Program-made: the position numbers and the translations under genes
The notes under the pieces: generated by a model
Told to the model about the DNA's origin: nothing
Database searches by the model: none
Seen by the model: the letters and a program-made list of their open reading frames with translations, nothing else
In this document: positions 1 to 32,000 of the stretch, one piece after another
How the letters are laid out: each line of letters opens with the position of its first letter
Position numbering within the stretch: position 1 is the first letter of the stretch
From: Chlamydiota bacterium
GTDB taxonomy: Bacteria > Auribacterota > JACPWU01
Reading direction: 5' to 3'
NCBI GenBank assembly: GCA_016196885.1
Contig: JACPWU010000020.1
Location: forward strand, 30,001-62,000
Length of the DNA: 32,000 nucleotides

Positions 1-170
1 CCAAGAAGGACACTCGATCTTTCAGGTTTGAGCATTGCAAATTGTCCGGGGAAGGCCCCTCGAGCCATTTCTGCGGTTTGGAGGGAAAGAATAAAAAATT
101 TGTCCGCTATTTTTTCATTTTTTAAAACAGGAAGTGTCTGATAAAAAATCAAGTCGGGAATCTTTCCCAT
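1..170 (-). CDS. pyrK: dihydroorotate dehydrogenase electron-transfer subunit (PyrK-like), N-terminal fragment running off the window
   Basis: My own translation from ATG at 170 (ORF too short for the track) gives MGKIPDLIFYQTLPVLKNEKIADKFFILSLQTAEMARGAFPGQFAMLKPERSSVLL. The IAD..F.L.L....A.PGQF..LK pattern is typical of PyrK N-termini. Its position directly downstream of carB matches the Bacillus-type pyr operon order. Confidence 0.5.
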   Translation of the reverse strand, partial: MGKIPDLIFYQTLPVLKNEKIADKFFILSLQTAEMARGAFPGQFAMLKPERSSVLL

Positions 171-205
171 TTTTTAAGAACCTCTCTATTACGTGGTTAT
201 AGCAA

Positions 206-249
206 TAACCCACCTCACCCCGCTTATTTAAGGGGGGAACGGGGGATTA
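206..249. repeat. GC-rich palindromic element, degenerate copy (G1)
   Basis: TAACCCACCTCACCCCGCTTATTTAAGGGGGGAACGGGGGATTA has the same TAAC...hairpin(CCCC..TTA TTT AAGGGG)...GATTA layout as the other copies. It lies in the carB-pyrK spacer. Confidence 0.5.
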
Positions 250-275
250 CCTTTCTATAGCCTTCTAACCTTGCA

Positions 276-3200
276 CTATACTTGAAGAGGGGCCTGATGT
301 CTTTTTTTCCCCTCTTGATGAAACTCTTGAAGAGAGCGCACTCGAAGCCCCTTTCCCAAAATGGCCTCGATGGCATTCACCGTGGCCGAAGCCCCTTGAA
401 GCGTCGTAATAATGGGAATGTTATGCGCGGTGGCCGTCACCCGAATGTGTTTTTCATCCTCTTTTGGGCCCTTGCCTCGAGGGGTATTGATGACAAGATG
501 AATTTCCTGATTTTTCATTAAATCTAAGACATTGGGCCTTCCCTCTTGAATCTTAAAAAGTTCTCGAACCCCAACGCCATTGTTCTTTAAAATTTTTGCG
601 GTCCCCGAAGTCGCAACGATATTAAATCCTAGACTTGCGAGACGTTTCGAAAGATGCACCACGTCTCTCTTGTCCTGATTTTTGACACTGATAAAAACAT
701 TTCCTTTTAAGGGTAATTTTTGCCCTGCGCCAAATTGGGCCTTGGCAAATGCAGTTCCAAAATCGTCATCAATCCCCATCACCTCACCTGTGGATTTCAT
801 CTCGGGCCCAAGCAAAACATCCACCCCCGGAAAACGGGCAAAGGGGAGAACCGCTTCTTTAACGCAGAAATGACTGATTTTAATTTCCTTCGTGAAGCCA
901 AGAGATTTCAAACTTCTCCCGATCATCACCTGGGTGGCTAGCCTTGCAAGCGAAACTCCAATGGCCTTGCTCACAAAAGGCACGGTGCGAGAAGCCCGAG
1001 GATTCACCTCTAACACATAAACCTGGTCATTTTTGATGGCGAACTGAATATTCATGAGGCCAATGACTTTCAAGCCCTTGGCCAATTGATGCGTGATGTC
1101 GCGGATTTCTTCCATCAAATCATTCGAGAGAGAAAAGGGAGGAATGGCACACGCGCTGTCACCTGAATGAATACCCGCTTCCTCAATGTGTTCCATGATG
1201 GCACCCAGCACCACCGTTTCTCCATCTGAAATAGCATCCACATCCACTTCAATGGCGTCCTCCAAAAATTTATCCACAAGAATGGGCCGCTCAGGAGAGG
1301 CTTCCACGGCTCGATACATATAATCCTTGAGAGTGATTTCATCATAAACCAACTCCATGGCCCGGCCTCCCAGCACATAAGAAGGTCTCACGAGCACGGG
1401 GTAGCTGATTTCGCGAGCGACCTCGATTGCCTCATCTACACTCACGGCCGTCCCACTGGGGGGCTGGAGCAAATTCAATTTTTCAATCAACTCCTTAAAA
1501 AGTTTTCGATCCTCTGCAATGTCAATGCTCTCAGGAGAAGTCCCGATGATTTTCGCGCCTTCACGATGAAGTCCCCACGCCAAATTCAACGGCGTCTGAC
1601 CGCCAAATTGCACAATCACCCCATCGCATGCTTCTTTTTCGTAAATGGCCATGACATCTTCCAAGGTCAAGGGCTCAAAATAAAGTTTGTCCGAGGTATC
1701 ATAATCCGTGCTCACCGTTTCAGGATTTGAATTCACCATGATGGTTTCATATCCTTCTTCCTTGAGCGCAAAAGCCGCATGGACACAGCAATAGTCAAAT
1801 TCTATTCCCTGCCCGATGCGATTGGGCCCTCCACCCAGAATCATGACTTTCTTCTTTTTCACTTGAGGATGAATCTCATCCTCTAGTTCATAAGACGAAT
1901 AATAATAGGGCGTATAGGCCTCAAATTCAGCCGCACAGGTATCTACCAATTTATACGAGGGTTTGACGCCCAGCGCTTTTCGAGATTTTCTGACATCGTC
2001 CTCAGGGGTATTAAAAAGATGCGCCAATTGGGCATCTGAAAATCCATAGCTTTTGATTTGAAAAAGTTCTTTTGCGGTGAGGCTAGAAAACCGATTTTTT
2101 TCGCGCCCCATTTCTTTTAATTGATTTCCAAATTTTACAATCTCTTCCATTTGCGCGAGAAACCAGGGATCTATTTTGGTGAGGTCCTGAATCTCTGAAA
2201 CACTCATCCCTTTTTCAAAAGCGGATTTAATCAGGAAAATACGATTGGCGTTCCCAACGATAAGCCCCTGACGAATTTCCTCGAGAGGGCATTCACGGTC
2301 CTTGGGATCAAAGCCAAGGCCTTTTCGCCCTATTTCTAAAGATCTCAGAGCCTTTTGCAAGGCCTCTTTAAAAGTACGGCCAATGGCCATGGCCTCTCCC
2401 ACCGACTTCATTTGGGTCGTAAGCGTCTGATCCGCCCCTGGAAACTTTTCAAAGGCAAATCTTGGAATTTTGACCACACAGTAATCGATCGTAGGCTCGA
2501 AACACGCAGGCGTTTCACGCGTGATATCATTTGAAATTTCATCGAGGGTATAGCCAACCGCCAATTTTGCCGCGATCTTCGCAATCGGAAAACCTGTGGC
2601 CTTGGAGGCCAAGGCAGAACTTCTTGAAACTCGAGGATTCATCTCAATGGCGAGCATTCTGCCCGTTTTGGGATCCAGCGCAAATTGAATATTCGATCCC
2701 CCCGTTTCAACACCAATTTCGCGAATGACTGCGATCGCCGCGTTGCGCATTTTCTGATACTCCTTGTCTGTGAGCGTCTGAATGGGTGCAACGGTGATGC
2801 TGTCTCCTGTATGAATGCCCATGGGATCGAAATTTTCAATGGAACAGATAATCACGACATTGTCATTTTTGTCCCGCATCACTTCCAGTTCAAATTCTTT
2901 CCAACCCATCACAGATTCTTCAATCAAAATTTGACTGATAGGGCTGTATTCCAATCCTCGCGCCGCAATGGTTTCAAACTCTTCAAAGTTATAGGCAATG
3001 CCTCCTCCGCTGCCGCCCAAGGTAAAGCTCGGACGAATGATGAGAGGCATCGAAGCAATTTGGCGGGCGACCACCCGAGCATCTTCTATGGTTCGAGCAA
3101 AACCAGAATGCGGAACCTCTAAACCAATCTTGAGCATCGCCTCTTTAAAAAGCTCTCGATCCTCTGCCTTTTTAATCGCCCCTTGATGAGCCCCGATCAT

Positions 3201-3542
3201 TTCAACACCGTATTTTTTTAAAATGCCGCGATCTGCCACTTCTACCGCAACGTTCAGGGCCGTTTGTCCCCCTAGAGTGGGCAAAAGCGCATCGGGCCTT
3301 TCCTTTTCAATAATTTTTTCCACCACATCCGGTAAAACGGGTTCCACATACGTGCGATCTGCAAATTCAGGATCGGTCATGATGGTAGCCGGATTGGAGT
3401 TGACCAAAACGACCTGGTAGCCATCTTCTCTCAAGGCCTTACAGGCCTGAGTCCCGGAATAATCAAACTCGCAGGCCTGACCAATCACAATCGGCCCGCT
3501 CCCGATGATTAGAATTTTTTTAATGTCCGTACGTTTTGGCAT
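276..3542 (-). CDS. carB: carbamoyl-phosphate synthase large subunit
   Basis: 1088-aa ORF with duplicated ATP-grasp halves ([17 protein letters not shown] and [16 protein letters not shown]) and an MGS-like C-terminal domain. It lies in a pyr operon context. Confidence 0.97.
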
Positions 3543-4236
3543 CGTTAAACCTGTCGTGAGTGGTGAGTGGTGAGTCGTGAGTTAAAAACCCTAAATCCTT
3601 CTCCAAAGGGCAAAGTGAACACAAGGGCTTTTTTCGGCAAAAATCTTTACCGACCTTTACAATGAGTGCATGAAATTCATTGTAGATTTTCAAGCTTTTT
3701 GGCAATGCTTTTTCAAAAATGTTTTTTACATTTTCATAGGATTCATCTTCACGAATAAATCCGTGTCGAGAAAAAATTCTCTTCGTATAGGCATCCACCA
3801 CAAAAGTTTTTTTATCCAGGGCATAGAGCAAAATACTGTCCGCGGTCTCAGGTCCCACTCCATATACCCCTAACAAATCCTTTCTCAAAGAAGCGAGATT
3901 TATTTTTTTGAGCCGAGCGGCCTTTCCTTGCGCCCTTGTCCAAAACCAATCTATCAAGACCTTCAATCTTTTGGCCTTTAAATTAAAATAGCCCGAGGGC
4001 CGGATCCATTGAGACAATTTCTTTAAAGAAAGGGCTCTCAATTTTTTCAGGGATAACACACCCGATTTTTTTAAATTTTGAATCGCTTTTTCAACATTGC
4101 TCCAAGCTGTATTTTGAGTGAGCACCGCCCCCACCATCACCTCCAAGGGGGTTTCCCCTGGCCACCAAGATTGGGGACCTAAACTCTGATAAAGAGTCTT
4201 ATAAATTCTAAACAATTCTTTTTCATTACGAATCAT
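3520..4236 (-). CDS. endonuclease III-related HhH-GPD DNA glycosylase-like protein
   Basis: The helix-hairpin-helix/GPD region is [20 protein letters not shown] followed by [10 protein letters not shown]. The C-terminal Cys cluster reads [16 protein letters not shown]. The last ~18 aa ([21 protein letters not shown]) are read from a heptamer repeat and the carB start region, overlapping carB by 23 nt. Confidence 0.75.
3553..3585. repeat. heptamer word array with GTTAA terminus (E1)
   Basis: GTCGTGA GTGGTGA GTGGTGA GTCGTGA GTTAA. It lies 10 nt upstream of the carB ATG and is translated as the tail of the nth-like ORF. Confidence 0.8.
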
Positions 4237-4255
4237 TGTAATACAAACCCCTTTT

Positions 4256-4346
4256 TAGTTAGAAGTTGGAGGTTAGATGGAAAAACAAAACCCTTGTCCT
4301 ATTTTTAAGCTTTAATCTTCGATCTTCCAACTTCCAACTTCCATCC
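4256..4346. repeat. palindromic heptamer-word element (E2)
   Basis: The left arm is GTTAGAA GTTGGAG GTTAGAT (4258-4278) and the right arm is CTTCCAA CTTCCAA CTTCCAT (4324-4344). GAAGTTGGA and TCCAACTTC are complementary. It fills the carA/nth-like spacer. Confidence 0.8.
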
Positions 4347-5414
4347 CATCATCATTTCCCTAAACCTATCAAACAAATACAAAGAATCATGAGGTCCGGG
4401 GCTGGCCTCTGGATGATATTGCACCGAAAAAATGGGAAATTTTTTATGCCTCATACCCTCTACCGTTTGATCGTTTAAATTCACATGTGTCAATTCTACT
4501 TCCTCTGGATTCAAAGAACTCATGTCCACAGCAAAACCATGATTTTGTGAGGTGATCGCCACTTTTCGAGTGACCAAATCCATGACAGGCTGATTTGCCC
4601 CCCGATGACCAAATTTCAATTTATAGGTTTTCCCTCCATAGGCAAGTCCCAAAATTTGATGCCCCAGACAAATTCCAAAAATGGGTAATTTTCCTAAAAG
4701 TTTTTGAACGGTGTGAATGGCATAAGTCACAGCCGCTGGATCACCTGGCCCATTCGATAAAAAGAGGCCGTCCGGGCGATGCTTCATGATTTCATCGGGG
4801 CTCGCCGCTCCTGGAAGCACAGTCACTTGACACCCCGAGGATTCCAGGCAGCGCAAAATATTGGTTTTAATGCCATAATCCATGGCAACGACTTTGAAAG
4901 ACCCTTGCTGATTATAGGTATAAGGTTTCGAGGTCGTGACCCCCTTGACCAAATCTTGTCCAATCATTTTGGGAGCTTGTTTTACTTTTTGAAGCAAACT
5001 TTCTCGATCAAAATCCTTTGTCGAAAGAATCCCCATCATGGCCCCTCGAAGCCGCAAAATACGAGTGATCGCCCTCGTATCCACACCTTCAATGCCAATG
5101 ATATGATTCTTCTTCAGATAATCTTCCAAAGAACCCGTCGCTCGCCAGTTACTCATCACTTGGCTTAATTCTCTCACAATGAAACCTTCTACCTGAGGCA
5201 CCTTTGATTCCAAATCCTCTTCATTGACCCCGTAATTTCCTATCAAAGGATAGGTCATGGTGACCATCTGGCCCTTATAGGAAGGATCCGTCAAAATCTC
5301 TTGATAGCCGGTCATGCTGGTATTAAAAACAACCTCCGCAATCTTTTCTCCTTCGGTACCAAAAGATTTTCCCTCGAAGAAATGACTGTCTTCTAAAACT
5401 AAAATGGATTTCAT
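4305..5414 (-). CDS. carA: carbamoyl-phosphate synthase small (glutaminase) subunit
   Basis: 369 aa with a CPSase small-chain N-domain plus a class-I amidotransferase (GICLGHQ, ...QYHPEA). The C-terminal [13 protein letters not shown] is encoded by the repeat arm CTTCCAA x3. Confidence 0.95.
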
Positions 5415-5429
5415 AATTGCGTTACTATA

Positions 5430-6725
5430 TCATGGTTCTTCAATTTTTCCATCCCTCATCACAACTCTACCCGCCACCACTGTGGCCACAGCTTTTCCTT
5501 TCAACTCTCTCCCATAAAAGGGGGAATTCTTGCTCTTAGACTCAAAAAGCTCCTCCCCCACTTTCCACTCTTTCTCAAGATCCAAAATCGTCACATCACC
5601 TATAGAACCCACAGAAAGTTTTCCTCCCGGAAGATTTAGAATTTGGGCAGGTTTTACAGACATTTTTTCAATCCACTGAGAAAGGGTCAAGACACCCGCA
5701 TGAACGAGATGATGGAGCCCCAAGCCGACGGACGTCTCAAGACCCAAAATTCCAAAAGGAGCCACATCAAACTCCACCTCCTTTTCTACCTCTTGATGAG
5801 GCGCATGGTCTGTTGCAATCACATCTATCGCTCCATCTTTAAGTCCCTCCCGAATGGCCTCAACATCTTTTCGAGTTCCGAGAGGAGGATTCATTTTAAA
5901 TTCTGTCCGGTAAGGCGTTATCTCCTCATCTGAAATCACAAAATAATGAGGAGCCGTTTCGGCGGTAACGGAAATGCCGCTCTTCTTTGCCCAACGAATC
6001 AATTCCACAGAGCCGGCCGTACTGACATGCGCCAAATGAAGAGGTGCACCCGTATATTGACTGATCAAAATGTCTCTGGCCACCATGACCTCCTCTGAAA
6101 TGCTGGGTATTCCCTTGAGCCCGCAGGAAGTTGAAGCATATCCTTCATTCATCACCCCTTCTTGAGAGAGGGCCTTGTCCTCGCAATGATCTATCACCTT
6201 TAAGCCAAACATATTGGCATATTCCATCACACGACGCATCATATAGGCATCCGCAATCGGGGCTCCGTCATCACTGATCGCGACCACCCCTGCTTTTTTC
6301 AATTGCCCAATTTCCGTCATCACCTTACCCTCACGGGCCATCGTAGCCGCTCCGATGGGATAAACGCGAATGAGATTTCCTTCCCTCGCCTTTGCCAAAA
6401 CAAATCCGACCGTTCCGGGTTCGTCTATGGCAGGCTGAGTATTGGGCATGCAGCACACGGCCGTAAAGCCTCCTTTAGCCGCAGACTTCATCCCTGTTAA
6501 AATGGTTTCTTTGTGTTCAAATCCGGGCTCCCTTAAATGCACATGAATATCAATAAATCCGGGAGCCACCACCAGACCTTTTGCATCTAATGTGGGAAGA
6601 GAATCGGCTTGAATATTTTTTGCAATTTTTTGAATGACCCCCTTTTCAATCAAAAGGTCTAACACCTCATCTATTTTTTGAGAGGGATCAATCACACGGC
6701 CGTTCTTAATCAAAAGTGTGCTCAT
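5430..6725 (-). CDS. pyrC: dihydroorotase
   Basis: 431 aa with amidohydrolase metal motifs [10 protein letters not shown] and ATDHAPH. There is a 4-nt ATGA overlap with the pyrB stop. Confidence 0.93.
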
Positions 6726-7651
6726 CCTTCTCTCCCCCCACCTGCCACGAGAAAAAGAACCGCCATTCGAACCGCCAGTCCATTCGTCACCTGATCTAAA
6801 ATCACAGAGCGGGGGCTGTCCGCCACCTCACTTGCCAATTCGACTCCGCGATTGATCGGCCCTGGGTGCATGATTAAAACATCTGATTTCGCCTTTTGAA
6901 GCCGCCCACGCGTCATTCCAAAAAGTTCTGAATATTCTCTCAAGGAAGGAAATAAATTCTTTTTTTGCCGCTCGCTTTGAATCCTTAAAAACATCAATAC
7001 ATCAGACTGGGGGATCGCATCATCCAAAGAATTGGAAACGGTTACTCCCAATCTTTCGACCCCTCTGGGGATCAGCGTCTGCGGCCCCACCAGATGCACC
7101 TTCATGCCCATTCGAAGCATTCCAAAAATATTAGACCGGGCCACACGGCTGTGAAGAATATCACCGACAATCGTGGCCTTTAAACCCGTGAGAGATCCCC
7201 TCTTCTGTCGAATCGTAAAAAGATCTACCAAGGCTTGAGTTGGATGCTCATGAGAACCATCGCCCGCATTCACCACCGAAGCTTCTAAATATCTTGAGAT
7301 CAAGTGAGGAACCCCCGAGCATTCATGGCGAACAATCATGCAGTCAATTTTAAGCGCTTCCAAATTTCGAACGGTGTCCTTGAGAGATTCCCCCTTTACC
7401 ACACTGCTTGCCGCAATGGTCACATTCAAAGTATCCGCACTGAGACGTTTTGCCGCCAATTCAAAAGAAGTACGCGTCCTCGTACTCGGTTCATAAAAAA
7501 GGGTGGCCACTGTTTTTCCACGGAGCGCAGGCGCCTTTTTGATCGGACGAATCGAGATGTCTTTGAAGGATTCCGCCGTATCCAAAATAGAGACGATCTC
7601 CTCTGGGCTCAAATCTTCTAAACCCAAAAGATGTTTTCGATGCCAGTCCAT
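6722..7651 (-). CDS. pyrB: aspartate carbamoyltransferase catalytic subunit
   Basis: Motifs [13 protein letters not shown] and HPGP are present. I start at ATG 7651 ([14 protein letters not shown]), 2 nt after the pyrR stop. The track ORF's extra 20 aa overlap pyrR and are probably not translated. Confidence 0.93.
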
Positions 7652-7653
7652 GG

Positions 7654-8196
7654 TTAGACCTCTTTCTCTAACAAAACCACTTCGTCTCGACCATCCACCT
7701 CTGTCAAACACACTTGAATTTCTTCTTGAAGAGACGTCGGAATATTTTTCCCCACATAGTCCGGACGGATGGGAAGTTCACGATGCCCCCGATCTATGAG
7801 AACCGCCAATTGAATTCTTTCGGGGCGGCCAAAATCCATCAATTCATCAATCGCTGAGCGAATCGTTCTGCCTGAAAAAAGCACATCATCCACCAAAATG
7901 ACATTTTGATTGTTTAAATCAAATGGAAGCTCCGTCTTCTGAATTTTGATCTCACTGGCCTTTCGATCTAAATCATCCCGATAGAGGGTAATATCCAAAT
8001 ACCCCATGGGAGGGCGAACGCCCTCTACCTTGAACAAATTTTCCTGAAGCCTTTTAGCCAAATGCGTCCCCCGCGTCTGAATCCCGATCAAAACCAGATG
8101 GGACAAATCCTTATTGCGCTCCAGAATCTCATGTGAAATCCGCATCAGTGTCCTATTTAAAACCTGGGCATCCATCACTTTAGATTTTTCGATCAT
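7654..8196 (-). CDS. pyrR: bifunctional pyr operon attenuation regulator / uracil phosphoribosyltransferase PyrR
   Basis: 180 aa with PRPP-binding motif [17 protein letters not shown]. It is the first gene of the pyr operon and is preceded by a PyrR-binding-loop-like leader. Confidence 0.92.
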
Positions 8197-8218
8197 TTAA
8201 TCAACCCCATTCGGGCAT

Positions 8219-8318
8219 AAAAAAAGCCCGCTCTTTGAAGAAAGATCAGGCTTCGATAAACGAATAAAAGACCTCATTTTTTCTCCCTTTCCAGCCTCAC
8301 AGGACTGGGATTAAAAGG
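8219..8318 (-). promoter_or_regulatory. PyrR-binding attenuator leader (binding loop plus terminator hairpin and U-run)
   Basis: The minus strand reads CUUUUAAUCCCAGUCCUGUGAGGCUGGAAAGGGAG (8284-8318). This resembles the known PyrR binding-loop motif (..AGUCCAGAGAGGCU..AAGG). It is followed by the hairpin AAGCC..UCUUUCUUCAAAGA..GGCUU and a U7 run ending at 8219, 22 nt upstream of the pyrR ATG. Confidence 0.65.
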
Positions 8319-8364
8319 CAACCTTATTCATCGTATCACCTTGAAATATTTTGTCAATCTTTTT

Positions 8365-8393
8365 TTGACCAGCGCTCTCCCCGAGAATAATAT
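8365..8393 (+). promoter_or_regulatory. candidate sigma70-type promoter for higBA
   Basis: TTGACC (8365-8370), 17-nt spacer, TAATAT (8388-8393). Directly downstream are direct repeats AATATCATCA (8405-8414) and GATATCATCA (8418-8427), the latter containing the palindrome TGATATCA, which could act as an operator. Confidence 0.4.
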
Positions 8394-8430
8394 CCCTTTA
8401 CGATAATATCATCATTTGATATCATCAGGT

Positions 8431-8712
8431 ATGATCGAAAGCTTTTCTTGCCCAGAAACTGAAAAAGTGTTTAAGGCTATTGGATCAAGAAAATTGCCCT
8501 GGGACATTCAAAGAACTGCAAGAAGGAAACTCCTCTACATGGATGAAGCTAACGATTTGAGGGATTTGATGGCCCCTCCAGCCAATCGACTTGAAGCTCT
8601 GAAAGGAAATCGAGCAGGGGAGTACAGTATTCGCATCAACGAGCAGTGGCACATCTGTTTCAAATGGGAAAGAGGCAAGGCAAAAGATGTTGAGATCACA
8701 GACTATCATTGA
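8431..8712 (+). CDS. higB: HigB-like (RelE/ParE superfamily) type II toxin
   Basis: MIESFSCPETEKVF...RKLLYMDEANDLRDLMAPPANRLEALKGNRAGEYSIRINEQWHICFKWERGKAKDVEITDYH has the characteristic HigB 'plasmid maintenance system killer' layout ending in ..I.DYH. I start at ATG 8431; the track start at 8416 is a TTG. Confidence 0.85.
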   Translation: MIESFSCPETEKVFKAIGSRKLPWDIQRTARRKLLYMDEANDLRDLMAPPANRLEALKGNRAGEYSIRINEQWHICFKWERGKAKDVEITDYH

Positions 8713-8732
8713 AAATATAAGGACTGAATCAC

Positions 8733-9032
8733 ATGAAAAACAAACTTTCTCCTATCCATCCTGGTGAGACATTGTTGGAAGACTTCATAAAACCTTATGG
8801 CTTAAGTCAATACCGTGTTGCAAAAGACATAGGCGTGACACCCCTGAGAATCAGTCAGATTATTCATGGAAGAAGAGCTGTTACAGCCGATACCGCCATA
8901 CGTTTAGGGCGTTATTTTGGAACGAGCGCTACCGTCTGGCTACGCCTGCAAGCTCGTTTTGACATTGAAATAGCTGAAAAAAAATTATCCCATCGCATTG
9001 ATAGGGAGGTCAAAGTACTAAAAGCAGCATAA
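8733..9032 (+). CDS. higA: HigA-like antitoxin, XRE-family HTH
   Basis: 99 aa. The N-terminus PIHPGETLLEDFIKPYGLSQYRVAKDIGVTPLRISQIIHGRRAVTADTAIRLGRYFGTSATVWLRLQ is a typical HigA HTH. The gene begins 20 nt after higB. Confidence 0.88.
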   Translation: MKNKLSPIHPGETLLEDFIKPYGLSQYRVAKDIGVTPLRISQIIHGRRAVTADTAIRLGRYFGTSATVWLRLQARFDIEIAEKKLSHRIDREVKVLKAA

Positions 9033-9068
9033 GGCATAACCCTCGATTTCTGTGCGTTTAATCAGAGA

Positions 9069-9091
9069 AGCGAGTCGTGTCTCGTTTTTTT
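9069..9091 (+). terminator. candidate intrinsic terminator of higBA
   Basis: Short hairpin AGCGAG-TCGTGT-CTCGTT followed by a T7 run. The stem is short, so this is weak. Confidence 0.4.
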
Positions 9092-9113
9092 CCTCCCTCA
9101 AACTCCTCTCCTA

Positions 9114-10055
9114 TCACACCACACTAGAATCTTTCAACCTCTCAACGGCTTTCTTCATATCCTCCGGCATGGGTGCTGTAAAAAGCATCCATTCGTTTTT
9201 AACGGGGTGGGTGATACCGATCTGGGCTGCGTGCAGCATTTGTCTAGAAATCCCTATTTTTTCTGAAAGTTCTTTTCCTCTCTTACCATATCCTTCATCC
9301 CCCAAAACGGGATGGCCTAAATGAGCCATGTGGACACGAATTTGATGGGTTCGCCCTGTTTTTAAAAACACCTTCACCAAGGTCGCCTCATTGAATTTTT
9401 CGACCACTTCAAAAGTGGTGTGTGCAGATTTTCCAGTAGGGATAACCGCCATTTTCTTCCGGTCCACAGGGTGGCGGCCAATGGCCAATTCTAATTCTCC
9501 CTTCAAACTTCTCATTTTTCCCCAAACCAAAGCTAAGTATTGCTTCATCACCTTTCTTTTTTCAAATTGGACTCCGACCTTTCTCAATCCTTCCTCTCTT
9601 TTGGCAACGATGAGACACCCAGAGGTATCTTTATCGAGACGATGTACAATCCCAGGTCTTAAGGGATCATCTGTTGTGGCCAACTGCTGACAATGATGCA
9701 AAATCGCATTCACCAAGGTATGCTCACGATGCCCCGGAGCCGGATGAACCACAAGACCCGGCTGCTTGTTAATCACTAAAATATCTTCATCTTCATAGAG
9801 CACCTCCAGAGGAATATCTTCTGGCAACAATTCTATTTTTTTTGGAACAGGGATACAAACTTCAACCCCTTGCCCTGGCTTCACTAAAAAATGGGCTTTG
9901 CGTAATTTTCCATCAATGAGAACATGGCCTTCTTTGATCAAGGATTGAATTTGTGTTCTGGACATCTTAGGAAATTTTTCAACCAGATAAAGATCGAGAC
10001 GCTTGTCGAAATCCGCAGGATCTACCCGAACCGTCTTAACGATTTCTTCTGACAT
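9114..10055 (-). CDS. rluD: RluA-family 23S rRNA pseudouridine synthase (RluD-like) with S4 domain
   Basis: 313 aa with an N-terminal S4-like region (RLDLYL..., VLIDGK) and the catalytic motif HRLDKDTSG. Confidence 0.9.
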   Translation of the reverse strand: MSEEIVKTVRVDPADFDKRLDLYLVEKFPKMSRTQIQSLIKEGHVLIDGKLRKAHFLVKPGQGVEVCIPVPKKIELLPEDIPLEVLYEDEDILVINKQPGLVVHPAPGHREHTLVNAILHHCQQLATTDDPLRPGIVHRLDKDTSGCLIVAKREEGLRKVGVQFEKRKVMKQYLALVWGKMRSLKGELELAIGRHPVDRKKMAVIPTGKSAHTTFEVVEKFNEATLVKVFLKTGRTHQIRVHMAHLGHPVLGDEGYGKRGKELSEKIGISRQMLHAAQIGITHPVKNEWMLFTAPMPEDMKKAVERLKDSSVV

Positions 10056-10806
10056 TGCGACCTAAAATAAAAGAGAGGAAAAGTGAGGACGTAAAAAAGA
10101 AAAGGCTGATCCATTGATAAAGGCTTAAAGGGCCGAAGAAGGGATTGTCTCCCCTGAAAAATTCCATACTAAAACGCAAAGCAGGATAAAGGAGTAGATA
10201 ATTTAAAAAGGTCTGACCTTCAAATTTCTTGAATTTTTCTAGCCCTAAAAGAATAAAAAATAAAGCAACCAAAAGAAGGCTTTCATAAATTTGGGTCGGA
10301 TGAATCAAATGCCGAGCTCCATAGTGAAGCGCGGGCAAACTTCCCGGAGGAAAGGTCACAGCCCATGAACAAGTGGCCGGACGTCCAAAACAGCAACCAT
10401 TCATGAAGCAGCCGATCCTTCCCAAGGCATGCGCCAAGACAAGAGACGGAATCATGAAATCTAAAATTTTCAAAAATGAAATATGCTTCCTCTTTGAAAA
10501 AATCAAGAGCGCCAAAATTCCCCCAATAAATCCCCCGTAAAAAACAAGCCCGCCCCGATTAAGCATCAAAATTTGCAAGAGGTGATGTTGAAACTCACCC
10601 CCATGAGAGACAACATAAAAAATCCTCGCACCTATCAATCCCCCCAAAATGGCCCATATCGCCATGTCATAGACGATAGCTCGAGAGATATTCATTTTAG
10701 GGGCTCGCCACAACAAGACGACTACAGCTAGAACAAATCCCAGAGCCATGGCCATGCCGTAAGAATAAATCGTAATAGAACCCCAGTGAAAAAGAATGGA
10801 TTTCAT
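10036..10806 (-). CDS. lgt: prolipoprotein diacylglyceryl transferase
   Basis: Polytopic membrane protein with GRIGCFMNGCCFGRP and a conserved Lgt layout. I start at ATG 10806 (MKSILFHWG), with AGGTGG 5 nt upstream. The track's 26 extra N-terminal aa (GTG start) are a read-through of the GC-rich repeat. Confidence 0.9.
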   Translation of the reverse strand: MKSILFHWGSITIYSYGMAMALGFVLAVVVLLWRAPKMNISRAIVYDMAIWAILGGLIGARIFYVVSHGGEFQHHLLQILMLNRGGLVFYGGFIGGILALLIFSKRKHISFLKILDFMIPSLVLAHALGRIGCFMNGCCFGRPATCSWAVTFPPGSLPALHYGARHLIHPTQIYESLLLVALFFILLGLEKFKKFEGQTFLNYLLLYPALRFSMEFFRGDNPFFGPLSLYQWISLFFFTSSLFLSFILGRNVRRNR

Positions 10807-10822
10807 GAGACCACCTAAATAA

Positions 10823-10965
10823 TAACCCCTCCACCTCCCCTTATGGTTTGCGCCCTGCCGGGCTCCAACCACTTCCTCGTCCACCCGCTGCGACGGGTAC
10901 CCGGACTCGGTCGAAAGGGGAGAGTTTCTCCCCTCTTTAGTTCAAAGAGGGGTTGGGGGAGTTAA
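10823..10965. repeat. GC-rich palindromic element with ~80-nt GC-rich cargo (G2)
   Basis: Termini are TAACCCCTCCACCTCCCC... and ...GAGGGGTTGGGGGAGTTAA, with an internal hairpin CCCCTCTTTAGTTCAAAGAGGGG. It fills the lspA-lgt spacer. Confidence 0.8.
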
Positions 10966-11455
10966 TCTTTTTTTCCTTCAAAAAATATATCCCCAAAAGT
11001 ACCGCCCCTCCTGTAATCGCACTGTCTGCAACATTGAATGTCGGCCACTCGTGGGAGCCGATAAACACCTGAAAGAAATCTATCACAAAATGATACGTGA
11101 TGCGATCCCACAAATTTCCAAGGGCGCCTCCCAAAATCATCCCCAATCCCATCTTCCACAAAATTCCTTTTTTTCCCCATCTAAAATACAAAAATAAAAT
11201 AAGAAGAAGCGAAAAAAGAGTTGTCACTACAAGAAAAAGTCTAGCATTTTTAAAGAGACCAAAAGCGGTTCCCGTATTGTGAACCAAGGCAAGATAAAAA
11301 TAGGGAGGAATCATCTCAATGCGATGTCCTACATTCATCAGCCATTGAGAAAGGAAATGCTTCGTAAATTGATCTAGCAAGAAAATAAAAAGGGTTAAGC
11401 CGAAAAAGAGAACGTGACTTACGCCTTCTTTTTCTTTTCCTGTTCGGATTGGCAT
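10937..11455 (-). CDS. lspA: lipoprotein signal peptidase II
   Basis: Motifs LDQFTK, NTGTAFG and FNVADSAI are present. The start is ambiguous (ATG 11455 or GTG 11464, both overlapping the upstream dksA-like stop). The last 9 aa, INSPNPSLN, are encoded by the repeat terminus. Confidence 0.88.
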   Translation of the reverse strand: MPIRTGKEKEGVSHVLFFGLTLFIFLLDQFTKHFLSQWLMNVGHRIEMIPPYFYLALVHNTGTAFGLFKNARLFLVVTTLFSLLLILFLYFRWGKKGILWKMGLGMILGGALGNLWDRITYHFVIDFFQVFIGSHEWPTFNVADSAITGGAVLLGIYFLKEKKINSPNPSLN

Positions 11456-11844
11456 GGCAGACACAAGGTCGCGTAAGGAACGGCTTCAAGGCGTTTGGCT
11501 GAAATCGGTTTGTCGCACACCTCACAGATTCCAAAGGTCCCTTCATCCATTCTCTTGAGGGCCTCTTCAATCAAATAGAGAATTTCTTGCTCCTGCGTAA
11601 AAATTCCCAAGGCGACACCGCGATCATAATCGTCACTGCTCATGTCTGCCATGTGAATAGAGTAGCCTGACAACTCCCCTGTCATCTCCTTCTGGGATTT
11701 CTGAAGATGATCATCCTTCAAATGGCTAATATCAGAGCTTAAGCGATCACGTTCATCAATCAAAATCTTCTTATATTCCTGAAACTTCGCTTTAGGAAGT
11801 TTACCATTCTTGACTGTTTTTGCTGCTGCTTTCGCTTTAGCCAT
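11419..11844 (-). CDS. DksA/TraR-family C4 zinc-finger protein
   Basis: 141 aa with a coiled-coil N-part and CEVCDKPISAKRLEAVPYATLCLPC (CxxC-x17-CxxC). Confidence 0.85.
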   Translation of the reverse strand: MAKAKAAAKTVKNGKLPKAKFQEYKKILIDERDRLSSDISHLKDDHLQKSQKEMTGELSGYSIHMADMSSDDYDRGVALGIFTQEQEILYLIEEALKRMDEGTFGICEVCDKPISAKRLEAVPYATLCLPCQSEQEKKKKA

Positions 11845-11896
11845 GATCTTTCCCTTCCCTCATTCGCATGAGTATTGTTATACAACAAACCTTGAA

Positions 11897-14695
11897 TCAT
11901 TTCGAAGCAATGATCGTCTCTACAGCCTCTACACATCGCTCACAAAGAGAAGGGTGCGTTACATGAGCTCCCAGTTCTGTTGAATAATTCCAACAGCGCT
12001 GACATTTTTCGCCCTGTGAGCGACGAACTAAAATCTTAAGCCCCCGCATGCCGGATTCTTCACCTGCAAGGAGCGAATCAACCTTTTCTAACGTGGCGTG
12101 AGAAACAATAAAAATCGCCTTAAGATCCCTCCCCAAAAATTCAAGCGCCTCAAACACCTCTTGGCGAGAGACGTAAAGATGGGCTTCGGCCTCCAAGGCA
12201 CTGCCAATCATCTTTTCTTTACGCAAAGATTCTAAAACCTTCAACACCTCGGAGCGCACTTCCTTAATCAACTCCCATCGGGCTTCACACCGCGCATCAT
12301 ACCAATCTGGATGAACTTCAGGCCAACGCTCCAAATGTACACTGGAAGCCTCCGCCCCCAAAAGGCCGTCCGTTTGCCAAACCTCTTCTGCCGTAAAGGC
12401 TAGAATCGGAGCCATCACCCGTGTTAAGGCCTTCACAATCTCATACAGAACAGCCTGAGCCCCTCTTCTCTCTTGGGAGTTTGGCGGGGAAGTATAGAGC
12501 CTGTCCTTCAGAATGTCAAAATAAAAAGAACTCAAATCCACGGTACAAAACTGCTCCGCTTCATGATAAATGCGATAAAATTCACATTGACGATAGGCCT
12601 CGTCCACCCGCTTCAACATTTGAGAAGTTTGGCTCAAGGCCCAGCGATCCATTTCACCTAATTCTTCTCTTAAAATTTGATGAGCAGACTTATCGTAATC
12701 GAATAGATTTCCCAAGAGATAACGAAAAGTGTTCCTGATCTTTCGATAAGTGTCCGCCACCTGGGCCAAAATTTCTTTCGAAATTCGCAGGTCCTGCGAA
12801 AAATCCGCCGAAGACACCCAAAGCCTTAAAATATCAGCCCCATAGTCCTTCATCACGTCTTGAGGCGCCACCACATTGCCAGCGGACTTAGACATTTTTT
12901 TGCCTTCCCCATCCACCACAAATCCATGTGTCAAAACCGCCTTAAAAGGACTCTCCCCGACAAGCCCCATTGCTGCCAAGAGCGAAGTCTGAAACCATCC
13001 CCGATGCTGGTCACTGCCTTCTAAATAAAGATCCGCGGGATATTGAAGGCCGGGAAAACGTTTTAGAACCGCATGATGGCTGACTCCCGAATCAAACCAA
13101 ACATCAATGATATCCTCTTCTTTTAAAAATTTTCCATGACCACAGGAAGGACATTTTTGCCCCATTGGCATCAAGGCCTCTGTTGAAAATTCAAACCAAA
13201 CCGAGGCCCCTTTCTCTCTCACTTTTTCAACAACCTTTTGGGCCGTGGCATCATCTAAAAATTCTTTCTCACAATGGGCACAATAAAAAATGGGAATAGG
13301 GACCCCCCAAAGTCTTTGACGCGAAAGGCACCAATCAGGGCGTCTTTCCACCATGCTTGAAATACGGTTTTTACCGACAGAAGGGACCCACTGGACCTTT
13401 TCAATCGCCTCAAGCGCTTTTTGACGCAGCTCTTTTCGATCCACGCCCAGAAACCATTGCGGGGTAGCCCGAAAAATCACAGGGGATTTGCATCGCCAAC
13501 AATGGGGATAAGAGTGCTCTATTTCGTTCTTCAGAATAAGGCGGCCCCTTTCCTCTAGCAAATCACAAATCGCCGCATTTGCCTTAAAAACAAATTGCCC
13601 TTTTAGAAACTCTACTTCTTCTGTGAATTGGCCCTTGGCATTCACAGGAGACAAAATAGGCAAATGATAGACCAAGCCCATTTCATAATCCTCTTCCCCA
13701 TGCCCCGGTGCCGTATGCACGCAGCCCGTTCCTTGATCCAGCGTCACATGCTCTCCCAAAATGAGAAGCGATTTGCGCGACAAAAAGGGATGCTCACATT
13801 CTAAACGATCGAAAGACTCACCCTTGATATTTTTAAGCACCTCTATTTTTTCCCATTGTTTCAGAGCTTGAAGCTGAGGAAGGAGGTCCACAGCTAAGAT
13901 CAAGATTTCCTCTCCCACTTTGAGAGCGGCATAATCTGCCTCTTTTTTTAAGGCTACAGCCACATTGCCCGGCAATGTCCAAGGGGTTGTCGTCCAAATG
14001 ACAAGCTGAGCACCTAAAGGTAAAGCCAACTTTTGACAGGTCTCTGGCGTTAAAGCAAATTTCACATAAATCGAAGAAGATTTCTTATTTTCATATTCGA
14101 CTTCTGCCTCTGCCAATGCCGTCTCGCATTGATAACACCAATGCACCGGCTTTAAACCCTTATAAATATAGCCCTCGCGATAAAGCCTCCAAAAACATTC
14201 CATGATGGTCGCTTGATAATCATAATTCATCGTGAGATAAGGCCTTTCCCAATCGCCCCAAATTCCCAATCTCTTAAATTGATCTTTCTGAATTTTGACA
14301 AAGCGCGCTGCATATTCACGGGCTTTTTCCCGAAATTCCAAACGATCCACATTATGCTGGGTCTTGCCCAGTTCCTTAAAGAGTTGAAGTTCGACTGGCA
14401 ATCCATGGCAATCCCAGCCCGGTACATAAGGGGCCCGGAAACCCTTCATGGAATAATAGCGAATGATCATGTCCTTTAAAATTTTATTGAGGGCGTGTCC
14501 AATGTGAATATCCCCATTGGCATAAGGAGGCCCGTCATGAAGAATAAAGGGGGGCGCCTCCTTCCTTTCCTCTTGAAGGCGCTCATAAAGTTTTTCTTTC
14601 TCCCATTGATCAAGAAAGAGCGGCTCTCTTTTGGGAAGATCAGCCTTCATGGGAAAACTAGTTTTGGGAAGATTCAAGGTCTCTTTATAGTCCAT
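11897..14695 (-). CDS. ileS: isoleucine--tRNA ligase
   Basis: HIGH motif (HIGHALNK), KMSKS, an editing domain, and a C-terminal zinc-binding CxxC...CxxC. I start at ATG 14695 (MDYKETLNLPKT); the track start is a TTG 4 codons upstream. Confidence 0.97.
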   Translation of the reverse strand: MDYKETLNLPKTSFPMKADLPKREPLFLDQWEKEKLYERLQEERKEAPPFILHDGPPYANGDIHIGHALNKILKDMIIRYYSMKGFRAPYVPGWDCHGLPVELQLFKELGKTQHNVDRLEFREKAREYAARFVKIQKDQFKRLGIWGDWERPYLTMNYDYQATIMECFWRLYREGYIYKGLKPVHWCYQCETALAEAEVEYENKKSSSIYVKFALTPETCQKLALPLGAQLVIWTTTPWTLPGNVAVALKKEADYAALKVGEEILILAVDLLPQLQALKQWEKIEVLKNIKGESFDRLECEHPFLSRKSLLILGEHVTLDQGTGCVHTAPGHGEEDYEMGLVYHLPILSPVNAKGQFTEEVEFLKGQFVFKANAAICDLLEERGRLILKNEIEHSYPHCWRCKSPVIFRATPQWFLGVDRKELRQKALEAIEKVQWVPSVGKNRISSMVERRPDWCLSRQRLWGVPIPIFYCAHCEKEFLDDATAQKVVEKVREKGASVWFEFSTEALMPMGQKCPSCGHGKFLKEEDIIDVWFDSGVSHHAVLKRFPGLQYPADLYLEGSDQHRGWFQTSLLAAMGLVGESPFKAVLTHGFVVDGEGKKMSKSAGNVVAPQDVMKDYGADILRLWVSSADFSQDLRISKEILAQVADTYRKIRNTFRYLLGNLFDYDKSAHQILREELGEMDRWALSQTSQMLKRVDEAYRQCEFYRIYHEAEQFCTVDLSSFYFDILKDRLYTSPPNSQERRGAQAVLYEIVKALTRVMAPILAFTAEEVWQTDGLLGAEASSVHLERWPEVHPDWYDARCEARWELIKEVRSEVLKVLESLRKEKMIGSALEAEAHLYVSRQEVFEALEFLGRDLKAIFIVSHATLEKVDSLLAGEESGMRGLKILVRRSQGEKCQRCWNYSTELGAHVTHPSLCERCVEAVETIIASK

Positions 14696-14707
14696 AAGTA
14701 TCCACAA

Positions 14708-14977
14708 TTATACAAATATCAACAGAAATTGAACCAAAAGCTTCTCGGCGACGGACAAAAGAATGAAAGCAATAATAGGCGAAAAATCAATCATGGACCA
14801 ACGCAGAGGAATAAGCCTTCGAATGGGTTGTAATATTGGATCCGTCAAACGATACAGAAATTGCACAATCGGATTATATGGATCCGGACTCACCCAAGAA
14901 ATGAGCACACGAATGAGCAATATAATAGAATAAAAATGAAAGATCCATTCGATCAGACGAATGAGCAAAATAATCAT
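14708..14977 (-). CDS. yggT: YggT-family membrane protein
   Basis: Small two-TM protein with ISWVSPDPYNP..., typical of YggT. I start at ATG 14977 (MIILLIR). The track's TTG start at 15001 lies inside the repeat terminus, so the start is uncertain. Confidence 0.8.
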   Translation of the reverse strand: MIILLIRLIEWIFHFYSIILLIRVLISWVSPDPYNPIVQFLYRLTDPILQPIRRLIPLRWSMIDFSPIIAFILLSVAEKLLVQFLLIFV

Positions 14978-14988
14978 AGAAAATTTTC

Positions 14989-15263
14989 TTAACCCCTCCA
15001 ACTCCCCTTAAATAAGGGGAGAGTAAAAAACTCGCTCTTTCGAGTTCCCCTCTTATTTAATTTTAATGATCCTTCGAGATCATCATGTGCGATGAAAGTT
15101 CTCCCCATTATGTTTTTTGTAGTCGCCCGATTCATCGGGCAATCCATGCAAGGGGCACACGGCAGCCCCATAAATGGGGCGACTACAAGGGTGATTTTCA
15201 TCCCCCTTTGTGCCGACCTCAGTCGGCATGAATGTTTCATAGTAAGAGGGGCTAGGGGAGTTA
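14989..15263. repeat. GC-rich palindromic element (G3), interrupted by a nested REPIN-like element
   Basis: TTAACCCCTCCAACTCCCCTTAAATAAGGGGAG...TCCCCTCTTATTTAA | insert | AGTAAGAGGGGCTAGGGGAGTTA. The uninterrupted equivalent, TCCCCTCTTATTTAAGAGGGGCTAGGGGGGTTA, is seen at 28855-28887. Confidence 0.85.
15059..15240 (+). repeat. REPIN-like element, copy A
   Basis: The core GTAGTC-GCCCGATTCATCGGGC-[23 nt]-A-GCCCCATAAATGGGGC-GACTAC spans 15119-15186. Its flanks are conserved with copy B (about 90% identity over the 5' 60 nt). Confidence 0.85.
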
Positions 15264-15277
15264 GTTTTTTTAATTCC

Positions 15278-16096
15278 TTATCCCCTCAACTCCTCAGACC
15301 TTTTTTGGGCTCGCTCAATACCTCGAATAATGGCTTCTCTCACCGAACTTTCCTGAAATATTTTGAGAGCCGCTTCCGTCGTCCCTCCCGGACTTGTGAC
15401 TTTTTTTCGCAAGGATTCCGGAGACTCTTGGGTTTCTTTTACTAAAAAAGAAGCGCCCATCGCTGTAGCCTCCACCAACTTTCGACTCACCTCAGGAGTC
15501 AAACCCAATCGAACCCCAGCCTCCACCATGGCCTCCATCAAATAAAAGAAATAAGCCGGCCCACTGCCGCTCACTGCCGTCACGGCGTCCAAAAGATTTT
15601 CAGGTAAAGGGACGGTTTCCCCAACAGAGCCCATCATTTGAAGCGCTATTTTTTCATCCTCTGATCCGGCAAAAGTTCCGCGGCTCACCCCCGAAATCCC
15701 CTTTCCAACGAGAGCTGGCATGTTGGGCATCACACGAATGACGCGCACCCCTTTCCCCAACTTTTCTTCAAATCTCTTAATGGGAATTCCTGCAGCAATG
15801 GTAATCAATGTTTTTGAAGAAAGGTCTTCTCCCTTGATTTCGTCTAAAACCTCATTGACATTCTGAGGCTTTACGGCAAAAAGAATGATATCGGACAGAC
15901 GAACGCCGTCTCGATTTTTTTCAAAGACGCGGACCCCAAACTTTTTCTGAATAAAATCTCGGCGTTCCTGGCGAATTTCGGTGATCCCAATATTTTCCGG
16001 CAGCATCTCTCGGGAAGCTTGGACCCCTTGGATCAAGGCCTCTGCCATATTGCCCGCACCTATCAAAAGAAGTTTTTTGTTCTCTAGAACACTCAT
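15278..16096 (-). CDS. proC: pyrroline-5-carboxylate reductase
   Basis: 272 aa with Rossmann motif LLLIGAGNMAEAL and the C-terminal signature SPGGTTEAAL. There is an ATGA overlap with the yggS stop. Confidence 0.95.
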   Translation of the reverse strand: MSVLENKKLLLIGAGNMAEALIQGVQASREMLPENIGITEIRQERRDFIQKKFGVRVFEKNRDGVRLSDIILFAVKPQNVNEVLDEIKGEDLSSKTLITIAAGIPIKRFEEKLGKGVRVIRVMPNMPALVGKGISGVSRGTFAGSEDEKIALQMMGSVGETVPLPENLLDAVTAVSGSGPAYFFYLMEAMVEAGVRLGLTPEVSRKLVEATAMGASFLVKETQESPESLRKKVTSPGGTTEAALKIFQESSVREAIIRGIERAQKRSEELRG

Positions 16097-16776
16097 CGCG
16101 GTCTCTCCCTAGGCCCAAAAATTGCCTGCCCAATTCGGATCATGGTTGAGCCTTCCTCAATCGCCACAGGATAGTCGTGACTCATCCCCATCGAGAGAAT
16201 GTCTAAATTTTTATAGTGATTCAAAAGCATCTTCATTTTCTTAAAATAAGGTCTCCCCTCTTCAGCATCCTCAAAAAAAGGAGCCACGGTCATGAAACCC
16301 CTCACCCTCAAATTTGAAAAATCTTGAATCTTTTGAACGGCACTTTCCACTTCCTCTTCCAAAAAGCCAAATTTGGTTTCCTCTCTTCCGATGTTTATTT
16401 CTAAAAGAATGTCTGCGACCTTGACCTTTTGAGCCGCAACCTTTTGAAGCCTTTCAGCCAATTTGAATGAATCAACAGATTGAATCATTTCAAACAATCG
16501 AATGGCATCATCCGCCTTATTGGTTTGAAGGTGACCCATCATATGCCATTTCAAGTCACTCGGCAATTGGGGAATTTTCCCAAGGGCCTCTTGAACACGA
16601 TTTTCACCGAACCATTGAATCCCTTCATGAAAAGCCTCTAAAATCTCAGGGGCTGAAACCCCTTTTGTTGCAGCCACAAGCATGATCTCGTGCGAAGATC
16701 TCCCCACCCTCTGGCAAGATTTTTGAATTTTTTTACGAATGATCTCGAGACAATCAGGAATCAAAGACAGGGGCAT
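16093..16776 (-). CDS. yggS: YggS-family pyridoxal-phosphate homeostasis protein
   Basis: The LVAATK PLP-lysine region and HMMGHLQTNK are present. I start at ATG 16776 (MPLSLIPD...), which shares one base with the upstream TGA (TGATG coupling). Confidence 0.9.
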   Translation of the reverse strand: MPLSLIPDCLEIIRKKIQKSCQRVGRSSHEIMLVAATKGVSAPEILEAFHEGIQWFGENRVQEALGKIPQLPSDLKWHMMGHLQTNKADDAIRLFEMIQSVDSFKLAERLQKVAAQKVKVADILLEINIGREETKFGFLEEEVESAVQKIQDFSNLRVRGFMTVAPFFEDAEEGRPYFKKMKMLLNHYKNLDILSMGMSHDYPVAIEEGSTMIRIGQAIFGPRERPR

Positions 16777-17258
16777 CAATCTACCCAAAGATTTGAGGCT
16801 TGCTGAGCTAGTATTTTTCCATCTTTCAAAAGGGTCACCTTCCAAACATCTACAGGGCCCTCCTTGGCAAATTCCTCTCCTTTATGTTCCACCTCTGTTT
16901 CATAAAGGCCCGTGCGATCTACCGACACTTCTAACATTTTTTTATGAAGGGCATTGTCTCCTGCCAAACGATATTCAAACTGAAGTTGAAGCGTTTGAGG
17001 TTGCGTGAGTTGAGAACATTTCCATTCAATCCGATGAGATTCACCCACCTCCTCCGGAGGAAGATTTTGAGGGGAATAAAATTTATCAATGTAAGAAATC
17101 TCATAGCCCAAATCATTGTGGGGACGCCCTAGGTCATGATACTGACTATTTTGCCGGGTCACTTTCTCAATGCTAAAGGTATCTGAATGCGCTAAAGCTA
17201 CAGTTCCTAAAATAAGGCTCGCTTGAATAATTATTTTTTGCCACCCCATGAATTTCAT
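16776..17258 (-). CDS. hypothetical secreted protein (signal peptide)
   Basis: 160-aa ORF whose N-terminus MKFMGWQKIIIQASLILGTVALAHS looks like a Sec signal peptide. I recognise no family. It is translationally coupled to yggS. Confidence 0.6.
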   Translation of the reverse strand: MKFMGWQKIIIQASLILGTVALAHSDTFSIEKVTRQNSQYHDLGRPHNDLGYEISYIDKFYSPQNLPPEEVGESHRIEWKCSQLTQPQTLQLQFEYRLAGDNALHKKMLEVSVDRTGLYETEVEHKGEEFAKEGPVDVWKVTLLKDGKILAQQASNLWVD

Positions 17259-17288
17259 AATTCTCCTTAAATTTTAAAATAAATCTTT

Positions 17289-18704
17289 TTAAAACTCCAT
17301 CCTGTTCATCATCAACCCCGTCATCAACTTCGGATAAAAATCTGTGGACTTCTGGGGCATCCTCTCCTGGCCAAAGGCAACATCCTTCACCTGAAGAGGT
17401 TGAGTCGGATTTAAAAAGAAGGCCAGCTGGGACCCCCCTCGATGAACAGCCTCCAAAGCCTCACCTATTTCCCGACAGTAAGAAACGCACGTTTCATTAC
17501 GCACGGCCTCTGGATCAATCCCCAAAACTTTTTCCAAAATTAAATGGTGTAGAACCACAACGTCCAATCCACGCCAGCCCTGAGAATGCTTCTCCTTAAA
17601 GAAATCTTGGGGCACAGAACTTTTAGGATAATGCAAAAGAACAAATTCATCAGAACCATAGTAAAGACCCAAGGTATGCCCCTCTGGGTCTTCCCCTTTC
17701 ATTTTCTCTCGAATGAACTCACTGCGATGATCTTTAGGAAGCTTCAAACGCTTCGGATGAAAATCCTTTTTCAGCAATTCCTGAAGATTCATCATTTTCT
17801 CATCTGAAACATTTCTCACCAAACGATGCGTCGGCAAAATCACCAATCCCTCATCATATAAATTCACAAAGGCCATCATGGCATAATCAAAGGGCTGACT
17901 TCCATCAATACCCCCTCTTAGATAAGAGGGGTCTGGGGAGTTAATTCCATCAATACCCCCTCTTAGATAAGAGGGGTCTGGGGAGTTAATTCCTTTTACC
18001 CCCTGTATCCTCTTGGCCATCTCCTCACGAAAATTGAGTGCTGTCTCATAACGATGATGGCCATCGGCAATCAATAATTTCTTAGATTTCATCAGGGCCT
18101 GCAATTGAGGCAATACCTCTTTGTCATGAATGGCCCACAAGCGATGATCCACTTTATAATCTTTGTCCGTAAAATTAAACATGGCCTGAGTTGGCCGCTT
18201 AGAATTGAGAAGTTCCATCACCTCCTTCTTACGGTCCTCGTAGAGCATAAAAATCAATCCAAAATGAGTTTGAGTAGCCCTCAAATGATTGAGCCGATCC
18301 GCCTTGGGCTTGGAAAGCGTCTCTTCATGGGGATAAACCTCTCCCTCCCCATATTTCTGAAGGAGCCCCAAGGCAATAAAAGCCTGCCTCTTTTTTCTTT
18401 GCCCAAAAACCGTAAACTCCTGATCGTAGCAATAAATCGCGCTCTCTTGATTTTGAACAAAAACACCCGACTTCACCCATTCTTGAAGAAGCTTTCCTTG
18501 AGTCTCATAAGTCGCGGCCACTTTAGAGGCATGAGAAGAGGGCACCTCTTTTAAAATAAGGCGAACGGCATTGCATGGGTCCCGCGTCAGATAGGATTGA
18601 TAAAGCTTGGCATCAATTTTGTCATAAGGTTGAGTAATGACATTTTCTATCTTTATTTTTTTAGAATTGTAATACGTGCCTTTAAAAGGTTTAATCACTG
18701 CCAT
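17289..18704 (-). CDS. DUF1015-family protein carrying an in-frame repeat insertion
   Basis: 471 aa with the conserved LLIADGHHRYETAL and ILPTHRL motifs of DUF1015. Residues GINSPDPSYLRGGID x2 are encoded by a 2 x 45 bp tandem copy of the GC-rich repeat. Confidence 0.75.
   Translation of the reverse strand: MAVIKPFKGTYYNSKKIKIENVITQPYDKIDAKLYQSYLTRDPCNAVRLILKEVPSSHASKVAATYETQGKLLQEWVKSGVFVQNQESAIYCYDQEFTVFGQRKKRQAFIALGLLQKYGEGEVYPHEETLSKPKADRLNHLRATQTHFGLIFMLYEDRKKEVMELLNSKRPTQAMFNFTDKDYKVDHRLWAIHDKEVLPQLQALMKSKKLLIADGHHRYETALNFREEMAKRIQGVKGINSPDPSYLRGGIDGINSPDPSYLRGGIDGSQPFDYAMMAFVNLYDEGLVILPTHRLVRNVSDEKMMNLQELLKKDFHPKRLKLPKDHRSEFIREKMKGEDPEGHTLGLYYGSDEFVLLHYPKSSVPQDFFKEKHSQGWRGLDVVVLHHLILEKVLGIDPEAVRNETCVSYCREIGEALEAVHRGGSQLAFFLNPTQPLQVKDVAFGQERMPQKSTDFYPKLMTGLMMNRMEF
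17901..17990. repeat. perfect 2 x 45 bp tandem of a GC-rich half-element (G4), in-frame inside the DUF1015 CDS
   Basis: TCCATCAATACCCCCTCTTAGATAAGAGGGGTCTGGGGAGTTAAT occurs at 17901-17945 and identically at 17946-17990. Confidence 0.95.
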
Positions 18705-18735
18705 AGCATGTTTCCTTTATTCAAATAAAAACCAT

Positions 18736-18880
18736 TTAACTCCCCCAACCCCTCTTTCCCGTGGAGACTATAAAAGCTTGAAATAAGAGGGGAGTAGACT
18801 CTCCCCTTATTTCAAGTTCTTACAAGATTTTATAGTCCCCGCGGGATAGTCCCTGTGGGAAAGGGGAGTTGGAGGGGTTA
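18736..18880. repeat. GC-rich palindromic element, long nested palindrome (G5)
   Basis: Termini TTAACTCCCCCAACCCCTCTTTCCC and GGGAAAGGGGAGTTGGAGGGGTTA. Inner inverted repeats GGAGACTATAAAA/TTTTATAGTCCCC and CTTGAAATAAGAGGGGA/CTCCCCTTATTTCAAG surround the centre GTAGACT. Confidence 0.9.
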
Positions 18881-19394
18881 TTTTATTCTCCTTCAATCTG
18901 TTCCTCACCCGATTAAAAAACTCTAACGCCCTCTCATCCTTATAGTCCTGATACGTCCAGGGCCAGGGATGAAAAACTTTATCTTTAAAGTAAAGCGTTG
19001 ATTGAGCGTAAATCCCCCGCCCTAAATAAATTCGATACGTTGCAGGCTTGGTGGTTGCTAAAACAATTTTGTCTAGATCAATATAGCCCGGATCAATGTT
19101 CCAAATTCTGTTCTGGCCTGAGGCCTCTTTTAGTTCCATCTCATTGGAAGCCCATTTTAACTCTCGGATATCTTCCGGAGAAATCAATTTCTCGAAGGCA
19201 TAAAAAGAGCGAATTAAATTTGCCCCCAGTTCAGACTCATAATATTTTGTAAAATCAAAGGGGAAAGGCTCCATTTGATCTTCAAAAGGGCCCCACGCCT
19301 GCTCTAAAAGACCCTCCACCTCTTTTAATCGGGATGGCGCTACAATCACGGCCGCAAAAAGCTTGACTGGCTCAGGAAATCGAGGGGCTCCCAT
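18807..19394 (-). CDS. DUF4416-family protein with repeat-encoded C-terminal tail
   Basis: FDFTKYYESELG...NIDPGYIDLDKIVLATTK...YRIYLGRGIYAQSTL...WTYQDY matches my memory of DUF4416. The last 24 aa (ITPPTPLSHRDYPAGTIKSCKNLK) are read from the repeat at 18736-18880. Confidence 0.6.
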   Translation of the reverse strand: MGAPRFPEPVKLFAAVIVAPSRLKEVEGLLEQAWGPFEDQMEPFPFDFTKYYESELGANLIRSFYAFEKLISPEDIRELKWASNEMELKEASGQNRIWNIDPGYIDLDKIVLATTKPATYRIYLGRGIYAQSTLYFKDKVFHPWPWTYQDYKDERALEFFNRVRNRLKENKITPPTPLSHRDYPAGTIKSCKNLK

Positions 19395-20592
19395 CTTTCA
19401 TCTCTTTCTGGACACTCTTCACAATCTCTTTTTGTTTCAAAAGGCTGTCATAAGAAAATAAAACGATGCCACCTGAAGAAATTTGCAACGTCTCCTTAAA
19501 CTCCTTTTCAAAATCCTTTGGATTCTTTTCAAAAAGATAGGCCCCCAATCCAATCCAAACATTTTTTTTCTGTGAAACCCCAAGCGCCATTTTAGAAAGC
19601 ATCTGGGCCAAATGTAAGTCTAAAGTATAATTCATACTCACCACAAAATCCACTTTCTCTTCCATCGCCCATCGAGACCAATCCTGGAACGAAGAAAAAT
19701 AGCTCCTCTCGGGCCAAGGAAGTACTGCACAAGAAAGTTCTAGATACGAATTCTTTGTTCGAAGCATTTTTCTTGTCTGATCTATCAAAGAAGTAATTTG
19801 ATTGCGCCGCCACTCATCCCACAACATATGATTTTCAACGGTTCTCTCCATATGAAAAGGATTTAGACCATAAGCCTTTTGAAATCTCTCCACACTTCTT
19901 TCTCCATACCCAAATTCAAGCCCTCTTGTGAACGCATAATAAGAACCCGGCAAAAAGGGGGAAGCAAAAGGATATCGAACAAAGTCAAAATGGATCCCGT
20001 CCACGCCAGGATAGTTCTGAATCAACTCACTGACGACACTTAAGAGATAGGTCTGAACACGATCATCGCCCGGATCCAGCCAGTAGCCGTCCTCTCCATA
20101 AGAGTACCAGCCTGCCTCAGGCGCTGGAACTTGAAAGTTGTGGTAATCTAGCATGGATCTGGCCTTTTGATCGCGTGTGATAATGCCTCGACCCAGTTTC
20201 TTGACAATCGGCACATTTAAATCTTTTCCAATCCAATAAACATTAACCCAGGCATGAATTTTTAAATTCCTTCGATGGGCCTCTTCAATGGCAAAAGCCA
20301 GAGGATCCATTTTTTCTTTTTTATAAATTTCTTGGAATGGGCTCTCATCCGCTATTTGAGAGCGATACCAAGAATGATTCCTGCGATAAACCTGTAAAAA
20401 AATATCTTTTGCCCCTAAATCTTTTGCAAAATCCAACATCTGAGTGATCTTTCCACGACTGGAAAGTGTCTGATTATCAGACTCACAAGGTACCCAAAGA
20501 CCTAGAGGAGGTTTAGCTTTTTCAGCATTTAAGAAGGTAGAGAAACAATAAAAAAGGAGAAAGAAACTAAATAAGGAAGAATATTTTTTCAT
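19372..20592 (-). CDS. glycoside-hydrolase-like family 10 (GHL10/DUF187) secreted protein
   Basis: 406 aa with an N-terminal signal peptide (MKKYSSLFSFFLLFYCFSTFLNA). TIM-barrel-like motifs (IHAWVNVY, GIHFDFVRYP) are as in YngK-type GHL10 proteins. Confidence 0.6.
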   Translation of the reverse strand: MKKYSSLFSFFLLFYCFSTFLNAEKAKPPLGLWVPCESDNQTLSSRGKITQMLDFAKDLGAKDIFLQVYRRNHSWYRSQIADESPFQEIYKKEKMDPLAFAIEEAHRRNLKIHAWVNVYWIGKDLNVPIVKKLGRGIITRDQKARSMLDYHNFQVPAPEAGWYSYGEDGYWLDPGDDRVQTYLLSVVSELIQNYPGVDGIHFDFVRYPFASPFLPGSYYAFTRGLEFGYGERSVERFQKAYGLNPFHMERTVENHMLWDEWRRNQITSLIDQTRKMLRTKNSYLELSCAVLPWPERSYFSSFQDWSRWAMEEKVDFVVSMNYTLDLHLAQMLSKMALGVSQKKNVWIGLGAYLFEKNPKDFEKEFKETLQISSGGIVLFSYDSLLKQKEIVKSVQKEMKDGSPSIS

Positions 20593-20594
20593 TT

Positions 20595-21872
20595 TTAATT
20601 TTTCATTTTTAACTGCGTCAACCCAATATCCTTACGATAATGCATTTTCTCAAATTGAATTTTTTCTGCAGCTCGATACGCATTGGATCTTGCTTCAGAA
20701 AAATTTTTTCCTAAAGCGCTAATACACAGAACACGACCTCCGCTCGTTAGATAACGCCCATCCATTTTTTGAGTCCCGGCATGAAAAACAAAAACATTTT
20801 TTTCCTTAGCCAGACCGTTCAACCCCTGAATCTCATATCCGTTTTGATAAGTTCCTGGATAACCTCCCGAAACCATCACCACACCGAGCGCTACCTCATC
20901 TGAAATTTCAACTTTTATAGGAGAGAGTTTTCCTTCAGTACAGGCCAGTAAAATAGGTAAAAGATCCCCTTTCAAACGAGGAAGAATGACTTCCGTCTCA
21001 GGGTCCCCGAAGCGAACGTTGAACTCAAGCACTTGGGGTCCTTGACGGGTGAGCATCAACCCCGCATAAAGAACCCCTTGATAAGAAACACCTTCCTTGG
21101 CCATTCCCGTAAGAAGCGGATCAAAAACTTCGCGCATGATTTTTTCTTTCAGTCGAGAATCCGCTTCCGGAACAGGACTGAAAGCCCCCATTCCCCCAGT
21201 GTTAGGACCCTCGTCGTGATCGAAAACCCTCTTGTGATCCCGCGCCTCAGGAAGAGGGGCAAAGGTTTTTCCATCCGAAAAAACCAAAAAAGACATTTCT
21301 CTGCCGACCAGACATTTTTCAATCAGCACCTCGTGACCGGCATTTCCAAAAATCTTTTTCACCATCACCTCTTGAGTAAAGGAATGGGCCTCTTCAAAAT
21401 TTTCTGCAACCAAAACACCTTTTCCCGAGGCCAGACCATCGGCTTTAATCACAAGAGGGTATTGTACTTTTTTTAAATAATTCTGAGCTGCTTCAAATTC
21501 ACAGAAAACCTCATAAGGGGCTGTAGGAATCCCATACTTCTTCATCATTTTTTTAGCAAAAATCTTACTTCCCTCTAGACGGGCCGCAGATTGACAGGGA
21601 CCAAAAATTTTAAGCCCTTTTTTCTCAAAGGTATCCACGATTCCTAAGGTCAGAGGTAGTTCAGGCCCTACAACAGTAAGGTCTATTTTTTGACTAGAGG
21701 CGAAATCCAAAAGGCGGGAAATATCCTGAACAGGAATATCCACATTTTCAGCAAGATCCGAAATGCCTCCATTCCCTGGAGCGCAATAAATTTTCTTCAC
21801 CCATGGGCTTTGAGAAATTTTCCATACGAGCGCGTGCTCCCTCCCCCCACCGCCAATCACCAAAACTTTCAT
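20595..21872 (-). CDS. purD: phosphoribosylamine--glycine ligase
   Basis: 425 aa beginning MKVLVIGGGGREHAL, with an ATP-grasp core and typical PurD layout. Confidence 0.96.
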   Translation of the reverse strand: MKVLVIGGGGREHALVWKISQSPWVKKIYCAPGNGGISDLAENVDIPVQDISRLLDFASSQKIDLTVVGPELPLTLGIVDTFEKKGLKIFGPCQSAARLEGSKIFAKKMMKKYGIPTAPYEVFCEFEAAQNYLKKVQYPLVIKADGLASGKGVLVAENFEEAHSFTQEVMVKKIFGNAGHEVLIEKCLVGREMSFLVFSDGKTFAPLPEARDHKRVFDHDEGPNTGGMGAFSPVPEADSRLKEKIMREVFDPLLTGMAKEGVSYQGVLYAGLMLTRQGPQVLEFNVRFGDPETEVILPRLKGDLLPILLACTEGKLSPIKVEISDEVALGVVMVSGGYPGTYQNGYEIQGLNGLAKEKNVFVFHAGTQKMDGRYLTSGGRVLCISALGKNFSEARSNAYRAAEKIQFEKMHYRKDIGLTQLKMKN

Positions 21873-21911
21873 CTGGAAATTTCCATAATATGTTTAGATG
21901 TCATATCACTG

Positions 21912-22052
21912 CTATCGATTAGGTTTCCAAGCAACAGTTTTCGAAAGCAAATCGCAAATCAATTGATTGAGAGAAATATGATGTTTTTTAGCATAGTCCT
22001 TGCTCATCTTAAGTAGATCTTCTGGTATAGATAAAGTAATACGCTTTATCAT
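21912..22052 (-). CDS. small ribbon-helix-helix (CopG/antitoxin-like) ORF, orphan
   Basis: My own translation (not in the track) gives MIKRITLSIPEDLLKMSKDYAKKHHISLNQLICDLLSKTVAWKPNR. The beta-strand (ITLSIP) plus two short helices pattern is typical of RHH proteins. No partner toxin ORF is adjacent. Confidence 0.4.
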   Translation of the reverse strand: MIKRITLSIPEDLLKMSKDYAKKHHISLNQLICDLLSKTVAWKPNR

Positions 22053-22131
22053 ACAAAGCCTCTTTCAATTCATAAGAATAAAAGCGCACCTTGAGCAAGC
22101 TACATTGCAATGTCATTTTCCACTTCTATTA

Positions 22132-22168
22132 GTAGGTGGCCTACACCATACACCATGGGTGTACCCTG
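22132..22168. repeat. short heptamer-word/hairpin cluster just downstream of the purH stop (E7)
   Basis: The minus strand reads GGGTACACC CAT GGTGTAT GGTGTAG GCCACCTAC. It contains two GGTGTAN words, a TACACC/GGTGTA stem and a GTAGG..CCTAC stem. Confidence 0.45.
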
Positions 22169-22172
22169 GAGT

Positions 22173-23741
22173 TTAATGCCTAAAATGTCGCATACCCGTC
22201 AGAACCATGGCAAGCCCCTTTTCGTCGCAGGCTCGGATCACTTCCTCATCGCGAATGGAACCACCGGGTTGAATGACAGCCTTGATGCCAGCCTGCGCTG
22301 CCACATCAATTCCGTCTCTGAAGGGAAAGAAGGCGTCTGAGGCCATGACGGATCCTTTAGGATCTTTTTGAGATTTCATGAGGGCAATTTTAACAGAATC
22401 CACGCGGGACATTTGTCCGGCGCCCATGCCGATGGTTTCCTTGCCCTTCGCAAAAACAATGGCATTGCTGCGCACATGTTTACACACGGTCCACGCAAAA
22501 AGAAGGCCCTCCATCTCTTCTCGCGTCGGCTGGCGGTGTGTCACCCCCTTTAAATTTTCCTTTTCCAATAAAAGTCCATCTATTTCCTGAAGCAAAAGTC
22601 CTCCTCCGATCTTTTTAAAATCGTACTCGATTTGGCTTGTTGTACGCCTTCTCCCTAACGAGTCCAAAGAAAGCAGCATTAAATTTTTCTTCTTTTTAAA
22701 TTCTGATAAAGCCTCTTCTGAAAAAGCAGGAGCCACAATCGCCTCTACAAAACCTTGAGTAATCTTGACCGCCAAAGAGCCTTCTACCTTGCAATTAAAG
22801 GCAAGTACCCCTCCAAAGGCAGACACTGGATCTGTCTCAATAGACTTTGCGAATGCTTCATCTAAGGTCTTTCCGAGAGCGACACCGCAAGGATTGTTAT
22901 GTTTAATAATCACTGAGGCAGGTTCTAAAAATTCTTCCACGAGACGACAGGCCGCATCCAAATCCAGCAAATTATTAAAGGAGAGAGTTTTTCCAGATAA
23001 TTGTTTGGCAGAAACAATCCCTGAACCACTCTCCCTAAATTCTCGGTAAAGAGCAGCCTTTTGATGAGGGTTTTCCCCATACCTTAAATCATCCACCTTT
23101 TCAAATTTCAAAACCAACTCTTCGGGAAAAGAAGTGGCTGCATGGGGACGCGTTAAACCTTCCAGAAAATGAGCAATCAGCGAATCATAATGGGCCGTAT
23201 GCGCAAAGGCCTCTTGAGCCAATCTCAATCGGAAACCATCGCTCAAGGTACAATGATGCTGTTTTAACTCATCCAAAACCAAAGAATATTTTCCGGGATT
23301 CACGACGACGGCCACTGACTGATAATTCTTCGAGGAGGACCTCAGCATGGCAGGTCCTCCAATATCAATATTTTCAATGGCTTCTTCCAAACGGACGCCC
23401 TCTTTCGAAATGGTTTCTTCAAAGGGATAGAGATTCACCACCACCAAATCAATGGGAAGAATGTTATGCTCTTGCATTTGCTGAACATGAGAGGGATTGG
23501 TTCTAACCCCCAGCAATGCACCATGGACTTTGGGATGAAGCGTCTTCACACGCCCATCTAAAATTTCAGGAAATCCAGTAAAGTCTGAAATGAGTTTCAC
23601 CCGGATTCCAGCATCTTTCAAAATTTTTGCAGTCCCACCCGTAGAAATAATTTCAACGCCCAATTCATTTAAAGCAGTTGCAAATTCCGCAATCCCTTTC
23701 TTATCCGAAACACTGATAATGGCTCGCTCAATTTTTGTCAT
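22173..23741 (-). CDS. purH: bifunctional AICAR transformylase / IMP cyclohydrolase
   Basis: 522 aa with an MGS-like N-domain (ALISVSDK-type: [10 protein letters not shown]) and an AICARFT C-domain ending in MRHFRH. Confidence 0.96.
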
Positions 23742-23771
23742 GCTTTTACATGCTCCTCATTTCCACATTCA

Positions 23772-24818
23772 TTAATCCACCATCTCCACCGAAGTATTTC
23801 CTTTCACAATTTCTCCAATCACTTTTCCCTCGAATCCCTCTTTCTTAAAAAGCTTTTGAGCCTGGCCCAAATCTTTCGAAGAAAGAATAATCACAATTCC
23901 AATCCCCATATTAAACGTATGATACATATCCTCTTCAGATACATTTCCAAATTTCTGAATCAATTTAAAAATAGGTAAAACACTCCAAGCACTCTTTCGA
24001 ATACGAGCCTTACAGCCTTTGGGAAGGACACGCGGAATATTCCCGGAAAAACCTCCGCCGGTAATATGAGAAATCGCATGGATCTTTACTTTTTCATATA
24101 CCTTTAAAATGGCATTGCTGTAACAGGTATGGGGTTTTAGCAATGCCTCCCCAACGGGGCATCCCAATTCCACAATTTTTTGATCAACTGTCCAATTCAT
24201 CTTTTCGAAAAAAACTTTTCGCGCCAGAGAATAACCATTGGTGTGAAGCCCGTTGGAAGGAAGCCCTAAAATCACATCCCCTGGTTTTACTTTTGATCCA
24301 TCTATGATTCTATCTTTTTGGACGACTCCAACAAGGGTCCCCACCAAATCATAATCCCCCTCTTGATACATCCCCGGCATCTCAGCCGTCTCTCCGCCAA
24401 TCAGCGCACATCCTGCATTTAAACATCCTTGAATGAGTCCTCGAATAAGCTCATCCCCCACTTCAGGATTCAAACGACCCGTCCCAATATAATCCAAAAA
24501 GAAAAGAGGTTTGGCTCCCTGAACCACAATATCATTGGCACAATGACTGACAATATCAATCCCCACGGTGTCATGCCTATTCATCAGGCCGGCCACTTTT
24601 AATTTTGTCCCGACCCCATCCACGCTCGAAACCAAGACAGGATTTTTATATTTTTTTCTATCGAGAGAGAAAAGCCCACCAAACCCTCCAATTTTTGAAA
24701 GCACCTCAGGCCCATAAGTCTGGTGAATGGGCTTTGCAATCCCCTTCTTAAACCGGTCCAATTTTGGAATATTGACACCTGCTTCTTGATACGTGAGTGT
24801 TTGAGTCATGATATGCAT
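23772..24818 (-). CDS. purM: phosphoribosylformylglycinamidine cyclo-ligase (AIR synthase)
   Basis: 348 aa with YQEAGVNI, DGVGTK and GGETAEMPG motifs. The start could also be ATG 24809. Confidence 0.95.
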   Translation of the reverse strand: MHIMTQTLTYQEAGVNIPKLDRFKKGIAKPIHQTYGPEVLSKIGGFGGLFSLDRKKYKNPVLVSSVDGVGTKLKVAGLMNRHDTVGIDIVSHCANDIVVQGAKPLFFLDYIGTGRLNPEVGDELIRGLIQGCLNAGCALIGGETAEMPGMYQEGDYDLVGTLVGVVQKDRIIDGSKVKPGDVILGLPSNGLHTNGYSLARKVFFEKMNWTVDQKIVELGCPVGEALLKPHTCYSNAILKVYEKVKIHAISHITGGGFSGNIPRVLPKGCKARIRKSAWSVLPIFKLIQKFGNVSEEDMYHTFNMGIGIVIILSSKDLGQAQKLFKKEGFEGKVIGEIVKGNTSVEMVD

Positions 24819-24842
24819 CCTTTAAAAGAAATTTCCAATGAT

Positions 24843-25072
24843 CAATAACAAATGTCAAATAAATCTCCAATTCTCCAATGTCCAATTGGATATTGAGTCA
24901 TGGGTCATTCATTTGCTATGAAAGTGAAGCTCATTCTGTAGTCGCCCCATTTATGGGGCTGCCCGATGAATCGGGCGACTACAAAAAAAGCATGATGGGG
25001 AGAACTTTCATCGCACACGATGATCTCGAAAGATCATTAAAATTGATATTTGAAATTGGAAATTTGTCATTG
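24843..25072. repeat. AT-rich word-array palindrome (E3) wrapping REPIN-like copy B
   Basis: The left arm is CTCCAATT CTCCAATG TCCAATTG (24865-24888). The right arm is ATTGATA TTTGAAA TTGGAAA TTTGTCA (25042-25069). The outer ends CAATAACAAAT and ATTTGTCATTG are complementary. It fills the purF-purM spacer. Confidence 0.7.
24900..25044 (-). repeat. REPIN-like element, copy B (inverted relative to copy A)
   Basis: The reverse complement aligns with 15059-15240. The core GTAGTCGCCCCATTTATGGGGCTGCCCGATGAATCGGGCGACTAC spans 24938-24982. It lacks the two 23-25 nt segments present in copy A. Confidence 0.85.
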
Positions 25073-25075
25073 TCT

Positions 25076-26467
25076 CTATAAAACAATTTTCTTTCTCTTC
25101 TTTTCCATGATTAATTTATGAATACCTTCTTCTACGGGAACGGGATATTCTTTGGTGTAGCAAGCAGTGCAAAATCCAATGTCAAGACCAGACATGGCCC
25201 TCAGCATGCCCTCTTTACTTAAATAACCCAGGCTGTCCGCCTCTAAATAAGATTTGATTTCATCCAAGCTGTGAGAAGAAGCAATCAATTCGGCTGTAGA
25301 AGGAAAATCAATCCCATAATAACAGGGGCTTACATGCGGGGGGCAGCTGATTCTCACATGCACTTCCCTTGCCCCTGCGTCCCTTAAAATACGTACGCGA
25401 GAACGACTCGTCGTCCCTCTCACAATAGAGTCGTCCACGACCACCACACGTTTGCCTTCGATCACTTCCCGAATCGGATTTAATTTAATCGTAACGCCCA
25501 AGTCTCGAATGAATTGACTGGGCTGCAAGAAAGTTCTCCCCACATAATGGTTGCGGATAAATCCCATTTCCAAAGGAATGCCTGACGCTTCTGAATATCC
25601 CATGGCCGCAGAATTTCCAGAATCCGGGACCGGAATCACAACATCGGCTTGGGCAGGATGCTCTTGAGCCAATTCCACACCCAATTTCTTGCGAATAGAA
25701 TGAACACTCTTGCCCATCATCCAACTATCAGGACGCGCAAAATAAATATTTTCAAAAATGCAAAAAGAAGTTGGGGTCTCGGTAAAAGGCTTGATCGAGC
25801 GAATGAGATTTTTGCCAATAAAAACAATTTCTCCCGGCTCTACATCCCGAATAAAATTTGCCCCGATTAAATCCAACGCACAAGTTTCAGAAGCCAAGAC
25901 ATAAGCCCCCTCTTTTTCGCCGATACACAAAGGCCTAAACCCGTTTGGATCCCGGACTCCAACAATTTCATCCTCCCACAAAATGACAAGTGTATAAGCG
26001 CCTCTCACCCTTTTAAGACTGTCAACCAATGCCTCTTCTCGAGATTGGAGAGAAGACCGTGCAATCAAGTGAAGAAAAATCTCGCTGTCTACCGTGGTCT
26101 GGAAAATAGAACCCTGTTTTTCTAATTCTTCCCGCAATTCGCGAGCATTCACCAAATTTCCATTGTGCCCAATCGCCAAATCTCCCTTTGAACAACTCAC
26201 CAAAATAGGCTGGGCATTTTCAATCATGCTGGAGCCTGTGGTCGAATAACGTACATGCCCAATGGCAATAGAGCCTGTCAAATCCTTTAAGACCTTCTCG
26301 TGAAAAACCTCTCCCACCAAGCCCATGCCCTTATGCACCTTCAGGCTCTTCCCATCGCTCGTCACAATCCCAGCAGACTCCTGACCCCGATGCTGAAGCG
26401 CATAGAGTCCCAAGTAGGTCAAATGGGACGCATTCTCATTTCCATAAATCCCGAAGACACCGCACAT
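25076..26467 (-). CDS. purF: amidophosphoribosyltransferase
   Basis: The N-terminus MCGVFGIYG carries the Ntn-amidotransferase catalytic Cys. The PRTase motif VVVVDDSIVRGTT is also present. Confidence 0.96.
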   Translation of the reverse strand: MCGVFGIYGNENASHLTYLGLYALQHRGQESAGIVTSDGKSLKVHKGMGLVGEVFHEKVLKDLTGSIAIGHVRYSTTGSSMIENAQPILVSCSKGDLAIGHNGNLVNARELREELEKQGSIFQTTVDSEIFLHLIARSSLQSREEALVDSLKRVRGAYTLVILWEDEIVGVRDPNGFRPLCIGEKEGAYVLASETCALDLIGANFIRDVEPGEIVFIGKNLIRSIKPFTETPTSFCIFENIYFARPDSWMMGKSVHSIRKKLGVELAQEHPAQADVVIPVPDSGNSAAMGYSEASGIPLEMGFIRNHYVGRTFLQPSQFIRDLGVTIKLNPIREVIEGKRVVVVDDSIVRGTTSRSRVRILRDAGAREVHVRISCPPHVSPCYYGIDFPSTAELIASSHSLDEIKSYLEADSLGYLSKEGMLRAMSGLDIGFCTACYTKEYPVPVEEGIHKLIMEKKRKKIVL

Positions 26468-26487
26468 AGATTAGGATCCTTGTGTAA

Positions 26488-26575
26488 ATTAATTGAAAAT
26501 TGATAATTGAAAATAAATGAAATAATTAATCATTCCTTCATTATCAATTGTCAATTATGAATTATCAATTTTAAA
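26488..26575. repeat. AT-rich heptamer-word palindrome (E4)
   Basis: The left arm is AATTGAA AATTGAT AATTGAA AATAAAT (26491-26518). The right arm is TTATCAA TTGTCAA TTATGAA TTATCAA TTTTAAA (26541-26575). AAAATTGATAATT and AATTATCAATTTT form a perfect 13-bp pairing. It fills the purL-purF spacer. Confidence 0.8.
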
Positions 26576-26581
26576 AAAACG

Positions 26582-28813
26582 CTATACACTCATTTTCATC
26601 CCATTCTCGATCGCCGTTCTCCAAGGTTTTTCAAGCTCCTGCCATTTAGAATCAATGAGTAATTTTCCACCGTAAGAAATTTTTAACTGAGTTCCACCGA
26701 CCATACCCATTTGCACAATATTTGCATCAAAATCTTGAGCCAGTTTTATAAAATCATCTTTCAGTTGAGGCTTCACAGTCACAACCACACGCGAAGGCGA
26801 TTCACCAAAAAGAATTTCATCGCCTCTCAAGCCAGAGGTTTTCAATTCACACAAGGCACCCTTTTTCCCTTGCATCGCACATTCCGCCAAAGCCACAGCA
26901 AGCCCTCCTTCTGAAGTGTCATGCGCACTTTGAAGCCATCCCTTTTGAATCGCCTTCAGAATAAATTTCTGCAATTTCCATTCTTCGTCTAAATCAAAAG
27001 CAGGAAGTGGGCCTTTTTGAATATCTAAAACTCTCCATAAATATTCACTGCCTCCCAATCCTTTGCCAAATCCACCTGTTAAGAAAATTAAATCTCCCTC
27101 TTCCTTAAAAGAGAGGGTCGTAATATCTGATTCTTTTTGAATAAGACCCACCACACCCATCGTCGGGGTCGGAAAAATGGCTCCCTGAGGGCTTTCATTG
27201 TAAAGACTGACATTTCCACCTGTCACAGGAATCTCGAATTTTAGGCAAGCATCTCTAATGGCCTCGATTGCCTTTTGAAGCATCCAAAAACTTTCAGGCT
27301 TTAAGGGATTTCCAAAATTCAAGCAATCCGTAAGACCTACAGGCCTTCCTCCACTGATCACAACATTGCGAGCACATTCTGCCACGGCCATGAGCGTCCC
27401 TTGATAAGCATCTAAATAACAATACCGCCCATTACAGTCACTCGACATCGCCAAATATTTTCCAGCTTCTTTTAGCCTCAAAACAGCAGCATCGGAACCA
27501 GGCAAGACCACTGTGTTGTCCATCACCATGTGATCATATTGCTCATAAACCCATTGTTTGCTGGCAATATTGGGTTCGGACAAAAGTTGAAGCAATTCAT
27601 TTGTATAATTCGATTTTTCTGGGCTTAAGTCAGGAAGCCGATTCACTTCATCCAAATAAGCAGGCCTTTTTGCGGGCCTCTTATAAAGAGGGGCTTCATC
27701 GGTCAATGCCTTAGAGGGAACATCTGCAACCACTTTGCCTTTTTCCTTCACGACCATTCGACCGGTATCTGTGACATGGCCCACCAATGCCGCGTGAAGA
27801 CCCCATTTCTCAAAAGTTTTCAAGACCTCATCTTCTTTCCCCTTTTGGGCAATGACCAGCATTCTTTCCTGAGATTCAGAAAGCATGATTTCATAAGGAT
27901 TCATCCCCGTCTCACGTCTGGGGACTAGCTCTACATCGATTTCAATTCCAGAGTTTCCTCTAGAAGCTGTTTCACAAGTGGAACACGTCAGGCCTGCTGC
28001 GCCCATGTCCTGTACCCCAACGACGCAACCGGGTTTCTTAAAAAGCTCAAGACAGGCCTCCACTAAAAGCTTTTCCATAAAGGGATCCGCCGTTTGAACA
28101 CTGGGCCGATCCTCATGGGATTTTTCGGTCAATTCATCCGATGCAAAAGTAGCCCCATGAATCCCATCACGCCCCGTCGATGAGCCCACATAAAAAACAG
28201 GATTACCCATTCCCACTGCTTTCCCTTTAACCAAATCCTTTTTCCGAGCGATTCCTAAGCAAAACACATTCACAAGCGGATTGGTTGAATAAGATTCCTC
28301 AAAATAGACCTCCCCTCCCACCGTAGGAATCCCAATACAATTACCGTAATGCGCAATCCCTGAAACAACACCCGTCATCAAAGAACGGGTCTTGGCCTCA
28401 TCTAATCTTCCAAATCTGAGAGAATCCATAAGCGCAATGGGTCGAGCGCCCATGGTAAAAATATCTCGAATAATTCCGCCCACGCCTGTCGCAGCACCCT
28501 GAAAAGGTTCAATGGCTGAAGGATGATTATGGCTTTCCATTTTAAAAACGATGCACCAGTCATCCCCAATGTCTATCGCTCCTGCATTTTCCTCTCCTGC
28601 CTTAATTAAAATACCAGAGCCTGTGGTCGGTAATTTCTTCAGTTCTAATTTAGAATTCTTATAACCGCAATGTTCACTCCACATCACAGAAAAAAGACCT
28701 AATTCCAGAAAATTAGGCTCTCTCCCCAAAAAAACTTTAATGCGGTCATATTCTTCAAGGGTTAGACCGTGCTGCGTAATAATATCTTCTGTCATCATCA
28801 TTAAGGAACTCAT
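26582..28813 (-). CDS. purL: phosphoribosylformylglycinamidine synthase subunit PurL (FGAM synthase II)
   Basis: 743 aa with duplicated AIRS-like domains ([21 protein letters not shown]). It follows purQ and purS. Confidence 0.96.
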
Positions 28814-28814
28814 C

Positions 28815-28887
28815 TTAACCCCCCTAGCCCCCCTTAAAATAAGGGGGGAACTACTCCCCTCTTATTTAAGAGGGGCTAGGGGGGTTA
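28815..28887. repeat. GC-rich palindromic element, minimal 73-bp form (G6)
   Basis: TTAACCCCCCTAGCCCCCCTTAAAATAAGGGGGGAACTACTCCCCTCTTATTTAAGAGGGGCTAGGGGGGTTA. The outer arms are perfect complements and there are two inner hairpins. It fills the purQ-purL spacer to within 1 nt of the purL ATG. Confidence 0.92.
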
Positions 28888-29577
28888 TTTCATTATTGCT
28901 TTTATAATGGATTCAAAAATTTTTCTTCCATCTTCTGATCCTAAAATTTGCTCACTCGCCCTTTCGGGATGAGGCATCATGCCCAGCACATTACCCTCTT
29001 CATTGATAATGCCGGCAATATTTTCAAGTGAACCATTGGGATTTGAATCTCGCGTGACCTCGCCTTGTTCATCACAATAACGAAAAACAATTTGCCCCTG
29101 CGCATTCATTTTCTTAAGCACATCTGGCTCGACAAAATAATTTCCTTCTCCATGGGCCACGGGAATTTTTAAAACCTCAGTTTTTTGATATTGTTCGGTG
29201 AATCGCGTCTTCACATTTTCGGGGCGCAAATAAACATATTTACATACAAACTTGAGGGAGGAATTTCTCATCATGGCCCCTGGCAGAAGCCCGGCTTCGA
29301 GCAAAATCTGAAAACCATTGCAAATGCCCAAAACGAGGCCCCCTTTTTTGGCAAATGGCTGAACAGAATTCATCACAGGAGAAAACCGTGCAATCGCGCC
29401 CGTCCGTAAATAATCTCCATAGGAAAATCCCCCAGGCAAAATCACACAATCAAAGTGAGAGATATCCGATTCCTGATGCCAGACATACTCCACCGGCTGC
29501 TTAAGCACATTTTTAATCACATGAAAGCAGTCCGCATCACAATTGGAGCCTGGAAAAACCACCACAGCGAATTTCAT
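28885..29577 (-). CDS. purQ: phosphoribosylformylglycinamidine synthase glutaminase subunit PurQ
   Basis: [14 protein letters not shown]..., GICNGFQ and MMPHPER form the class-I GATase triad. I start at ATG 29577, 4 nt after the purS stop. The track's extra 22 aa overlap purS. Confidence 0.94.
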
Positions 29578-29581
29578 TCTA

Positions 29582-29830
29582 TTAAACCCTTTCCAACTCA
29601 AAGCGATATTGCTCAATAATGGGATTGACCAAAAGCTTCTCACAAATGGACTTCACCTTTTCACTCGCCTCTTTTTCATCACGAGCATCCAAAGCAATCT
29701 CGACATATTTTCCAATCCGAACATCTTGAACGCCCGCATATTGTAGGGTTTTTAAAGCATTTTGAACGGTCAATCCCTGAGGGTCTGAAACCCCTTTTTT
29801 CAATGTCACTTCAATCTTGGCTTTGATCAT
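29582..29830 (-). CDS. purS: phosphoribosylformylglycinamidine synthase subunit PurS
   Basis: [19 protein letters not shown] is the typical PurS N-terminus. ATG 29830 is preceded by GGAG at 7-8 nt. The track start at 29842 has no SD. Confidence 0.9.
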
Positions 29831-29868
29831 ATTTTTCTCCATACAGATAGCTTAGAAAAGAGAAAAGC

Positions 29869-29897
29869 ATCGTATCATTGAACTAAAAAGAATTCAA
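29869..29897 (-). promoter_or_regulatory. candidate sigma70-type promoter upstream of purS
   Basis: The minus strand reads TTGAAT, 17 nt, TACGAT. This is a pattern match only, and the -10 is weak. Confidence 0.25.
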
Positions 29898-29898
29898 C

Positions 29899-29911
29899 GG
29901 GGAAGGGTTAA
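29899..29911. repeat. solo GC-rich element terminus (G7)
   Basis: GGGGAAGGGTTAA resembles the right termini GGGGGAGTTAA and GGAGGGGTTA. No partner arm is present. It is adjacent to the IS. Confidence 0.35.
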
Positions 29912-29945
29912 TTTGCTAAAAGTGATGCTGTATTTACCTAAAACC

Positions 29946-31304
29946 TGCGTGAAAAATAGCATTTTTCACGCAAGGGGAACAAGTTTTTTGATTTTGTTGA
30001 TGGCGAACACAAAGACATTTTTATTGGGACTGTTCTTTGGAAATTTGAGAGTGGGAACATTATTTGTGTGTACCAGTTCCCCTGGCACCATAAAAAGCTG
30101 ATGCCGTAATTTGGGAAGGGTTAGAGATTGCCAATGATCTGGCAAGCAAAGTCGTTTGAACCAAGTGATCAGGTTATGTGCTAGGAGAGATAGTTCGGCA
30201 TAAAAGGCATTGGCAACAAAATTCTTTGTGGGGGCACTGCCAAACGGGAAGTCATTTTTGAGGATGCGGATGATTCTTTCTAGATTAGCTCTATCTTTGT
30301 AGAAAGTGAAAATTCCATAGGGAGTTAAAGGTAGGTTTGTTACGATCACTGAATAGGCGTATTTGTCGAGGGTGAATAAGGTGAGTTCTTGATCTGGTTG
30401 CGTCTCGATTTTTCTACGAAGTACGACAAAACGATATTTCTTTTCCCATGAATGGGGCTGATAGAAGAACTCAGCCGTTGAGAATTTTGCGTTAACTTTA
30501 TGGTACCTGAGACCTGACAGACGTCTTTTAATGGGGGCCGTCATTCTGGCCACGATGGTGAAACCAATGCCCGCTGTATCGAGTTCTTTGACAAATTCTT
30601 TCTCGTAGAACCCAGAATCGGCGCGGGTTCTGAGATGATGAGGGTAAGGCAAGAGCTTAATCGTATCACGAAGAAGAGGAATAACTCCCTCAGCTGTGTG
30701 GGCATTGCCGTAACGGAGAAATCCTCCGAGAGCGTCTTTGAGGTGGGCTTCGGTAGCGACAAGGGGATGATAGGATTTTTTGCCAATGTGTCCGGGGTTG
30801 TAACCCTTAACGACGCCTTCCTGATGACCGTAGAGGGTATTGGCGGTGGAATCGAAATCGATGCAGTAGCTGGGAAGAAATGACGGCTGAGTCATAAAAT
30901 ATTTTCGAAGGCTGTTGTGAATTTCACAAAGAGAGGGAGCAAGATCAGGCGCAGATCGAAGCAAAAATCTTCGGAGCGTCGTAGGATTTGGAAAACTTGG
31001 AATACCTGTCAGATATTGGAAAACGCCATTTGTTTTGAGAAGCGCTGAGACCTCGATCTTTTCAAGACCCAGGATCATAGGGTAAATGAGAGCCAGAATC
31101 ATTTCTGTTGTGCTGTACTTGTTGTTCTTTTGGATATAGGCGAATCGACGACTGAGAAAAGTTCGCAGTTGAAGACTTTGAAAAAATCGGTGGAGAAGAT
31201 AAATGCCGCCAAAGTGGGAAAATTTTCCCGCTGTAAAGGCCATGCGAATATTGCTGGCTCCACGACGACGCATTTCACGAACCTAACTAAAAGTTAGGTT
31301 CGTG
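29946..31304 (-). mobile_element. IS1380-like insertion sequence (ends approximate)
   Basis: A single transposase ORF is bracketed by perfect hairpins at 29946-29972 (12-bp stem, covers the stop codon) and 31276-31304 (13-bp stem, 2 nt upstream of the ATG). I could not identify convincing terminal inverted repeats or target duplications. Confidence 0.5.
29966..31273 (-). CDS. IS1380-family (IS4-superfamily DDE) transposase
   Basis: 435 aa. IDFDSTANTLYGHQEGVVKGYNPGHIGKKSYHPL, ..TRADSGFY.. and YKDRANLERIIRILKND (Y-x2-R-x3-E-x6-K) fit the DDE layout I associate with IS1380-type transposases. Confidence 0.75.
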   Translation of the reverse strand: MRRRGASNIRMAFTAGKFSHFGGIYLLHRFFQSLQLRTFLSRRFAYIQKNNKYSTTEMILALIYPMILGLEKIEVSALLKTNGVFQYLTGIPSFPNPTTLRRFLLRSAPDLAPSLCEIHNSLRKYFMTQPSFLPSYCIDFDSTANTLYGHQEGVVKGYNPGHIGKKSYHPLVATEAHLKDALGGFLRYGNAHTAEGVIPLLRDTIKLLPYPHHLRTRADSGFYEKEFVKELDTAGIGFTIVARMTAPIKRRLSGLRYHKVNAKFSTAEFFYQPHSWEKKYRFVVLRRKIETQPDQELTLFTLDKYAYSVIVTNLPLTPYGIFTFYKDRANLERIIRILKNDFPFGSAPTKNFVANAFYAELSLLAHNLITWFKRLCLPDHWQSLTLPKLRHQLFMVPGELVHTNNVPTLKFPKNSPNKNVFVFAINKIKKLVPLA

Positions 31305-31323
31305 TCAAAAGATCTTTTTTATT

Positions 31324-32000
31324 CTAAGCCTTATTTAATGGGAGCTTCAGTGATATTGTGGGTTTGGCTTGCGCAGGATTTAAGTAATATAAGCTCTTTG
31401 TCATGAGCTCTATGGTCTCTTCTTTCACTAATCTTTTGCTCAATTCCTCTATCACCTTGATTCGCTCTTCTTCGACTGATTTTAAATCTATGGCTTTTTC
31501 AATGTCTTTCATCTGGAGCATGAGATGGATGTTAGGGCAGCTGGAGGAGGAAAGAATATTAGATGTTGAAAGTTGGATGTTGGAAGATGACAAGGAGTTT
31601 TTATCTTTTTCTTTCAACTTTAAACTTTTAACTTTTAACTGTTTTATATATTCCCCCAATTCTATCTCCCCACTCGTATACCTTTCATTCTCTTTTAGAA
31701 TCTCTTTCACCTCTTTTGAGTAGATTCCCTCTTTTAATCCTTCAATTCGTTTCTCTATCTCTTGAAGAATAGGCTCCGCCTTCTCTTTTAACTCCTGCCC
31801 TCTGTCAAATTGAACCAAATGCGTGAAGTATTCCTTCATGTTTTCTATCCCTTGAAGAGGTAGGGGCTTGTCTTTGACGATCGATAAATATTCCGCGCCG
31901 CTGATTTTTCCCTCTTTCATCAGATACTCTGCGAGCATTTTGCGGATCGCAGGATCTGGAAAGGCTGTGAATTGGCTGGTGTCTACTACTCCCCCTGCGG
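31324..32000 (-). CDS. hypothetical coiled-coil protein, 5'-partial (frame open to window edge)
   Basis: The ORF frame stays open upstream of the annotated Met to position 32000 (..AGGVVDTSQFTAFPDPAIRKMLAEY..). It is K/E-rich and helical. It contains a low-complexity segment encoded by heptamer word arrays. I recognise no family. Confidence 0.5.
   Translation of the reverse strand, partial: AGGVVDTSQFTAFPDPAIRKMLAEYLMKEGKISGAEYLSIVKDKPLPLQGIENMKEYFTHLVQFDRGQELKEKAEPILQEIEKRIEGLKEGIYSKEVKEILKENERYTSGEIELGEYIKQLKVKSLKLKEKDKNSLSSSNIQLSTSNILSSSSCPNIHLMLQMKDIEKAIDLKSVEEERIKVIEELSKRLVKEETIELMTKSLYYLNPAQAKPTISLKLPLNKA
31565..31638. repeat. convergent heptamer word arrays inside a CDS (E5)
   Basis: GTTGAAA GTTGGAT GTTGGAA (31565-31585) faces CTTTCAA CTTTAAA CTTTTAA CTTTTAA (31611-31638). 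It uses the same GTTGGAA word as element E2. Confidence 0.75.

Follow-up and report, generated by a model that had tools for sequence, protein, structure and literature searches.

What occupies the junctions between housekeeping genes in this genome, and is it one kind of element or several? The window analysed here, a 32-kb stretch of DNA, comes from an uncultivated Auribacterota-related MAG, and the initial annotation had read its spacers as filled by a single design of inverted word arrays ranging from A/T to G/C. We find that the junctions carry three unrelated palindromic repeat classes (Table 1): class H, 7-base tandem-repeat hairpins that belong with the STRR-type heptanucleotide microsatellites; class A, a dispersed G/C-rich repeat family of triplex type; and class B, a REP-like, MITE-like mini-element with a GTAG-tagged REP doublet. 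The single design therefore gives way to a separate mirror-repeat family at the G/C-rich loci and a REP doublet nested in two loci. Each of the three kinds is already seen in other bacteria; what is unusual here is their density, with an element in ~8 of 10 co-directional spacers of at least 50 nt, in line with the density first claimed. The reported placement at stop codons also holds, as elements overlap or adjoin them and the reading frames of carA, lspA and the genes for the DUF4416 and HhH-GPD proteins each run into one.

Table 1. Repeat elements located in the window
Feature	Position	Strand	Description
Class A single unit	205..252	+	carB-pyrK spacer; direct repeat, arm scan, fold
S1	3553..3585	.	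Direct array GTCGTGA GTGGTGA GTGGTGA GTCGTGA; TRF period 7, 3.9 copies
H1	4257..4343	.	Inverted heptamer hairpin; inverted repeats and period-7 array; dG -31
Class A doublet	10821..10967	.	lspA-lgt spacer; arms 10823(-), 10945(+); z=-4.2; direct repeats
Class A doublet	14988..15266	.	Arms 14990(-), 15244(+); z=-10.6; direct repeats
B copy 2	15068..15242	-	Orientation opposite to copy 1; direct and inverted repeats, three-copy alignment
Class A tandem	17900..17989	+	45-nt unit x2; TRF period 45, 100% match; direct repeat
Class A doublet	18733..18884	.	Long inner hairpin; arms 18737(-), 18861(+); z=-9.1; inverted repeats
S2	20585..20612	.	Direct array TTTTTCA TTTTTAA x2; TRF periods 14 and 7
H2	24829..25068	.	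Composite hairpin, purF-purM spacer; inverted repeats
B copy 1	24917..25045	+	About 125 nt, inside H2; direct and inverted repeats, three-copy alignment
H3	26490..26575	.	Inverted heptamer hairpin filling purL-purF spacer; two period-7 arrays
Class A doublet	28814..28889	.	Fills purQ-purL spacer; 32-nt inverted repeat; dG -58, z=-8.1
H4	31559..31640	.	Inverted heptamer hairpin; inverted repeat and period-7 arrays

Period, placement and folding of the heptamer arrays

A period scan combined with TRF detected seven period-7 arrays in the window, where 200 dinucleotide-shuffled versions of the same DNA predict 0.23 (shuffle maximum, 2). Periods 5, 6 and 8-12 were not enriched in the window, and period 8 gave zero arrays; of the originally described 7- to 8-nt words, only the 7-nt part stands. 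Recurrence outside the window and avoidance of coding sequence, both anticipated for a genuine element, were likewise observed: in the adjoining 5.7 kb of this genome there are 4 period-7 arrays (0.07 expected), and CDS interiors contain 5 of 24 arrays where 20.9 were expected (p=3e-13). The relative L085 has 13 (0.16 expected), and none of the three samples departs from the strict 7-nt step. In-frame arrays within genes are found in H4, in pyrK of L084 and in metagenome ORFs.

Inverted, hairpin-folding pairs occur at four loci (H1-H4) and direct arrays alone at two (S1, S2). Each of the four inverted pairs folds significantly better than its shuffles, with z=-4.7 for H1 (4255-4345), -8.8 for H2 (24826-25068), -3.1 for H3 (26488-26577) and -2.7 for H4 (31560-31642), the control CDS windows giving z=-0.15+-1.09. 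The facing arms annotated at 4258-4344, 24865-25069 and 26491-26575 are thus genuine, and so is the hairpin at 31565-31638, although it lies within a coding gene and not in a spacer. At 3553-3585 the tandem array is present, whereas the facing arm is absent and no hairpin was found (z=+1.1); the degenerate arms suggested at 9089-9113 and 22132-22168 gave no sign of either an array or a hairpin (z=-0.7 and +0.1).

The two arms within one hairpin differ in copy number and words. In H1, the left arm (4257-4277) reads GTTAGAA GTTGGAG GTTAGAT, and the right arm (4304-4343), about 5.5 words of TTCCAAC type, encodes the last 13 codons and stop of carA. The outer arms of H2, at 24829-24861 (CAAAT-type words) and 25041-25068 (ATTGATA TTTGAAA TTGGAAA TTTGTCA), accompany an inner palindrome (24856-24915) and a period-7 array (25043-25064). 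In H3, AATTGAA AATTGAT AATTGAA faces ATTATCA ATTGTCA ATTATGA ATTATCA with 88-94% complementarity. The H4 arms, GTTGAAA GTTGGAT GTTGGAA facing CTTTCAA CTTTAAA CTTTTAA x2, lie in frame within a giant-protein gene; a 19-aa insert, EKDKNSLSSSNIQLSTSNI, is present in one homologue at 70% identity and missing from homologues at <=59% identity. Translation of S1 provides the C-terminal tail of the HhH-GPD gene product, and the array stops 11 nt short of the carB ATG at 3542; S2, which showed no hairpin on the fold test, is a 14-nt duplication that spans both the purD stop and the beginning of the following gene.

The G/C-rich and REP-like classes

The arm scan found 11 class A arms in the 32 kb. The G/C-rich loci annotated at 10823, 14989, 17901, 18736 and 28815 are confirmed as strongly structured elements (z=-2.4 to -10.6) bounded by TAAC...GTTA termini, but they do not consist of tandem words: one G-block mirrors the other (mirror identity 0.62-0.78 versus direct identity 0.25-0.38), 10 of the 11 arms obey the mirror rule, and the A residue co-varies in position from one G-block to the other. 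Because sequence is shared among these loci, they form a true family, beyond the mere common design first proposed. In each unit a C-stem and a loop precede a G-stem, which is followed after 3 nt by its mirror G-stem. This layout matches the E. coli BoxC/TMECO intrastrand-triplex motifs (TMECO: PMC4666352), and its pairing rules suggest an intrastrand purine-motif triplex design; units usually come as inverted doublets. The single unit at 205..252 reads CCCCGCTTA ttt AAGGGGGG aac GGGGGATTA.

Several copies reach into genes. The lspA-lgt doublet overlaps the lspA stop codon, and the next one, downstream of proC and upstream of yggT, holds B copy 2 in the loop of its right-hand unit. The tandem lies in frame within a DUF1015 gene (Pfam) and encodes GINSPDPSYLRGGID x2; by protein alignment the product has an insert of ~34 aa relative to the L001 orthologue, which is without it. 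The doublet with the long inner hairpin contributes the final ~29 codons plus the stop to the DUF4416 gene, whose Pfam match stops at residue 166 of 195. In the purQ-purL doublet, the purQ stop falls within the TAAC end, and 5 nt separate the G-rich end from the purL ATG; the two genes overlap in the relatives L002 and L082, the latter carrying class A at a different site with 94% identity, compared with about 75% for coding DNA.

Class B, about 125-175 nt long and nested in one H hairpin and one A element, is represented by three copies at about 85-90% identity in two species. The GTAG-tagged REP doublet of copy 1 is GTAGTCGCCCCATTTATGGGGC / GCCCGATGAATCGGGCGACTAC (GTAG REPs: PMC3733652), and copy 2 is flanked by CCCCTCTTA (15058) and TAAGAGGGG (15242) of the class A unit. 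Families A and B do look mobile, and they occur alongside the heptamer hairpins.

Two of the three B copies lie inside or adjoin heptamer arrays, as they might if the arrays were piled-up insertion and excision footprints of an element duplicating 7 bp of its target. Such an origin would account for locus-specific words with a loose common consensus, and both the strict 7-nt step and the mutual similarity of locus-specific words agree with it. However, the B copies have no flanking 7-nt duplication, the analysis turned up no element that duplicates 7 bp of target, and bacterial transposons are not known to leave footprint arrays of this kind; we consider this origin extremely improbable.

Relatives, metagenomes and described analogues

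Among the relatives, covering ~100 kb in total, L086, L087, L088, L082 and L002 have zero period-7 arrays and L001 has one. The empty sites looked for at their pyr/pur junctions are present, all of these being overlapping or <=12 nt; the junction at the H1 site measures <=10 nt in L086 and L088, and at the H3 site purL overlaps the purF propeptide start. As the same sites are overlapping or minimal in sister genomes, the repeat elements are, on this comparison, gains specific to the lineage, and since those genomes run the same operons without them, any function is dispensable. In L085, the same (ATCAAAA)n-ATGACA module stands at four consecutive junctions, with 4 forward and 2-3 reverse copies carrying the ATGACA end within 4 kb. 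The orthologous pyrF-pyrE and coaC-coaB spacers (L084 versus L085) differ in copy number and words while related words persist, and two species retain a hairpin in the orthologous coaC-coaB spacer, its 5-7 G.U pairs being confined to the sense strand.

The heptamer-array design is also frequent in metagenomes, where 645 kb yielded 366 period-7 arrays, built from 101 distinct words, and 92 inverted hairpins. The purine-rich arm comes first at 75 versus 14 metagenome loci (p=3e-11), at 6 to 0 in this clade and at 42 to 0 in AAAATCA-type hairpins. The gene context (co-directional 47, convergent 7, divergent 2) fits a 3'-end element. An identical 19-mer recurs in at least 120 contigs whose host organisms are not close relatives; in its flanks only the 7-nt phasing of A-tracts is kept, the remaining positions being variable.

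The A/T-rich loci resemble the cyanobacterial STRR heptamer repeats, for which the initial annotation had rightly named STRR as nearest analogue. Its view that the inverted word-array layout was undescribed is superseded by two precedents: Xanthomonas genomes have 70-75 convergent GGGAATC heptamer-array pairs each, near the upstream ORF's 3' end (PMC4692102), and Geobacter metallireducens has opposite-strand paired sites of 3-5 tandem 7-9-nt words, including GTTGCTYN, MTYCTGA and TWGTTGAY (PMC2700814). Heptamers are over-represented among long bacterial SSRs, with polymerase slippage proposed as the cause (PMC4692102).

Origin and possible role of the heptamer hairpins

The heptamer hairpins are most likely slippage-grown palindromic microsatellites transcribed as 3' hairpins. 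A short seed at a gene 3' end would grow by 7-nt steps through replication slippage, and intrastrand template switching could copy the array to the opposite arm of a nascent hairpin, giving a palindrome with two word arrays, unequal in length, as its arms. Arrays survive at insertion-tolerant places, namely junction spacers, last gene codons and in-frame protein surface loops, and class B inserts into the loops of classes H and A. To the whole reading, in which three unrelated palindromic classes colonised the junctions, H slippage-grown with a 3'-hairpin role, A triplex-type and B MITE-like, we attach about even confidence. No direct slippage event was seen between same-population assemblies, which differ by 2 SNPs over 15.4 kb, 0 of them in arrays. 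Slippage alone does not explain the step of 7, the same word and ATGACA end at consecutive operon junctions, or the strong arm polarity.

It is unlikely that the heptamer hairpins are instead non-autonomous mobile elements (MITE- or REPIN-like), with heptamer arrays as terminal inverted repeats and spread by a transposase encoded elsewhere in the genome. The empty sites in relatives, the repeated L085 module, the shared 19-mer, the copies within genes and the co-occurrence with the mobile-looking A and B families all speak for mobility. Against it, there is no full-length conserved sequence, the 19-mer flanks retaining A-tract phasing only; the 366 arrays use 101 distinct words, and the arms are variable and unequal in length; no target-site duplication was recognised, and the window's only transposase (IS1380 family) has ends unrelated to the arrays.

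Under the slippage reading, operon mRNAs would contain long hairpins, purine/A-rich in the 5' arm and pyrimidine/U-rich in the 3' arm, which might act as 3'-end structures in partial termination, RNase processing or 3'-exonuclease protection, and might uncouple neighbouring cistrons that were formerly translationally coupled. The data hint weakly at such an RNA-level role. A stronger version, in which the hairpins are selected regulatory RNA elements for operon-internal control (factor-independent bidirectional terminators or attenuators, or RNase III/stability sites) and slippage is only the raw-material source, seems doubtful. The polarity, which places the U-rich arm 3' on either transcript, most strictly in the AAAATCA type, the depletion of divergent gene pairs and the conserved coaC-coaB hairpin with its sense-only G.U pairs are in its favour, and REPs (PMC3733652) and Correia elements are known for such roles. 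However, sister genomes lack hairpins at the same junctions, some hairpins lie within coding sequence, and the stems are AU-rich without a GC core, do not match the intrinsic-terminator consensus and gave no signal in a terminator scan; of 22 cases, 13 give a better fold for the sense than for the antisense strand, an asymmetry not significant overall.

Heptads are bound by omega-type ribbon-helix-helix repressors, and the arrays could in principle be protein-binding heptads (operator, centromere-like or nucleoid sites). The unit is exactly 7, both direct and inverted, the array word TTTTGAT/ATCAAAA equals the V. cholerae ctxAB promoter heptad, the Geobacter paired sites were interpreted as global regulator binding sites, and these operons also carry RHH antitoxin genes. 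Nevertheless, the dozens of unrelated words would require as many different binding specificities, the arrays occupy 3' ends and operon interiors rather than promoters, some arrays are translated and no cognate protein was identified, making this explanation very improbable.

Finally, we give next to no credence to short-read MAG assembly artefacts. Contigs of an independent Logan assembly do break within A and B copies, ending at 25022 (inside B copy 1) and 28845 (inside the purQ-purL doublet), yet H3 is base-for-base identical in that assembly, a second NCBI assembly is 99.987% identical over H1, S1 and two A elements, and other species and many metagenomes contain these classes too.

Period-seven arrays at operon junctions

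We scanned the window for tandem periodicity and found seven arrays of period 7 against 0.23 expected (200 dinucleotide shuffles), with periods 5, 6 and 8–12 at background; 10 of the 20 rows returned by TRF for the window likewise have period 7. The enrichment is found again in the 5.7 kb of the source genome past the window (four arrays versus 0.07 expected) and in L085, a relative with CarA at 77% (13 arrays in 21 kb versus 0.16 expected), no other period being enriched in either sample. The word arrays described in the initial annotation are thus real and recur elsewhere in the genome, with a unit of 7 nt and not of 7–8 nt; their words are GGAAGTT, AATTGAW, TTGRAAT and similar. Four arrays (H1–H4) have two facing arms and fold with z-scores of −2.7 to −8.8 versus shuffles (CDS controls, −0.15±1.09), so that the inverted layout first claimed for the word arrays stands for these; S1 and S2 are direct arrays without a partner arm. 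Two stretches proposed as degenerate arms show neither periodicity nor excess folding. S2 is a 14-nt tandem duplication across the overlapping purD stop and next start (TTAAAAATGAAAAA twice on the sense strand), which may be a snapshot of array birth at a coupled junction.

The arrays avoid the interior of genes: 5 of 24 lie more than 30 nt inside a CDS versus 20.9 expected (p=3e-13; three samples, 59 kb, two genomes), which bears out the suspected enrichment in spacers. About 8 of the 10 co-directional spacers of at least 50 nt in the window contain an element, close to the nearly complete filling first reported, except that three classes share them and not one. As also reported, elements sit at stop codons, several of them providing the final codons of the upstream gene together with its stop.

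Coordinates of repeats, genes and related features in the window and in compared loci
Feature	Location	Coordinates	Strand	Remark
H1	window	4257-4343		inverted heptamer array
H2	window	24829-25068		inverted heptamer array
H3	window	26490-26575		inverted heptamer array
H4	window	31559-31640		inverted heptamer array
S1	window	3553-3585		direct heptamer array
S2	window	20585-20612		direct heptamer array
Proposed degenerate arms	window	9089-9113; 22132-22168
Class A	window	205-252; 10821-10967; 14988-15266; 17900-17989; 18733-18884; 28814-28889		17900-17989 in DUF1015 gene
35-nt class A unit				CCCCTCTTAGATAAGAGGGGTCTGGGGAGTTAA
Class B	window	15068-15242	-	in loop of a class A unit
Class B	window	24917-25045	+	inside H2
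pyrR-pyrB-pyrC-carA-(HhH-GPD)-carB	window		mostly -
HhH-GPD gene	window	3520-4236	-
PyrR site RF00515	window	8217-8322
HigB-like toxin / HTH antitoxin	window	8416-9032	+
rluD-lgt-lspA-dksA-ileS; yggT/proC/yggS	window		mostly -
DUF1015, DUF4416, GHL10 hydrolase genes	window		mostly -
purD-purH-purM-purF-purL-purQ-purS	window		mostly -
46-aa ORF	window	21912-22052	-	purH-purD spacer
purF spacer	window	26467-26581		114 nt, holds H3
IS1380-family transposase	window end	29966-31273	-
Giant-protein gene, 5' part	window end	31324-31938	-	holds H4
PurF propeptide	L082	10001-10060
PurF propeptide	L001	9938-10030
PurF propeptide	L002	4401-4470
Array-encoded tails	L085	9953-9983; 11073-11107; 12010-12049		pyrC, carA, HhH-GPD
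REPIN-like doublets	L001	4810-4953; 7707-7754; 12470-12591		GGATCCCCGA...TCGGGGATGACAG
REPIN-like doublets	L086	17535-17565
MITE-like hairpins	L082	5965-6140; 6885-7000		GC-rich
MITE-like hairpin	L088	8968-9110		GC-rich
Inverted GGGGTTA arrays	L071	12742-12972		Polyangiaceae MAG
Firestonebacteria arrays	L053	12634-12755
Firestonebacteria arrays	L057, L058, L059	near 9900 and 12730

Nearly all genes of the window are on the minus strand. PurF comparison places the window closest to an uncultured MAG and to a MAG of Candidatus Auribacterota (84% aa), with Omnitrophota next (~60%). The PyrR site is the sole match to Rfam in the window at gathering thresholds, at which elements of all three classes are covered by no known RNA family; searches of the window for tRNA and tmRNA found none. 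The HhH-GPD gene (endonuclease III-like DNA glycosylase) between carA and carB, a gene unusual in a pyr operon, is found there in all clade genomes examined, L085, L086 and L088 included. The space between the pyrR leader and rluD is occupied, on the opposite strand, by the HigB-like pair, and the 300-nt purH–purD "spacer" contains a 46-aa ORF (DUF6364 match of 33 bits, weakly CopG/RHH antitoxin-like) that looks like an orphan antitoxin. In L082, another relative, an RHH+PIN pair lies between purS and purQ.

Could the repeats have been created by assembly? The second assembly of the source population (L084, GCA_016178005.1), which reaches 5.7 kb past the window, is 99.987% identical to it across 15.4 kb, with just 2 SNPs, both outside repeats, and hence no strain polymorphism in the repeats of that stretch. 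A Logan assembly, made independently, matches the region at 100% identity, its contigs ending inside one copy of class B and one of class A; such breaks, which matter for assembly, are the behaviour expected of multi-copy repeats. We consider an artefact hardly credible.

Triplex-type and GTAG-tagged repeats

The GC-rich loci, at first taken for a version of the same word design, form a separate class (class A). Eleven arms of the form AAGRGGGR-NNN-GRGGGRGTTA were found in the window and two in L082, and none in ~1.2 Mb of the other loci compared; by pattern, six units are complete, of which L082 has one and the window the other five. Each has a C-stem, a loop, a G-stem, 3 nt and a second G-stem. 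The G-blocks are mirror images (mirror identity 0.62–0.78 versus direct identity 0.25–0.38), and a reading of the arms as tandem 8-nt words was rejected in favor of mirror repeats. In 10 of the 11 arms, the place of the single A in one block changes together with that in the other (AAGAGGGG/GGGGAGTT, AAGGGGAG/GAGGGGTT, AAGGGGGG/GGGGGGTT). Antiparallel purine-motif triplexes are built from the triads G.G-C, A.A-T and T.A-T, and the third block fits a putative triplex with 8/8 triads valid under these rules.

Class A units usually occur as inverted doublets with conserved TAAC...GTTA ends and a variable interior. In the DUF1015 gene, a 45-nt unit is duplicated in tandem and in frame, encoding GINSPDPSYLRGGID twice; the orthologue in the relative L001 lacks this insert. 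L082 has a complete doublet at another site, 94% identical to a window copy versus ~75% in coding DNA. The layout is that published for the TMECO/BoxC intrastrand triplex motif of E. coli, made of a C-stem, a loop, a G-stem, a 3-nt loop and a second G-stem (Holder et al. 2015, PMC4666352), and both are multi-copy families with a patchy distribution among strains. They differ in sequence (CCCCTCTTA / TAAGAGGGG / GGGGAGTTA versus CCCTCNCCC / GGGNGAGGG / GGGNGAGGG in TMECO), and class A differs further by its mostly inverted doublets, its TAAC...GTTA ends and its copy in frame in a gene. Class A thus appears to be another family of the same design.

Class B is a conserved element of ~125–175 nt, the core of which, from inverted repeats and alignment, is a GC-rich inverted doublet of 22-nt GTAG-headed palindromes (GTAGTCGCCCGATTCATCGGGC and GTAGTCGCCCCATTTATGGGGC). 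The 32-kb window holds two copies in opposite orientations, and L085 a third that adjoins a heptamer hairpin; the three are ~85–90% identical, and the assembly break inside one copy suggests that more exist. Judged from its sequence, class B matches GTAG-tagged REP/REPIN elements (Di Nocera et al. 2013, PMC3733652; Bertels and Rainey 2011, PMC3116915): it shares the GTAG-headed palindromes, the opposite-oriented pair able to fold into a larger structure and the position downstream of coding regions between co-directional genes. It differs in that the doublet forms part of a longer conserved element with an outer stem and a 3' hairpin tail, of which three copies are seen. No RAYT gene was found in the window.

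Of the features of a MITE, class B has the conserved interior and inverted ends, and class A has conserved ends with a variable interior; for both, searches for a target duplication or a parent IS found neither, and the H arrays have no conserved sequence, target duplication and parent IS again not being found. We regard transposition of the heptamer hairpins as unlikely. The IS1380 at the window end was rejected as a parent of the elements, its ends being unrelated to them; that the arrays are footprints left by transposons is very improbable.

Gain in a sub-lineage and spread in metagenomes

The clade provides a clean natural comparison, as sister genomes keep the same pyr/pur operons with overlapping genes. 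Three of them (L086, L087 and L088) share this pyr operon, HhH-GPD gene included, with junctions overlapping or at most 12 nt long at most sites, that is, the empty orthologous sites that had been sought; their ~58 kb contain no period-7 array. Likewise, purQ and purL overlap in L082 and L002. In two genomes, almost every junction has been opened by heptamer hairpins, triplex-type repeats or REP-like elements; stops, starts and even the PurF propeptide have been replaced in the process. The propeptide is ~19 aa long in relatives, its ATG overlapping the purL stop; in the window it is absent, and a spacer with H3 and a new Shine-Dalgarno precedes ATG-Cys. In the pyrF–pyrE and coaC–coaB spacers, orthologous between two species, related words are kept and copy number and arrangement differ. 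On these comparisons, the heptamer arrays are gains of a sub-lineage.

An (ATCAAAA)n-ATGACA module occurs in L085 at four consecutive pyr junctions, with an inverted partner at three. At the pyrC/carA junction its ATGA is the pyrC stop and probably also the carA start, annotated as ATA. The products of three consecutive L085 genes, pyrC, carA and HhH-GPD, share an array-encoded tail (..KIKNQKSK-type). Other repeats were noted in relatives: a different REPIN-like family, in spacers of L001, where heptamer arrays are almost absent, and in L086; and long MITE-like hairpins (e.g. ATCCCACCACCTGCTG...CAGCAGGTGGTGGGAT), a family common to L082 and L088.

The exact 19-mer ATCAAAAATCAAAATGACA from L085 has a match in at least 120 metagenome contigs. 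Among the matches listed, shared orthologues are at most 40% identical to the window proteins, with GC between 28% and 56%, so these contigs do not come from close relatives. Their 645 kb contain 366 period-7 arrays versus 7–56 for other periods, with 101 distinct words of mean A+T 0.80. In the flanks of the 19-mer, again among the matches listed, 7-nt-phased A-tracts are kept and the remaining positions vary; a single conserved 50-nt element behind the matches was therefore rejected, conservation being limited to this phasing. The metagenome loci share a design and not one mobile sequence, and the layout is common in environmental bacteria. Heptamer arrays, inverted and direct (ACTAAAT/ATTTAGT, AATTAGT), also lie beside purF in Candidatus Firestonebacteria MAGs, so that the design occurs in that phylum too. 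The Polyangiaceae locus has its inverted arrays ~200 nt apart around 27-nt tandem units GGGGTTAGTCGAACCAGGGGAGAGA (dG −150).

The 645 kb hold 92 inverted heptamer hairpins among the matches listed, of which 75 have a purine-rich and 14 a pyrimidine-rich first arm (p=3e-11); the counts in the Auribacterota set are 6 and 0. Note that a palindrome is identical on both strands, so this polarity cannot stem from the direction of replication or transcription. The bias is strong and not predicted by a purely neutral process; it indicates either selection or some constraint, for example a need for the 3' arm to be U-rich or for the first arm to be translatable. Metagenome loci among the matches listed lie between co-directional (47), convergent (7) or divergent (2) genes, as is typical of REPs and other 3'-end elements.

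Known heptamer systems, origin and possible roles

The record of heptanucleotide arrays goes back to the cyanobacterial STRR, and to our knowledge nobody has explained the step of 7 or their role; small dispersed repeats, as Elhai and colleagues are said to have described in 2008, are nested in the cyanobacterial arrays. The STRR of heterocystous cyanobacteria were a sound choice of analogue: in both cases a 7-nt unit is repeated head to tail, in several word families per genome, mostly intergenic and close to gene ends. The TTTTGAA/TTCAAAA word of the (TTTTGAA)n arrays of Nostoc PCC 7120, which also has GGGGA(C/T)T arrays, is present here as well. Here, unlike in the STRR, the host is Auribacterota-related, the words differ except for the TTGAAAA type, the arrays lie within pyr/pur operons, often giving stop codons, and the inverted hairpin-forming pair dominates, few such pairs being reported in Nostoc (PMC4692102).

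The inverted layout, of which the initial annotation knew no earlier description, is already on record. In Xanthomonas, GGGAATC arrays are 89–93% intergenic, closer to the upstream ORF (~28 nt), mostly between co-directional genes, and form 70–75 convergent opposite-strand pairs per genome, potential stem-loops (Rehm et al. 2015, PMC4692102). H1–H4 and the 92 metagenome hairpins among the matches listed resemble them in their closely spaced convergent arrays, and arrays here too lie between co-directional genes, close to the 3' end of the upstream one; the differences are a single G-rich, G-quadruplex-capable word versus many mostly AT-rich words here, ~one array per 27 kb versus one per 2–5 kb, and in-frame coding copies, not stressed for Xanthomonas. 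In Geobacter metallireducens, 3–5 tandem words of 7–9 nt (GTTGCTYN, TCTCCGTS[Y], MTYCTGA, TWGTTGAY) occur in opposite-strand pairs at variable distance (Aklujkar et al. 2009, PMC2700814). Some words resemble the (G/A)TTG words first noted here, some heptamer families lie within genes as in our case and IS elements are inserted beside sites; unlike here, units are partly of 8–9 nt, GC-richer and with one conserved word per class. The sites are read there as regulator binding sites, operon-junction bias not being among the features described in the text examined; a protein that binds heptads could likewise be imagined here, where the words number many, and we hold this improbable. Beggiatoaceae TAACTGA arrays are direct repeats upstream of start codons. 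Overall, none of the three classes is of a new kind; the novelty lies in the host lineage, in how dense the repeats are and how many words they use, in the colonisation of operon junctions with tight coupling, and in the statistic on polarity.

We put at about an even chance an account in which slippage-grown heptamer palindromes are transcribed as operon hairpins. Arrays would grow through replication slippage, heptamer over-representation having been linked to the polymerase footprint (PMC4692102); hairpin-templated copying would make the two arms symmetric; and the long AU-rich hairpins would be transcribed within the operon mRNA, where they may cause pausing or termination, guide processing or give protection to the upstream cistron. 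The account rests on the strict 7-nt unit, the junction location, the lineage-specific gain, the variable copy number, the folding and the polarity, from which we infer growth, symmetrisation and transcription.

The case for an RNA-level role of the H hairpins is weak: of 22 cases, 13 have the sense strand more stable than the antisense, a terminator consensus is lacking and sister genomes do without the hairpins; selected RNA regulation is an unlikely reading. As intrinsic terminators the H hairpins were rejected, none being found in the terminator scan and only the U-rich 3' arm resembling one; the totals of the scan (24 versus 19.5 expected and 29 versus 18.0 expected) exceed expectation mostly through class A inner hairpins. 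The promoter scan gave no signal at H hairpins. The question of the step of 7, with the polarity rule, leaves some room for a further reading, that 7-nt-phased A-tract arrays opposite U-tract arrays, the purine arm invariably first, are a widespread unnamed class in uncultivated bacteria and more than passive microsatellites, being either bidirectional factor-independent 3'-end/termination elements or the product of a dedicated 7-nt-step activity; we think this rather improbable.

Some repeats are translated, extending or interrupting ORFs in ways that concern annotation (e.g. carA, lspA, DUF4416, DUF1015, HhH-GPD). The gene that holds H4 is real and has 1099 homologues at E ≤0.001, mostly of 1,000–6,000 aa; in the alignment H4 is a 19-aa in-frame insert, EKDKNSLSSSNIQLSTSNI, absent from homologues at ≤59% identity and present in a 70% homologue. 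Rickettsia palindromic elements are also palindromic repeats inserted in frame in protein genes and translated. The class A unit in DUF1015 and H4 resemble them in this, and differ in sequence and host; the Rickettsia elements lack tandem heptamers. In L084, pyrK contains (AAAACTC)4 in frame. Within metagenome ORFs among the matches listed, AAAATCA arrays lie on the same strand in 18 cases and on the opposite strand in 6, which fits (AAAATCA)n having no stop in any frame and its complement closing all three. The giant-protein gene adjoining the IS1380 transposase stops after ~360 aa and was probably truncated by the IS, because the representative P0241 ends at the identical residue; P0241 also has, in its N-terminal part past the window, a second peptide encoded by an array, LSSNLQHLTSNSLSSSN.

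What the first reader, a model, noticed from the sequence alone, without database searches (positions are those of the whole stretch)
15059..15240. REPIN-like doublet of GTAG-headed hairpins with compensatory differences, and no RAYT in view
The core is GTAGTC-[GCCCGA TTCA TCGGGC]-...-[GCCCCA TAAA TGGGGC]-GACTAC. This is two inverted units, each a GTAG head followed by a 6-bp GC stem and a 4-nt loop. That is the layout described for REP sequences and for REP doublets (REPINs) mobilised by RAYT (IS200/IS605-like TnpA) enzymes.

The two units differ at stem positions in a compensatory way (GA..TC versus CA..TG), so each hairpin stays perfect. Both differences are preserved in the second genomic copy at 24938-24982.

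About 60 nt 5' of the core is ~90% identical between the two copies (AATTTTAATGATCYTTCGAGATCATCRTGTGCGATGAAAGTTCTCCCCAT...; the 3' flank is less well conserved) and is partly self-complementary (GCGATGAAAGT / ACTTTCATAGC). The full unit is therefore a 145-182 nt imperfect palindrome. Translating it produces the spurious peptides VVAPFMGLP.../MNRATTK seen in the ORF track.
Basis: partly seen in the sequence, partly recalled or inferred. Interest (0 to 1): 0.7.

Follow-up and report, generated by a model that had tools for sequence, protein, structure and literature searches.

The report
REP hairpin doublet (REPIN-type mobile element)
The two repeats are copies of a small non-coding mobile element built around a pair of inverted "GTAG + hairpin" REP sequences, a known kind of bacterial repeat moved by a RAYT transposase encoded elsewhere; this is an ordinary though well-preserved example.

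Summary
Four GTAG-headed hairpins (6-bp stem, 4-nt loop) form two inverted doublets at 15119-15186 and 24938-24982; 0.04 are expected by chance.

They belong to a very large REP family, GTAG-YY-GCCNNA-TTYA-TNNGGC. I found it on more than 120 metagenome contigs, 15 phage contigs, and Chloroflexi and Stahlbacteria MAGs. All six stem pairs covary. The loop reads TTYA from the GTAG side. Of 69 distinct doublets, 68 pair two different stems, as here.

In five unrelated loci a ~137-aa RAYT gene is flanked on both sides by these hairpins. Its best solved relative is E. coli TnpA-REP (4ER8).

The window ("Chlamydiae bacterium" MAG) encodes no RAYT, and I could not search the rest of the genome.

The true units are 15060-15242 (183 nt) and 24916-25043 (128 nt): a ~60-nt arm, the doublet, and a short right arm ending TTTCATAG. 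Copy 1 splits the apex of another palindromic repeat; removing it restores that hairpin (31/33). Four relatives have purF-purM spacers of 36-82 nt, against 257 nt here, and no such hairpins in 58 kb.

Verdict: a REPIN-type element, a new member of a known kind, modest interest.

The parts
15060..15242 (+). Copy 1, the whole inserted unit (183 nt): left arm, REP A, spacer, REP B, right arm.
   Evidence: The ends are set in two independent ways that agree. Homology with copy 2 starts at ATTTTAATG and ends at TTTCATAG. The unit also interrupts a host palindrome: removing 15060-15244 restores CCCCTCTTATTTAAGAGGGGCTAGGGGAGTTA, which is 31/33 identical to the intact copy at 28856-28888. The single-stranded DNA fold has z = -5.0.
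15060..15118 (+). Left arm of copy 1 (59 nt). It holds a small hairpin at about 15066-15083, then GCGATGAAAGT and a T-run.
   Evidence: 93% identical to 24985-25044 (I1). It was not found in any other fetched locus or in viral contigs.
15119..15140 (+). REP A: GTAG-TC-GCCCGA-TTCA-TCGGGC.
15141..15164 (.). 24-nt spacer between the two REPs of copy 1. Copy 2 has 1 nt here.
15165..15186 (-). REP B: GTAG-TC-GCCCCA-TTTA-TGGGGC, read on the minus strand.
15187..15242 (+). Right arm of copy 1. It includes the hairpin TGCCGACCTCAGTCGGCA (about 15211-15228) and the conserved end TTTCATAG (15235-15242).
15058..15059 (.). TA directly left of copy 1. A second TA lies directly right at 15243-15244. The intact host hairpin has a single TA.
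14990..15263 (.). Host unit of a second, unrelated palindromic repeat family (TAACCCC...GGGGTTA). Its second hairpin is split at the apex by copy 1.
   Evidence: (D1, D11, I3, I7).
24916..25043 (-). Copy 2, the whole unit (128 nt), in the opposite orientation to copy 1. It is flanked by CA on both sides when read on the minus strand.
   Evidence: The single-stranded DNA fold is a long stem enclosing a three-way junction, z = -6.6.
24938..24959 (+). REP B of copy 2.
24961..24982 (-). REP A of copy 2.
24983..25043 (-). Left arm of copy 2 (61 nt).
   Evidence: (I1).

Best explanation
Both loci hold a non-autonomous REPIN-type element. Its core is a head-to-head heterodimer of two GTAG-tagged REP hairpins. 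A lineage-specific ~60-nt arm and a short right arm surround the core.

Shown here:
- The hairpins belong to a very large REP family with strong stem covariation and a strand-specific TTYA loop.
- A dedicated clade of ~137-aa RAYT (TnpA-REP-like HUH/Y1) genes is flanked by exactly these hairpins in other genomes.
- Both window copies are discrete insertions that are absent from the corresponding sites of relatives, or that split another repeat.

Inferred from published work on TnpA-REP (PMC8266576, PMC3479197):
- A RAYT encoded elsewhere in this genome, or once present in it, binds each GTAG hairpin on single-stranded DNA.
- It uses the GTAG tag to choose dinucleotide cleavage sites on either side.
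- It excises and re-joins the segment into another single-stranded site. For copy 1 that site would be the apical loop of another palindrome.

The two stems differ so that the doublet folds as two hairpins rather than as one long perfect palindrome.

Both copies lie 15-35 nt downstream of a stop codon (proC, purF) inside same-strand gene arrays, so they are probably co-transcribed. They may incidentally affect mRNA 3' stability.
For: Family and structure:
- 4 heads found against 0.04 expected.
- 357 perfect hairpins sit 6 nt after GTAG, against 2-9 for eight decoy tetramers. Loops are TTTA (212) and TTCA (102), against TAAA (2) and TGAA (2). There are 95 convergent pairs, 20 direct and 10 divergent.
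- all 6 stem pairs show double changes, and 0 of 500 shuffles reached the observed values.
- 68 of 69 distinct doublets are heterodimers.

Link to RAYT:
- RAYT genes in L213, L152, L261/262, L263 and L264 are flanked on both sides by these REPs.
- these proteins hit PF01797, 4ER8 TnpA-REP (E = 9.6e-8, with the HUH motif and the YIxxNP tyrosine aligned) and NF047646.
- Marinomonas group-3 REP is GTAG + 2 nt + a perfect stem + a TTTA loop. Loop positions 1, 2 and 4 are essential and position 3 is free, which matches the TTYA seen here.

Insertion:
- removing copy 1 restores the host hairpin (31/33).
- the purF-purM spacer is 36-82 nt in four relatives and 257 nt here. No heads occur in 58 kb of the relatives.
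Against: - No RAYT is encoded in the 32 kb, and the rest of the MAG could not be searched.
- Only two copies are known in this genome.
- The ~60-nt arm has no match anywhere else. The unit is therefore known only from n = 2, and its asymmetry is not the textbook symmetric REPIN.
- The flanking dinucleotide pairs (TA..TA, CA..CA) resemble a 2-bp target duplication. IS200/IS605-type single-strand transposition does not normally produce one.
- Transposition of REPINs by a RAYT in vivo has not been demonstrated for any system, as far as the papers read here state.
Confidence: 0.8

Rival explanations
1. The 128-183-nt unit is a MITE moved by a different transposase that makes a 2-bp target duplication, for example of the IS630/Tc1 type. 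It only happens to carry a REP doublet inside.
For:: copy 1 is flanked by TA..TA and the intact host site has one TA. Copy 2 is flanked by CA..CA. Only the whole unit, not the bare doublet, is shared between the two copies.
Against: The unit has no terminal inverted repeats: ATTTTAATG against CTATGAAAG matches 5 of 9 in AT-rich sequence (read). No transposase is encoded in the window. CA is not an IS630 target. Other subfamilies of the same REP also carry lineage-specific asymmetric arms next to the doublet, so arms appear to be a regular feature of this REP family. RAYTs are reported to cut at CT/CA dinucleotides at some distance from the hairpin (PMC8266576), which could mimic a duplication.
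Confidence: 0.1
2. It is a structured RNA element, such as a small RNA, a 3' stabiliser or a terminator, conserved for an RNA function rather than a mobile DNA.
For: The fold is strong (z = -6.6 and -5.0). Stems covary. Both copies lie just downstream of stop codons in same-strand gene arrays.
Against: The two copies have opposite orientations while all neighbouring genes are on the minus strand. No Rfam family matches even at E = 10. No terminator-like T-run follows the GTAG hairpins. The loop is TTYA relative to each hairpin's own GTAG strand, so one transcript would carry one REP and one inverted REP. The family also occurs as direct tandem arrays and inside coding sequence. The elements are absent from orthologous sites of relatives.
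Confidence: 0.06
3. It is a gene-less remnant of an IS200/IS605 insertion sequence (a PATE-like element): left-end and right-end hairpins with the transposase deleted.
For: The element has subterminal hairpins, no terminal inverted repeats and asymmetric ends. The associated enzymes belong to the same Y1/HUH superfamily.
Against: In IS200/IS605 both end hairpins and their guide tetranucleotides lie on the same strand (established knowledge; PMC8266576 describes the guide model). Here the two GTAG tags are on opposite strands. The matching proteins are RAYT-type (NF047646, and 4ER8 is the best solved relative). No TnpB or TnpA remnant lies between or beside the hairpins.
Confidence: 0.03

Closest known systems
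GTAG-tagged REP families and their head-to-head (HH) dimers (Di Nocera, De Gregorio, Rocco 2013, PMC3733652)
   Same: An unpaired 5' GTAG tag, a 6-bp GC-rich stem and a short loop. Subfamilies differ by complementary stem changes. HH dimers with the GTAG outside predominate. Heterodimers are common. Most lie downstream of genes, some inside genes, and RAYT genes are flanked by the repeats. A dinucleotide between tag and stem is described for GTAG-1 and GTAG-2. GTAG REPs were already reported in the PVC superphylum, Chloroflexi and Planctomycetes.
   Different: I could not check whether this exact consensus (GTAG-YY-GCCNNA-TTYA) is one of the 24 listed families, because Figure 1 is not held. 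Here the dimer sits inside a longer unit with a ~60-nt one-sided arm.
REPINs of Pseudomonas fluorescens SBW25 (Bertels and Rainey 2011, PMC3116915; PMC3337134)
   Same: Two inverted REPs move as one unit. Doublets outnumber other arrangements. The element is non-autonomous and the RAYT is encoded elsewhere in the genome.
   Different: Different sequence and phylum, a very short spacer (1-24 nt) and an asymmetric arm. Copy number in this genome is unknown. The family here is shared across several phyla and phages, whereas REPIN-RAYT systems are described as mostly vertically inherited (bioRxiv 10.1101/2022.05.22.493013).
Group-3 REPtron of Marinomonas sp. MWYL1 (Corneloup et al. 2021, PMC8266576)
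   Same: GTAG, then 2 nt, then a perfect short stem, then a 4-nt TTTA loop in which positions 1, 2 and 4 are required and position 3 is free. This matches the TTYA seen in 314 of 357 hairpins here. The enzyme cuts at CT and CA dinucleotides 5' or 3' of the hairpin.
   Different: The stem is 5 bp there and 6 bp here. The host is a gammaproteobacterium. No biochemistry exists for the clade found here.
E. coli REP/BIME and TnpA-REP (PDB 4ER8; PMC3479197)
   Same: 4ER8 is the best solved relative of the RAYT that is flanked by these hairpins (E = 9.6e-8). The HUH motif and the catalytic-tyrosine motif align. GTAG is the recognition tag.
   Different: E. coli REPs have a bulged, imperfect stem that is needed for activity. 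The stems here are perfect.

Membership tests
GTAG-type REP | A short (20-40 nt) stem-loop with an unpaired GTAG tag at one end. | tested here: met
   four 22-nt units of GTAG + TC + a 6-bp stem + a 4-nt loop.
GTAG-type REP | Subfamilies related by complementary (compensatory) stem changes. | tested here: met
   all 6 pairs show changes on both sides, 45 cells against 13.4 in shuffles (0 of 500 shuffles as high), and slid controls reach 17-42% paired against 87%.
GTAG-type REP | Repeated many times, mostly outside genes, in the host genome. | tested here: inconclusive
   Four REPs in 32 kb, all intergenic. The family is abundant in other genomes. Short-read contigs L120 and L256 break inside or next to the elements.
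GTAG-type REP | A RAYT gene in the same genome flanked by the same REPs (a REPtron). | not testable with these tools
   No RAYT in the window. Across the family the link holds in 5 of 5 loci examined.
REPIN | Two REPs in inverted orientation, close together, conserved as one unit between copies. | tested here: met
   The same order (arm, A, B) occurs in both copies. The spacer differs (24 nt against 1 nt).
REPIN | Inverted doublets over-represented relative to other arrangements. | tested here: met
   95 convergent pairs, 20 direct and 10 divergent; the commonest spacer is 6 nt. This was measured on the family in metagenome loci, not in this genome.
REPIN | Presence/absence differences consistent with movement as a unit. 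| tested here: met
   removing the unit restores the host palindrome (31/33); four relatives lack it at purF-purM (36-82 nt against 257 nt).
RAYT (for the protein flanked by these REPs in L213, = P0122) | A Y1/HUH fold with the HUH motif and catalytic tyrosine, closer to TnpA-REP than to IS200 TnpA. | tested here: met
   PF01797 at 33 bits against a cutoff of 23. The only significant PDB hit is 4ER8 (E = 9.6e-8), and no IS608 or ISDra2 TnpA chain reached E = 1. HLH aligns with HMH, and YIKNNP with YIYINP.
RAYT (for the protein flanked by these REPs in L213, = P0122) | Passes the curated NCBIfam model REP_Tyr_transpos (NF047646). | tested here: inconclusive
   74.9 bits against a cutoff of 80, so just below. 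The L141 protein scores 134.7. IMG names several homologues 'REP element-mobilizing transposase RayT'.
Intrinsic terminator | A GC-rich hairpin followed by a T-run on the transcribed strand. | tested here: not met
   no site at the GTAG hairpins. The T-run precedes REP A instead of following it.
Any Rfam RNA family | A match to a curated covariance model. | tested here: not met
   no match comes near a gathering score.
TIR-type MITE | Terminal inverted repeats plus a fixed-length target duplication. | tested here: not met
   No TIRs (5 of 9 matches at the termini, read). The 2-bp flanking identity (TA/TA, CA/CA) is present, but only in n = 2.

The most novel reading that the evidence does not exclude
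This REP-RAYT lineage (a ~137-aa RAYT with GTAG-YY-6bp-TTYA hairpins, almost always paired as heterodimers) is spread across several bacterial phyla and tailed phages with nearly identical hairpin sequence. That would imply horizontal spread, not the strictly vertical inheritance described for REPIN-RAYT systems.

On this reading its mobile unit is the REP heterodimer plus a lineage-specific ~60-nt arm. The unit integrates at YA dinucleotides in single-stranded apical loops of other palindromes. The window would then preserve two recent insertion junctions of such an event, in a genome whose close relatives lack the family.
Probability: 0.25. Interest if true: 0.55.

Novelty: new member of a known kind. 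Interest (0 to 1): 0.3.

Why it matters
REPs and REPINs are well described, so the classification itself is routine. Three points have some value.

1. It documents a REP/RAYT lineage in poorly studied phyla: a Chlamydiota-labelled MAG, Brocadiales, Zixibacteria, WOR-3 and Chloroflexi. The lineage also occurs in phage genomes.
2. Copy 1 offers a clean insertion junction, a REPIN-type unit sitting in the apex of another palindrome with matching flanking dinucleotides. Such junctions constrain the still unresolved integration step of RAYT-mediated movement.
3. The near-absolute heterodimer rule (68 of 69) and the TTYA loop rule are simple, testable recognition and stability constraints.

For genome annotation, these units also generate spurious ORFs (for example 24878-25081 and 14989-15240) and break short-read assemblies.

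Tried and rejected
- My first public-genome scan used GTAGTCGCCC-N8-GGGC, which was too loose. It returned 119 or more mostly chance hits in high-GC genomes and used the only genome-contig scan. Only L038 and L087 were real family members. Because of this I could not scan the source MAG for copies or for a RAYT.
- Exact look-ups of window proteins returned only short Logan contigs. The 96.6-kb source contig was not shown, and two look-ups found nothing.
- A protein search with the translated element (SEAHSVVAPFMGLPDESGDYKKSMMGRTFIAHDDLERSLKLIFEIGN), meant to find other copies through spurious ORFs, found no candidate.
- The arm motif GTGCGATGAAAGTTCTCCCCAT has no match in viral contigs or in any fetched locus.
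- Rfam at E = 10 returned only noise.
- The terminator scan found no site at the GTAG hairpins.
- I considered and rejected integron attC sites (no cassette array, and the R/L box pattern does not fit) and CRISPR (the 28-33-nt periods in L127 and L236 are too short and lack spacers).
- I checked whether the second repeat family fits the GGGGWSAS motif reported for TIRs that flank RAYT-like genes (PMC3733652). It does not.

Full report
**1. The observation**

A degenerate search for GTAGTCGCCC-N8-GGGC finds exactly four sites in the 32 kb. They lie at 15119-15140 (+), 15165-15186 (-), 24938-24959 (+) and 24961-24982 (-). The chance expectation is 0.04. Allowing three mismatches adds none.

- Hairpin A is GCCCGA-TTCA-TCGGGC and hairpin B is GCCCCA-TTTA-TGGGGC.
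- They differ by a G:C to C:G swap, so both stay perfect, and both copies keep that difference.
- The 60 nt on the A side are 93% identical between the copies (I1).
- The two copies are in opposite orientation, while every sizeable gene around them is on the minus strand.

**2. Genomic context**

The window is a housekeeping chromosome segment. It carries ileS, proC, yggS, purD/H/M/F/L, lspA and lgt.

Its PurF is 100% identical to a protein NCBI labels "MAG: Chlamydiae bacterium", on a 96.6-kb contig. The next relatives, at 83-85% identity, carry the same label. More distant hits are Omnitrophica and Verrucomicrobia.

Copy 1 lies between the proC stop and the ileS start. Copy 2 lies between the purF stop and the purM start.

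**3. True boundaries of the units**

Homology between the copies starts sharply at ATTTTAATGATC and ends at TTTCATAG.

For copy 1 these ends coincide with a break in a different repeat.
- That repeat's intact form at 28816-28887 reads TAACCCCCCTAG-[CCCCCCTTAAAATAAGGGGGG]-AACTA-[CTCCCCTCTTATTTAAGAGGGG]-CTAGGGGGGTTA.
- At copy 1 the sequence reads ...CCCCTCTTATT-TA-[15060-15242]-TA-AGAGGGGCTAGGGGAGTTA.
- Deleting the unit plus one TA restores a hairpin that is 31/33 identical to the intact one.

Copy 2, read on the minus strand, is flanked by CA on both sides.

The units are therefore 15060-15242 (183 nt) and 24916-25043 (128 nt). Copy 1 is longer because it has a 24-nt spacer instead of 1 nt between the hairpins. 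It also has about 42 extra nt after GACTAC, including a small hairpin.

Folded as single-stranded DNA, copy 2 forms three parts (z = -6.6):
- a small hairpin in the outer arm;
- a long stem, GCGATGAAAGT paired with ACTTTCATAGC;
- a three-way junction made of the GTAGTC/GACTAC stem and the two REP hairpins.

Copy 1 folds with z = -5.0.

**4. Related sequences elsewhere**

It also hit 15 viral contigs. From the earlier loose genome scan, two real members emerged: a Candidatus Stahlbacteria MAG (L038) and a Chloroflexi groundwater MAG (L087).

In about 1 Mb of these loci:
- Perfect 6-bp/4-nt hairpins placed 6 nt after GTAG number 357, against 2-9 for eight decoy tetramers. About 171 of the 357 were selected by the search pattern; the rest were not.
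- Read from the GTAG side, the loop is TTTA (212) or TTCA (102), and almost never the complement (TAAA 2, TGAA 2).
- Convergent pairs with GTAG outside are the main arrangement (95). There are 20 direct and 10 divergent pairs. The commonest spacer is 6 nt.

Partner hairpins were extracted without any pairing requirement and then kept if their first six bases fitted GTAG[TC][TC]. They show compensatory changes at all six stem pairs, with 45 double-change cells against 13.4 in shuffles (0 of 500 as high). Slid controls fall to 17-42% paired, against 87%.

Of 69 distinct doublets, 68 combine two different stems. Di Nocera et al. discuss such heterodimers as protection against long perfect palindromes (PMC3733652).

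**5. The enzyme**

Clustering all ORFs in the fetched loci produced a Y1_Tnp (PF01797) cluster.

- In L213 a 137-aa gene (1016-1426) has five GTAG hairpins within 190 nt upstream and three just downstream. Its TAG stop lies inside a GTAG tag.
- This protein is identical to one from a Planctomycetes MAG. It has thousands of homologues in Brocadiales, Zixibacteria, WOR-3 and Anaerolineae, some of which IMG names "REP element-mobilizing transposase RayT".
- Its only significant solved relative is E. coli TnpA-REP (4ER8, E = 9.6e-8), with the HUH and YIxxNP motifs aligned.
- It scores 74.9 bits on NCBIfam REP_Tyr_transpos, just under the cutoff of 80.
- Three further homologues fetched independently are each flanked on both sides by clusters of the same hairpin type: Brocadiales L261/262, Zixibacteria L263, and L264 from a 5.8-Mb contig. 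In L261 the hairpins occur nowhere else in the 20 kb.
- L152 is a further case, with hairpins even inside the RAYT reading frame.

This is the defining REPtron arrangement (PMC3733652).

**6. Fit to published biochemistry**

For the group-3 REPtron of Marinomonas, the REP is GTAG + 2 nt + a perfect stem + the loop TTTA. Loop positions 1, 2 and 4 are essential and position 3 is free. The enzyme recognises the REP but not its complement. It cuts at CT or CA dinucleotides 5' or 3' of the hairpin, selected through the GTAG tag (PMC8266576).

The TTYA loop rule and the strand specificity seen here are what that recognition mode predicts. The YA dinucleotides at both ends of each window unit are compatible with such cleavage sites. 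With two copies, however, they cannot be told apart from a 2-bp target duplication.

**7. Evidence for insertion**

Besides the split palindrome at copy 1, four relatives (83-85% PurF identity) give a comparison. They are L257, L259/260, L265 and L266, 58 kb in all. L259 and L265 are syntenic from purL to beyond the DUF1015 gene; L257 and L266 cover shorter stretches.

- They contain no GTAG hairpin of this type.
- Where the site is present (L259/260, L265, L266), the purF-purM spacer is 36-82 nt, against 257 nt in the window.
- The L257 contig ends 174 nt after purF.
- The relatives also lack the second repeat family.

**8. What could not be settled**

No RAYT is encoded in the window. Whether the MAG has one, and how many copies of the unit it holds, is unknown. 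The ~60-nt arm has no match elsewhere.

Other subfamilies of the same REP also have lineage-specific one-sided arms. An example is GGCTGTTTAAAAAT-[doublet]-~65 nt-TTAAACAGCC. An arm next to the doublet is therefore typical of this family.

**9. Rivals**

- An RNA element is unlikely. The copies have opposite orientations, there is no Rfam match and no terminator signature, each hairpin's loop follows its own strand, and relatives lack the elements.
- A DDE-type MITE is weakly suggested by the 2-bp flanks, but the unit has no terminal inverted repeats.
- An IS200/IS605 remnant does not fit, because the two guide tags are on opposite strands.

**10. Verdict**

This is a REPIN-type unit of a widespread GTAG REP family with an identified cognate RAYT clade: a new member of a known kind. 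Interest is modest. The more unusual aspects are the nested insertion junction, the heterodimer rule, and the cross-phylum and phage distribution.

Noticed in passing
window 218-264, 10821-10965, 14990-15263, 17900-18000, 18716-18892, 28816-28887: A second, unrelated palindromic repeat family. It has an outer stem, TAACCCC..CTAG paired with CTAG..GGGGTTA, that encloses two C/G-rich hairpins such as CCCCTCTTATTTAAGAGGGG. Several units carry variable inserts in their hairpin loops: 72 nt at 10821-10965, and 28 and ~55 nt at 18716-18892. Copy 1 of the GTAG element sits in one such loop. The family is absent from the four relatives' loci. What moves it is unknown.
   Followed up: partly
window 17900-17989 (inside ORF 17289-18704, minus strand): A perfect 2 x 45-nt tandem of the second family's right arm forms an in-frame 32-aa insertion (GINSPDPSYLRGGIDG, twice) in a conserved DUF1015 gene. 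The orthologue in relative L259 lacks it.
   Followed up: yes
L241-L255 (IMG/VR contigs): Fifteen viral contigs carry the same GTAG REP doublets. They encode a portal protein and a major head protein by PHROGs, so tailed phages carry these REPs. About half share the same flanks, which suggests one ancestral insertion in a phage lineage.
   Followed up: partly
L152 4400-5200: A RAYT gene whose reading frame runs through REP hairpins inserted in frame (peptides such as VVAQFIEQDKS...PDKSGNY). It is unclear whether the enzyme is still functional.
   Followed up: no
L127 105-225; L236 7696-7772: Direct head-to-tail arrays of single GTAG hairpins with periods of 33 nt (at least 5 units) and 28 nt. 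This arrangement differs from the usual inverted doublet.
   Followed up: no
L141 2600-3500: A RAYT that clearly passes NF047646 (134.7 bits) is flanked by a different tagged repeat, GTAGGTC...GACCTAC. That repeat encloses a CCCCCGA-TTCA-TCGGGGG hairpin, so the loop is the same but the stem and tag context differ.
   Followed up: no
L120 end (= window ~25022) and L256 end (= window ~15213): Short-read (Logan) contigs of the same organism, from runs SRR12113387 and SRR12113417, stop inside or at the edge of the two elements. This is consistent with the elements being repeated, or hard to assemble, in that genome.
   Followed up: partly
window 8217-8322 (-): A PyrR binding site (RF00515, 60.2 bits against a gathering score of 54) lies upstream of the 180-aa ORF 7654-8196. 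It is the only Rfam match in the window.
   Followed up: no
window 19372-29643: A near-complete de novo purine operon (purD, purH, purM, purF, purL) occurs in a MAG labelled Chlamydiae. Beyond close relatives that carry the same label (83-85% PurF identity), the next homologues, at about 60-67%, are labelled Omnitrophica, Verrucomicrobia and Auribacterota, so the taxonomic label may be loose.
   Followed up: no
window 15141-15164: The 24-nt spacer of copy 1 (AATCCATGCAAGGGGCACACGGCA) contains AAGGGGCAC. The same string occurs in a GTAGGGGCACG-type hairpin inserted in the spacer of the doublet in L160. It may be a remnant of another REP type nested in the spacer.
   Followed up: no

Follow-up and report, generated by a model that had tools for sequence, protein, structure and literature searches.

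A REP-dimer composite in the loop of a GC-rich palindromic hairpin between proC and yggT

We argue that the spacer between proC and yggT is a mosaic of non-autonomous palindromic repeats laid down by successive insertions, and that the composite repeat within it was most likely moved by a RAYT-type enzyme. We put the probability of this reading as a whole at about 0.5. The anatomy of one insertion nested within another is very probably right. A hairpin of a GC-rich repeat family is split in its loop, and a composite built around a REP dimer occupies the break. A second copy of the composite lies in the purF-purM spacer with different flanks.

The window, by which we mean the whole 32,000-nt stretch that was analysed, has a G+C content of about 44% and a steadily negative GC skew. 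Its minus strand holds nearly all genes. To one side of yggT and proC, Pfam identifies carB, carA, pyrC, pyrB, pyrR, rluD, lgt, lspA, a dksA-like gene and ileS. To the other side it identifies ylmE, DUF1015, DUF4416, purD, purH, purL, purQ and purS. The features that frame the argument are these:

8217-8322: PyrR site (leader), from Rfam
14708-14977, minus strand: yggT, from Pfam
15278-16096, minus strand: proC, from Pfam
23772-24818: purM, from Pfam
25076-26467: purF, from Pfam
about 29850-31329: insertion sequence with a DDE_Tnp_1_4 transposase (gene 29966-31273), the sole IS in the window

The only gene pair on the plus strand is a HigB-like toxin with an HTH antitoxin (8416-9032), between the PyrR leader and rluD. 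The insertion sequence is bounded by imperfect inverted ends of 15 nt and contains two subterminal hairpins, and the local GC skew turns to +0.24 there.

Beyond the source organism, the nearest relatives of ProC share only 60-64% identity with it. Two syntenic relatives keep the order purF-purM-purH-purD-...-ylmE-proC-yggT/ileS-dksA-lspA-lgt-rluD. The proC-yggT gap is 11 nt in L063, and the two genes overlap in L064 and L065. The preliminary description had proposed a comparison with related genomes in which this junction is uninterrupted, and such a junction exists, at 0-11 nt, in two relatives. Since proC and yggT are adjacent or overlapping there, the 300-nt spacer has been acquired. In L065 the purF-purM spacer is 36 nt and the lspA-lgt spacer 12 nt. 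The spacers of the window are 300 nt (proC-yggT), 257 nt (purF-purM) and about 129 nt (lspA-lgt), and the entire excess is repeat DNA. The case shows how a tightly coupled gene pair such as proC and yggT can gain a 300-nt structured spacer.

The acquired proC-yggT spacer is filled by one GC-rich palindromic doublet, the host, with the composite inside it:

14990-15263: host doublet, consisting of tail TAACCCCTCCAAC, hairpin 1, central spacer and split hairpin 2
about 15003-15020: hairpin 1 of the host
15021-15045: central spacer of the host, with an extra small hairpin AAAAAACTCGCTCTTTCGAGTT
15046-15060: left arm and loop of hairpin 2, TCCCCTCTTATTTAA
15058-15060, with a second copy at 15243-15245: TAA, a possible target duplication (n = 2 composite copies)
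15061-15242, plus strand: composite insert copy A, 182 nt, in the loop of hairpin 2
15067-15082: left subterminal hairpin of copy A, TGATCCTTCGAGATCA
15091-15099: palindrome arm of copy A, GATGAAAGT
15119-15186: GTAG-tagged REP head-to-head dimer of copy A, 68 nt
15119-15140: left REP of copy A, GTAGTCGCCCGATTCATCGGGC
15165-15186, other strand: right REP of copy A, GTAGTCGCCCCATTTATGGGGC
15194-15201: palindrome arm of copy A, ATTTTCAT
15211-15228: extra hairpin in the right arm of copy A, TGCCGACCTCAGTCGGCA
15243-15263: right arm and tail of hairpin 2, TAAGAGGGGCTAGGGGAGTTA

An intact paralogue of hairpin 2 at 28855-28887 reads TCCCCTCTTATTTAAGAGGGGCTAGGGGGGTTA. Against it the flanks of copy A are identical at 15/15 positions on the left and 17/18 on the right. 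The claim that a REPIN-like element splits this hairpin at 15046-15263 thus holds as it was made, with TAA on both sides. The right arm with its tail, AAGAGGGGNNNGGGGAGTTA, has 140 matches in more than 120 metagenome contigs (L067-L186), and in 121 of the 140 the left arm CCCCTCTT stands only 5-7 nt upstream. In the host of copy A the left arm is 189 nt upstream instead, so hairpin 2 is truly split in its loop. It had been left open whether the likeness of the flanks to the element at 28815-28887 was coincidental; with six family copies in the window besides the 140 metagenome matches, it is not.

A full GC-rich element is an inverted pair of units. Each unit has a C-rich tail, TAACCCCYCYARC, and then a hairpin of the form CCCCYYTTA-loop-TAARRGGGG with the arms CCCCTCTTA/TAAGAGGGG. 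The other five GC-rich copies in the window are:

218-249: single unit, just downstream of the carB stop
10823-10964: doublet with a 71-nt GC-rich insert (10844-10914) in the loop of hairpin 1
17900-17989: two tandem 45-nt units, in frame in the DUF1015 gene (17289-18704, minus strand)
18737-18880: doublet in which both hairpins are interrupted by mirror-image inserts, a long 144-nt palindrome
28816-28887: intact 72-nt doublet, a near-perfect palindrome that fills the purQ-purL spacer and serves as a paralogous 'empty site'

The arms of the intact doublet are 32 nt long and 84% complementary. The 71-nt insert at 10844-10914 is unique and differs from the composite. Several of these copies touch coding sequence. 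The 28816-28887 element contributes with its ends the purQ stop (TAA) and, 5 nt before the purL ATG, a G-run. In the 10823-10964 doublet, hairpin 2 and the tail (10937-10964) overlap the 3' end of lspA and provide the last LspA residues, INSPNPSLN, with the stop codon. The insertion in DUF1015 adds 30 aa (INSPDPSYLRGGIDG twice) that are missing in both relatives, and is RPE-like.

The composite itself is best defined by comparing its two copies. The second is found here:

24829-24839 / 25055-25065: outer stem of an AT-rich imperfect palindrome round copy B
24893-24896 and 25043-25046: TTGA flanking copy B
24897-25042, minus strand: composite insert copy B, 146 nt, in the purF-purM spacer
24938-24982: REP dimer of copy B

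The preliminary description had placed this copy at 24900-25044; the copy exists, with its boundaries refined to 24897-25042. That it is inverted relative to the first is borne out by repeat comparison within the window. The copies are identical at 128/141 aligned bases (91%), and their flanks are unrelated, those of copy B being AT-rich. Copy A has 41 nt that copy B lacks, spread over three indels. The left arms, 60 nt long, are 93% complementary between the copies, and both REP halves are 100% identical. Each copy starts with exactly TTTTAATGATC. A conserved hairpin, TGATCYTTCGAGATCA, takes the left subterminal position in both, followed by the arms of an imperfect palindrome, ATGAAAGT and A(C/T)TTTCAT. 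At the tip are two inverted REP units, GTAGTCGCCC-GATTCATC-GGGC and GCCC-CATAAATG-GGGCGACTAC. The right arm and right ends are poorly conserved between the copies, and a right subterminal hairpin is present in copy A only.

The label REPIN-like is apt, since the core is a head-to-head dimer of GTAG-tagged REPs. It does not cover the whole 182 nt: the dimer is only the 68 nt at 15119-15186, and the rest consists of genome-specific arms and small hairpins. The unit that moved is a composite of 146-182 nt and not a bare REPIN. Between its REPs copy A has 24 nt and copy B has 1 nt; the 23 extra nt (15141-15164) are bounded by GGCA repeats. The additions at 15021-15045, 15141-15164 and 15211-15228 are each unique among the sequence data compared. 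A 23-mer common to A and B is absent from the metagenome contigs, the viral contigs and the 61 genome loci, and the peptide encoded by the repeat, used as a protein query for spurious ORFs over further copies, returned no candidates.

The REP core is a different matter. The pattern GTAGTCGCCC-N8-GGGC is found at 4 places in the window without mismatch, where chance would give 0.77 even if 3 mismatches were allowed. A scan of representative genomes with TGTAGTCGCCCNATTYATNGGGC gives at least 61 loci (L001-L061). The phyla among the matches listed are Stahlbacteria, WOR-3, Zixibacteria, Nitrospinota, Poribacteria, Dehalococcoidia/Chloroflexi, Ignavibacteria, Bacteroidota, Acidobacteriota, Actinomycetota, Elusimicrobiota, Planctomycetota, Patescibacteria and Proteobacteria. 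A near-identical 22-nt REP (GTAGTCGCCC-RATTYATY-GGGC) thus occurs in about 14 phyla among the matches listed, in MAGs and in complete genomes such as Poribacteria OZ242335.1, and it keeps its GTAGT head and TTYA loop throughout. The GTAG head is followed by a 6-bp stem, and the loop read from GTAG is TTTA or TTCA in 143 of 211 GTAG-hairpin matches, the others being scattered. There are at least 38 GTAG...CTAC head-to-head dimers, the window's two included, mostly 45-47 nt long with spacers mostly of -1 to +5 nt. Where partner REPs were picked solely by a nearby CTAC, without a hairpin criterion, GTAG is invariant in all 23 of them, and their stems covary: compensatory changes occur in 6/6 pairs, 89% of cells pair, and 0/500 shuffles reach this. 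These traits define GTAG-tagged REPs in head-to-head dimers, and in a wide sense of the term the dimer is a REPIN. The 32-kb window has 2 such dimers; other genomes show several per 8 kb. The REP pattern has no match in viral contigs, and a literature search with the REP sequence string matched unrelated primers alone.

Several other repeat arrangements were met along the way. A related REP subtype, GTAGTGCGAGGCTTYAGCCTCG, is present in metagenome loci. In L049, at 5834-6028, seven or more REP units are arrayed head to tail upstream of a butyrate-kinase-like gene; the period is 34 nt and the spacer always 11 nt. A family with a C-rich hairpin and a G-rich tail, of which CCCTCTCCCTTAAAAAGGGAGAGGG-atGGGTGAGGGTT is one example, is widespread in phyla and metagenomes, and is also found in L004, L010, L028, L043, L056 and L058. 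In Stahlbacteria CSMAG_2146 a REP dimer and a C-rich hairpin unit lie 56 nt apart (L004 7566-7668), and this composite is repeated at least 5 times in the one genome (L004, L011, L018, L020, L048). A third short repeat, CCTGTCCTGAGCGWAGTCGAAGG, directly follows CCCTCTTAAGG in L118 and L103, and in L118 it is inside a GC-rich hairpin loop. L086 and L089 have REP-like hairpins within an ATTGC...GCAAT palindrome. The purF-purL spacer of the window, at 26493-26575, is taken up by AT-rich 'word-array' palindromes (TTGAAAATTGATAATTGAAAAT with its complement) that resemble the flanks of copy B (24829-25065). These arrays may represent either operator-like sites or a third family of repeats.

It had been claimed that both copies sit in the centre of a pre-existing palindrome, and suggested from this that hairpin or cruciform DNA is targeted. 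The first claim is half right. Without the composite and one TTGA, the copy B site folds into an AT-rich imperfect hairpin with an 11-bp perfect outer stem (MFE -14.8 kcal/mol, z = -2.7), so copy B is inside a palindrome. However, it entered about 16 nt 3' of the apical loop, and the two copies are not both central. The evidence on targeting also divides. Copy A is in a loop and copy B in a palindrome. Loops of GC-rich hairpins are interrupted in 4/11 cases in the window (the 71-nt insert, composite copy A, and the mirror-image inserts in both hairpins at 18737-18880) against 3/140 metagenome units (Fisher p = 5e-4), and such inserts are rare elsewhere. For 38 REP dimers of the window's type in other genomes, complementarity of the flanks does not exceed that of controls (Mann-Whitney p = 0.13 and 0.45). 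The two families lie close together more often than under random placement: 27% of C-rich hairpins are within 100 nt of a REP (5.7% at random), as are 6.4% of GC-rich units (1.4% at random). This is about 4.7-fold in both sets, part of it due to one composite repeated in a single Stahlbacteria genome, and is about what shared intergenic confinement would give.

Target duplications, which the preliminary description had suggested looking for as AA or TAA, give a similar picture. YAA stands before both composite copies, and each copy has 3-4 nt repeated beyond its other end, as TAA/TAA at copy A and TTGA/TTGA at copy B. With n = 2 copies and a rough p of about 0.03, this could be chance. An element derived from IS200/IS605 would have subterminal hairpins and no inverted termini, and would insert just 3' of a constant short target and leave no duplication. 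The composite has a conserved left subterminal hairpin but a right one in copy A only, and both copies follow YAA, where a duplication is also possible (n = 2).

We infer the following order of events. A GC-rich doublet of the 72-nt type would have landed between proC and yggT when they were still adjacent or overlapping. A composite of about 146-182 nt would then have entered the AT-rich loop (TTATTTAA) of hairpin 2, possibly duplicating TAA. The mover would most likely be an HUH tyrosine transposase of the REP-associated kind (RAYT/TnpA-REP type), with its gene elsewhere in the genome. Folded single-stranded REPs are processed by TnpA-REP (Corneloup et al. 2021, PMC8266576), and an extruded hairpin loop would expose a YAA target to an enzyme that acts on folded single strands. 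We rate this RAYT and single-strand loop mechanism at somewhat less than an even chance. The whole composite lacks inverted termini and its right ends are poorly conserved, which makes a REP-specific enzyme uncertain as its mover. The window holds no RAYT gene, and a motif regex together with phmmer using E. coli RayT detected none across about 1.2 Mb of loci. A stronger claim would be that the loops of extruded hairpins in one repeat family are the preferred single-stranded YAA target of a RAYT-driven REP family whose 22-nt recognition hairpin is nearly unchanged in about 14 phyla. We consider this unlikely. If it were true, it would mean a REP/RAYT system that spans phyla, settles in palindromic repeats of other families and gives rise to nested mosaics.

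The main rival to all of this is tolerance of insertions in a very compact genome. One can suppose that the composite inserts about randomly in AT-rich sequence and, in a genome whose operon spacers are 0-40 nt, survives only where it lands in neutral repeat DNA, so that nesting reflects what is tolerated and not what is targeted. The operon spacers of the relatives are very tight. Three unrelated sequences occupy GC-rich hairpin loops in the window, and the unremarkable flanks of the 38 dimers and the intergenic confinement described above fit this account as well. It explains less well why the inserts hit loops of a few nt instead of falling anywhere in the 72-nt elements (4 are in loops and 1 is the small hairpin in the central spacer), or why copy B too is within a palindrome. 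GC-rich units also occur in coding regions, which means the neutral space is not confined strictly to repeats. We regard this account as doubtful. A second scenario takes a MITE-like element whose inverted ends are the GC-rich termini and whose internal cargo varies, its 142-274-nt forms having arisen by recombination, templated repair or capture. Inverted termini are indeed present in the doublets, with scores of 27 and 19 where the null reaches at most 16 and 13. Internally the doublets range from 72 to 274 nt, and the mirror-image inserts at 18737-18880 are expected from symmetrisation of a palindrome. However, copy A keeps both arms of hairpin 2 at full length and breaks it exactly in the loop, the composite has a second site without GC-rich ends, and the sole IS in the window has unrelated ends. 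This scenario is quite improbable. Its unrelated ends are also why we rejected the DDE_Tnp_1_4 IS as parent of the small repeats. A DDE-derived MITE should have terminal inverted repeats of 15-30 bp, and the composite has none, its end-against-end alignments scoring 6 and 8, inside the shuffled range.

Selection for a structured RNA or regulatory signal, such as an mRNA stabiliser or attenuator, would account for the folding of both copies' spacers, much stronger than in shuffles (z = -6.2 and -5.0), and for the UUCG-type hairpin in the composite. REPs act on mRNA in other bacteria, as Di Nocera et al. (2013, PMC3733652) set out. On the other side, Rfam searches of the whole window and three spacers give no family for either repeat or for the C-rich hairpin family; the PyrR site alone matches in the window at gathering score, and local searches with E values as high as 10 add nothing but noise. 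In neither spacer do promoter or terminator signals score above shuffles. The two copies are opposite in orientation with respect to transcription, the composite is missing in the relatives, and its right arm is poorly conserved. We find a selected RNA signal very improbable. It would be more surprising still if the MAG contig had been mis-joined across repeats. Logan contigs from the same samples, SRR12113417 and SRR12113387, do end inside repeats, at about window positions 15017, 15213, 17929 and 10935, but this is expected of multi-copy sequence. One contig of this independent assembly (L062) equals window 15213-17929 with 100% identity, so a different assembler reproduces the right junction (composite end, right arm of the hairpin and proC). 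The conserved order proC-yggT-ileS across the spacer also speaks against a mis-join.

The reading we prefer, a mosaic built by successive insertions, has close parallels. How REPs and REPINs choose their insertion sites is still poorly known. The paralogous empty site, the defined start of the element and the possible 3-4-nt duplication together yield a concrete target model, which is YAA in a hairpin loop. E. coli BIMEs, for which PMC2817692 gives background, are mosaics of inverted REP/PU units and other short conserved motifs in operon spacers. The proC-yggT spacer is likewise a mosaic in an operon, but the sequences differ and the extra motifs here are independent repeat families. The loop of E. 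coli PUs is where IS1397 inserts. More generally, REP hairpins are known targets of insertion sequences (reviewed by Tobes & Pareja 2006, cited in PMC3733652). They resemble our case in that a mobile element enters a palindromic repeat, sometimes exactly at the loop. They are autonomous DDE or IS110-type elements, whereas the insert here is a small non-coding composite. Rickettsia palindromic elements and intragenic REPs are matched by the GC-rich units that lengthen the DUF1015 protein in frame by 30 aa and form the LspA C-terminus. Their sequence family is unrelated, and the likeness concerns the GC-rich host family and not the REP composite.

The REP core falls among the GTAG REPs and REPINs as presented by Di Nocera et al. 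(2013, PMC3733652), Bertels & Rainey (2011, PMC3116915) and Nunvar et al. (2010, PMC2817692). It shares the 5' GTAG, the short hairpin with compensatory stem variants, and the intergenic position between co-directional genes. Di Nocera et al. describe GTAG-tagged REPs as head-to-head dimers with 1-2-nt spacers, along with structured spacers and intragenic REPs. O. terrae GTAG-17, from the same paper, is alike in its inverted pairs with GTAG outside and spacers of 1-2 nt. The window's REP, of stem and loop type GYYYRA-TTYA-TYRRRC, is placed by its REP hallmarks rather than by assignment to one of the 24 published families.

REP dimers within palindromes were already reported in 2013, in section 7 of that paper (PMC3733652). 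Dimers of A. variabilis GTAG-15 lie inside long palindromes, T. roseum GTAG-23 lies within small palindromes that are also free in hundreds of copies, and dimers of H. neapolitanus CGTC-1 are all inside 41-bp palindromes. As in those cases, the REP dimer here is central in a longer palindrome. The GC-rich doublet is like the T. roseum target in being also free in many copies, and the composite arms ATGAAAGT/ACTTTCAT are like the A. variabilis arms in travelling with the dimer. Unlike those cases, there are three levels of nesting here (REP dimer, composite arms, and hairpin 2 of an inverted doublet), and the host family is widespread in metagenomes. By itself the proC-yggT case extends the pattern described in 2013; what is new is the further nesting level and the new pair of families. 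The most interesting residue is the REP itself. REPs are normally lineage-specific, and a study of REPIN populations describes them as lineage-specific and vertically inherited (bioRxiv 10.1101/2022.05.22.493013). In contrast, the 22-mer of the window is nearly unchanged in about 14 phyla among the matches listed, and near-identity over so many phyla is unusual.

What the first reader, a model, noticed from the sequence alone, without database searches (positions are those of the whole stretch)
17901..17990. Perfect 2 x 45 bp tandem of a repeat half-element inserted in frame in the DUF1015 gene
TCCATCAATACCCCCTCTTAGATAAGAGGGGTCTGGGGAGTTAAT is present twice, back to back and without a single mismatch. 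It adds GINSPDPSYLRGGID x2 between the conserved ADGHHRYETAL and ILPTHRL motifs.

The unit is the hairpin-2 plus right-terminus half of the intergenic GC-rich element (compare TCCCCTCTTATTTAAGAGGGGCTAGGGGAGTTA). Its hairpin loop reads TTAGATAA instead of TTATTTAA/TTAAATAA. In the gene's frame that gives TAT CTA AGA instead of an in-frame TAA, so the ORF stays open.

The same repeat terminus encodes the similar peptides INSPNPSLN (lspA tail) and ITPPTPLSH (DUF4416 tail). This recalls the Rickettsia palindromic elements that live in frame inside protein genes. The zero divergence between the two units suggests a very recent duplication or ongoing expansion/contraction.
Basis: partly seen in the sequence, partly recalled or inferred. 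Interest (0 to 1): 0.8.

Follow-up and report, generated by a model that had tools for sequence, protein, structure and literature searches.

The report
Triplex-type repeat duplicated inside DUF1015 gene
Two identical 45-bp copies of a small GC-rich "hairpin plus mirrored tail" repeat lie in frame inside an otherwise normal DUF1015 gene of an uncultured chlamydia, adding 30 amino acids to a floppy surface loop; the same kind of repeat is read through in frame in genes of several other bacterial phyla.

Summary
Window 17900-17993 is a perfect 45-bp x 2.1 tandem inside the intact 471-aa DUF1015 ORF (17289-18704, minus strand). It adds GINSPDPSYLRGGID twice (residues 238-267). None of 20 aligned homologues, including two syntenic chlamydial relatives, has this segment. 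It coincides with the only long low-confidence loop of a confident AlphaFold model.

The unit is one "half" module of the dispersed GC-rich elements in the window (five full copies) plus 11 nt. Only one of its six reading frames lacks a stop, and that is the frame the gene uses.

New here: this "half" is the basic unit of a family found across phyla. It is a 9-bp hairpin, a 3-nt linker, then a tail that mirrors the hairpin arm (89 of 103 independent modules; shuffles reach at most 42). That is the architecture of the class II intrastrand triplex motifs (TM/PIT) described in E. coli. About 5% of modules are read through in frame elsewhere, in UvrA (three elements), UvrC, TGT and Mfd of CPR bacteria, in ORFs on viral contigs, and in another chlamydial gene.

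Best reading: a tolerated selfish-DNA insertion, like the Rickettsia palindromic elements, followed by a recent slippage duplication. How the module moves is unknown: no transposase was found and target duplications are unresolved.

The parts
17289..18704 (-). DUF1015 gene, intact 471-aa ORF that hosts the insertion
   Evidence: ORF list. Pfam PF06245 E=2.6e-78, profile positions 1-324 of 325. All invariant family columns are kept. AF2 mean pLDDT 86.1, pTM 0.85.
17900..17944 (-). Repeat unit 1 (45 bp; + strand TTCCATCAATACCCCCTCTTAGATAAGAGGGGTCTGGGGAGTTAA); encodes 15 aa in frame on the - strand
   Evidence: TRF and the repeat finder, 100% identity. Only 1 of 6 frames is open, and it is the gene's frame.
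17945..17989 (-). Repeat unit 2, identical to unit 1
17990..17993 (.). Third copy of TTCC (GGAA on the coding strand): a 4-bp direct repeat at all three junctions, either a possible target duplication or a slippage microhomology
   Evidence: Read directly from the sequence. TRF extends the array to 17993.
17912..17931 (.). Hairpin of unit 1: CCCCTCTTA-GA-TAAGAGGGG
   Evidence: Pattern search; fold.
17935..17943 (+). Tail of unit 1: GGGGAGTTA. GGGGAG is the mirror image of the arm GAGGGG, separated by the 3-nt linker TCT.
   Evidence: the mirror rule across the family
17957..17976 (.). Hairpin of unit 2
17980..17988 (+). Tail of unit 2: GGGGAGTTA
206..249 (.). Element A: minimal 44-bp single long palindrome of the family (TAACCCACC...GGGGGATTA)
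10823..10964 (.). Element B: full beta+alpha element with a GC-rich insert in the beta hairpin loop. It lies between lgt and lspA, and its right terminus encodes the last residues and the stop of lspA.
14990..15263 (.). Element C: full beta+alpha element whose alpha hairpin loop carries a nested, different repeat (GTAG-tagged)
18737..18880 (.). Element D: full element in inverted orientation with enlarged loops, 32 nt upstream of the DUF1015 start. It supplies the C-terminal ~25 codons and the stop of DUF4416.
   Evidence: Relatives have only 72-bp and 13-bp gaps here.
28816..28887 (.). Element E: compact 72-bp beta-like + alpha element, the best reference copy

Best explanation
The 90 bp are selfish repeat DNA that entered a permissive spot in the DUF1015 coding sequence and then doubled.

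Shown:
- The unit is one copy of the genome's GC-rich 'hairpin + 3-nt linker + mirrored tail' module plus 11 nt.
- It sits in the only one of its six frames that has no stop, and its length is a multiple of three.
- It falls in a length-variable, predicted-disordered loop just after helix 216-237. The rest of the gene is intact and keeps every invariant residue.
- The same module family is spread through this window and through many phyla, and it is read through in frame in other real genes.

Inferred:
- One module was inserted by the still unknown process that disperses these modules, leaving or using TTCC at the junctions.
- Only insertions in this orientation and frame survive selection.
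- The unit then duplicated head-to-tail, most likely by replication slippage or unequal exchange between the flanking TTCC repeats. The stable hairpin, or a transient intrastrand triplex, would favour this when the DNA is single-stranded.
- The protein is translated through the insert and tolerates 30 extra loop residues rich in Gly, Pro, Ser, Asn and Asp.
- The insert is a neutral or nearly neutral passenger rather than an adaptation.
For: - Perfect tandem.
- Absent from all 20 aligned homologues; removing exactly 90 bp restores colinearity.
- Absent from the syntenic chlamydial relatives L232 and L234.
- The insert (238-267) coincides with the only long low-pLDDT segment (238-266) in a model with pLDDT 86 and pTM 0.85.
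- Only one of six frames is open, and it is the frame used.
- The arm and tail are identical to those of in-window copy C. There are five full elements in 32 kb, and two other genes (lspA, DUF4416) end inside elements in the same frame.
- Family-wide mirror rule: 89 of 103 modules not selected by the search patterns, against a shuffle mean of 25.5 and maximum of 42.
- This is the architecture of the TM motifs that form triplexes in vitro and mark variable loci in E. coli (PMC4666352).
- 15 of 306 modules lie in frames open for at least 80 codons on both sides. These include UvrA (three elements), UvrC, TGT and Mfd, confirmed by Pfam, and a 1223-aa gene of a related chlamydial MAG.
- Tandem amplification of full elements occurs elsewhere: L096, 148 bp x 4.7.
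- The same 471-aa protein is deposited under two NCBI accessions on two contigs.
- The peptide has no counterpart among 1.84 billion representative proteins.
Against: - No reads, transcripts or peptides were available, so translation through the insert and the copy number are not directly shown.
- The insertion mechanism is unknown. No transposase lies between inverted halves, no autonomous partner was found, and target-site duplication is unresolved.
- The 11 nt TTCCATCAATA are not explained by the in-window elements. They weakly resemble a 3' extension seen in a Nitrospirota-type lineage.
- Triplex formation is inferred from sequence only. For the E. coli TM it was seen in vitro but not in vivo (PMC4666352).
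- The two NCBI records may not be independent assemblies.
- Neutrality is assumed, not tested.
Confidence: 0.72

Rival explanations
1. Assembly artefact: the true sequence has one unit (or none), and the second was created by mis-assembly of a repeat.
For: The source is a short-read MAG, and the element family is repetitive in the genome. No independent contig could be fetched.
Against: The periodic stretch is only 94 bp. Any k-mer longer than about 49, or a single read of 100-150 nt, spans it unambiguously (inference). The result keeps the reading frame exactly. The identical 471-aa protein is on record under two accessions on two contigs.
Confidence: 0.05
2. Adaptive, variable-length linker: the tandem is a contingency-type coding minisatellite. 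Its copy number changes by slippage and tunes DUF1015 activity or interactions.
For: There is zero divergence between the units. The motif type is linked to local genomic variability in E. coli (PMC4666352). Full elements are amplified in tandem in L096. The insert lies 16 residues after the invariant ADGHHRYETA motif.
Against: No polymorphism is on record: the cluster has one member and both accessions are identical. The loop is predicted disordered and varies in length among homologues. The peptide is found nowhere else. Two copies are too few to argue for a switch.
Confidence: 0.1
3. The insert is not translated. Ribosomes hop from the GGA before the insert to the GGA after it, as in T4 gene 60 or the mitochondrial 'byp' elements, or the RNA segment is removed.
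For: A GGA codon precedes each unit and follows the last one (GGA-ATT...GAT-GGA-ATT...GAT-GGA-AGT), and each unit holds a stable hairpin. Take-off/landing codon pairing is a feature of known bypass elements (own knowledge).
Against: There is no stop or rare codon after the take-off codon. The unit length is a multiple of 3 and the only open frame is in register, which bypassing would not require. In other phyla the modules are likewise open in frame.
Confidence: 0.03
4. The gene is functionally dead or dying: the insertion disrupted DUF1015, and the ORF is open only because the event is recent.
For: The duplication seems recent. The insertion lies close to the conserved ADGHHRYETA helix.
Against: All invariant columns are retained, the Pfam match is full length, and the fold is predicted with confidence. 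Synteny with the operon neighbours is kept. Essential repair genes in CPR bacteria carry up to three such inserts, which shows such inserts are tolerated.
Confidence: 0.07
5. The module is primarily a functional RNA or DNA signal (an RBS cassette, terminator or protein-binding site), and the copy inside the gene acts as a regulatory site within the DUF1015 mRNA.
For: In contigs classed as viral, and in Chloroflexota and CPR genomes, the module sits just before genes. Its GGGGAG tail is placed like a Shine-Dalgarno sequence, or its GTTATG supplies the start codon; 66 of 126 copies continue with TG. The mirror covariation implies selection on structure.
Against: In DUF1015 the mRNA carries the C-rich strand, so there is no SD or ATG in the sense direction. 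The fold z-score is only -2.0. Terminator-like hits are not enriched (32 against 24.4 +/- 5.5). There is no Rfam family.
Confidence: 0.03

Closest known systems
G/C-rich class II intrastrand triplex motifs (TM, earlier 'PIT' elements) of E. coli and other bacteria (Holder et al. 2015, PMC4666352; Hoyne et al. 2000 recalled from memory)
   Same: The strand layout is identical: a pyrimidine arm, a short loop, a purine arm, a 3-nt linker, then a second purine domain that mirrors the first. Compare TM_ECO (CCCTCNCCC-N3-6-GGGNGAGGG-N3-GGGNGAGGG) with the form found here (CCCCTCTTA-N2-3-TAAGAGGGG-N3-GGGGAGTTA). Both have about 9-nt domains and many copies per genome, occur singly or as inverted pairs, and have no associated transposase. 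Both are linked to local sequence instability.
   Different: The sequence is different (TAA/TTA-flanked, with a TAAC/GTTA tag). TM_ECO is 'always intergenic' and was not found on phages, whereas this family is read through in frame in genes and occurs on viral contigs. Here a unit is tandemly duplicated inside a gene. Triplex formation was not measured for this sequence.
Rickettsia palindromic elements (RPE; Ogata et al. 2000, as summarised in PMC10969869 and PMC3733652)
   Same: Both are palindromic repeats dispersed in a genome of an obligate intracellular lineage. Both are inserted in frame in unrelated, apparently functional genes and add a conserved peptide at tolerated sites.
   Different: RPEs are about 100-150 bp, restricted to Rickettsia and unrelated in sequence. 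The unit here is 45 bp (34-nt module plus 11 nt), has a mirror-repeat tail, is tandemly doubled, and belongs to a family spread over many phyla.
Bacterial MITEs that fuse to host ORFs (QMITE1 of Coxiella, PMC5896051; intragenic ERIC; RUP, Correia)
   Same: They are small, non-coding and multi-copy, have inverted termini, are sometimes nested, and sometimes extend or interrupt ORFs in frame.
   Different: No autonomous IS partner and no clear target-site duplication were found. The termini of the two halves are not true inverted repeats of each other; each half is instead internally mirror-symmetric.
REP / BIME / REPIN elements mobilised by RAYT transposases (PMC3733652)
   Same: Both have a short GC-rich hairpin with a conserved tag at one end, occur singly or as inverted doublets, and are mostly extragenic.
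   Different: The tag is TAAC/GTTA, not GTAG or CGTC. The mirror tail is absent from REPs. No RAYT association was tested. A separate GTAG-tagged repeat does exist in this window (15113-15188, 24929-24991).

Membership tests
Intrastrand triplex motif (TM/PIT), class II | Three consecutive domains on one strand: pyrimidine arm, purine arm, second purine (reverse-Hoogsteen) domain, with short loops (N3-6 and N3) | tested here: met
   CCCCTCTTA-GA-TAAGAGGGG-TCT-GGGGAGTTA at 17912-17943 and 17957-17988. Definition from PMC4666352.
Intrastrand triplex motif (TM/PIT), class II | The third domain is antiparallel-identical (a mirror) to the purine arm, allowing G.G-C, A.A-T and T.A-T triads | tested here: met
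   GAGGGG mirrors GGGGAG in the unit. Family-wide, 89 of 103 independent modules are perfect mirrors in 5 co-varying variants; shuffles reach at most 42, and the direct-repeat control gives 4.
Intrastrand triplex motif (TM/PIT), class II | Actual triplex formation (CD or NMR signatures in vitro) | not testable with these tools
   Needs spectroscopy of the oligonucleotide. ViennaRNA folds model hairpins only.
TM_ECO (the E. coli TM sequence family) | Consensus CCCTCNCCC N3-6 GGGNGAGGG N3 GGGNGAGGG; always intergenic | tested here: not met
   The domain sequence differs and this copy lies inside a gene. It has the same architecture but is not the same sequence family.
Rickettsia palindromic elements (RPE) | In-frame insertion of a palindromic repeat into functional genes at tolerated sites | tested here: met
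Rickettsia palindromic elements (RPE) | Membership of one of the RPE sequence families (~100-150 bp, Rickettsia) | tested here: not met
   The unit is 45 bp, the host is a chlamydial MAG, and nothing in Rfam matches. No RPE consensus was available for a direct alignment, so the comparison rests on size and host.
MITE | Terminal inverted repeats | tested here: inconclusive
   Full elements start with TAAC and end with GTTA, with C-rich and G-rich runs. But the left and right runs differ (CCCCTCC against the reverse complement TCCCCC). The DUF1015 unit has only one terminus.
MITE | Target-site duplication | tested here: inconclusive
   TTCC flanks each DUF1015 unit. Junctions of clean in-frame copies in L100, L038 and L007 give no consistent duplication, and TA could be hidden inside TAAC/GTTA. 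No empty sites were available.
MITE | A related autonomous IS with the same ends | tested here: not met
   Among 31 adjacent inverted half pairs, the 3 with 0.7-1.7 kb between them enclose ordinary genes or no ORF. The search covered only the loci that had been fetched.
REP/REPIN (RAYT-associated) | GTAG or CGTC tag next to the hairpin | tested here: not met
   The tag is TAAC/GTTA. Definition from PMC3733652.
Programmed translational bypass elements (T4 gene 60, mitochondrial byps) | Matched take-off and landing codons, plus a stop or unreadable codon after take-off, with no need for an open frame | tested here: not met
   Matched GGA codons are present, but the insert is open in frame, is a multiple of 3 and has no stop after the take-off codon. 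The defining features are recalled from own knowledge.

The most novel reading that the evidence does not exclude
The DUF1015 unit may be a member of a previously undescribed family of triplex-type modules (hairpin plus mirror tail) that spans many phyla and moves by an unknown, transposase-independent route. The family colonises coding sequence in its single permissive frame: UvrA (three elements), UvrC, Mfd and TGT in CPR bacteria, large ORFs on viral contigs, and DUF1015 plus a 1223-aa gene in Chlamydiae. In Chloroflexota-type viral contigs it also doubles as a portable SD/start-codon cassette. The strict mirror covariation would then mean that the triplex, or a factor that reads it, is under selection. 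On this reading the perfect tandem in DUF1015 captures the family in the act of expanding inside a gene.
Probability: 0.3. Interest if true: 0.8.

Novelty: new variant of a known kind. Interest (0 to 1): 0.62.

Why it matters
In-frame palindromic 'selfish DNA' is best known from Rickettsia (RPEs). In E. coli, the triplex-type repeats were reported as strictly intergenic and not linked to mobile elements.

This locus links the two observations. A triplex-type module sits in a chlamydial gene in the only frame that keeps the gene open, and it has just duplicated. Following it outward shows the same module family in Nitrospirota, Chloroflexota, CPR/Patescibacteria, Thermodesulfobacteriota and viral contigs. 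It is often read through in essential genes.

If this holds up, there would be a widespread, structure-defined source of protein loop insertions and of gene starts in uncultured bacteria. It would also give a natural system for testing whether intrastrand triplexes drive duplication and dispersal in vivo.

For annotation, it warns that such 15-30 aa GC-rich inserts in MAG proteins are real repeat-derived sequence, not necessarily errors.

Tried and rejected
- Fetching the contig that encodes the exact protein failed; it is not on record.
- A PDB sequence search found nothing.
- Exhaustive HMMER with the 30-aa insert gave 7 weak hits, all unrelated repetitive proteins.
- Rfam at gathering and permissive thresholds gave only spurious miRNA-hairpin hits on the element.
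- A literature search for the DNA words and the peptide words found nothing relevant, and nothing for CPR plus palindromic in-frame inserts.
- The search for an autonomous transposon between inverted halves found only ordinary genes.
- Target-site duplications at clean in-frame junctions were inconclusive.
- My first mirror statistic, in a fixed register, was not significant (302 of 2000 shuffles). The linker/tail boundary was mis-set; anchoring on the conserved TAA and TTA gave the clear result.
- The 11 nt TTCCATCAATA matched a 3' extension in only 11 of 382 other modules, all from one lineage, so this stays unresolved.
- Annotated phage and plasmid collections gave no match.
- The terminator scan showed no significant enrichment.
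- An attC (integron) reading was considered and rejected, because the AAC/GTT triplets are outermost here rather than innermost.
- A Tn3-type GGGG...TAAG end was rejected on length, and because the 5 nt outside GGGG are inverted rather than direct repeats. Both rejections rest on my own knowledge of those families.
Full report
OBSERVATION. The window sequence at 17900-17993 is a perfect head-to-tail repeat of the 45-bp unit TTCCATCAATACCCCCTCTTAGATAAGAGGGGTCTGGGGAGTTAA. Tandem Repeats Finder gives period 45, 2.1 copies, 100% matches and score 188. The raw sequence shows it directly, and the repeat finder family D6 agrees. TTCC occurs before unit 1, between the units and after unit 2, so the phase is ambiguous over 4 nt. 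It lies inside ORF 17289..18704 on the minus strand (471 aa). That ORF is a full-length DUF1015 protein (PF06245, E=2.6e-78, profile positions 1-324 of 325). The array encodes GINSPDPSYLRGGID twice, at residues 238-267.

IT IS AN INSERTION IN A TOLERANT LOOP.
- The exact protein is on record as a chlamydial MAG protein. The nearest other proteins are only 54-60% identical and 434-453 aa long.
- In an alignment with 20 homologues, from close to distant, none has the 30 residues.
- The insert sits in a segment that already varies in length, between the invariant ADGHHRYETA motif and the conserved DYAMMAFVNLYD.
- Removing exactly 90 bp gives ...QGVK|GSQPFDY, colinear with P0002 ...KSKSGTQPFDY.
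- Two relatives keep the same gene order (GHL10, DUF4416, DUF1015, two small ORFs, YggS-like) and have no insert.
- An AlphaFold2 model built on that alignment is confident (mean pLDDT 86.1, pTM 0.85). Its only long low-confidence stretch, 238-266, is the insert, directly after helix 216-237.
- The core fold resembles free serine kinase and SbnI; this is context only.
- All columns that are invariant in the family are kept, so nothing suggests a pseudogene.

WHAT THE UNIT IS. The window (44% G+C) holds five complete GC-rich elements: 206-249, 10823-10964, 14990-15263, 18737-18880 and 28816-28887.
- Each complete element starts with TAAC and ends with GTTA, and is made of two 'halves'.
- A half is a 9-bp hairpin closed by TTA/TAA, a 2-3 nt linker, and a G-rich tail that ends in TTA.
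- The DUF1015 unit is one such half (CCCCTCTTA-GA-TAAGAGGGG-TCT-GGGGAGTTA) plus 11 nt (TTCCATCAATA).
- Its arm and tail are identical to those of the copy at 15243-15263; only the linker differs.
lspA (10937..11464, minus strand) ends ...KKINSPNPSLN* inside element B. DUF4416 (18807..19394, minus strand) has a Pfam match only to residue 166 of 195, and its tail ITPPTPLSH... comes from element D.
- In the relatives the DUF4416-DUF1015 gap is only 72 or 13 bp, so element D is itself an insertion in this lineage.

WHY THE GENE STAYS OPEN. Translating the unit in all six frames shows stops in five. The single open frame, NSPDPSYLRGGIDGI, is the one DUF1015 uses. In that same register the intergenic copy E reads NPPSPS*IRGE, with a TAA in the hairpin loop. 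The unit length of 45 is a multiple of three. This is what survivorship predicts: insertions in any other orientation, phase or loop variant would truncate the protein and be lost.

THE MODULE IS NOT PRIVATE TO THIS GENOME.
They come from Nitrospirota, Dehalococcoidia and other Chloroflexota, Patescibacteria (CPR), Thermodesulfobacteriota, Gammaproteobacteria and others, often with several copies per MAG.
- About 17 chance hits would be expected for 18 specified bases (my estimate).
- Nearly every hit also has the upstream hairpin arm CCCCTCTTA, which was not in the pattern. These are therefore homologous modules, not chance matches.
- The window's 2-nt-loop subtype occurs at 81 metagenome loci, and the general motif at 36 loci on viral contigs.
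- Three architectures recur: a minimal palindrome of about 48 bp that shares one hairpin, the two-hairpin form of 72-85 bp, and solitary halves.
- In a related chlamydial MAG two halves lie tail to tail. In L096 whole elements form a 148-bp x 4.7 tandem array.
- The 'half' is therefore the basic unit of the family.

THE MIRROR RULE AND THE CLOSEST KNOWN KIND.
- The test used 103 distinct modules from 78 loci that were not selected by my search patterns. In 89 of them, the six bases after the hairpin's TAA are the exact mirror image of the six bases before the terminal TTA.
- Five co-varying variants occur: GGGGGA/AGGGGG, GGGGAG/GAGGGG, GAGGGG/GGGGAG, GAGGGA/AGGGAG and GGGAGG/GGAGGG.
- Shuffling tails among modules gives a mean of 25.5 and a maximum of 42 in 5000 trials. 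A direct-repeat control gives 4 of 103. An earlier fixed-register score had missed this.
- A pyrimidine arm, a purine arm and a mirrored purine domain on one strand, with a 3-nt second loop, is the definition of a class II intrastrand triplex motif.
- Holder et al. 2015 (PMC4666352) describe the E. coli version, CCCTCNCCC-N3-6-GGGNGAGGG-N3-GGGNGAGGG, with 23 copies in MG1655, some as inverted pairs.
- Their motif forms a triplex in vitro. It was not detected in vivo, has no link to transposons, phages or plasmids, is 'always' intergenic, and is associated with locally elevated sequence variability.
- The module here has the same architecture but a different sequence. It is the same kind of motif, but not a member of the E. 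coli TM_ECO sequence family.
- Nothing in Rfam matches it, and I found no paper that holds the motif or its peptides.

IN-FRAME CARRIAGE IS RECURRENT. Of 306 distinct modules, 15 lie in frames that are open for at least 80 codons on both sides (an earlier, narrower test is). The hosts are real genes.
- In one Uhrbacteria MAG, UvrA carries three complete elements (for example HNPPQPSLTLREGDRSVPPLRVRGGAGGV) and UvrC carries one.
- In another Uhrbacteria MAG, TGT carries one, and its Pfam match is split into three stretches.
- In a Giovannonibacteria MAG, Mfd carries one, between its UvrB-interaction and RID domains.
- Other hosts are two large ORFs on a viral contig, a giant ORF in Auribacterota, and a 1223-aa gene in the chlamydial relative L232.
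- On the C-rich strand the frame is the one used in DUF1015: xxT-AAC gives N, followed by [PS]-P-x-P-[SL]...L-R-[GE]-G.
- The specific DUF1015 peptide has no counterpart among 1.84 billion representative proteins. It is a lineage-specific passenger, not a protein domain.

MECHANISM: SHOWN AND INFERRED.
- Shown: the identity of the unit, its frame, its position in a loop, its absence from relatives, and the family's tendency to sit in genes and to amplify in tandem.
- Inferred: one module entered the gene by the unknown process that disperses the family. The unit then doubled by replication slippage or unequal exchange between the TTCC repeats, helped by the hairpin or by a transient triplex in single-stranded DNA. 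The protein is translated through the insert.
- I could not identify a mobilising enzyme. None of the inverted half pairs that were checked encloses a transposase.
- Junctions of clean in-frame copies give no consistent target duplication.
- The 11 extra nucleotides resemble a 3' extension (T[TC]CAATCAAT) found in 11 Nitrospirota-type copies. This stays unresolved.

RIVALS.
- Assembly artefact is unlikely. The periodic stretch is 94 bp and is spanned by single reads or long k-mers (inference), and the same protein is deposited twice. It cannot be excluded without reads.
- An adaptive, length-variable linker is possible but has no support from polymorphism.
- Translational bypass is suggested by the GGA codon repeated at each junction. 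It is made unnecessary by the open frame and the multiple-of-three length.
- A regulatory RNA role is plausible for other family members. In viral contigs and in Chloroflexota and CPR genomes the module sits just before genes. There its GGGGAG tail is placed like a Shine-Dalgarno sequence, or its GTTATG supplies the start codon, as for RNase HII in three MAGs. This does not apply to the copy in DUF1015, where the mRNA carries the C-rich strand.

VERDICT. It is a new variant of known kinds, combining in-frame selfish repeats like the RPEs with intrastrand triplex motifs. It belongs to a family, apparently undescribed, that is spread across phyla. Interest: 0.62.

Noticed in passing
window 15059-15240 and 24856-25066: A second, unrelated repeat family. 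It has GTAG-tagged hairpins in inverted pairs (TTTTGTAGTCGCCCGATTCATCGGGC / GCCCCATAAATGGGGCGACTACAA), resembling REP/REPIN elements, flanked by 60-nt arms that are 93% complementary between the two loci. The copy at ~15059-15240 is nested inside the alpha hairpin loop of element C (families D7, D16, I1, I4, I5).
   Followed up: partly
L210, L211, L216, L219, L222, L217, L221, L209 (viral contigs); L043, L046, L084 (Chloroflexota MAGs): Solitary modules sit directly upstream of successive genes. The GGGGAG tail is placed like a Shine-Dalgarno sequence (GGGGAGTTATGAAATG...), or the module's own GTTATG is the start codon, as for RNase HII in three MAGs. In 66 of 126 copies GTTA is followed by TG, against about 8 expected.
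   Followed up: partly
L100 (Uhrbacteria MAG JACPJN010000009.1), L038, L003: In CPR bacteria, UvrA carries three complete elements in frame, UvrC one, TGT one and Mfd one. The insert peptides are conserved, of the type HNPPQPSLTLREG...PLRVRG..G.
   Followed up: yes
L232 15690-15775 (chlamydial MAG GCA_016178055.1): An alpha half and a beta half lie tail to tail, 10 nt apart. They are read in frame (SPLKLRGAGGV-MEEV-NNPTDSPYIKGRE) inside a called 1223-aa gene that has no Pfam match.
   Followed up: partly
L096 5972-6670 (Desulfuromonadaceae MAG): A tandem array of 4.7 copies of a 148-bp unit, 97% matches. Each unit holds a complete two-hairpin element. An Acido-Lenti-1 RNA match just below its gathering score lies nearby.
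   Followed up: no
window 17900-17910 / 17945-17955; L016, L039, L097, L098, L112, L187 and others: The 11 nt of the unit that the in-window elements do not explain (TTCCATCAATA) resemble the conserved sequence T[TC]CAATCAAT that follows GTTA in 11 Nitrospirota-type copies. There it continues into a longer shared repeat (TCCAATCAATCCGTCATTCAAACCCTTTCTATTCCTTA...).
   Followed up: partly
window 10841-10913, 18757-18783, 18810-18860: Three of the five full elements have extra sequence inside their hairpin loops. In element D the two loop inserts are inverted copies of each other (family I6). The TTA/TAA loops may be insertion hot spots.
   Followed up: no
window 8217-8322 (-): A PyrR binding site (RF00515) scores 60.2 bits, above its gathering score of 54. 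It is unrelated to the finding.
   Followed up: no
window 18737-18760 relative to the DUF1015 start at 18704: Element D ends 32 nt upstream of the DUF1015 start codon. On the coding strand it is followed by a T-rich run (GGGGGAGTTAAATGGTTTTTATTTG), so it may affect read-through or expression between DUF4416 and DUF1015. This was not tested.
   Followed up: no

Follow-up and report, generated by a model that had tools for sequence, protein, structure and literature searches.

A palindromic repeat at the purQ-purL junction of an uncultured PVC-group bacterium and its wider family of start-associated 40-nt units

In the DNA analyzed here (a single stretch of 32,000 nt, referred to below as the window), the spacer between purQ and purL is filled by a palindromic element. 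The first-pass annotation had proposed that this element supplies the stop codon of purQ and a Shine-Dalgarno-like sequence for purL and that its fold may govern purL translation. The locus raises the question of how such an element came to lie between these two genes and how the downstream gene is translated from behind it.

Anatomy of the element and its site of insertion

The element had been placed at 28815 to 28887. The position was right, but the exact nested palindrome was found to be 1 nt shorter at the left, T28815 being unpaired because 28888 is also a T (Table 1). Hence, the proposed distance of 1 nt to the purL ATG is true of T28815, whereas the palindrome itself ends 2 nt away. 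On the + strand, the stretch from 28815 to 28887 reads T-TAACCCCCCTAGCCCC...GGGGCTAGGGGGGTTA. The outer arms of 16 nt are perfectly complementary, as had been seen in the sequence, and were 84% complementary when lengthened to 32 nt in the repeat search; the arm motif occurred 3 times against 0.11 expected. The right-terminal TTA is indeed the stop codon of purQ, which lies 71 nt from ATG 28813, and the sole purine run in between is the GGGGGG of the element, again as described. In mRNA sense, the purL-proximal unit consists of the hairpin CCCCCCUUA-UUU-UAAGGGGGG, CUA, GGGGGGUUA, and AG-AU(G), and on the opposite strand the second unit has the same kind of order, with the hairpin CCCCTCTTA-TT-TAAGAGGGG, CTA, and GGGGGGTTA.

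Table 1. Features of the purQ-purL junction and repeat copies in the window
Feature	Position	Strand	Remarks
purQ, FGAM synthase glutaminase subunit	28885..29577	-	NCBIfam NF002957, 345.6 bits
purL, FGAM synthase subunit II	26582..28813	-	NCBIfam NF002290, 1004 bits; model starts at residue 17
purQ stop TAA	28885..28887	-	Opens the element in mRNA sense
purL first in-frame ATG	28811..28813	-	With A28810, forms ATGA
Alternative purL start, MMMTED...	28799..28801	-	Public annotation (PGAP); 12 nt downstream, same frame
72-nt palindrome	28816..28887	.	Two inverted 40-nt family units with a 7-nt centre in common
purL-proximal unit	28812..28851	-	R1 44 bits, E = 1.7e-11, full length; best window match
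Second unit, opposite strand	28853..28891	+	R1 41.3 bits, E = 1.2e-10, full length
GGGGGG run, Shine-Dalgarno-like	28819..28824	-	5 nt before ATG 28813
Inner hairpin 1	28828..28848		CCCCCCTTA-AAA-TAAGGGGGG
Inner hairpin 2	28856..28875		CCCCTCTTA-TT-TAAGAGGGG
Diverged single-hairpin copy	202..249	-	27 nt after carB stop; R1 20.3 bits
lspA-lgt junction copy	10821..10968	.	About 145 nt, internal insert; R1 39.1 bits
Copy after proC	14986..15267	.	About 280 nt; 14 nt past proC TAA
Copy in DUF1015 gene	17900..17992	+	Two tandem 45-nt half units, in frame
DUF4416-DUF1015 junction copy	18736..18882	.	Long palindromic form, 147 nt
GTAG repeat, separate family	15113..15188		
GTAG repeat, separate family	24929..24991		

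Folded alone as RNA, the 72 nt gave -57.3 kcal/mol (z = -6.6), and in context the value was -61.5 kcal/mol (z = -7.4); the RNA fold was beaten or equalled by 0 of 200 shuffles. Folded as DNA, the element gave -31.1 (z = -7.2). The two inner hairpins that had been pointed out both exist, but the predicted fold that combines them with the outer stem (-49.2 kcal/mol) is less stable than the single long hairpin (-57.3 kcal/mol), and without the outer stem the inner hairpins are predicted to reach -28.8. In the predicted long stem, the GGGGGG run pairs with CCCCCC at 28879 to 28884, in agreement with the proposal that the run can be sequestered. In the 5' arm, C-to-T changes were in excess (21 vs 4), which is compatible with G-U tolerance but confounded by transition bias, and this observation was set aside as evidence. 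The element was also considered as an intrinsic terminator and rejected; the stem is followed by AGAUGAGUUCC rather than a U-run, and weak matches lay inside the centre only.

The junction was then compared with that of relatives lacking the element, a comparison that the first-pass annotation had recommended. PurQ of the window is 100% identical to a database protein (P0001) labelled "MAG: Chlamydiae bacterium." In the four closest relatives (L001, L201, L202, and L203; 75 to 79% PurQ identity), the element was absent, and in all four purQ and purL overlap by ATGA with zero spacer. Their PurQ proteins are 2 to 4 residues longer, with a TGA stop overlapping the purL ATG. The window keeps ATGA at 28813 to 28810, and deletion of 69 or 72 nt returns purQ to frame with the TGA of this ATGA; on comparison with the empty sites, the insert could be 69, 70, or 72 nt. 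Because the relatives have the overlap without a spacer and the window has kept the ATGA, the junction sequences demonstrate that the element was inserted into an ancestral 4-nt purQ/purL overlap during the descent of this uncultured PVC-group bacterium. The ATGA of the window is the relic of the former overlap of stop and start. purQ now stops 2 to 4 residues early, at the UAA of the element, and the purL start was pushed 71 nt from the purQ stop if ATG 28813 is taken as the start.

Which codon opens purL is ambiguous, the candidates suggested by the sequence being 28813 and 28801. The first-pass annotation had taken the former, whereas the public annotation (MBI1883406.1) begins at the latter. 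The resulting 739-aa PurL is on record exactly as MBI1883406.1 and MBI3266134.1, and no exact public record was found for the 743-aa PurL that begins at 28813. ATG 28801 lies 14 nt clear of the stem, and no Shine-Dalgarno-like sequence was found 5 to 13 nt before it. A start at 28813 gives the N-terminal length of PurL in L201 (16 residues before LTLEEY), and the 13 to 16 residues found before LTLEEY in the relatives are compatible with either start. Elsewhere in the window, pyrC has GGUGGGGGGAGAGAAGG before its AUG and several genes have G-rich Shine-Dalgarno sequences, while many have none, so usage is patchy.

A 40-nt unit dispersed in bacteria and phages

The suspicion that the element belongs to a repeat family was confirmed. 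A repeat search and the covariance model R1, trained on 100 units from metagenome and phage sequences outside the window, gave six family loci in the window including purQ-purL, and R1 matched both halves of the element over their full length (44 and 41 bits, E of about 1e-11 and 1e-10). The purQ-purL copy is the shortest complete form of this dispersed family. Several of the other copies contribute to the adjoining proteins. The copy at the lspA-lgt junction encodes the last 9 codons and the TAA of lspA, and lgt has its own AGGTGG Shine-Dalgarno sequence downstream of the copy. Similarly, DUF4416 takes its final 24 residues and its stop from the copy at the DUF4416-DUF1015 junction, and DUF1015 keeps its own Shine-Dalgarno sequence beside that copy. 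Within the DUF1015 gene, the two half units encode INSPDPSYLRGGIDG twice, and this protein has 30 extra residues (two 15-residue repeats, variable loop) that are missing in 8 homologues. In the copy after proC, a different, GTAG-type REP doublet is nested.

The termini of the copies had been described as converging on 5'-TTAAC...GTTAA-3'. All window copies do end TAAC...GTTA, but the end pairs were ATAAC..GTTAA (once), TTAAC..GTTAG (once), and TTAAC..GTTAT (twice), and none of the window copies combined TTAAC with GTTAA. In the wider family, the consensus of the ends is ATAAC...GTTAT. The terminal TAA serves as a stop codon in the purQ-purL copy only among the window copies; two others give internal stops.

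As modelled from non-window sequences, the 40-nt unit consists of a 9-bp hairpin followed by GGGGAGTTATG. Each unit of the purQ-purL doublet has a 9-bp hairpin (G+C/TTA), three bases, and a GGGGRGTTA tail. The unit consensus is GGGGAGTTATGAA, with GGGGAGTTA as the tail, and the stems occur in two compensated versions. Family statistics covered 120 loci from metagenomes, 40 from phages, and 3 from named MAGs. Units were present in MAGs of Dehalococcoidia and of the PVC group and in phage contigs, with eight units in 18 kb of one Chloroflexi MAG contig (L244) and one doublet in the relative L201, and one-hairpin singlets were far commoner than doublets. The ORFs beside units include fumarase, RadC, GAPDH, PGK, S2, EF-Ts, and SecA; among 150 ORFs neighbouring units in other contigs, no transposase, RAYT (Y1_Tnp), or integrase was found. 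A search of cultured phages (50,697 GenBank phage records) gave zero unit matches, and full-text literature searches with unit sequence strings returned unrelated papers only. A known RNA family or riboswitch was likewise rejected. In the window, PyrR alone reached the Rfam gathering threshold, the matches at the element were to generic long-hairpin miRNA models, all below threshold, and 18 unit-bearing loci were without an Rfam match.

To describe the setting of the unit tail, the positions of long ORF starts were compared with those at control sites. In phage contigs, a long ORF started 0 to 30 nt past the unit in 29/55 cases vs 2/55 controls (Fisher 5e-9), and in metagenome contigs the counts were 24/134 vs 2/134 (4e-6). 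The units were oriented along the genes at 57 loci and opposite at 18. In uncultured phages, the unit directly precedes structural genes, the spacer from stop to start equals the unit plus 2 to 10 nt, and orthologous phage genes begin at the ATG of GGGGAGTT-ATG. Hence, in the wider family, the tail acts as a ribosome-binding site plus start codon. This enrichment of starts after the unit, whose hairpin is followed by GGGGAGTT-ATG, supports the G-run of the purQ-purL element as a Shine-Dalgarno sequence, which had been suggested from that locus alone. In metagenome contigs, the ATG of GTTATG opened a long ORF (at least 100 codons, or at least 60 at a contig end) in 7/134 units, most of the ORFs being tiny. 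Use of the ATG in GTTATG as a start in general was therefore rejected; genuine starts there are mainly those of phage contigs.

Relation to known repeat systems

The element resembles a REP or MITE, yet its units carry a ribosome-binding site. Like the REP, BIME, and REPIN sequences of enterobacteria and Pseudomonas, which are mobilized by the Y1 transposase RAYT, the unit combines a short, imperfect palindrome with a tail of conserved sequence beside it. BIMEs have Y and Z unit types, and the two unit types of the doublet here differ similarly (CCCCCCTTA vs CCCCTCTTA stem). Many REP and REPIN units are single, while others are paired as inverted doublets that give one long hairpin (PMC3116915, PMC3337134), and both arrangements are also found for the present unit. 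High intergenic density and the nesting of other repeats within copies are further points of likeness. In contrast to REPs, the unit is without the GTAG tetranucleotide, a separate GTAG family coexisting in the window, and no RAYT was seen among the 150 neighbouring ORFs in other contigs. Nor is the unit strictly extragenic, being in frame in DUF1015 and encoding the C termini of DUF4416 and lspA, and its tail is a ribosome-binding site plus ATG. REPIN families have been described as bound to a lineage and passed on vertically, whereas this unit is found alike in Chloroflexi, in PVC-group MAGs, and in phage contigs.

Bacterial MITEs such as Correia/NEMIS, ERIC, and RUP (PMC2229807) are similarly small (about 70 to 150 nt), with terminal inverted repeats and 5'-TA-3' at both termini; they give long stem-loop transcripts, and co-transcribed or ORF-fused copies are able to change the expression of neighbours (PMC2229807). 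Both terminal inverted repeats on a short element and multiple dispersed copies were found here. At the DUF4416 site, comparison with the empty sites of relatives leaves a target duplication of 0 to 4 nt possible. The likeness is limited in that a target duplication is not demonstrable, no parent IS with matching ends was found in the window or among the 150 ORFs beside units, and the repeating entity is the 40-nt single-hairpin unit rather than an element bounded by terminal inverted repeats. The in-frame palindromic insert in a conserved protein gene, DUF1015, recalls the Rickettsia palindromic elements, but those are unrelated in sequence, host, and size, and most copies here are intergenic.

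A functional parallel is offered by the SAS and ESAS of Cluster K mycobacteriophages, an asymmetric repeat with a Shine-Dalgarno core directly before the starts of a subset of genes (PMC3203893). Nearly all SAS point the same way, an inverted repeat precedes about half of them, and in some cases the upstream stop lies within the repeat (PMC3203893). The present unit is also asymmetric, start-adjacent, and mostly in one orientation. However, the SAS consensus is GGGATAGGAGCCC, vs GGGGAGTTATG here. Co-variation of the kind expected for an RNA hairpin is absent from the ESAS arms, whereas the present stems occur in two compensated versions. In addition, SAS is restricted to a single phage cluster, while the present unit is dispersed in bacterial chromosomes as well and forms doublets. 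In function the unit thus resembles SAS without belonging to that family. Integron attC sites were considered as well, being imperfect palindromes that end ...AAC / GTT... and with same-orientation copies between genes in some contigs. This identity was rejected, as the ends (ATAAC/GTTATGA vs RYYYAAC/GTTRRRY) do not fit the core sites, the neighbours are housekeeping genes, and no integrase was found in the 150 ORFs.

Proposed translation of purL across the element

The reading that we consider somewhat probable is that an inserted doublet brought both the purQ stop and the purL ribosome site and that purL is coupled to purQ by unmasking. In free mRNA, the element would form one 33-bp hairpin of about -57 kcal/mol, which would pair the purQ stop codon with the UUA two bases before AUG and hide the G-run. 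With the stop paired and the G-run buried, new 30S subunits should be largely excluded. A ribosome at the purQ UAA would occupy the left arm in its mRNA channel, and the freed right arm would resemble a normal single unit, with a local hairpin, an exposed G-run, and AUG. The competing structure after unmasking would be the local hairpin only, for which -6.9 kcal/mol over the ribosome site was predicted with the left arm masked. Since the terminating ribosome would hold the left arm and free the right, purL should stay translationally coupled to purQ; the coupling formerly made through ATGA would now work by unmasking, the two ends of the intervening hairpin being adjacent. PurS, PurQ, and PurL are subunits of one enzyme, which would be a reason to keep the coupling, and the insertion may have been tolerated because the element supplies its own stop and its own ribosome site. 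The regulation of purL by the fold, and the coupling step in particular, is what we infer from the structure model. In that model, the G-run re-pairs locally when the left arm is masked, its unpaired probability hardly rising (from 0.26 to about 0.31), and since many window genes are without a Shine-Dalgarno sequence, the G-run may matter little.

The bridge from stop to start is a lucky fit rather than a design of the family, given that among 21 doublets 2 use the terminal TAA as a stop, one of them the purQ-purL copy, and that this copy and one other (L208) are the only ones that abut a start. Doublets as designed stop-plus-start cassettes were therefore rejected. For the 40-nt unit itself, we tentatively entertain a portable gene-junction cassette that moves horizontally between phages and bacteria of different phyla, its hairpin being the recognition site of a mobilizing enzyme or of a translational or RNA-stability factor. 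If so, a doublet that opens with a stop codon and closes with a ribosome site could be inserted even between overlapping genes without silencing the downstream one.

Coupling by unmasking has to be weighed against the possibility, which we regard as rather doubtful, that the element is a tolerated passenger, i.e., selfish or neutral DNA, with purL translated from 28801 or 28813 by ordinary initiation or simple re-initiation and with the G-run and fold incidental. The position of the PGAP start outside the stem, the patchy use of Shine-Dalgarno sequences in the genome, their retention by lgt and DUF1015 beside copies, and the landing of family copies anywhere, coding sequence included, are what would be expected of a passenger. 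However, the PGAP start has no Shine-Dalgarno-like sequence of its own, initiation would hardly be left unaffected by a helix of -57 kcal/mol that ends 2 to 14 nt before the start, and the family tail is start-associated at other loci. Processing or stabilization of RNA appears unlikely; here, RNase III would cut the duplex, or the element would act as a 3' or 5' stabilizer, with purSQ mRNA split from purLF and cleavage freeing the purL site. The predicted duplex is long and near-perfect, and phage units fill stop-to-start spacers as processing sites do, yet the commonest form, the single unit, has a 9-bp stem only, which is too short for RNase III. As a precedent for processing, Correia elements of Neisseria bind RNase III and are cleaved or protected, with altered expression of their neighbours (PMC2649163; PMC2229807).

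Less probable again is a mobility model along the lines of the first-pass annotation, in which a MITE derived from a DDE transposon targets TTAA or TAA and copies so often coincide with TAA stops for that reason. The window copies begin TA-AC and end GT-TA, in keeping with the TA duplication of many bacterial MITEs (PMC2229807), and a TAA stop would survive an insert of the form TA/AC...GT/TA placed in its TA; TA is found at both ends of every copy and is also simply part of the palindrome. Against this model, TTAA was not found on both sides of any copy, the consensus of the family differs as given above, and the terminal TAA is the stop of a long ORF in 1/140 metagenome units, so that neither the target nor the frequent coincidence with stops was upheld. 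In addition, the sole transposase of the window, of the IS1380 family and located beside the operon, was rejected as a parent since its ends are unrelated, no transposase was found among the 150 ORFs beside units elsewhere, and singlets far outnumber doublets, unlike elements bounded by terminal inverted repeats. Finally, the element might be an old cis-regulatory RNA of the pur operon (for instance, a purine-responsive switch) that relatives have lost. The location and the alternative folds (long hairpin or two inner hairpins) would suit such an origin, but four relatives are without the element and Rfam offers generic models only. As the family also occurs at unrelated loci, within coding sequence, and in phages, this explanation is effectively refuted.

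Small palindromic repeats such as REPs and MITEs are usually viewed as junk that is tolerated between genes only. The present element occupies the tightest possible spot, the 4-nt overlap of two subunit genes of one enzyme, where it would survive because it brings its own stop and ribosome-binding sequence and because the hairpin keeps the old stop and start adjacent. For annotation, the family carries a warning, as starts, stops, and C termini beside such repeats are element-encoded and public calls uncertain, the purL start being an example. The wider result may be the weightier, namely, a unit that is not in Rfam yet is abundant in Dehalococcoidia and PVC-group MAGs. It raises the questions of whether such units are mobile expression signals, whether these are common to phages and hosts, and whether REP-like families cross phyla. 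If the unit is a portable cassette, host housekeeping genes and phage late genes would be tied to one signal.

The purQ-purL junction and its relatives

The window sequence derives from a MAG, and its genes are all encoded by the minus strand, the G-rich one. The plus strand between purQ and purL reads T-TAACCCCCCTAGCCCCCCTTAAAATAAGGGGGGAACTACTCCCCTCTTATTTAAGAGGGGCTAGGGGGGTTA, and the exact palindrome spans 72 nt (28816-28887). The first-pass annotation of this element was confirmed as a real observation: the perfect 16-nt outer arms and both inner hairpins were present, and, read in the mRNA sense, the element opens with the purQ stop, TAA at 28887-28885. The first in-frame ATG of purL (28813-28811) lies two bases past the palindrome, and a GGGGGG run (28824-28819) is found 5 nt upstream of it.

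The window PurQ was 100% identical to a protein of a MAG that NCBI labels 'Chlamydiae bacterium', and the nearest species-level genome was a Ca. Auribacterota MAG (75% identity); both labels belong to the PVC group. The comparison of this junction that had been proposed as a check was made with the loci of the four closest relatives (L001, L201, L202, and L203; PurQ identity, 75 to 79%). The element was absent from all four, with purQ and purL instead overlapping by ATGA without a spacer. Aligned with these relatives, the window carried ~70 extra bases precisely at the junction. The ATGA was retained at 28813-28810, and removal of either 69 nt (TAAC...GGGGGG) or the whole 72-nt palindrome brought purQ back in frame with its TGA. 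PurQ was also 2 to 4 residues longer in the relatives. The comparison identifies the purQ-purL element as an insertion. It thus supplied the present purQ stop and parted the formerly overlapping genes by 71 nt. Before the insertion, purQ and purL were presumably translationally coupled.

Junctions of the whole pur operon are expanded in the window organism. The purL-purF spacer (26468-26581, 114 nt) and the purF-purM spacer (24819-25075, 257 nt) are both long and contain AT-rich CAATTG-type repeats (26545-26574 and 25037-25066, respectively); purF shares a 19-nt overlap with purL in L202 and L203. A second, unrelated family of GTAG-type REP doublets (TGTAGTCGCCCGATTCATCGGGC / GCCCCATAAATGGGGCGACTACA) was observed at 15113-15188, nested in the family copy near proC, and at 24929-24991, in the purF-purM spacer; the two share a 60-nt flank with 93% identity (15059-15118 and 24985-25044). 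In L201, the relative with 77% identity, purS and purQ are separated by an inserted PIN/RHH toxin-antitoxin pair (9063-9724), which is encoded on the opposite strand. Of the Rfam families, the PyrR-binding attenuator upstream of pyrR-pyrB-pyrC-carA...carB alone reached its gathering score in the window.

Features of the window (family copy, related copy of the purQ-purL element)
Feature	Coordinates	Strand	Source or context
Family copy	202-249		27 nt past carB stop
PyrR-binding attenuator RNA	8217-8322	-	Rfam RF00515, 60.2 bits
Family copy	10821-10968		lspA-lgt junction
Family copy	14986-15267		14 nt past proC stop
Family copy	17900-17992		within DUF1015 gene
Family copy	18736-18882		DUF4416-DUF1015 junction
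purL	26582-28813	-	NCBIfam
purQ	28885-29577	-	NCBIfam
purS	29582-29842	-	NCBIfam
IS1380-family transposase gene	29966-31273	-	NCBIfam; just upstream of purS
purF, purM, purH		-	NCBIfam

A 40-nt unit and its association with gene starts

A scan with the right-arm pattern matched at least 120 metagenome contigs, and a scan of IMG/VR matched 40 phage contigs; since an exact 20-nt pattern was used to pick the loci, conservation within those 20 nt is uninformative. The conserved entity was a 40-nt unit, aTtCCCCTCTTA-AGa-TAAGAGGGG-yNA-GGGGAGTTATGAa. Singlets of this unit formed the majority of copies, with ~21 inverted doublets of 47 to 136 nt among the matches listed. Two compensated stem versions occurred (CCCCTCTTA/TAAGAGGGG and CCCCCCTTA/TAAGGGGGG), and doublets, including that of the window, combine one of each. 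A covariance model (R1) trained on 100 non-window units only, with rough E-values, gave its best window match on the mRNA strand, to the half nearest purL (28851 to 28812, 44 bits, E = 1.7e-11), and its second to the other half (41 bits). No Rfam family matched the element or unit, a full-text literature search for the unit's sequence strings returned nothing relevant, and the unit was absent from GenBank phages.

Among the relatives, L201 carries one family doublet (8469-8548), upstream of purS. At six metagenome loci among the matches listed, the unit adjoins a gene for a fumarate hydratase beta subunit that is 90 to 94% identical to Dehalococcoidia/Chloroflexi MAG proteins. A contig of a named Chloroflexi MAG (L244, GCA_001796515.1) holds eight units in 18 kb, on one strand only whatever the gene direction, and the phage contig L221 encodes an HK97-type capsid. 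The family therefore spans at least two bacterial phyla and phages. Several small repeats, among them the unit, a 'cattgcgaggagc...gcaatg' palindrome, and GTAGTACGAGGC-type REPs, form a mosaic in the intergenic DNA of L244 at 7240-7630 and 10880-11350; a 'gtcctgagcgaagtcgaagga' insert interrupts the loop of some units there.

Starts and stops were called mechanically from ORFs, with the other side and strand of each unit as the control. A long ORF started 0 to 30 nt downstream on the same strand in 29/55 phage-contig units versus 2/55 controls (Fisher 5e-9), nine of these starts being the ATG of GTTATG itself, and in 24/134 metagenome units versus 2/134 (4e-6; among the matches listed). Unit and gene orientation agreed in 57 loci and were opposite in 18 (among the matches listed), and orthologous phage genes open with GGGGAGTT-ATG-ATT-GAA... 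The stop of the upstream phage gene often lay 2 to 10 nt before the hairpin, so that the unit takes up the whole intergenic spacer. This start association supports the earlier suggestion that the G-run before purL is Shine-Dalgarno-like and is the best evidence that it would function as such.

Several phage copies (L220, L221, L227, L230, L233, L238, L242, and others) showed a doubled tail, GGGGAGTTATGAA-AAGGGAGTT-ATG, or a two-codon mini-ORF, ATG-AAA-TGA, overlapping the real start (ATGAAATGAAC), the latter in many copies. On phage contig L208, divergent long ORFs begin 0 and 9 nt from the ends of a 47-nt palindromic doublet (5794-5840), apparently a bidirectional start module.

Initiation of purL

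Public annotation starts purL at ATG 28801 (MMMTED..., 739 aa), and the 743-aa form from 28813 is not on record. The upstream start is favored by the retained ATGA relic, an N-terminal length equal to that of L201, and the G-run 5 nt upstream, the usual tail-to-start distance in the family being 0 to 5 nt. ATG 28801 is the choice of the annotation pipeline and has more clearance from the stem; the PurL N termini of the relatives, which lie between the two starts, were counted for it. ATG 28801 itself lacks a Shine-Dalgarno-like sequence. Both ATGs share one frame (window 28799-28813), so that the sequence by itself is compatible with either start.

The 72-nt element RNA alone folded as a single long hairpin (-57.3 kcal/mol, z = -6.6; in context, -61.5 kcal/mol, z = -7.4); the outer stem plus two inner hairpins gave -49.2 kcal/mol and the inner hairpins only, -28.8 kcal/mol. 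In free mRNA, the UAA would pair with the UUA 2 nt before the AUG, and the stem would hide the G-run. A ribosome terminating at the purQ UAA would cover the left arm and leave the right arm as an ordinary single unit, the remaining obstacle over the ribosome site being a local hairpin of only -6.9 kcal/mol. Given this low residual hairpin and the covered left arm, we infer that purL may be translationally coupled to purQ by unmasking, an arrangement that would stand in for the ancestral coupling, through ATGA, of two subunits belonging to one enzyme. This reading is favored with moderate confidence; the unpaired probability of the G-run in the thermodynamic model hardly increased on left-arm masking. 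Its rivals are that the element is a tolerated passenger, with purL initiating independently, or that RNase III processes the transcript at the element, as in Correia elements (PMC2649163).

Effects on genes, mobility, and classification

Repeat searches placed related copies at five further loci in the window. The last 9 codons and stop of lspA (10937-10965) and the last 24 residues and stop of DUF4416 (18807-18882) are encoded by such copies; a DUF4416 homologue ends with KDKMAAKNI and a stop, and the element-encoded tail is included in public record MBI1883400.1. In the DUF1015 ORF (17289-18704, minus strand), two tandem 45-nt half units in frame (17900-17989) place two copies of INSPDPSYLRGGIDG in a variable loop, an insert that eight homologues (434 to 453 aa) lack. 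TTCC microhomology is present at the half-unit boundaries, and slippage duplication is suggested as their origin.

Stop supply by copies is therefore common, but it occurs via the terminal TAA only in the purQ copy. Copies had been thought to coincide often with TAA stops, yet the terminal TAA ended an incoming long ORF in just 1/140 units (among the matches listed) and was a stop in 2/21 doublets, the purQ copy being one. Of the proposed TTAAC...GTTAA termini, the core held in that every window copy ends TAAC...GTTA; TTAA stood on both sides in none, and the family consensus was ATAAC...GTTAT. TA termini are typical of bacterial MITEs (PMC2229807). A TA target duplication at the ends of the copies is possible, the same bases belonging to the palindrome itself, and the empty-site comparison was compatible with more than one duplication length. 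No mobilizing enzyme was seen among 150 ORFs next to units, which were housekeeping genes. The window IS1380 was rejected as parent of the family, its ends being unrelated to the repeat; perfect 12- to 13-bp hairpins flank its gene (29946-29972 and 31276-31304).

The closest architectural counterparts of the element are REP/BIME/REPIN doublets and bacterial MITEs. However, the family lacks the GTAG of REP/REPINs, with no RAYT seen, and differs from MITEs in having no proven target duplication and no parent IS. In behavior, its in-frame insertions resemble RPEs and its start association resembles SAS/ESAS, although the consensus is not the same; the closest published analogue is the SAS of Cluster K mycobacteriophages, which has an inverted repeat upstream (PMC3203893). 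The element is filed as a variant of the small palindromic repeats, with a unit that carries a ribosome-binding site and is common to more than one phylum and to phages.
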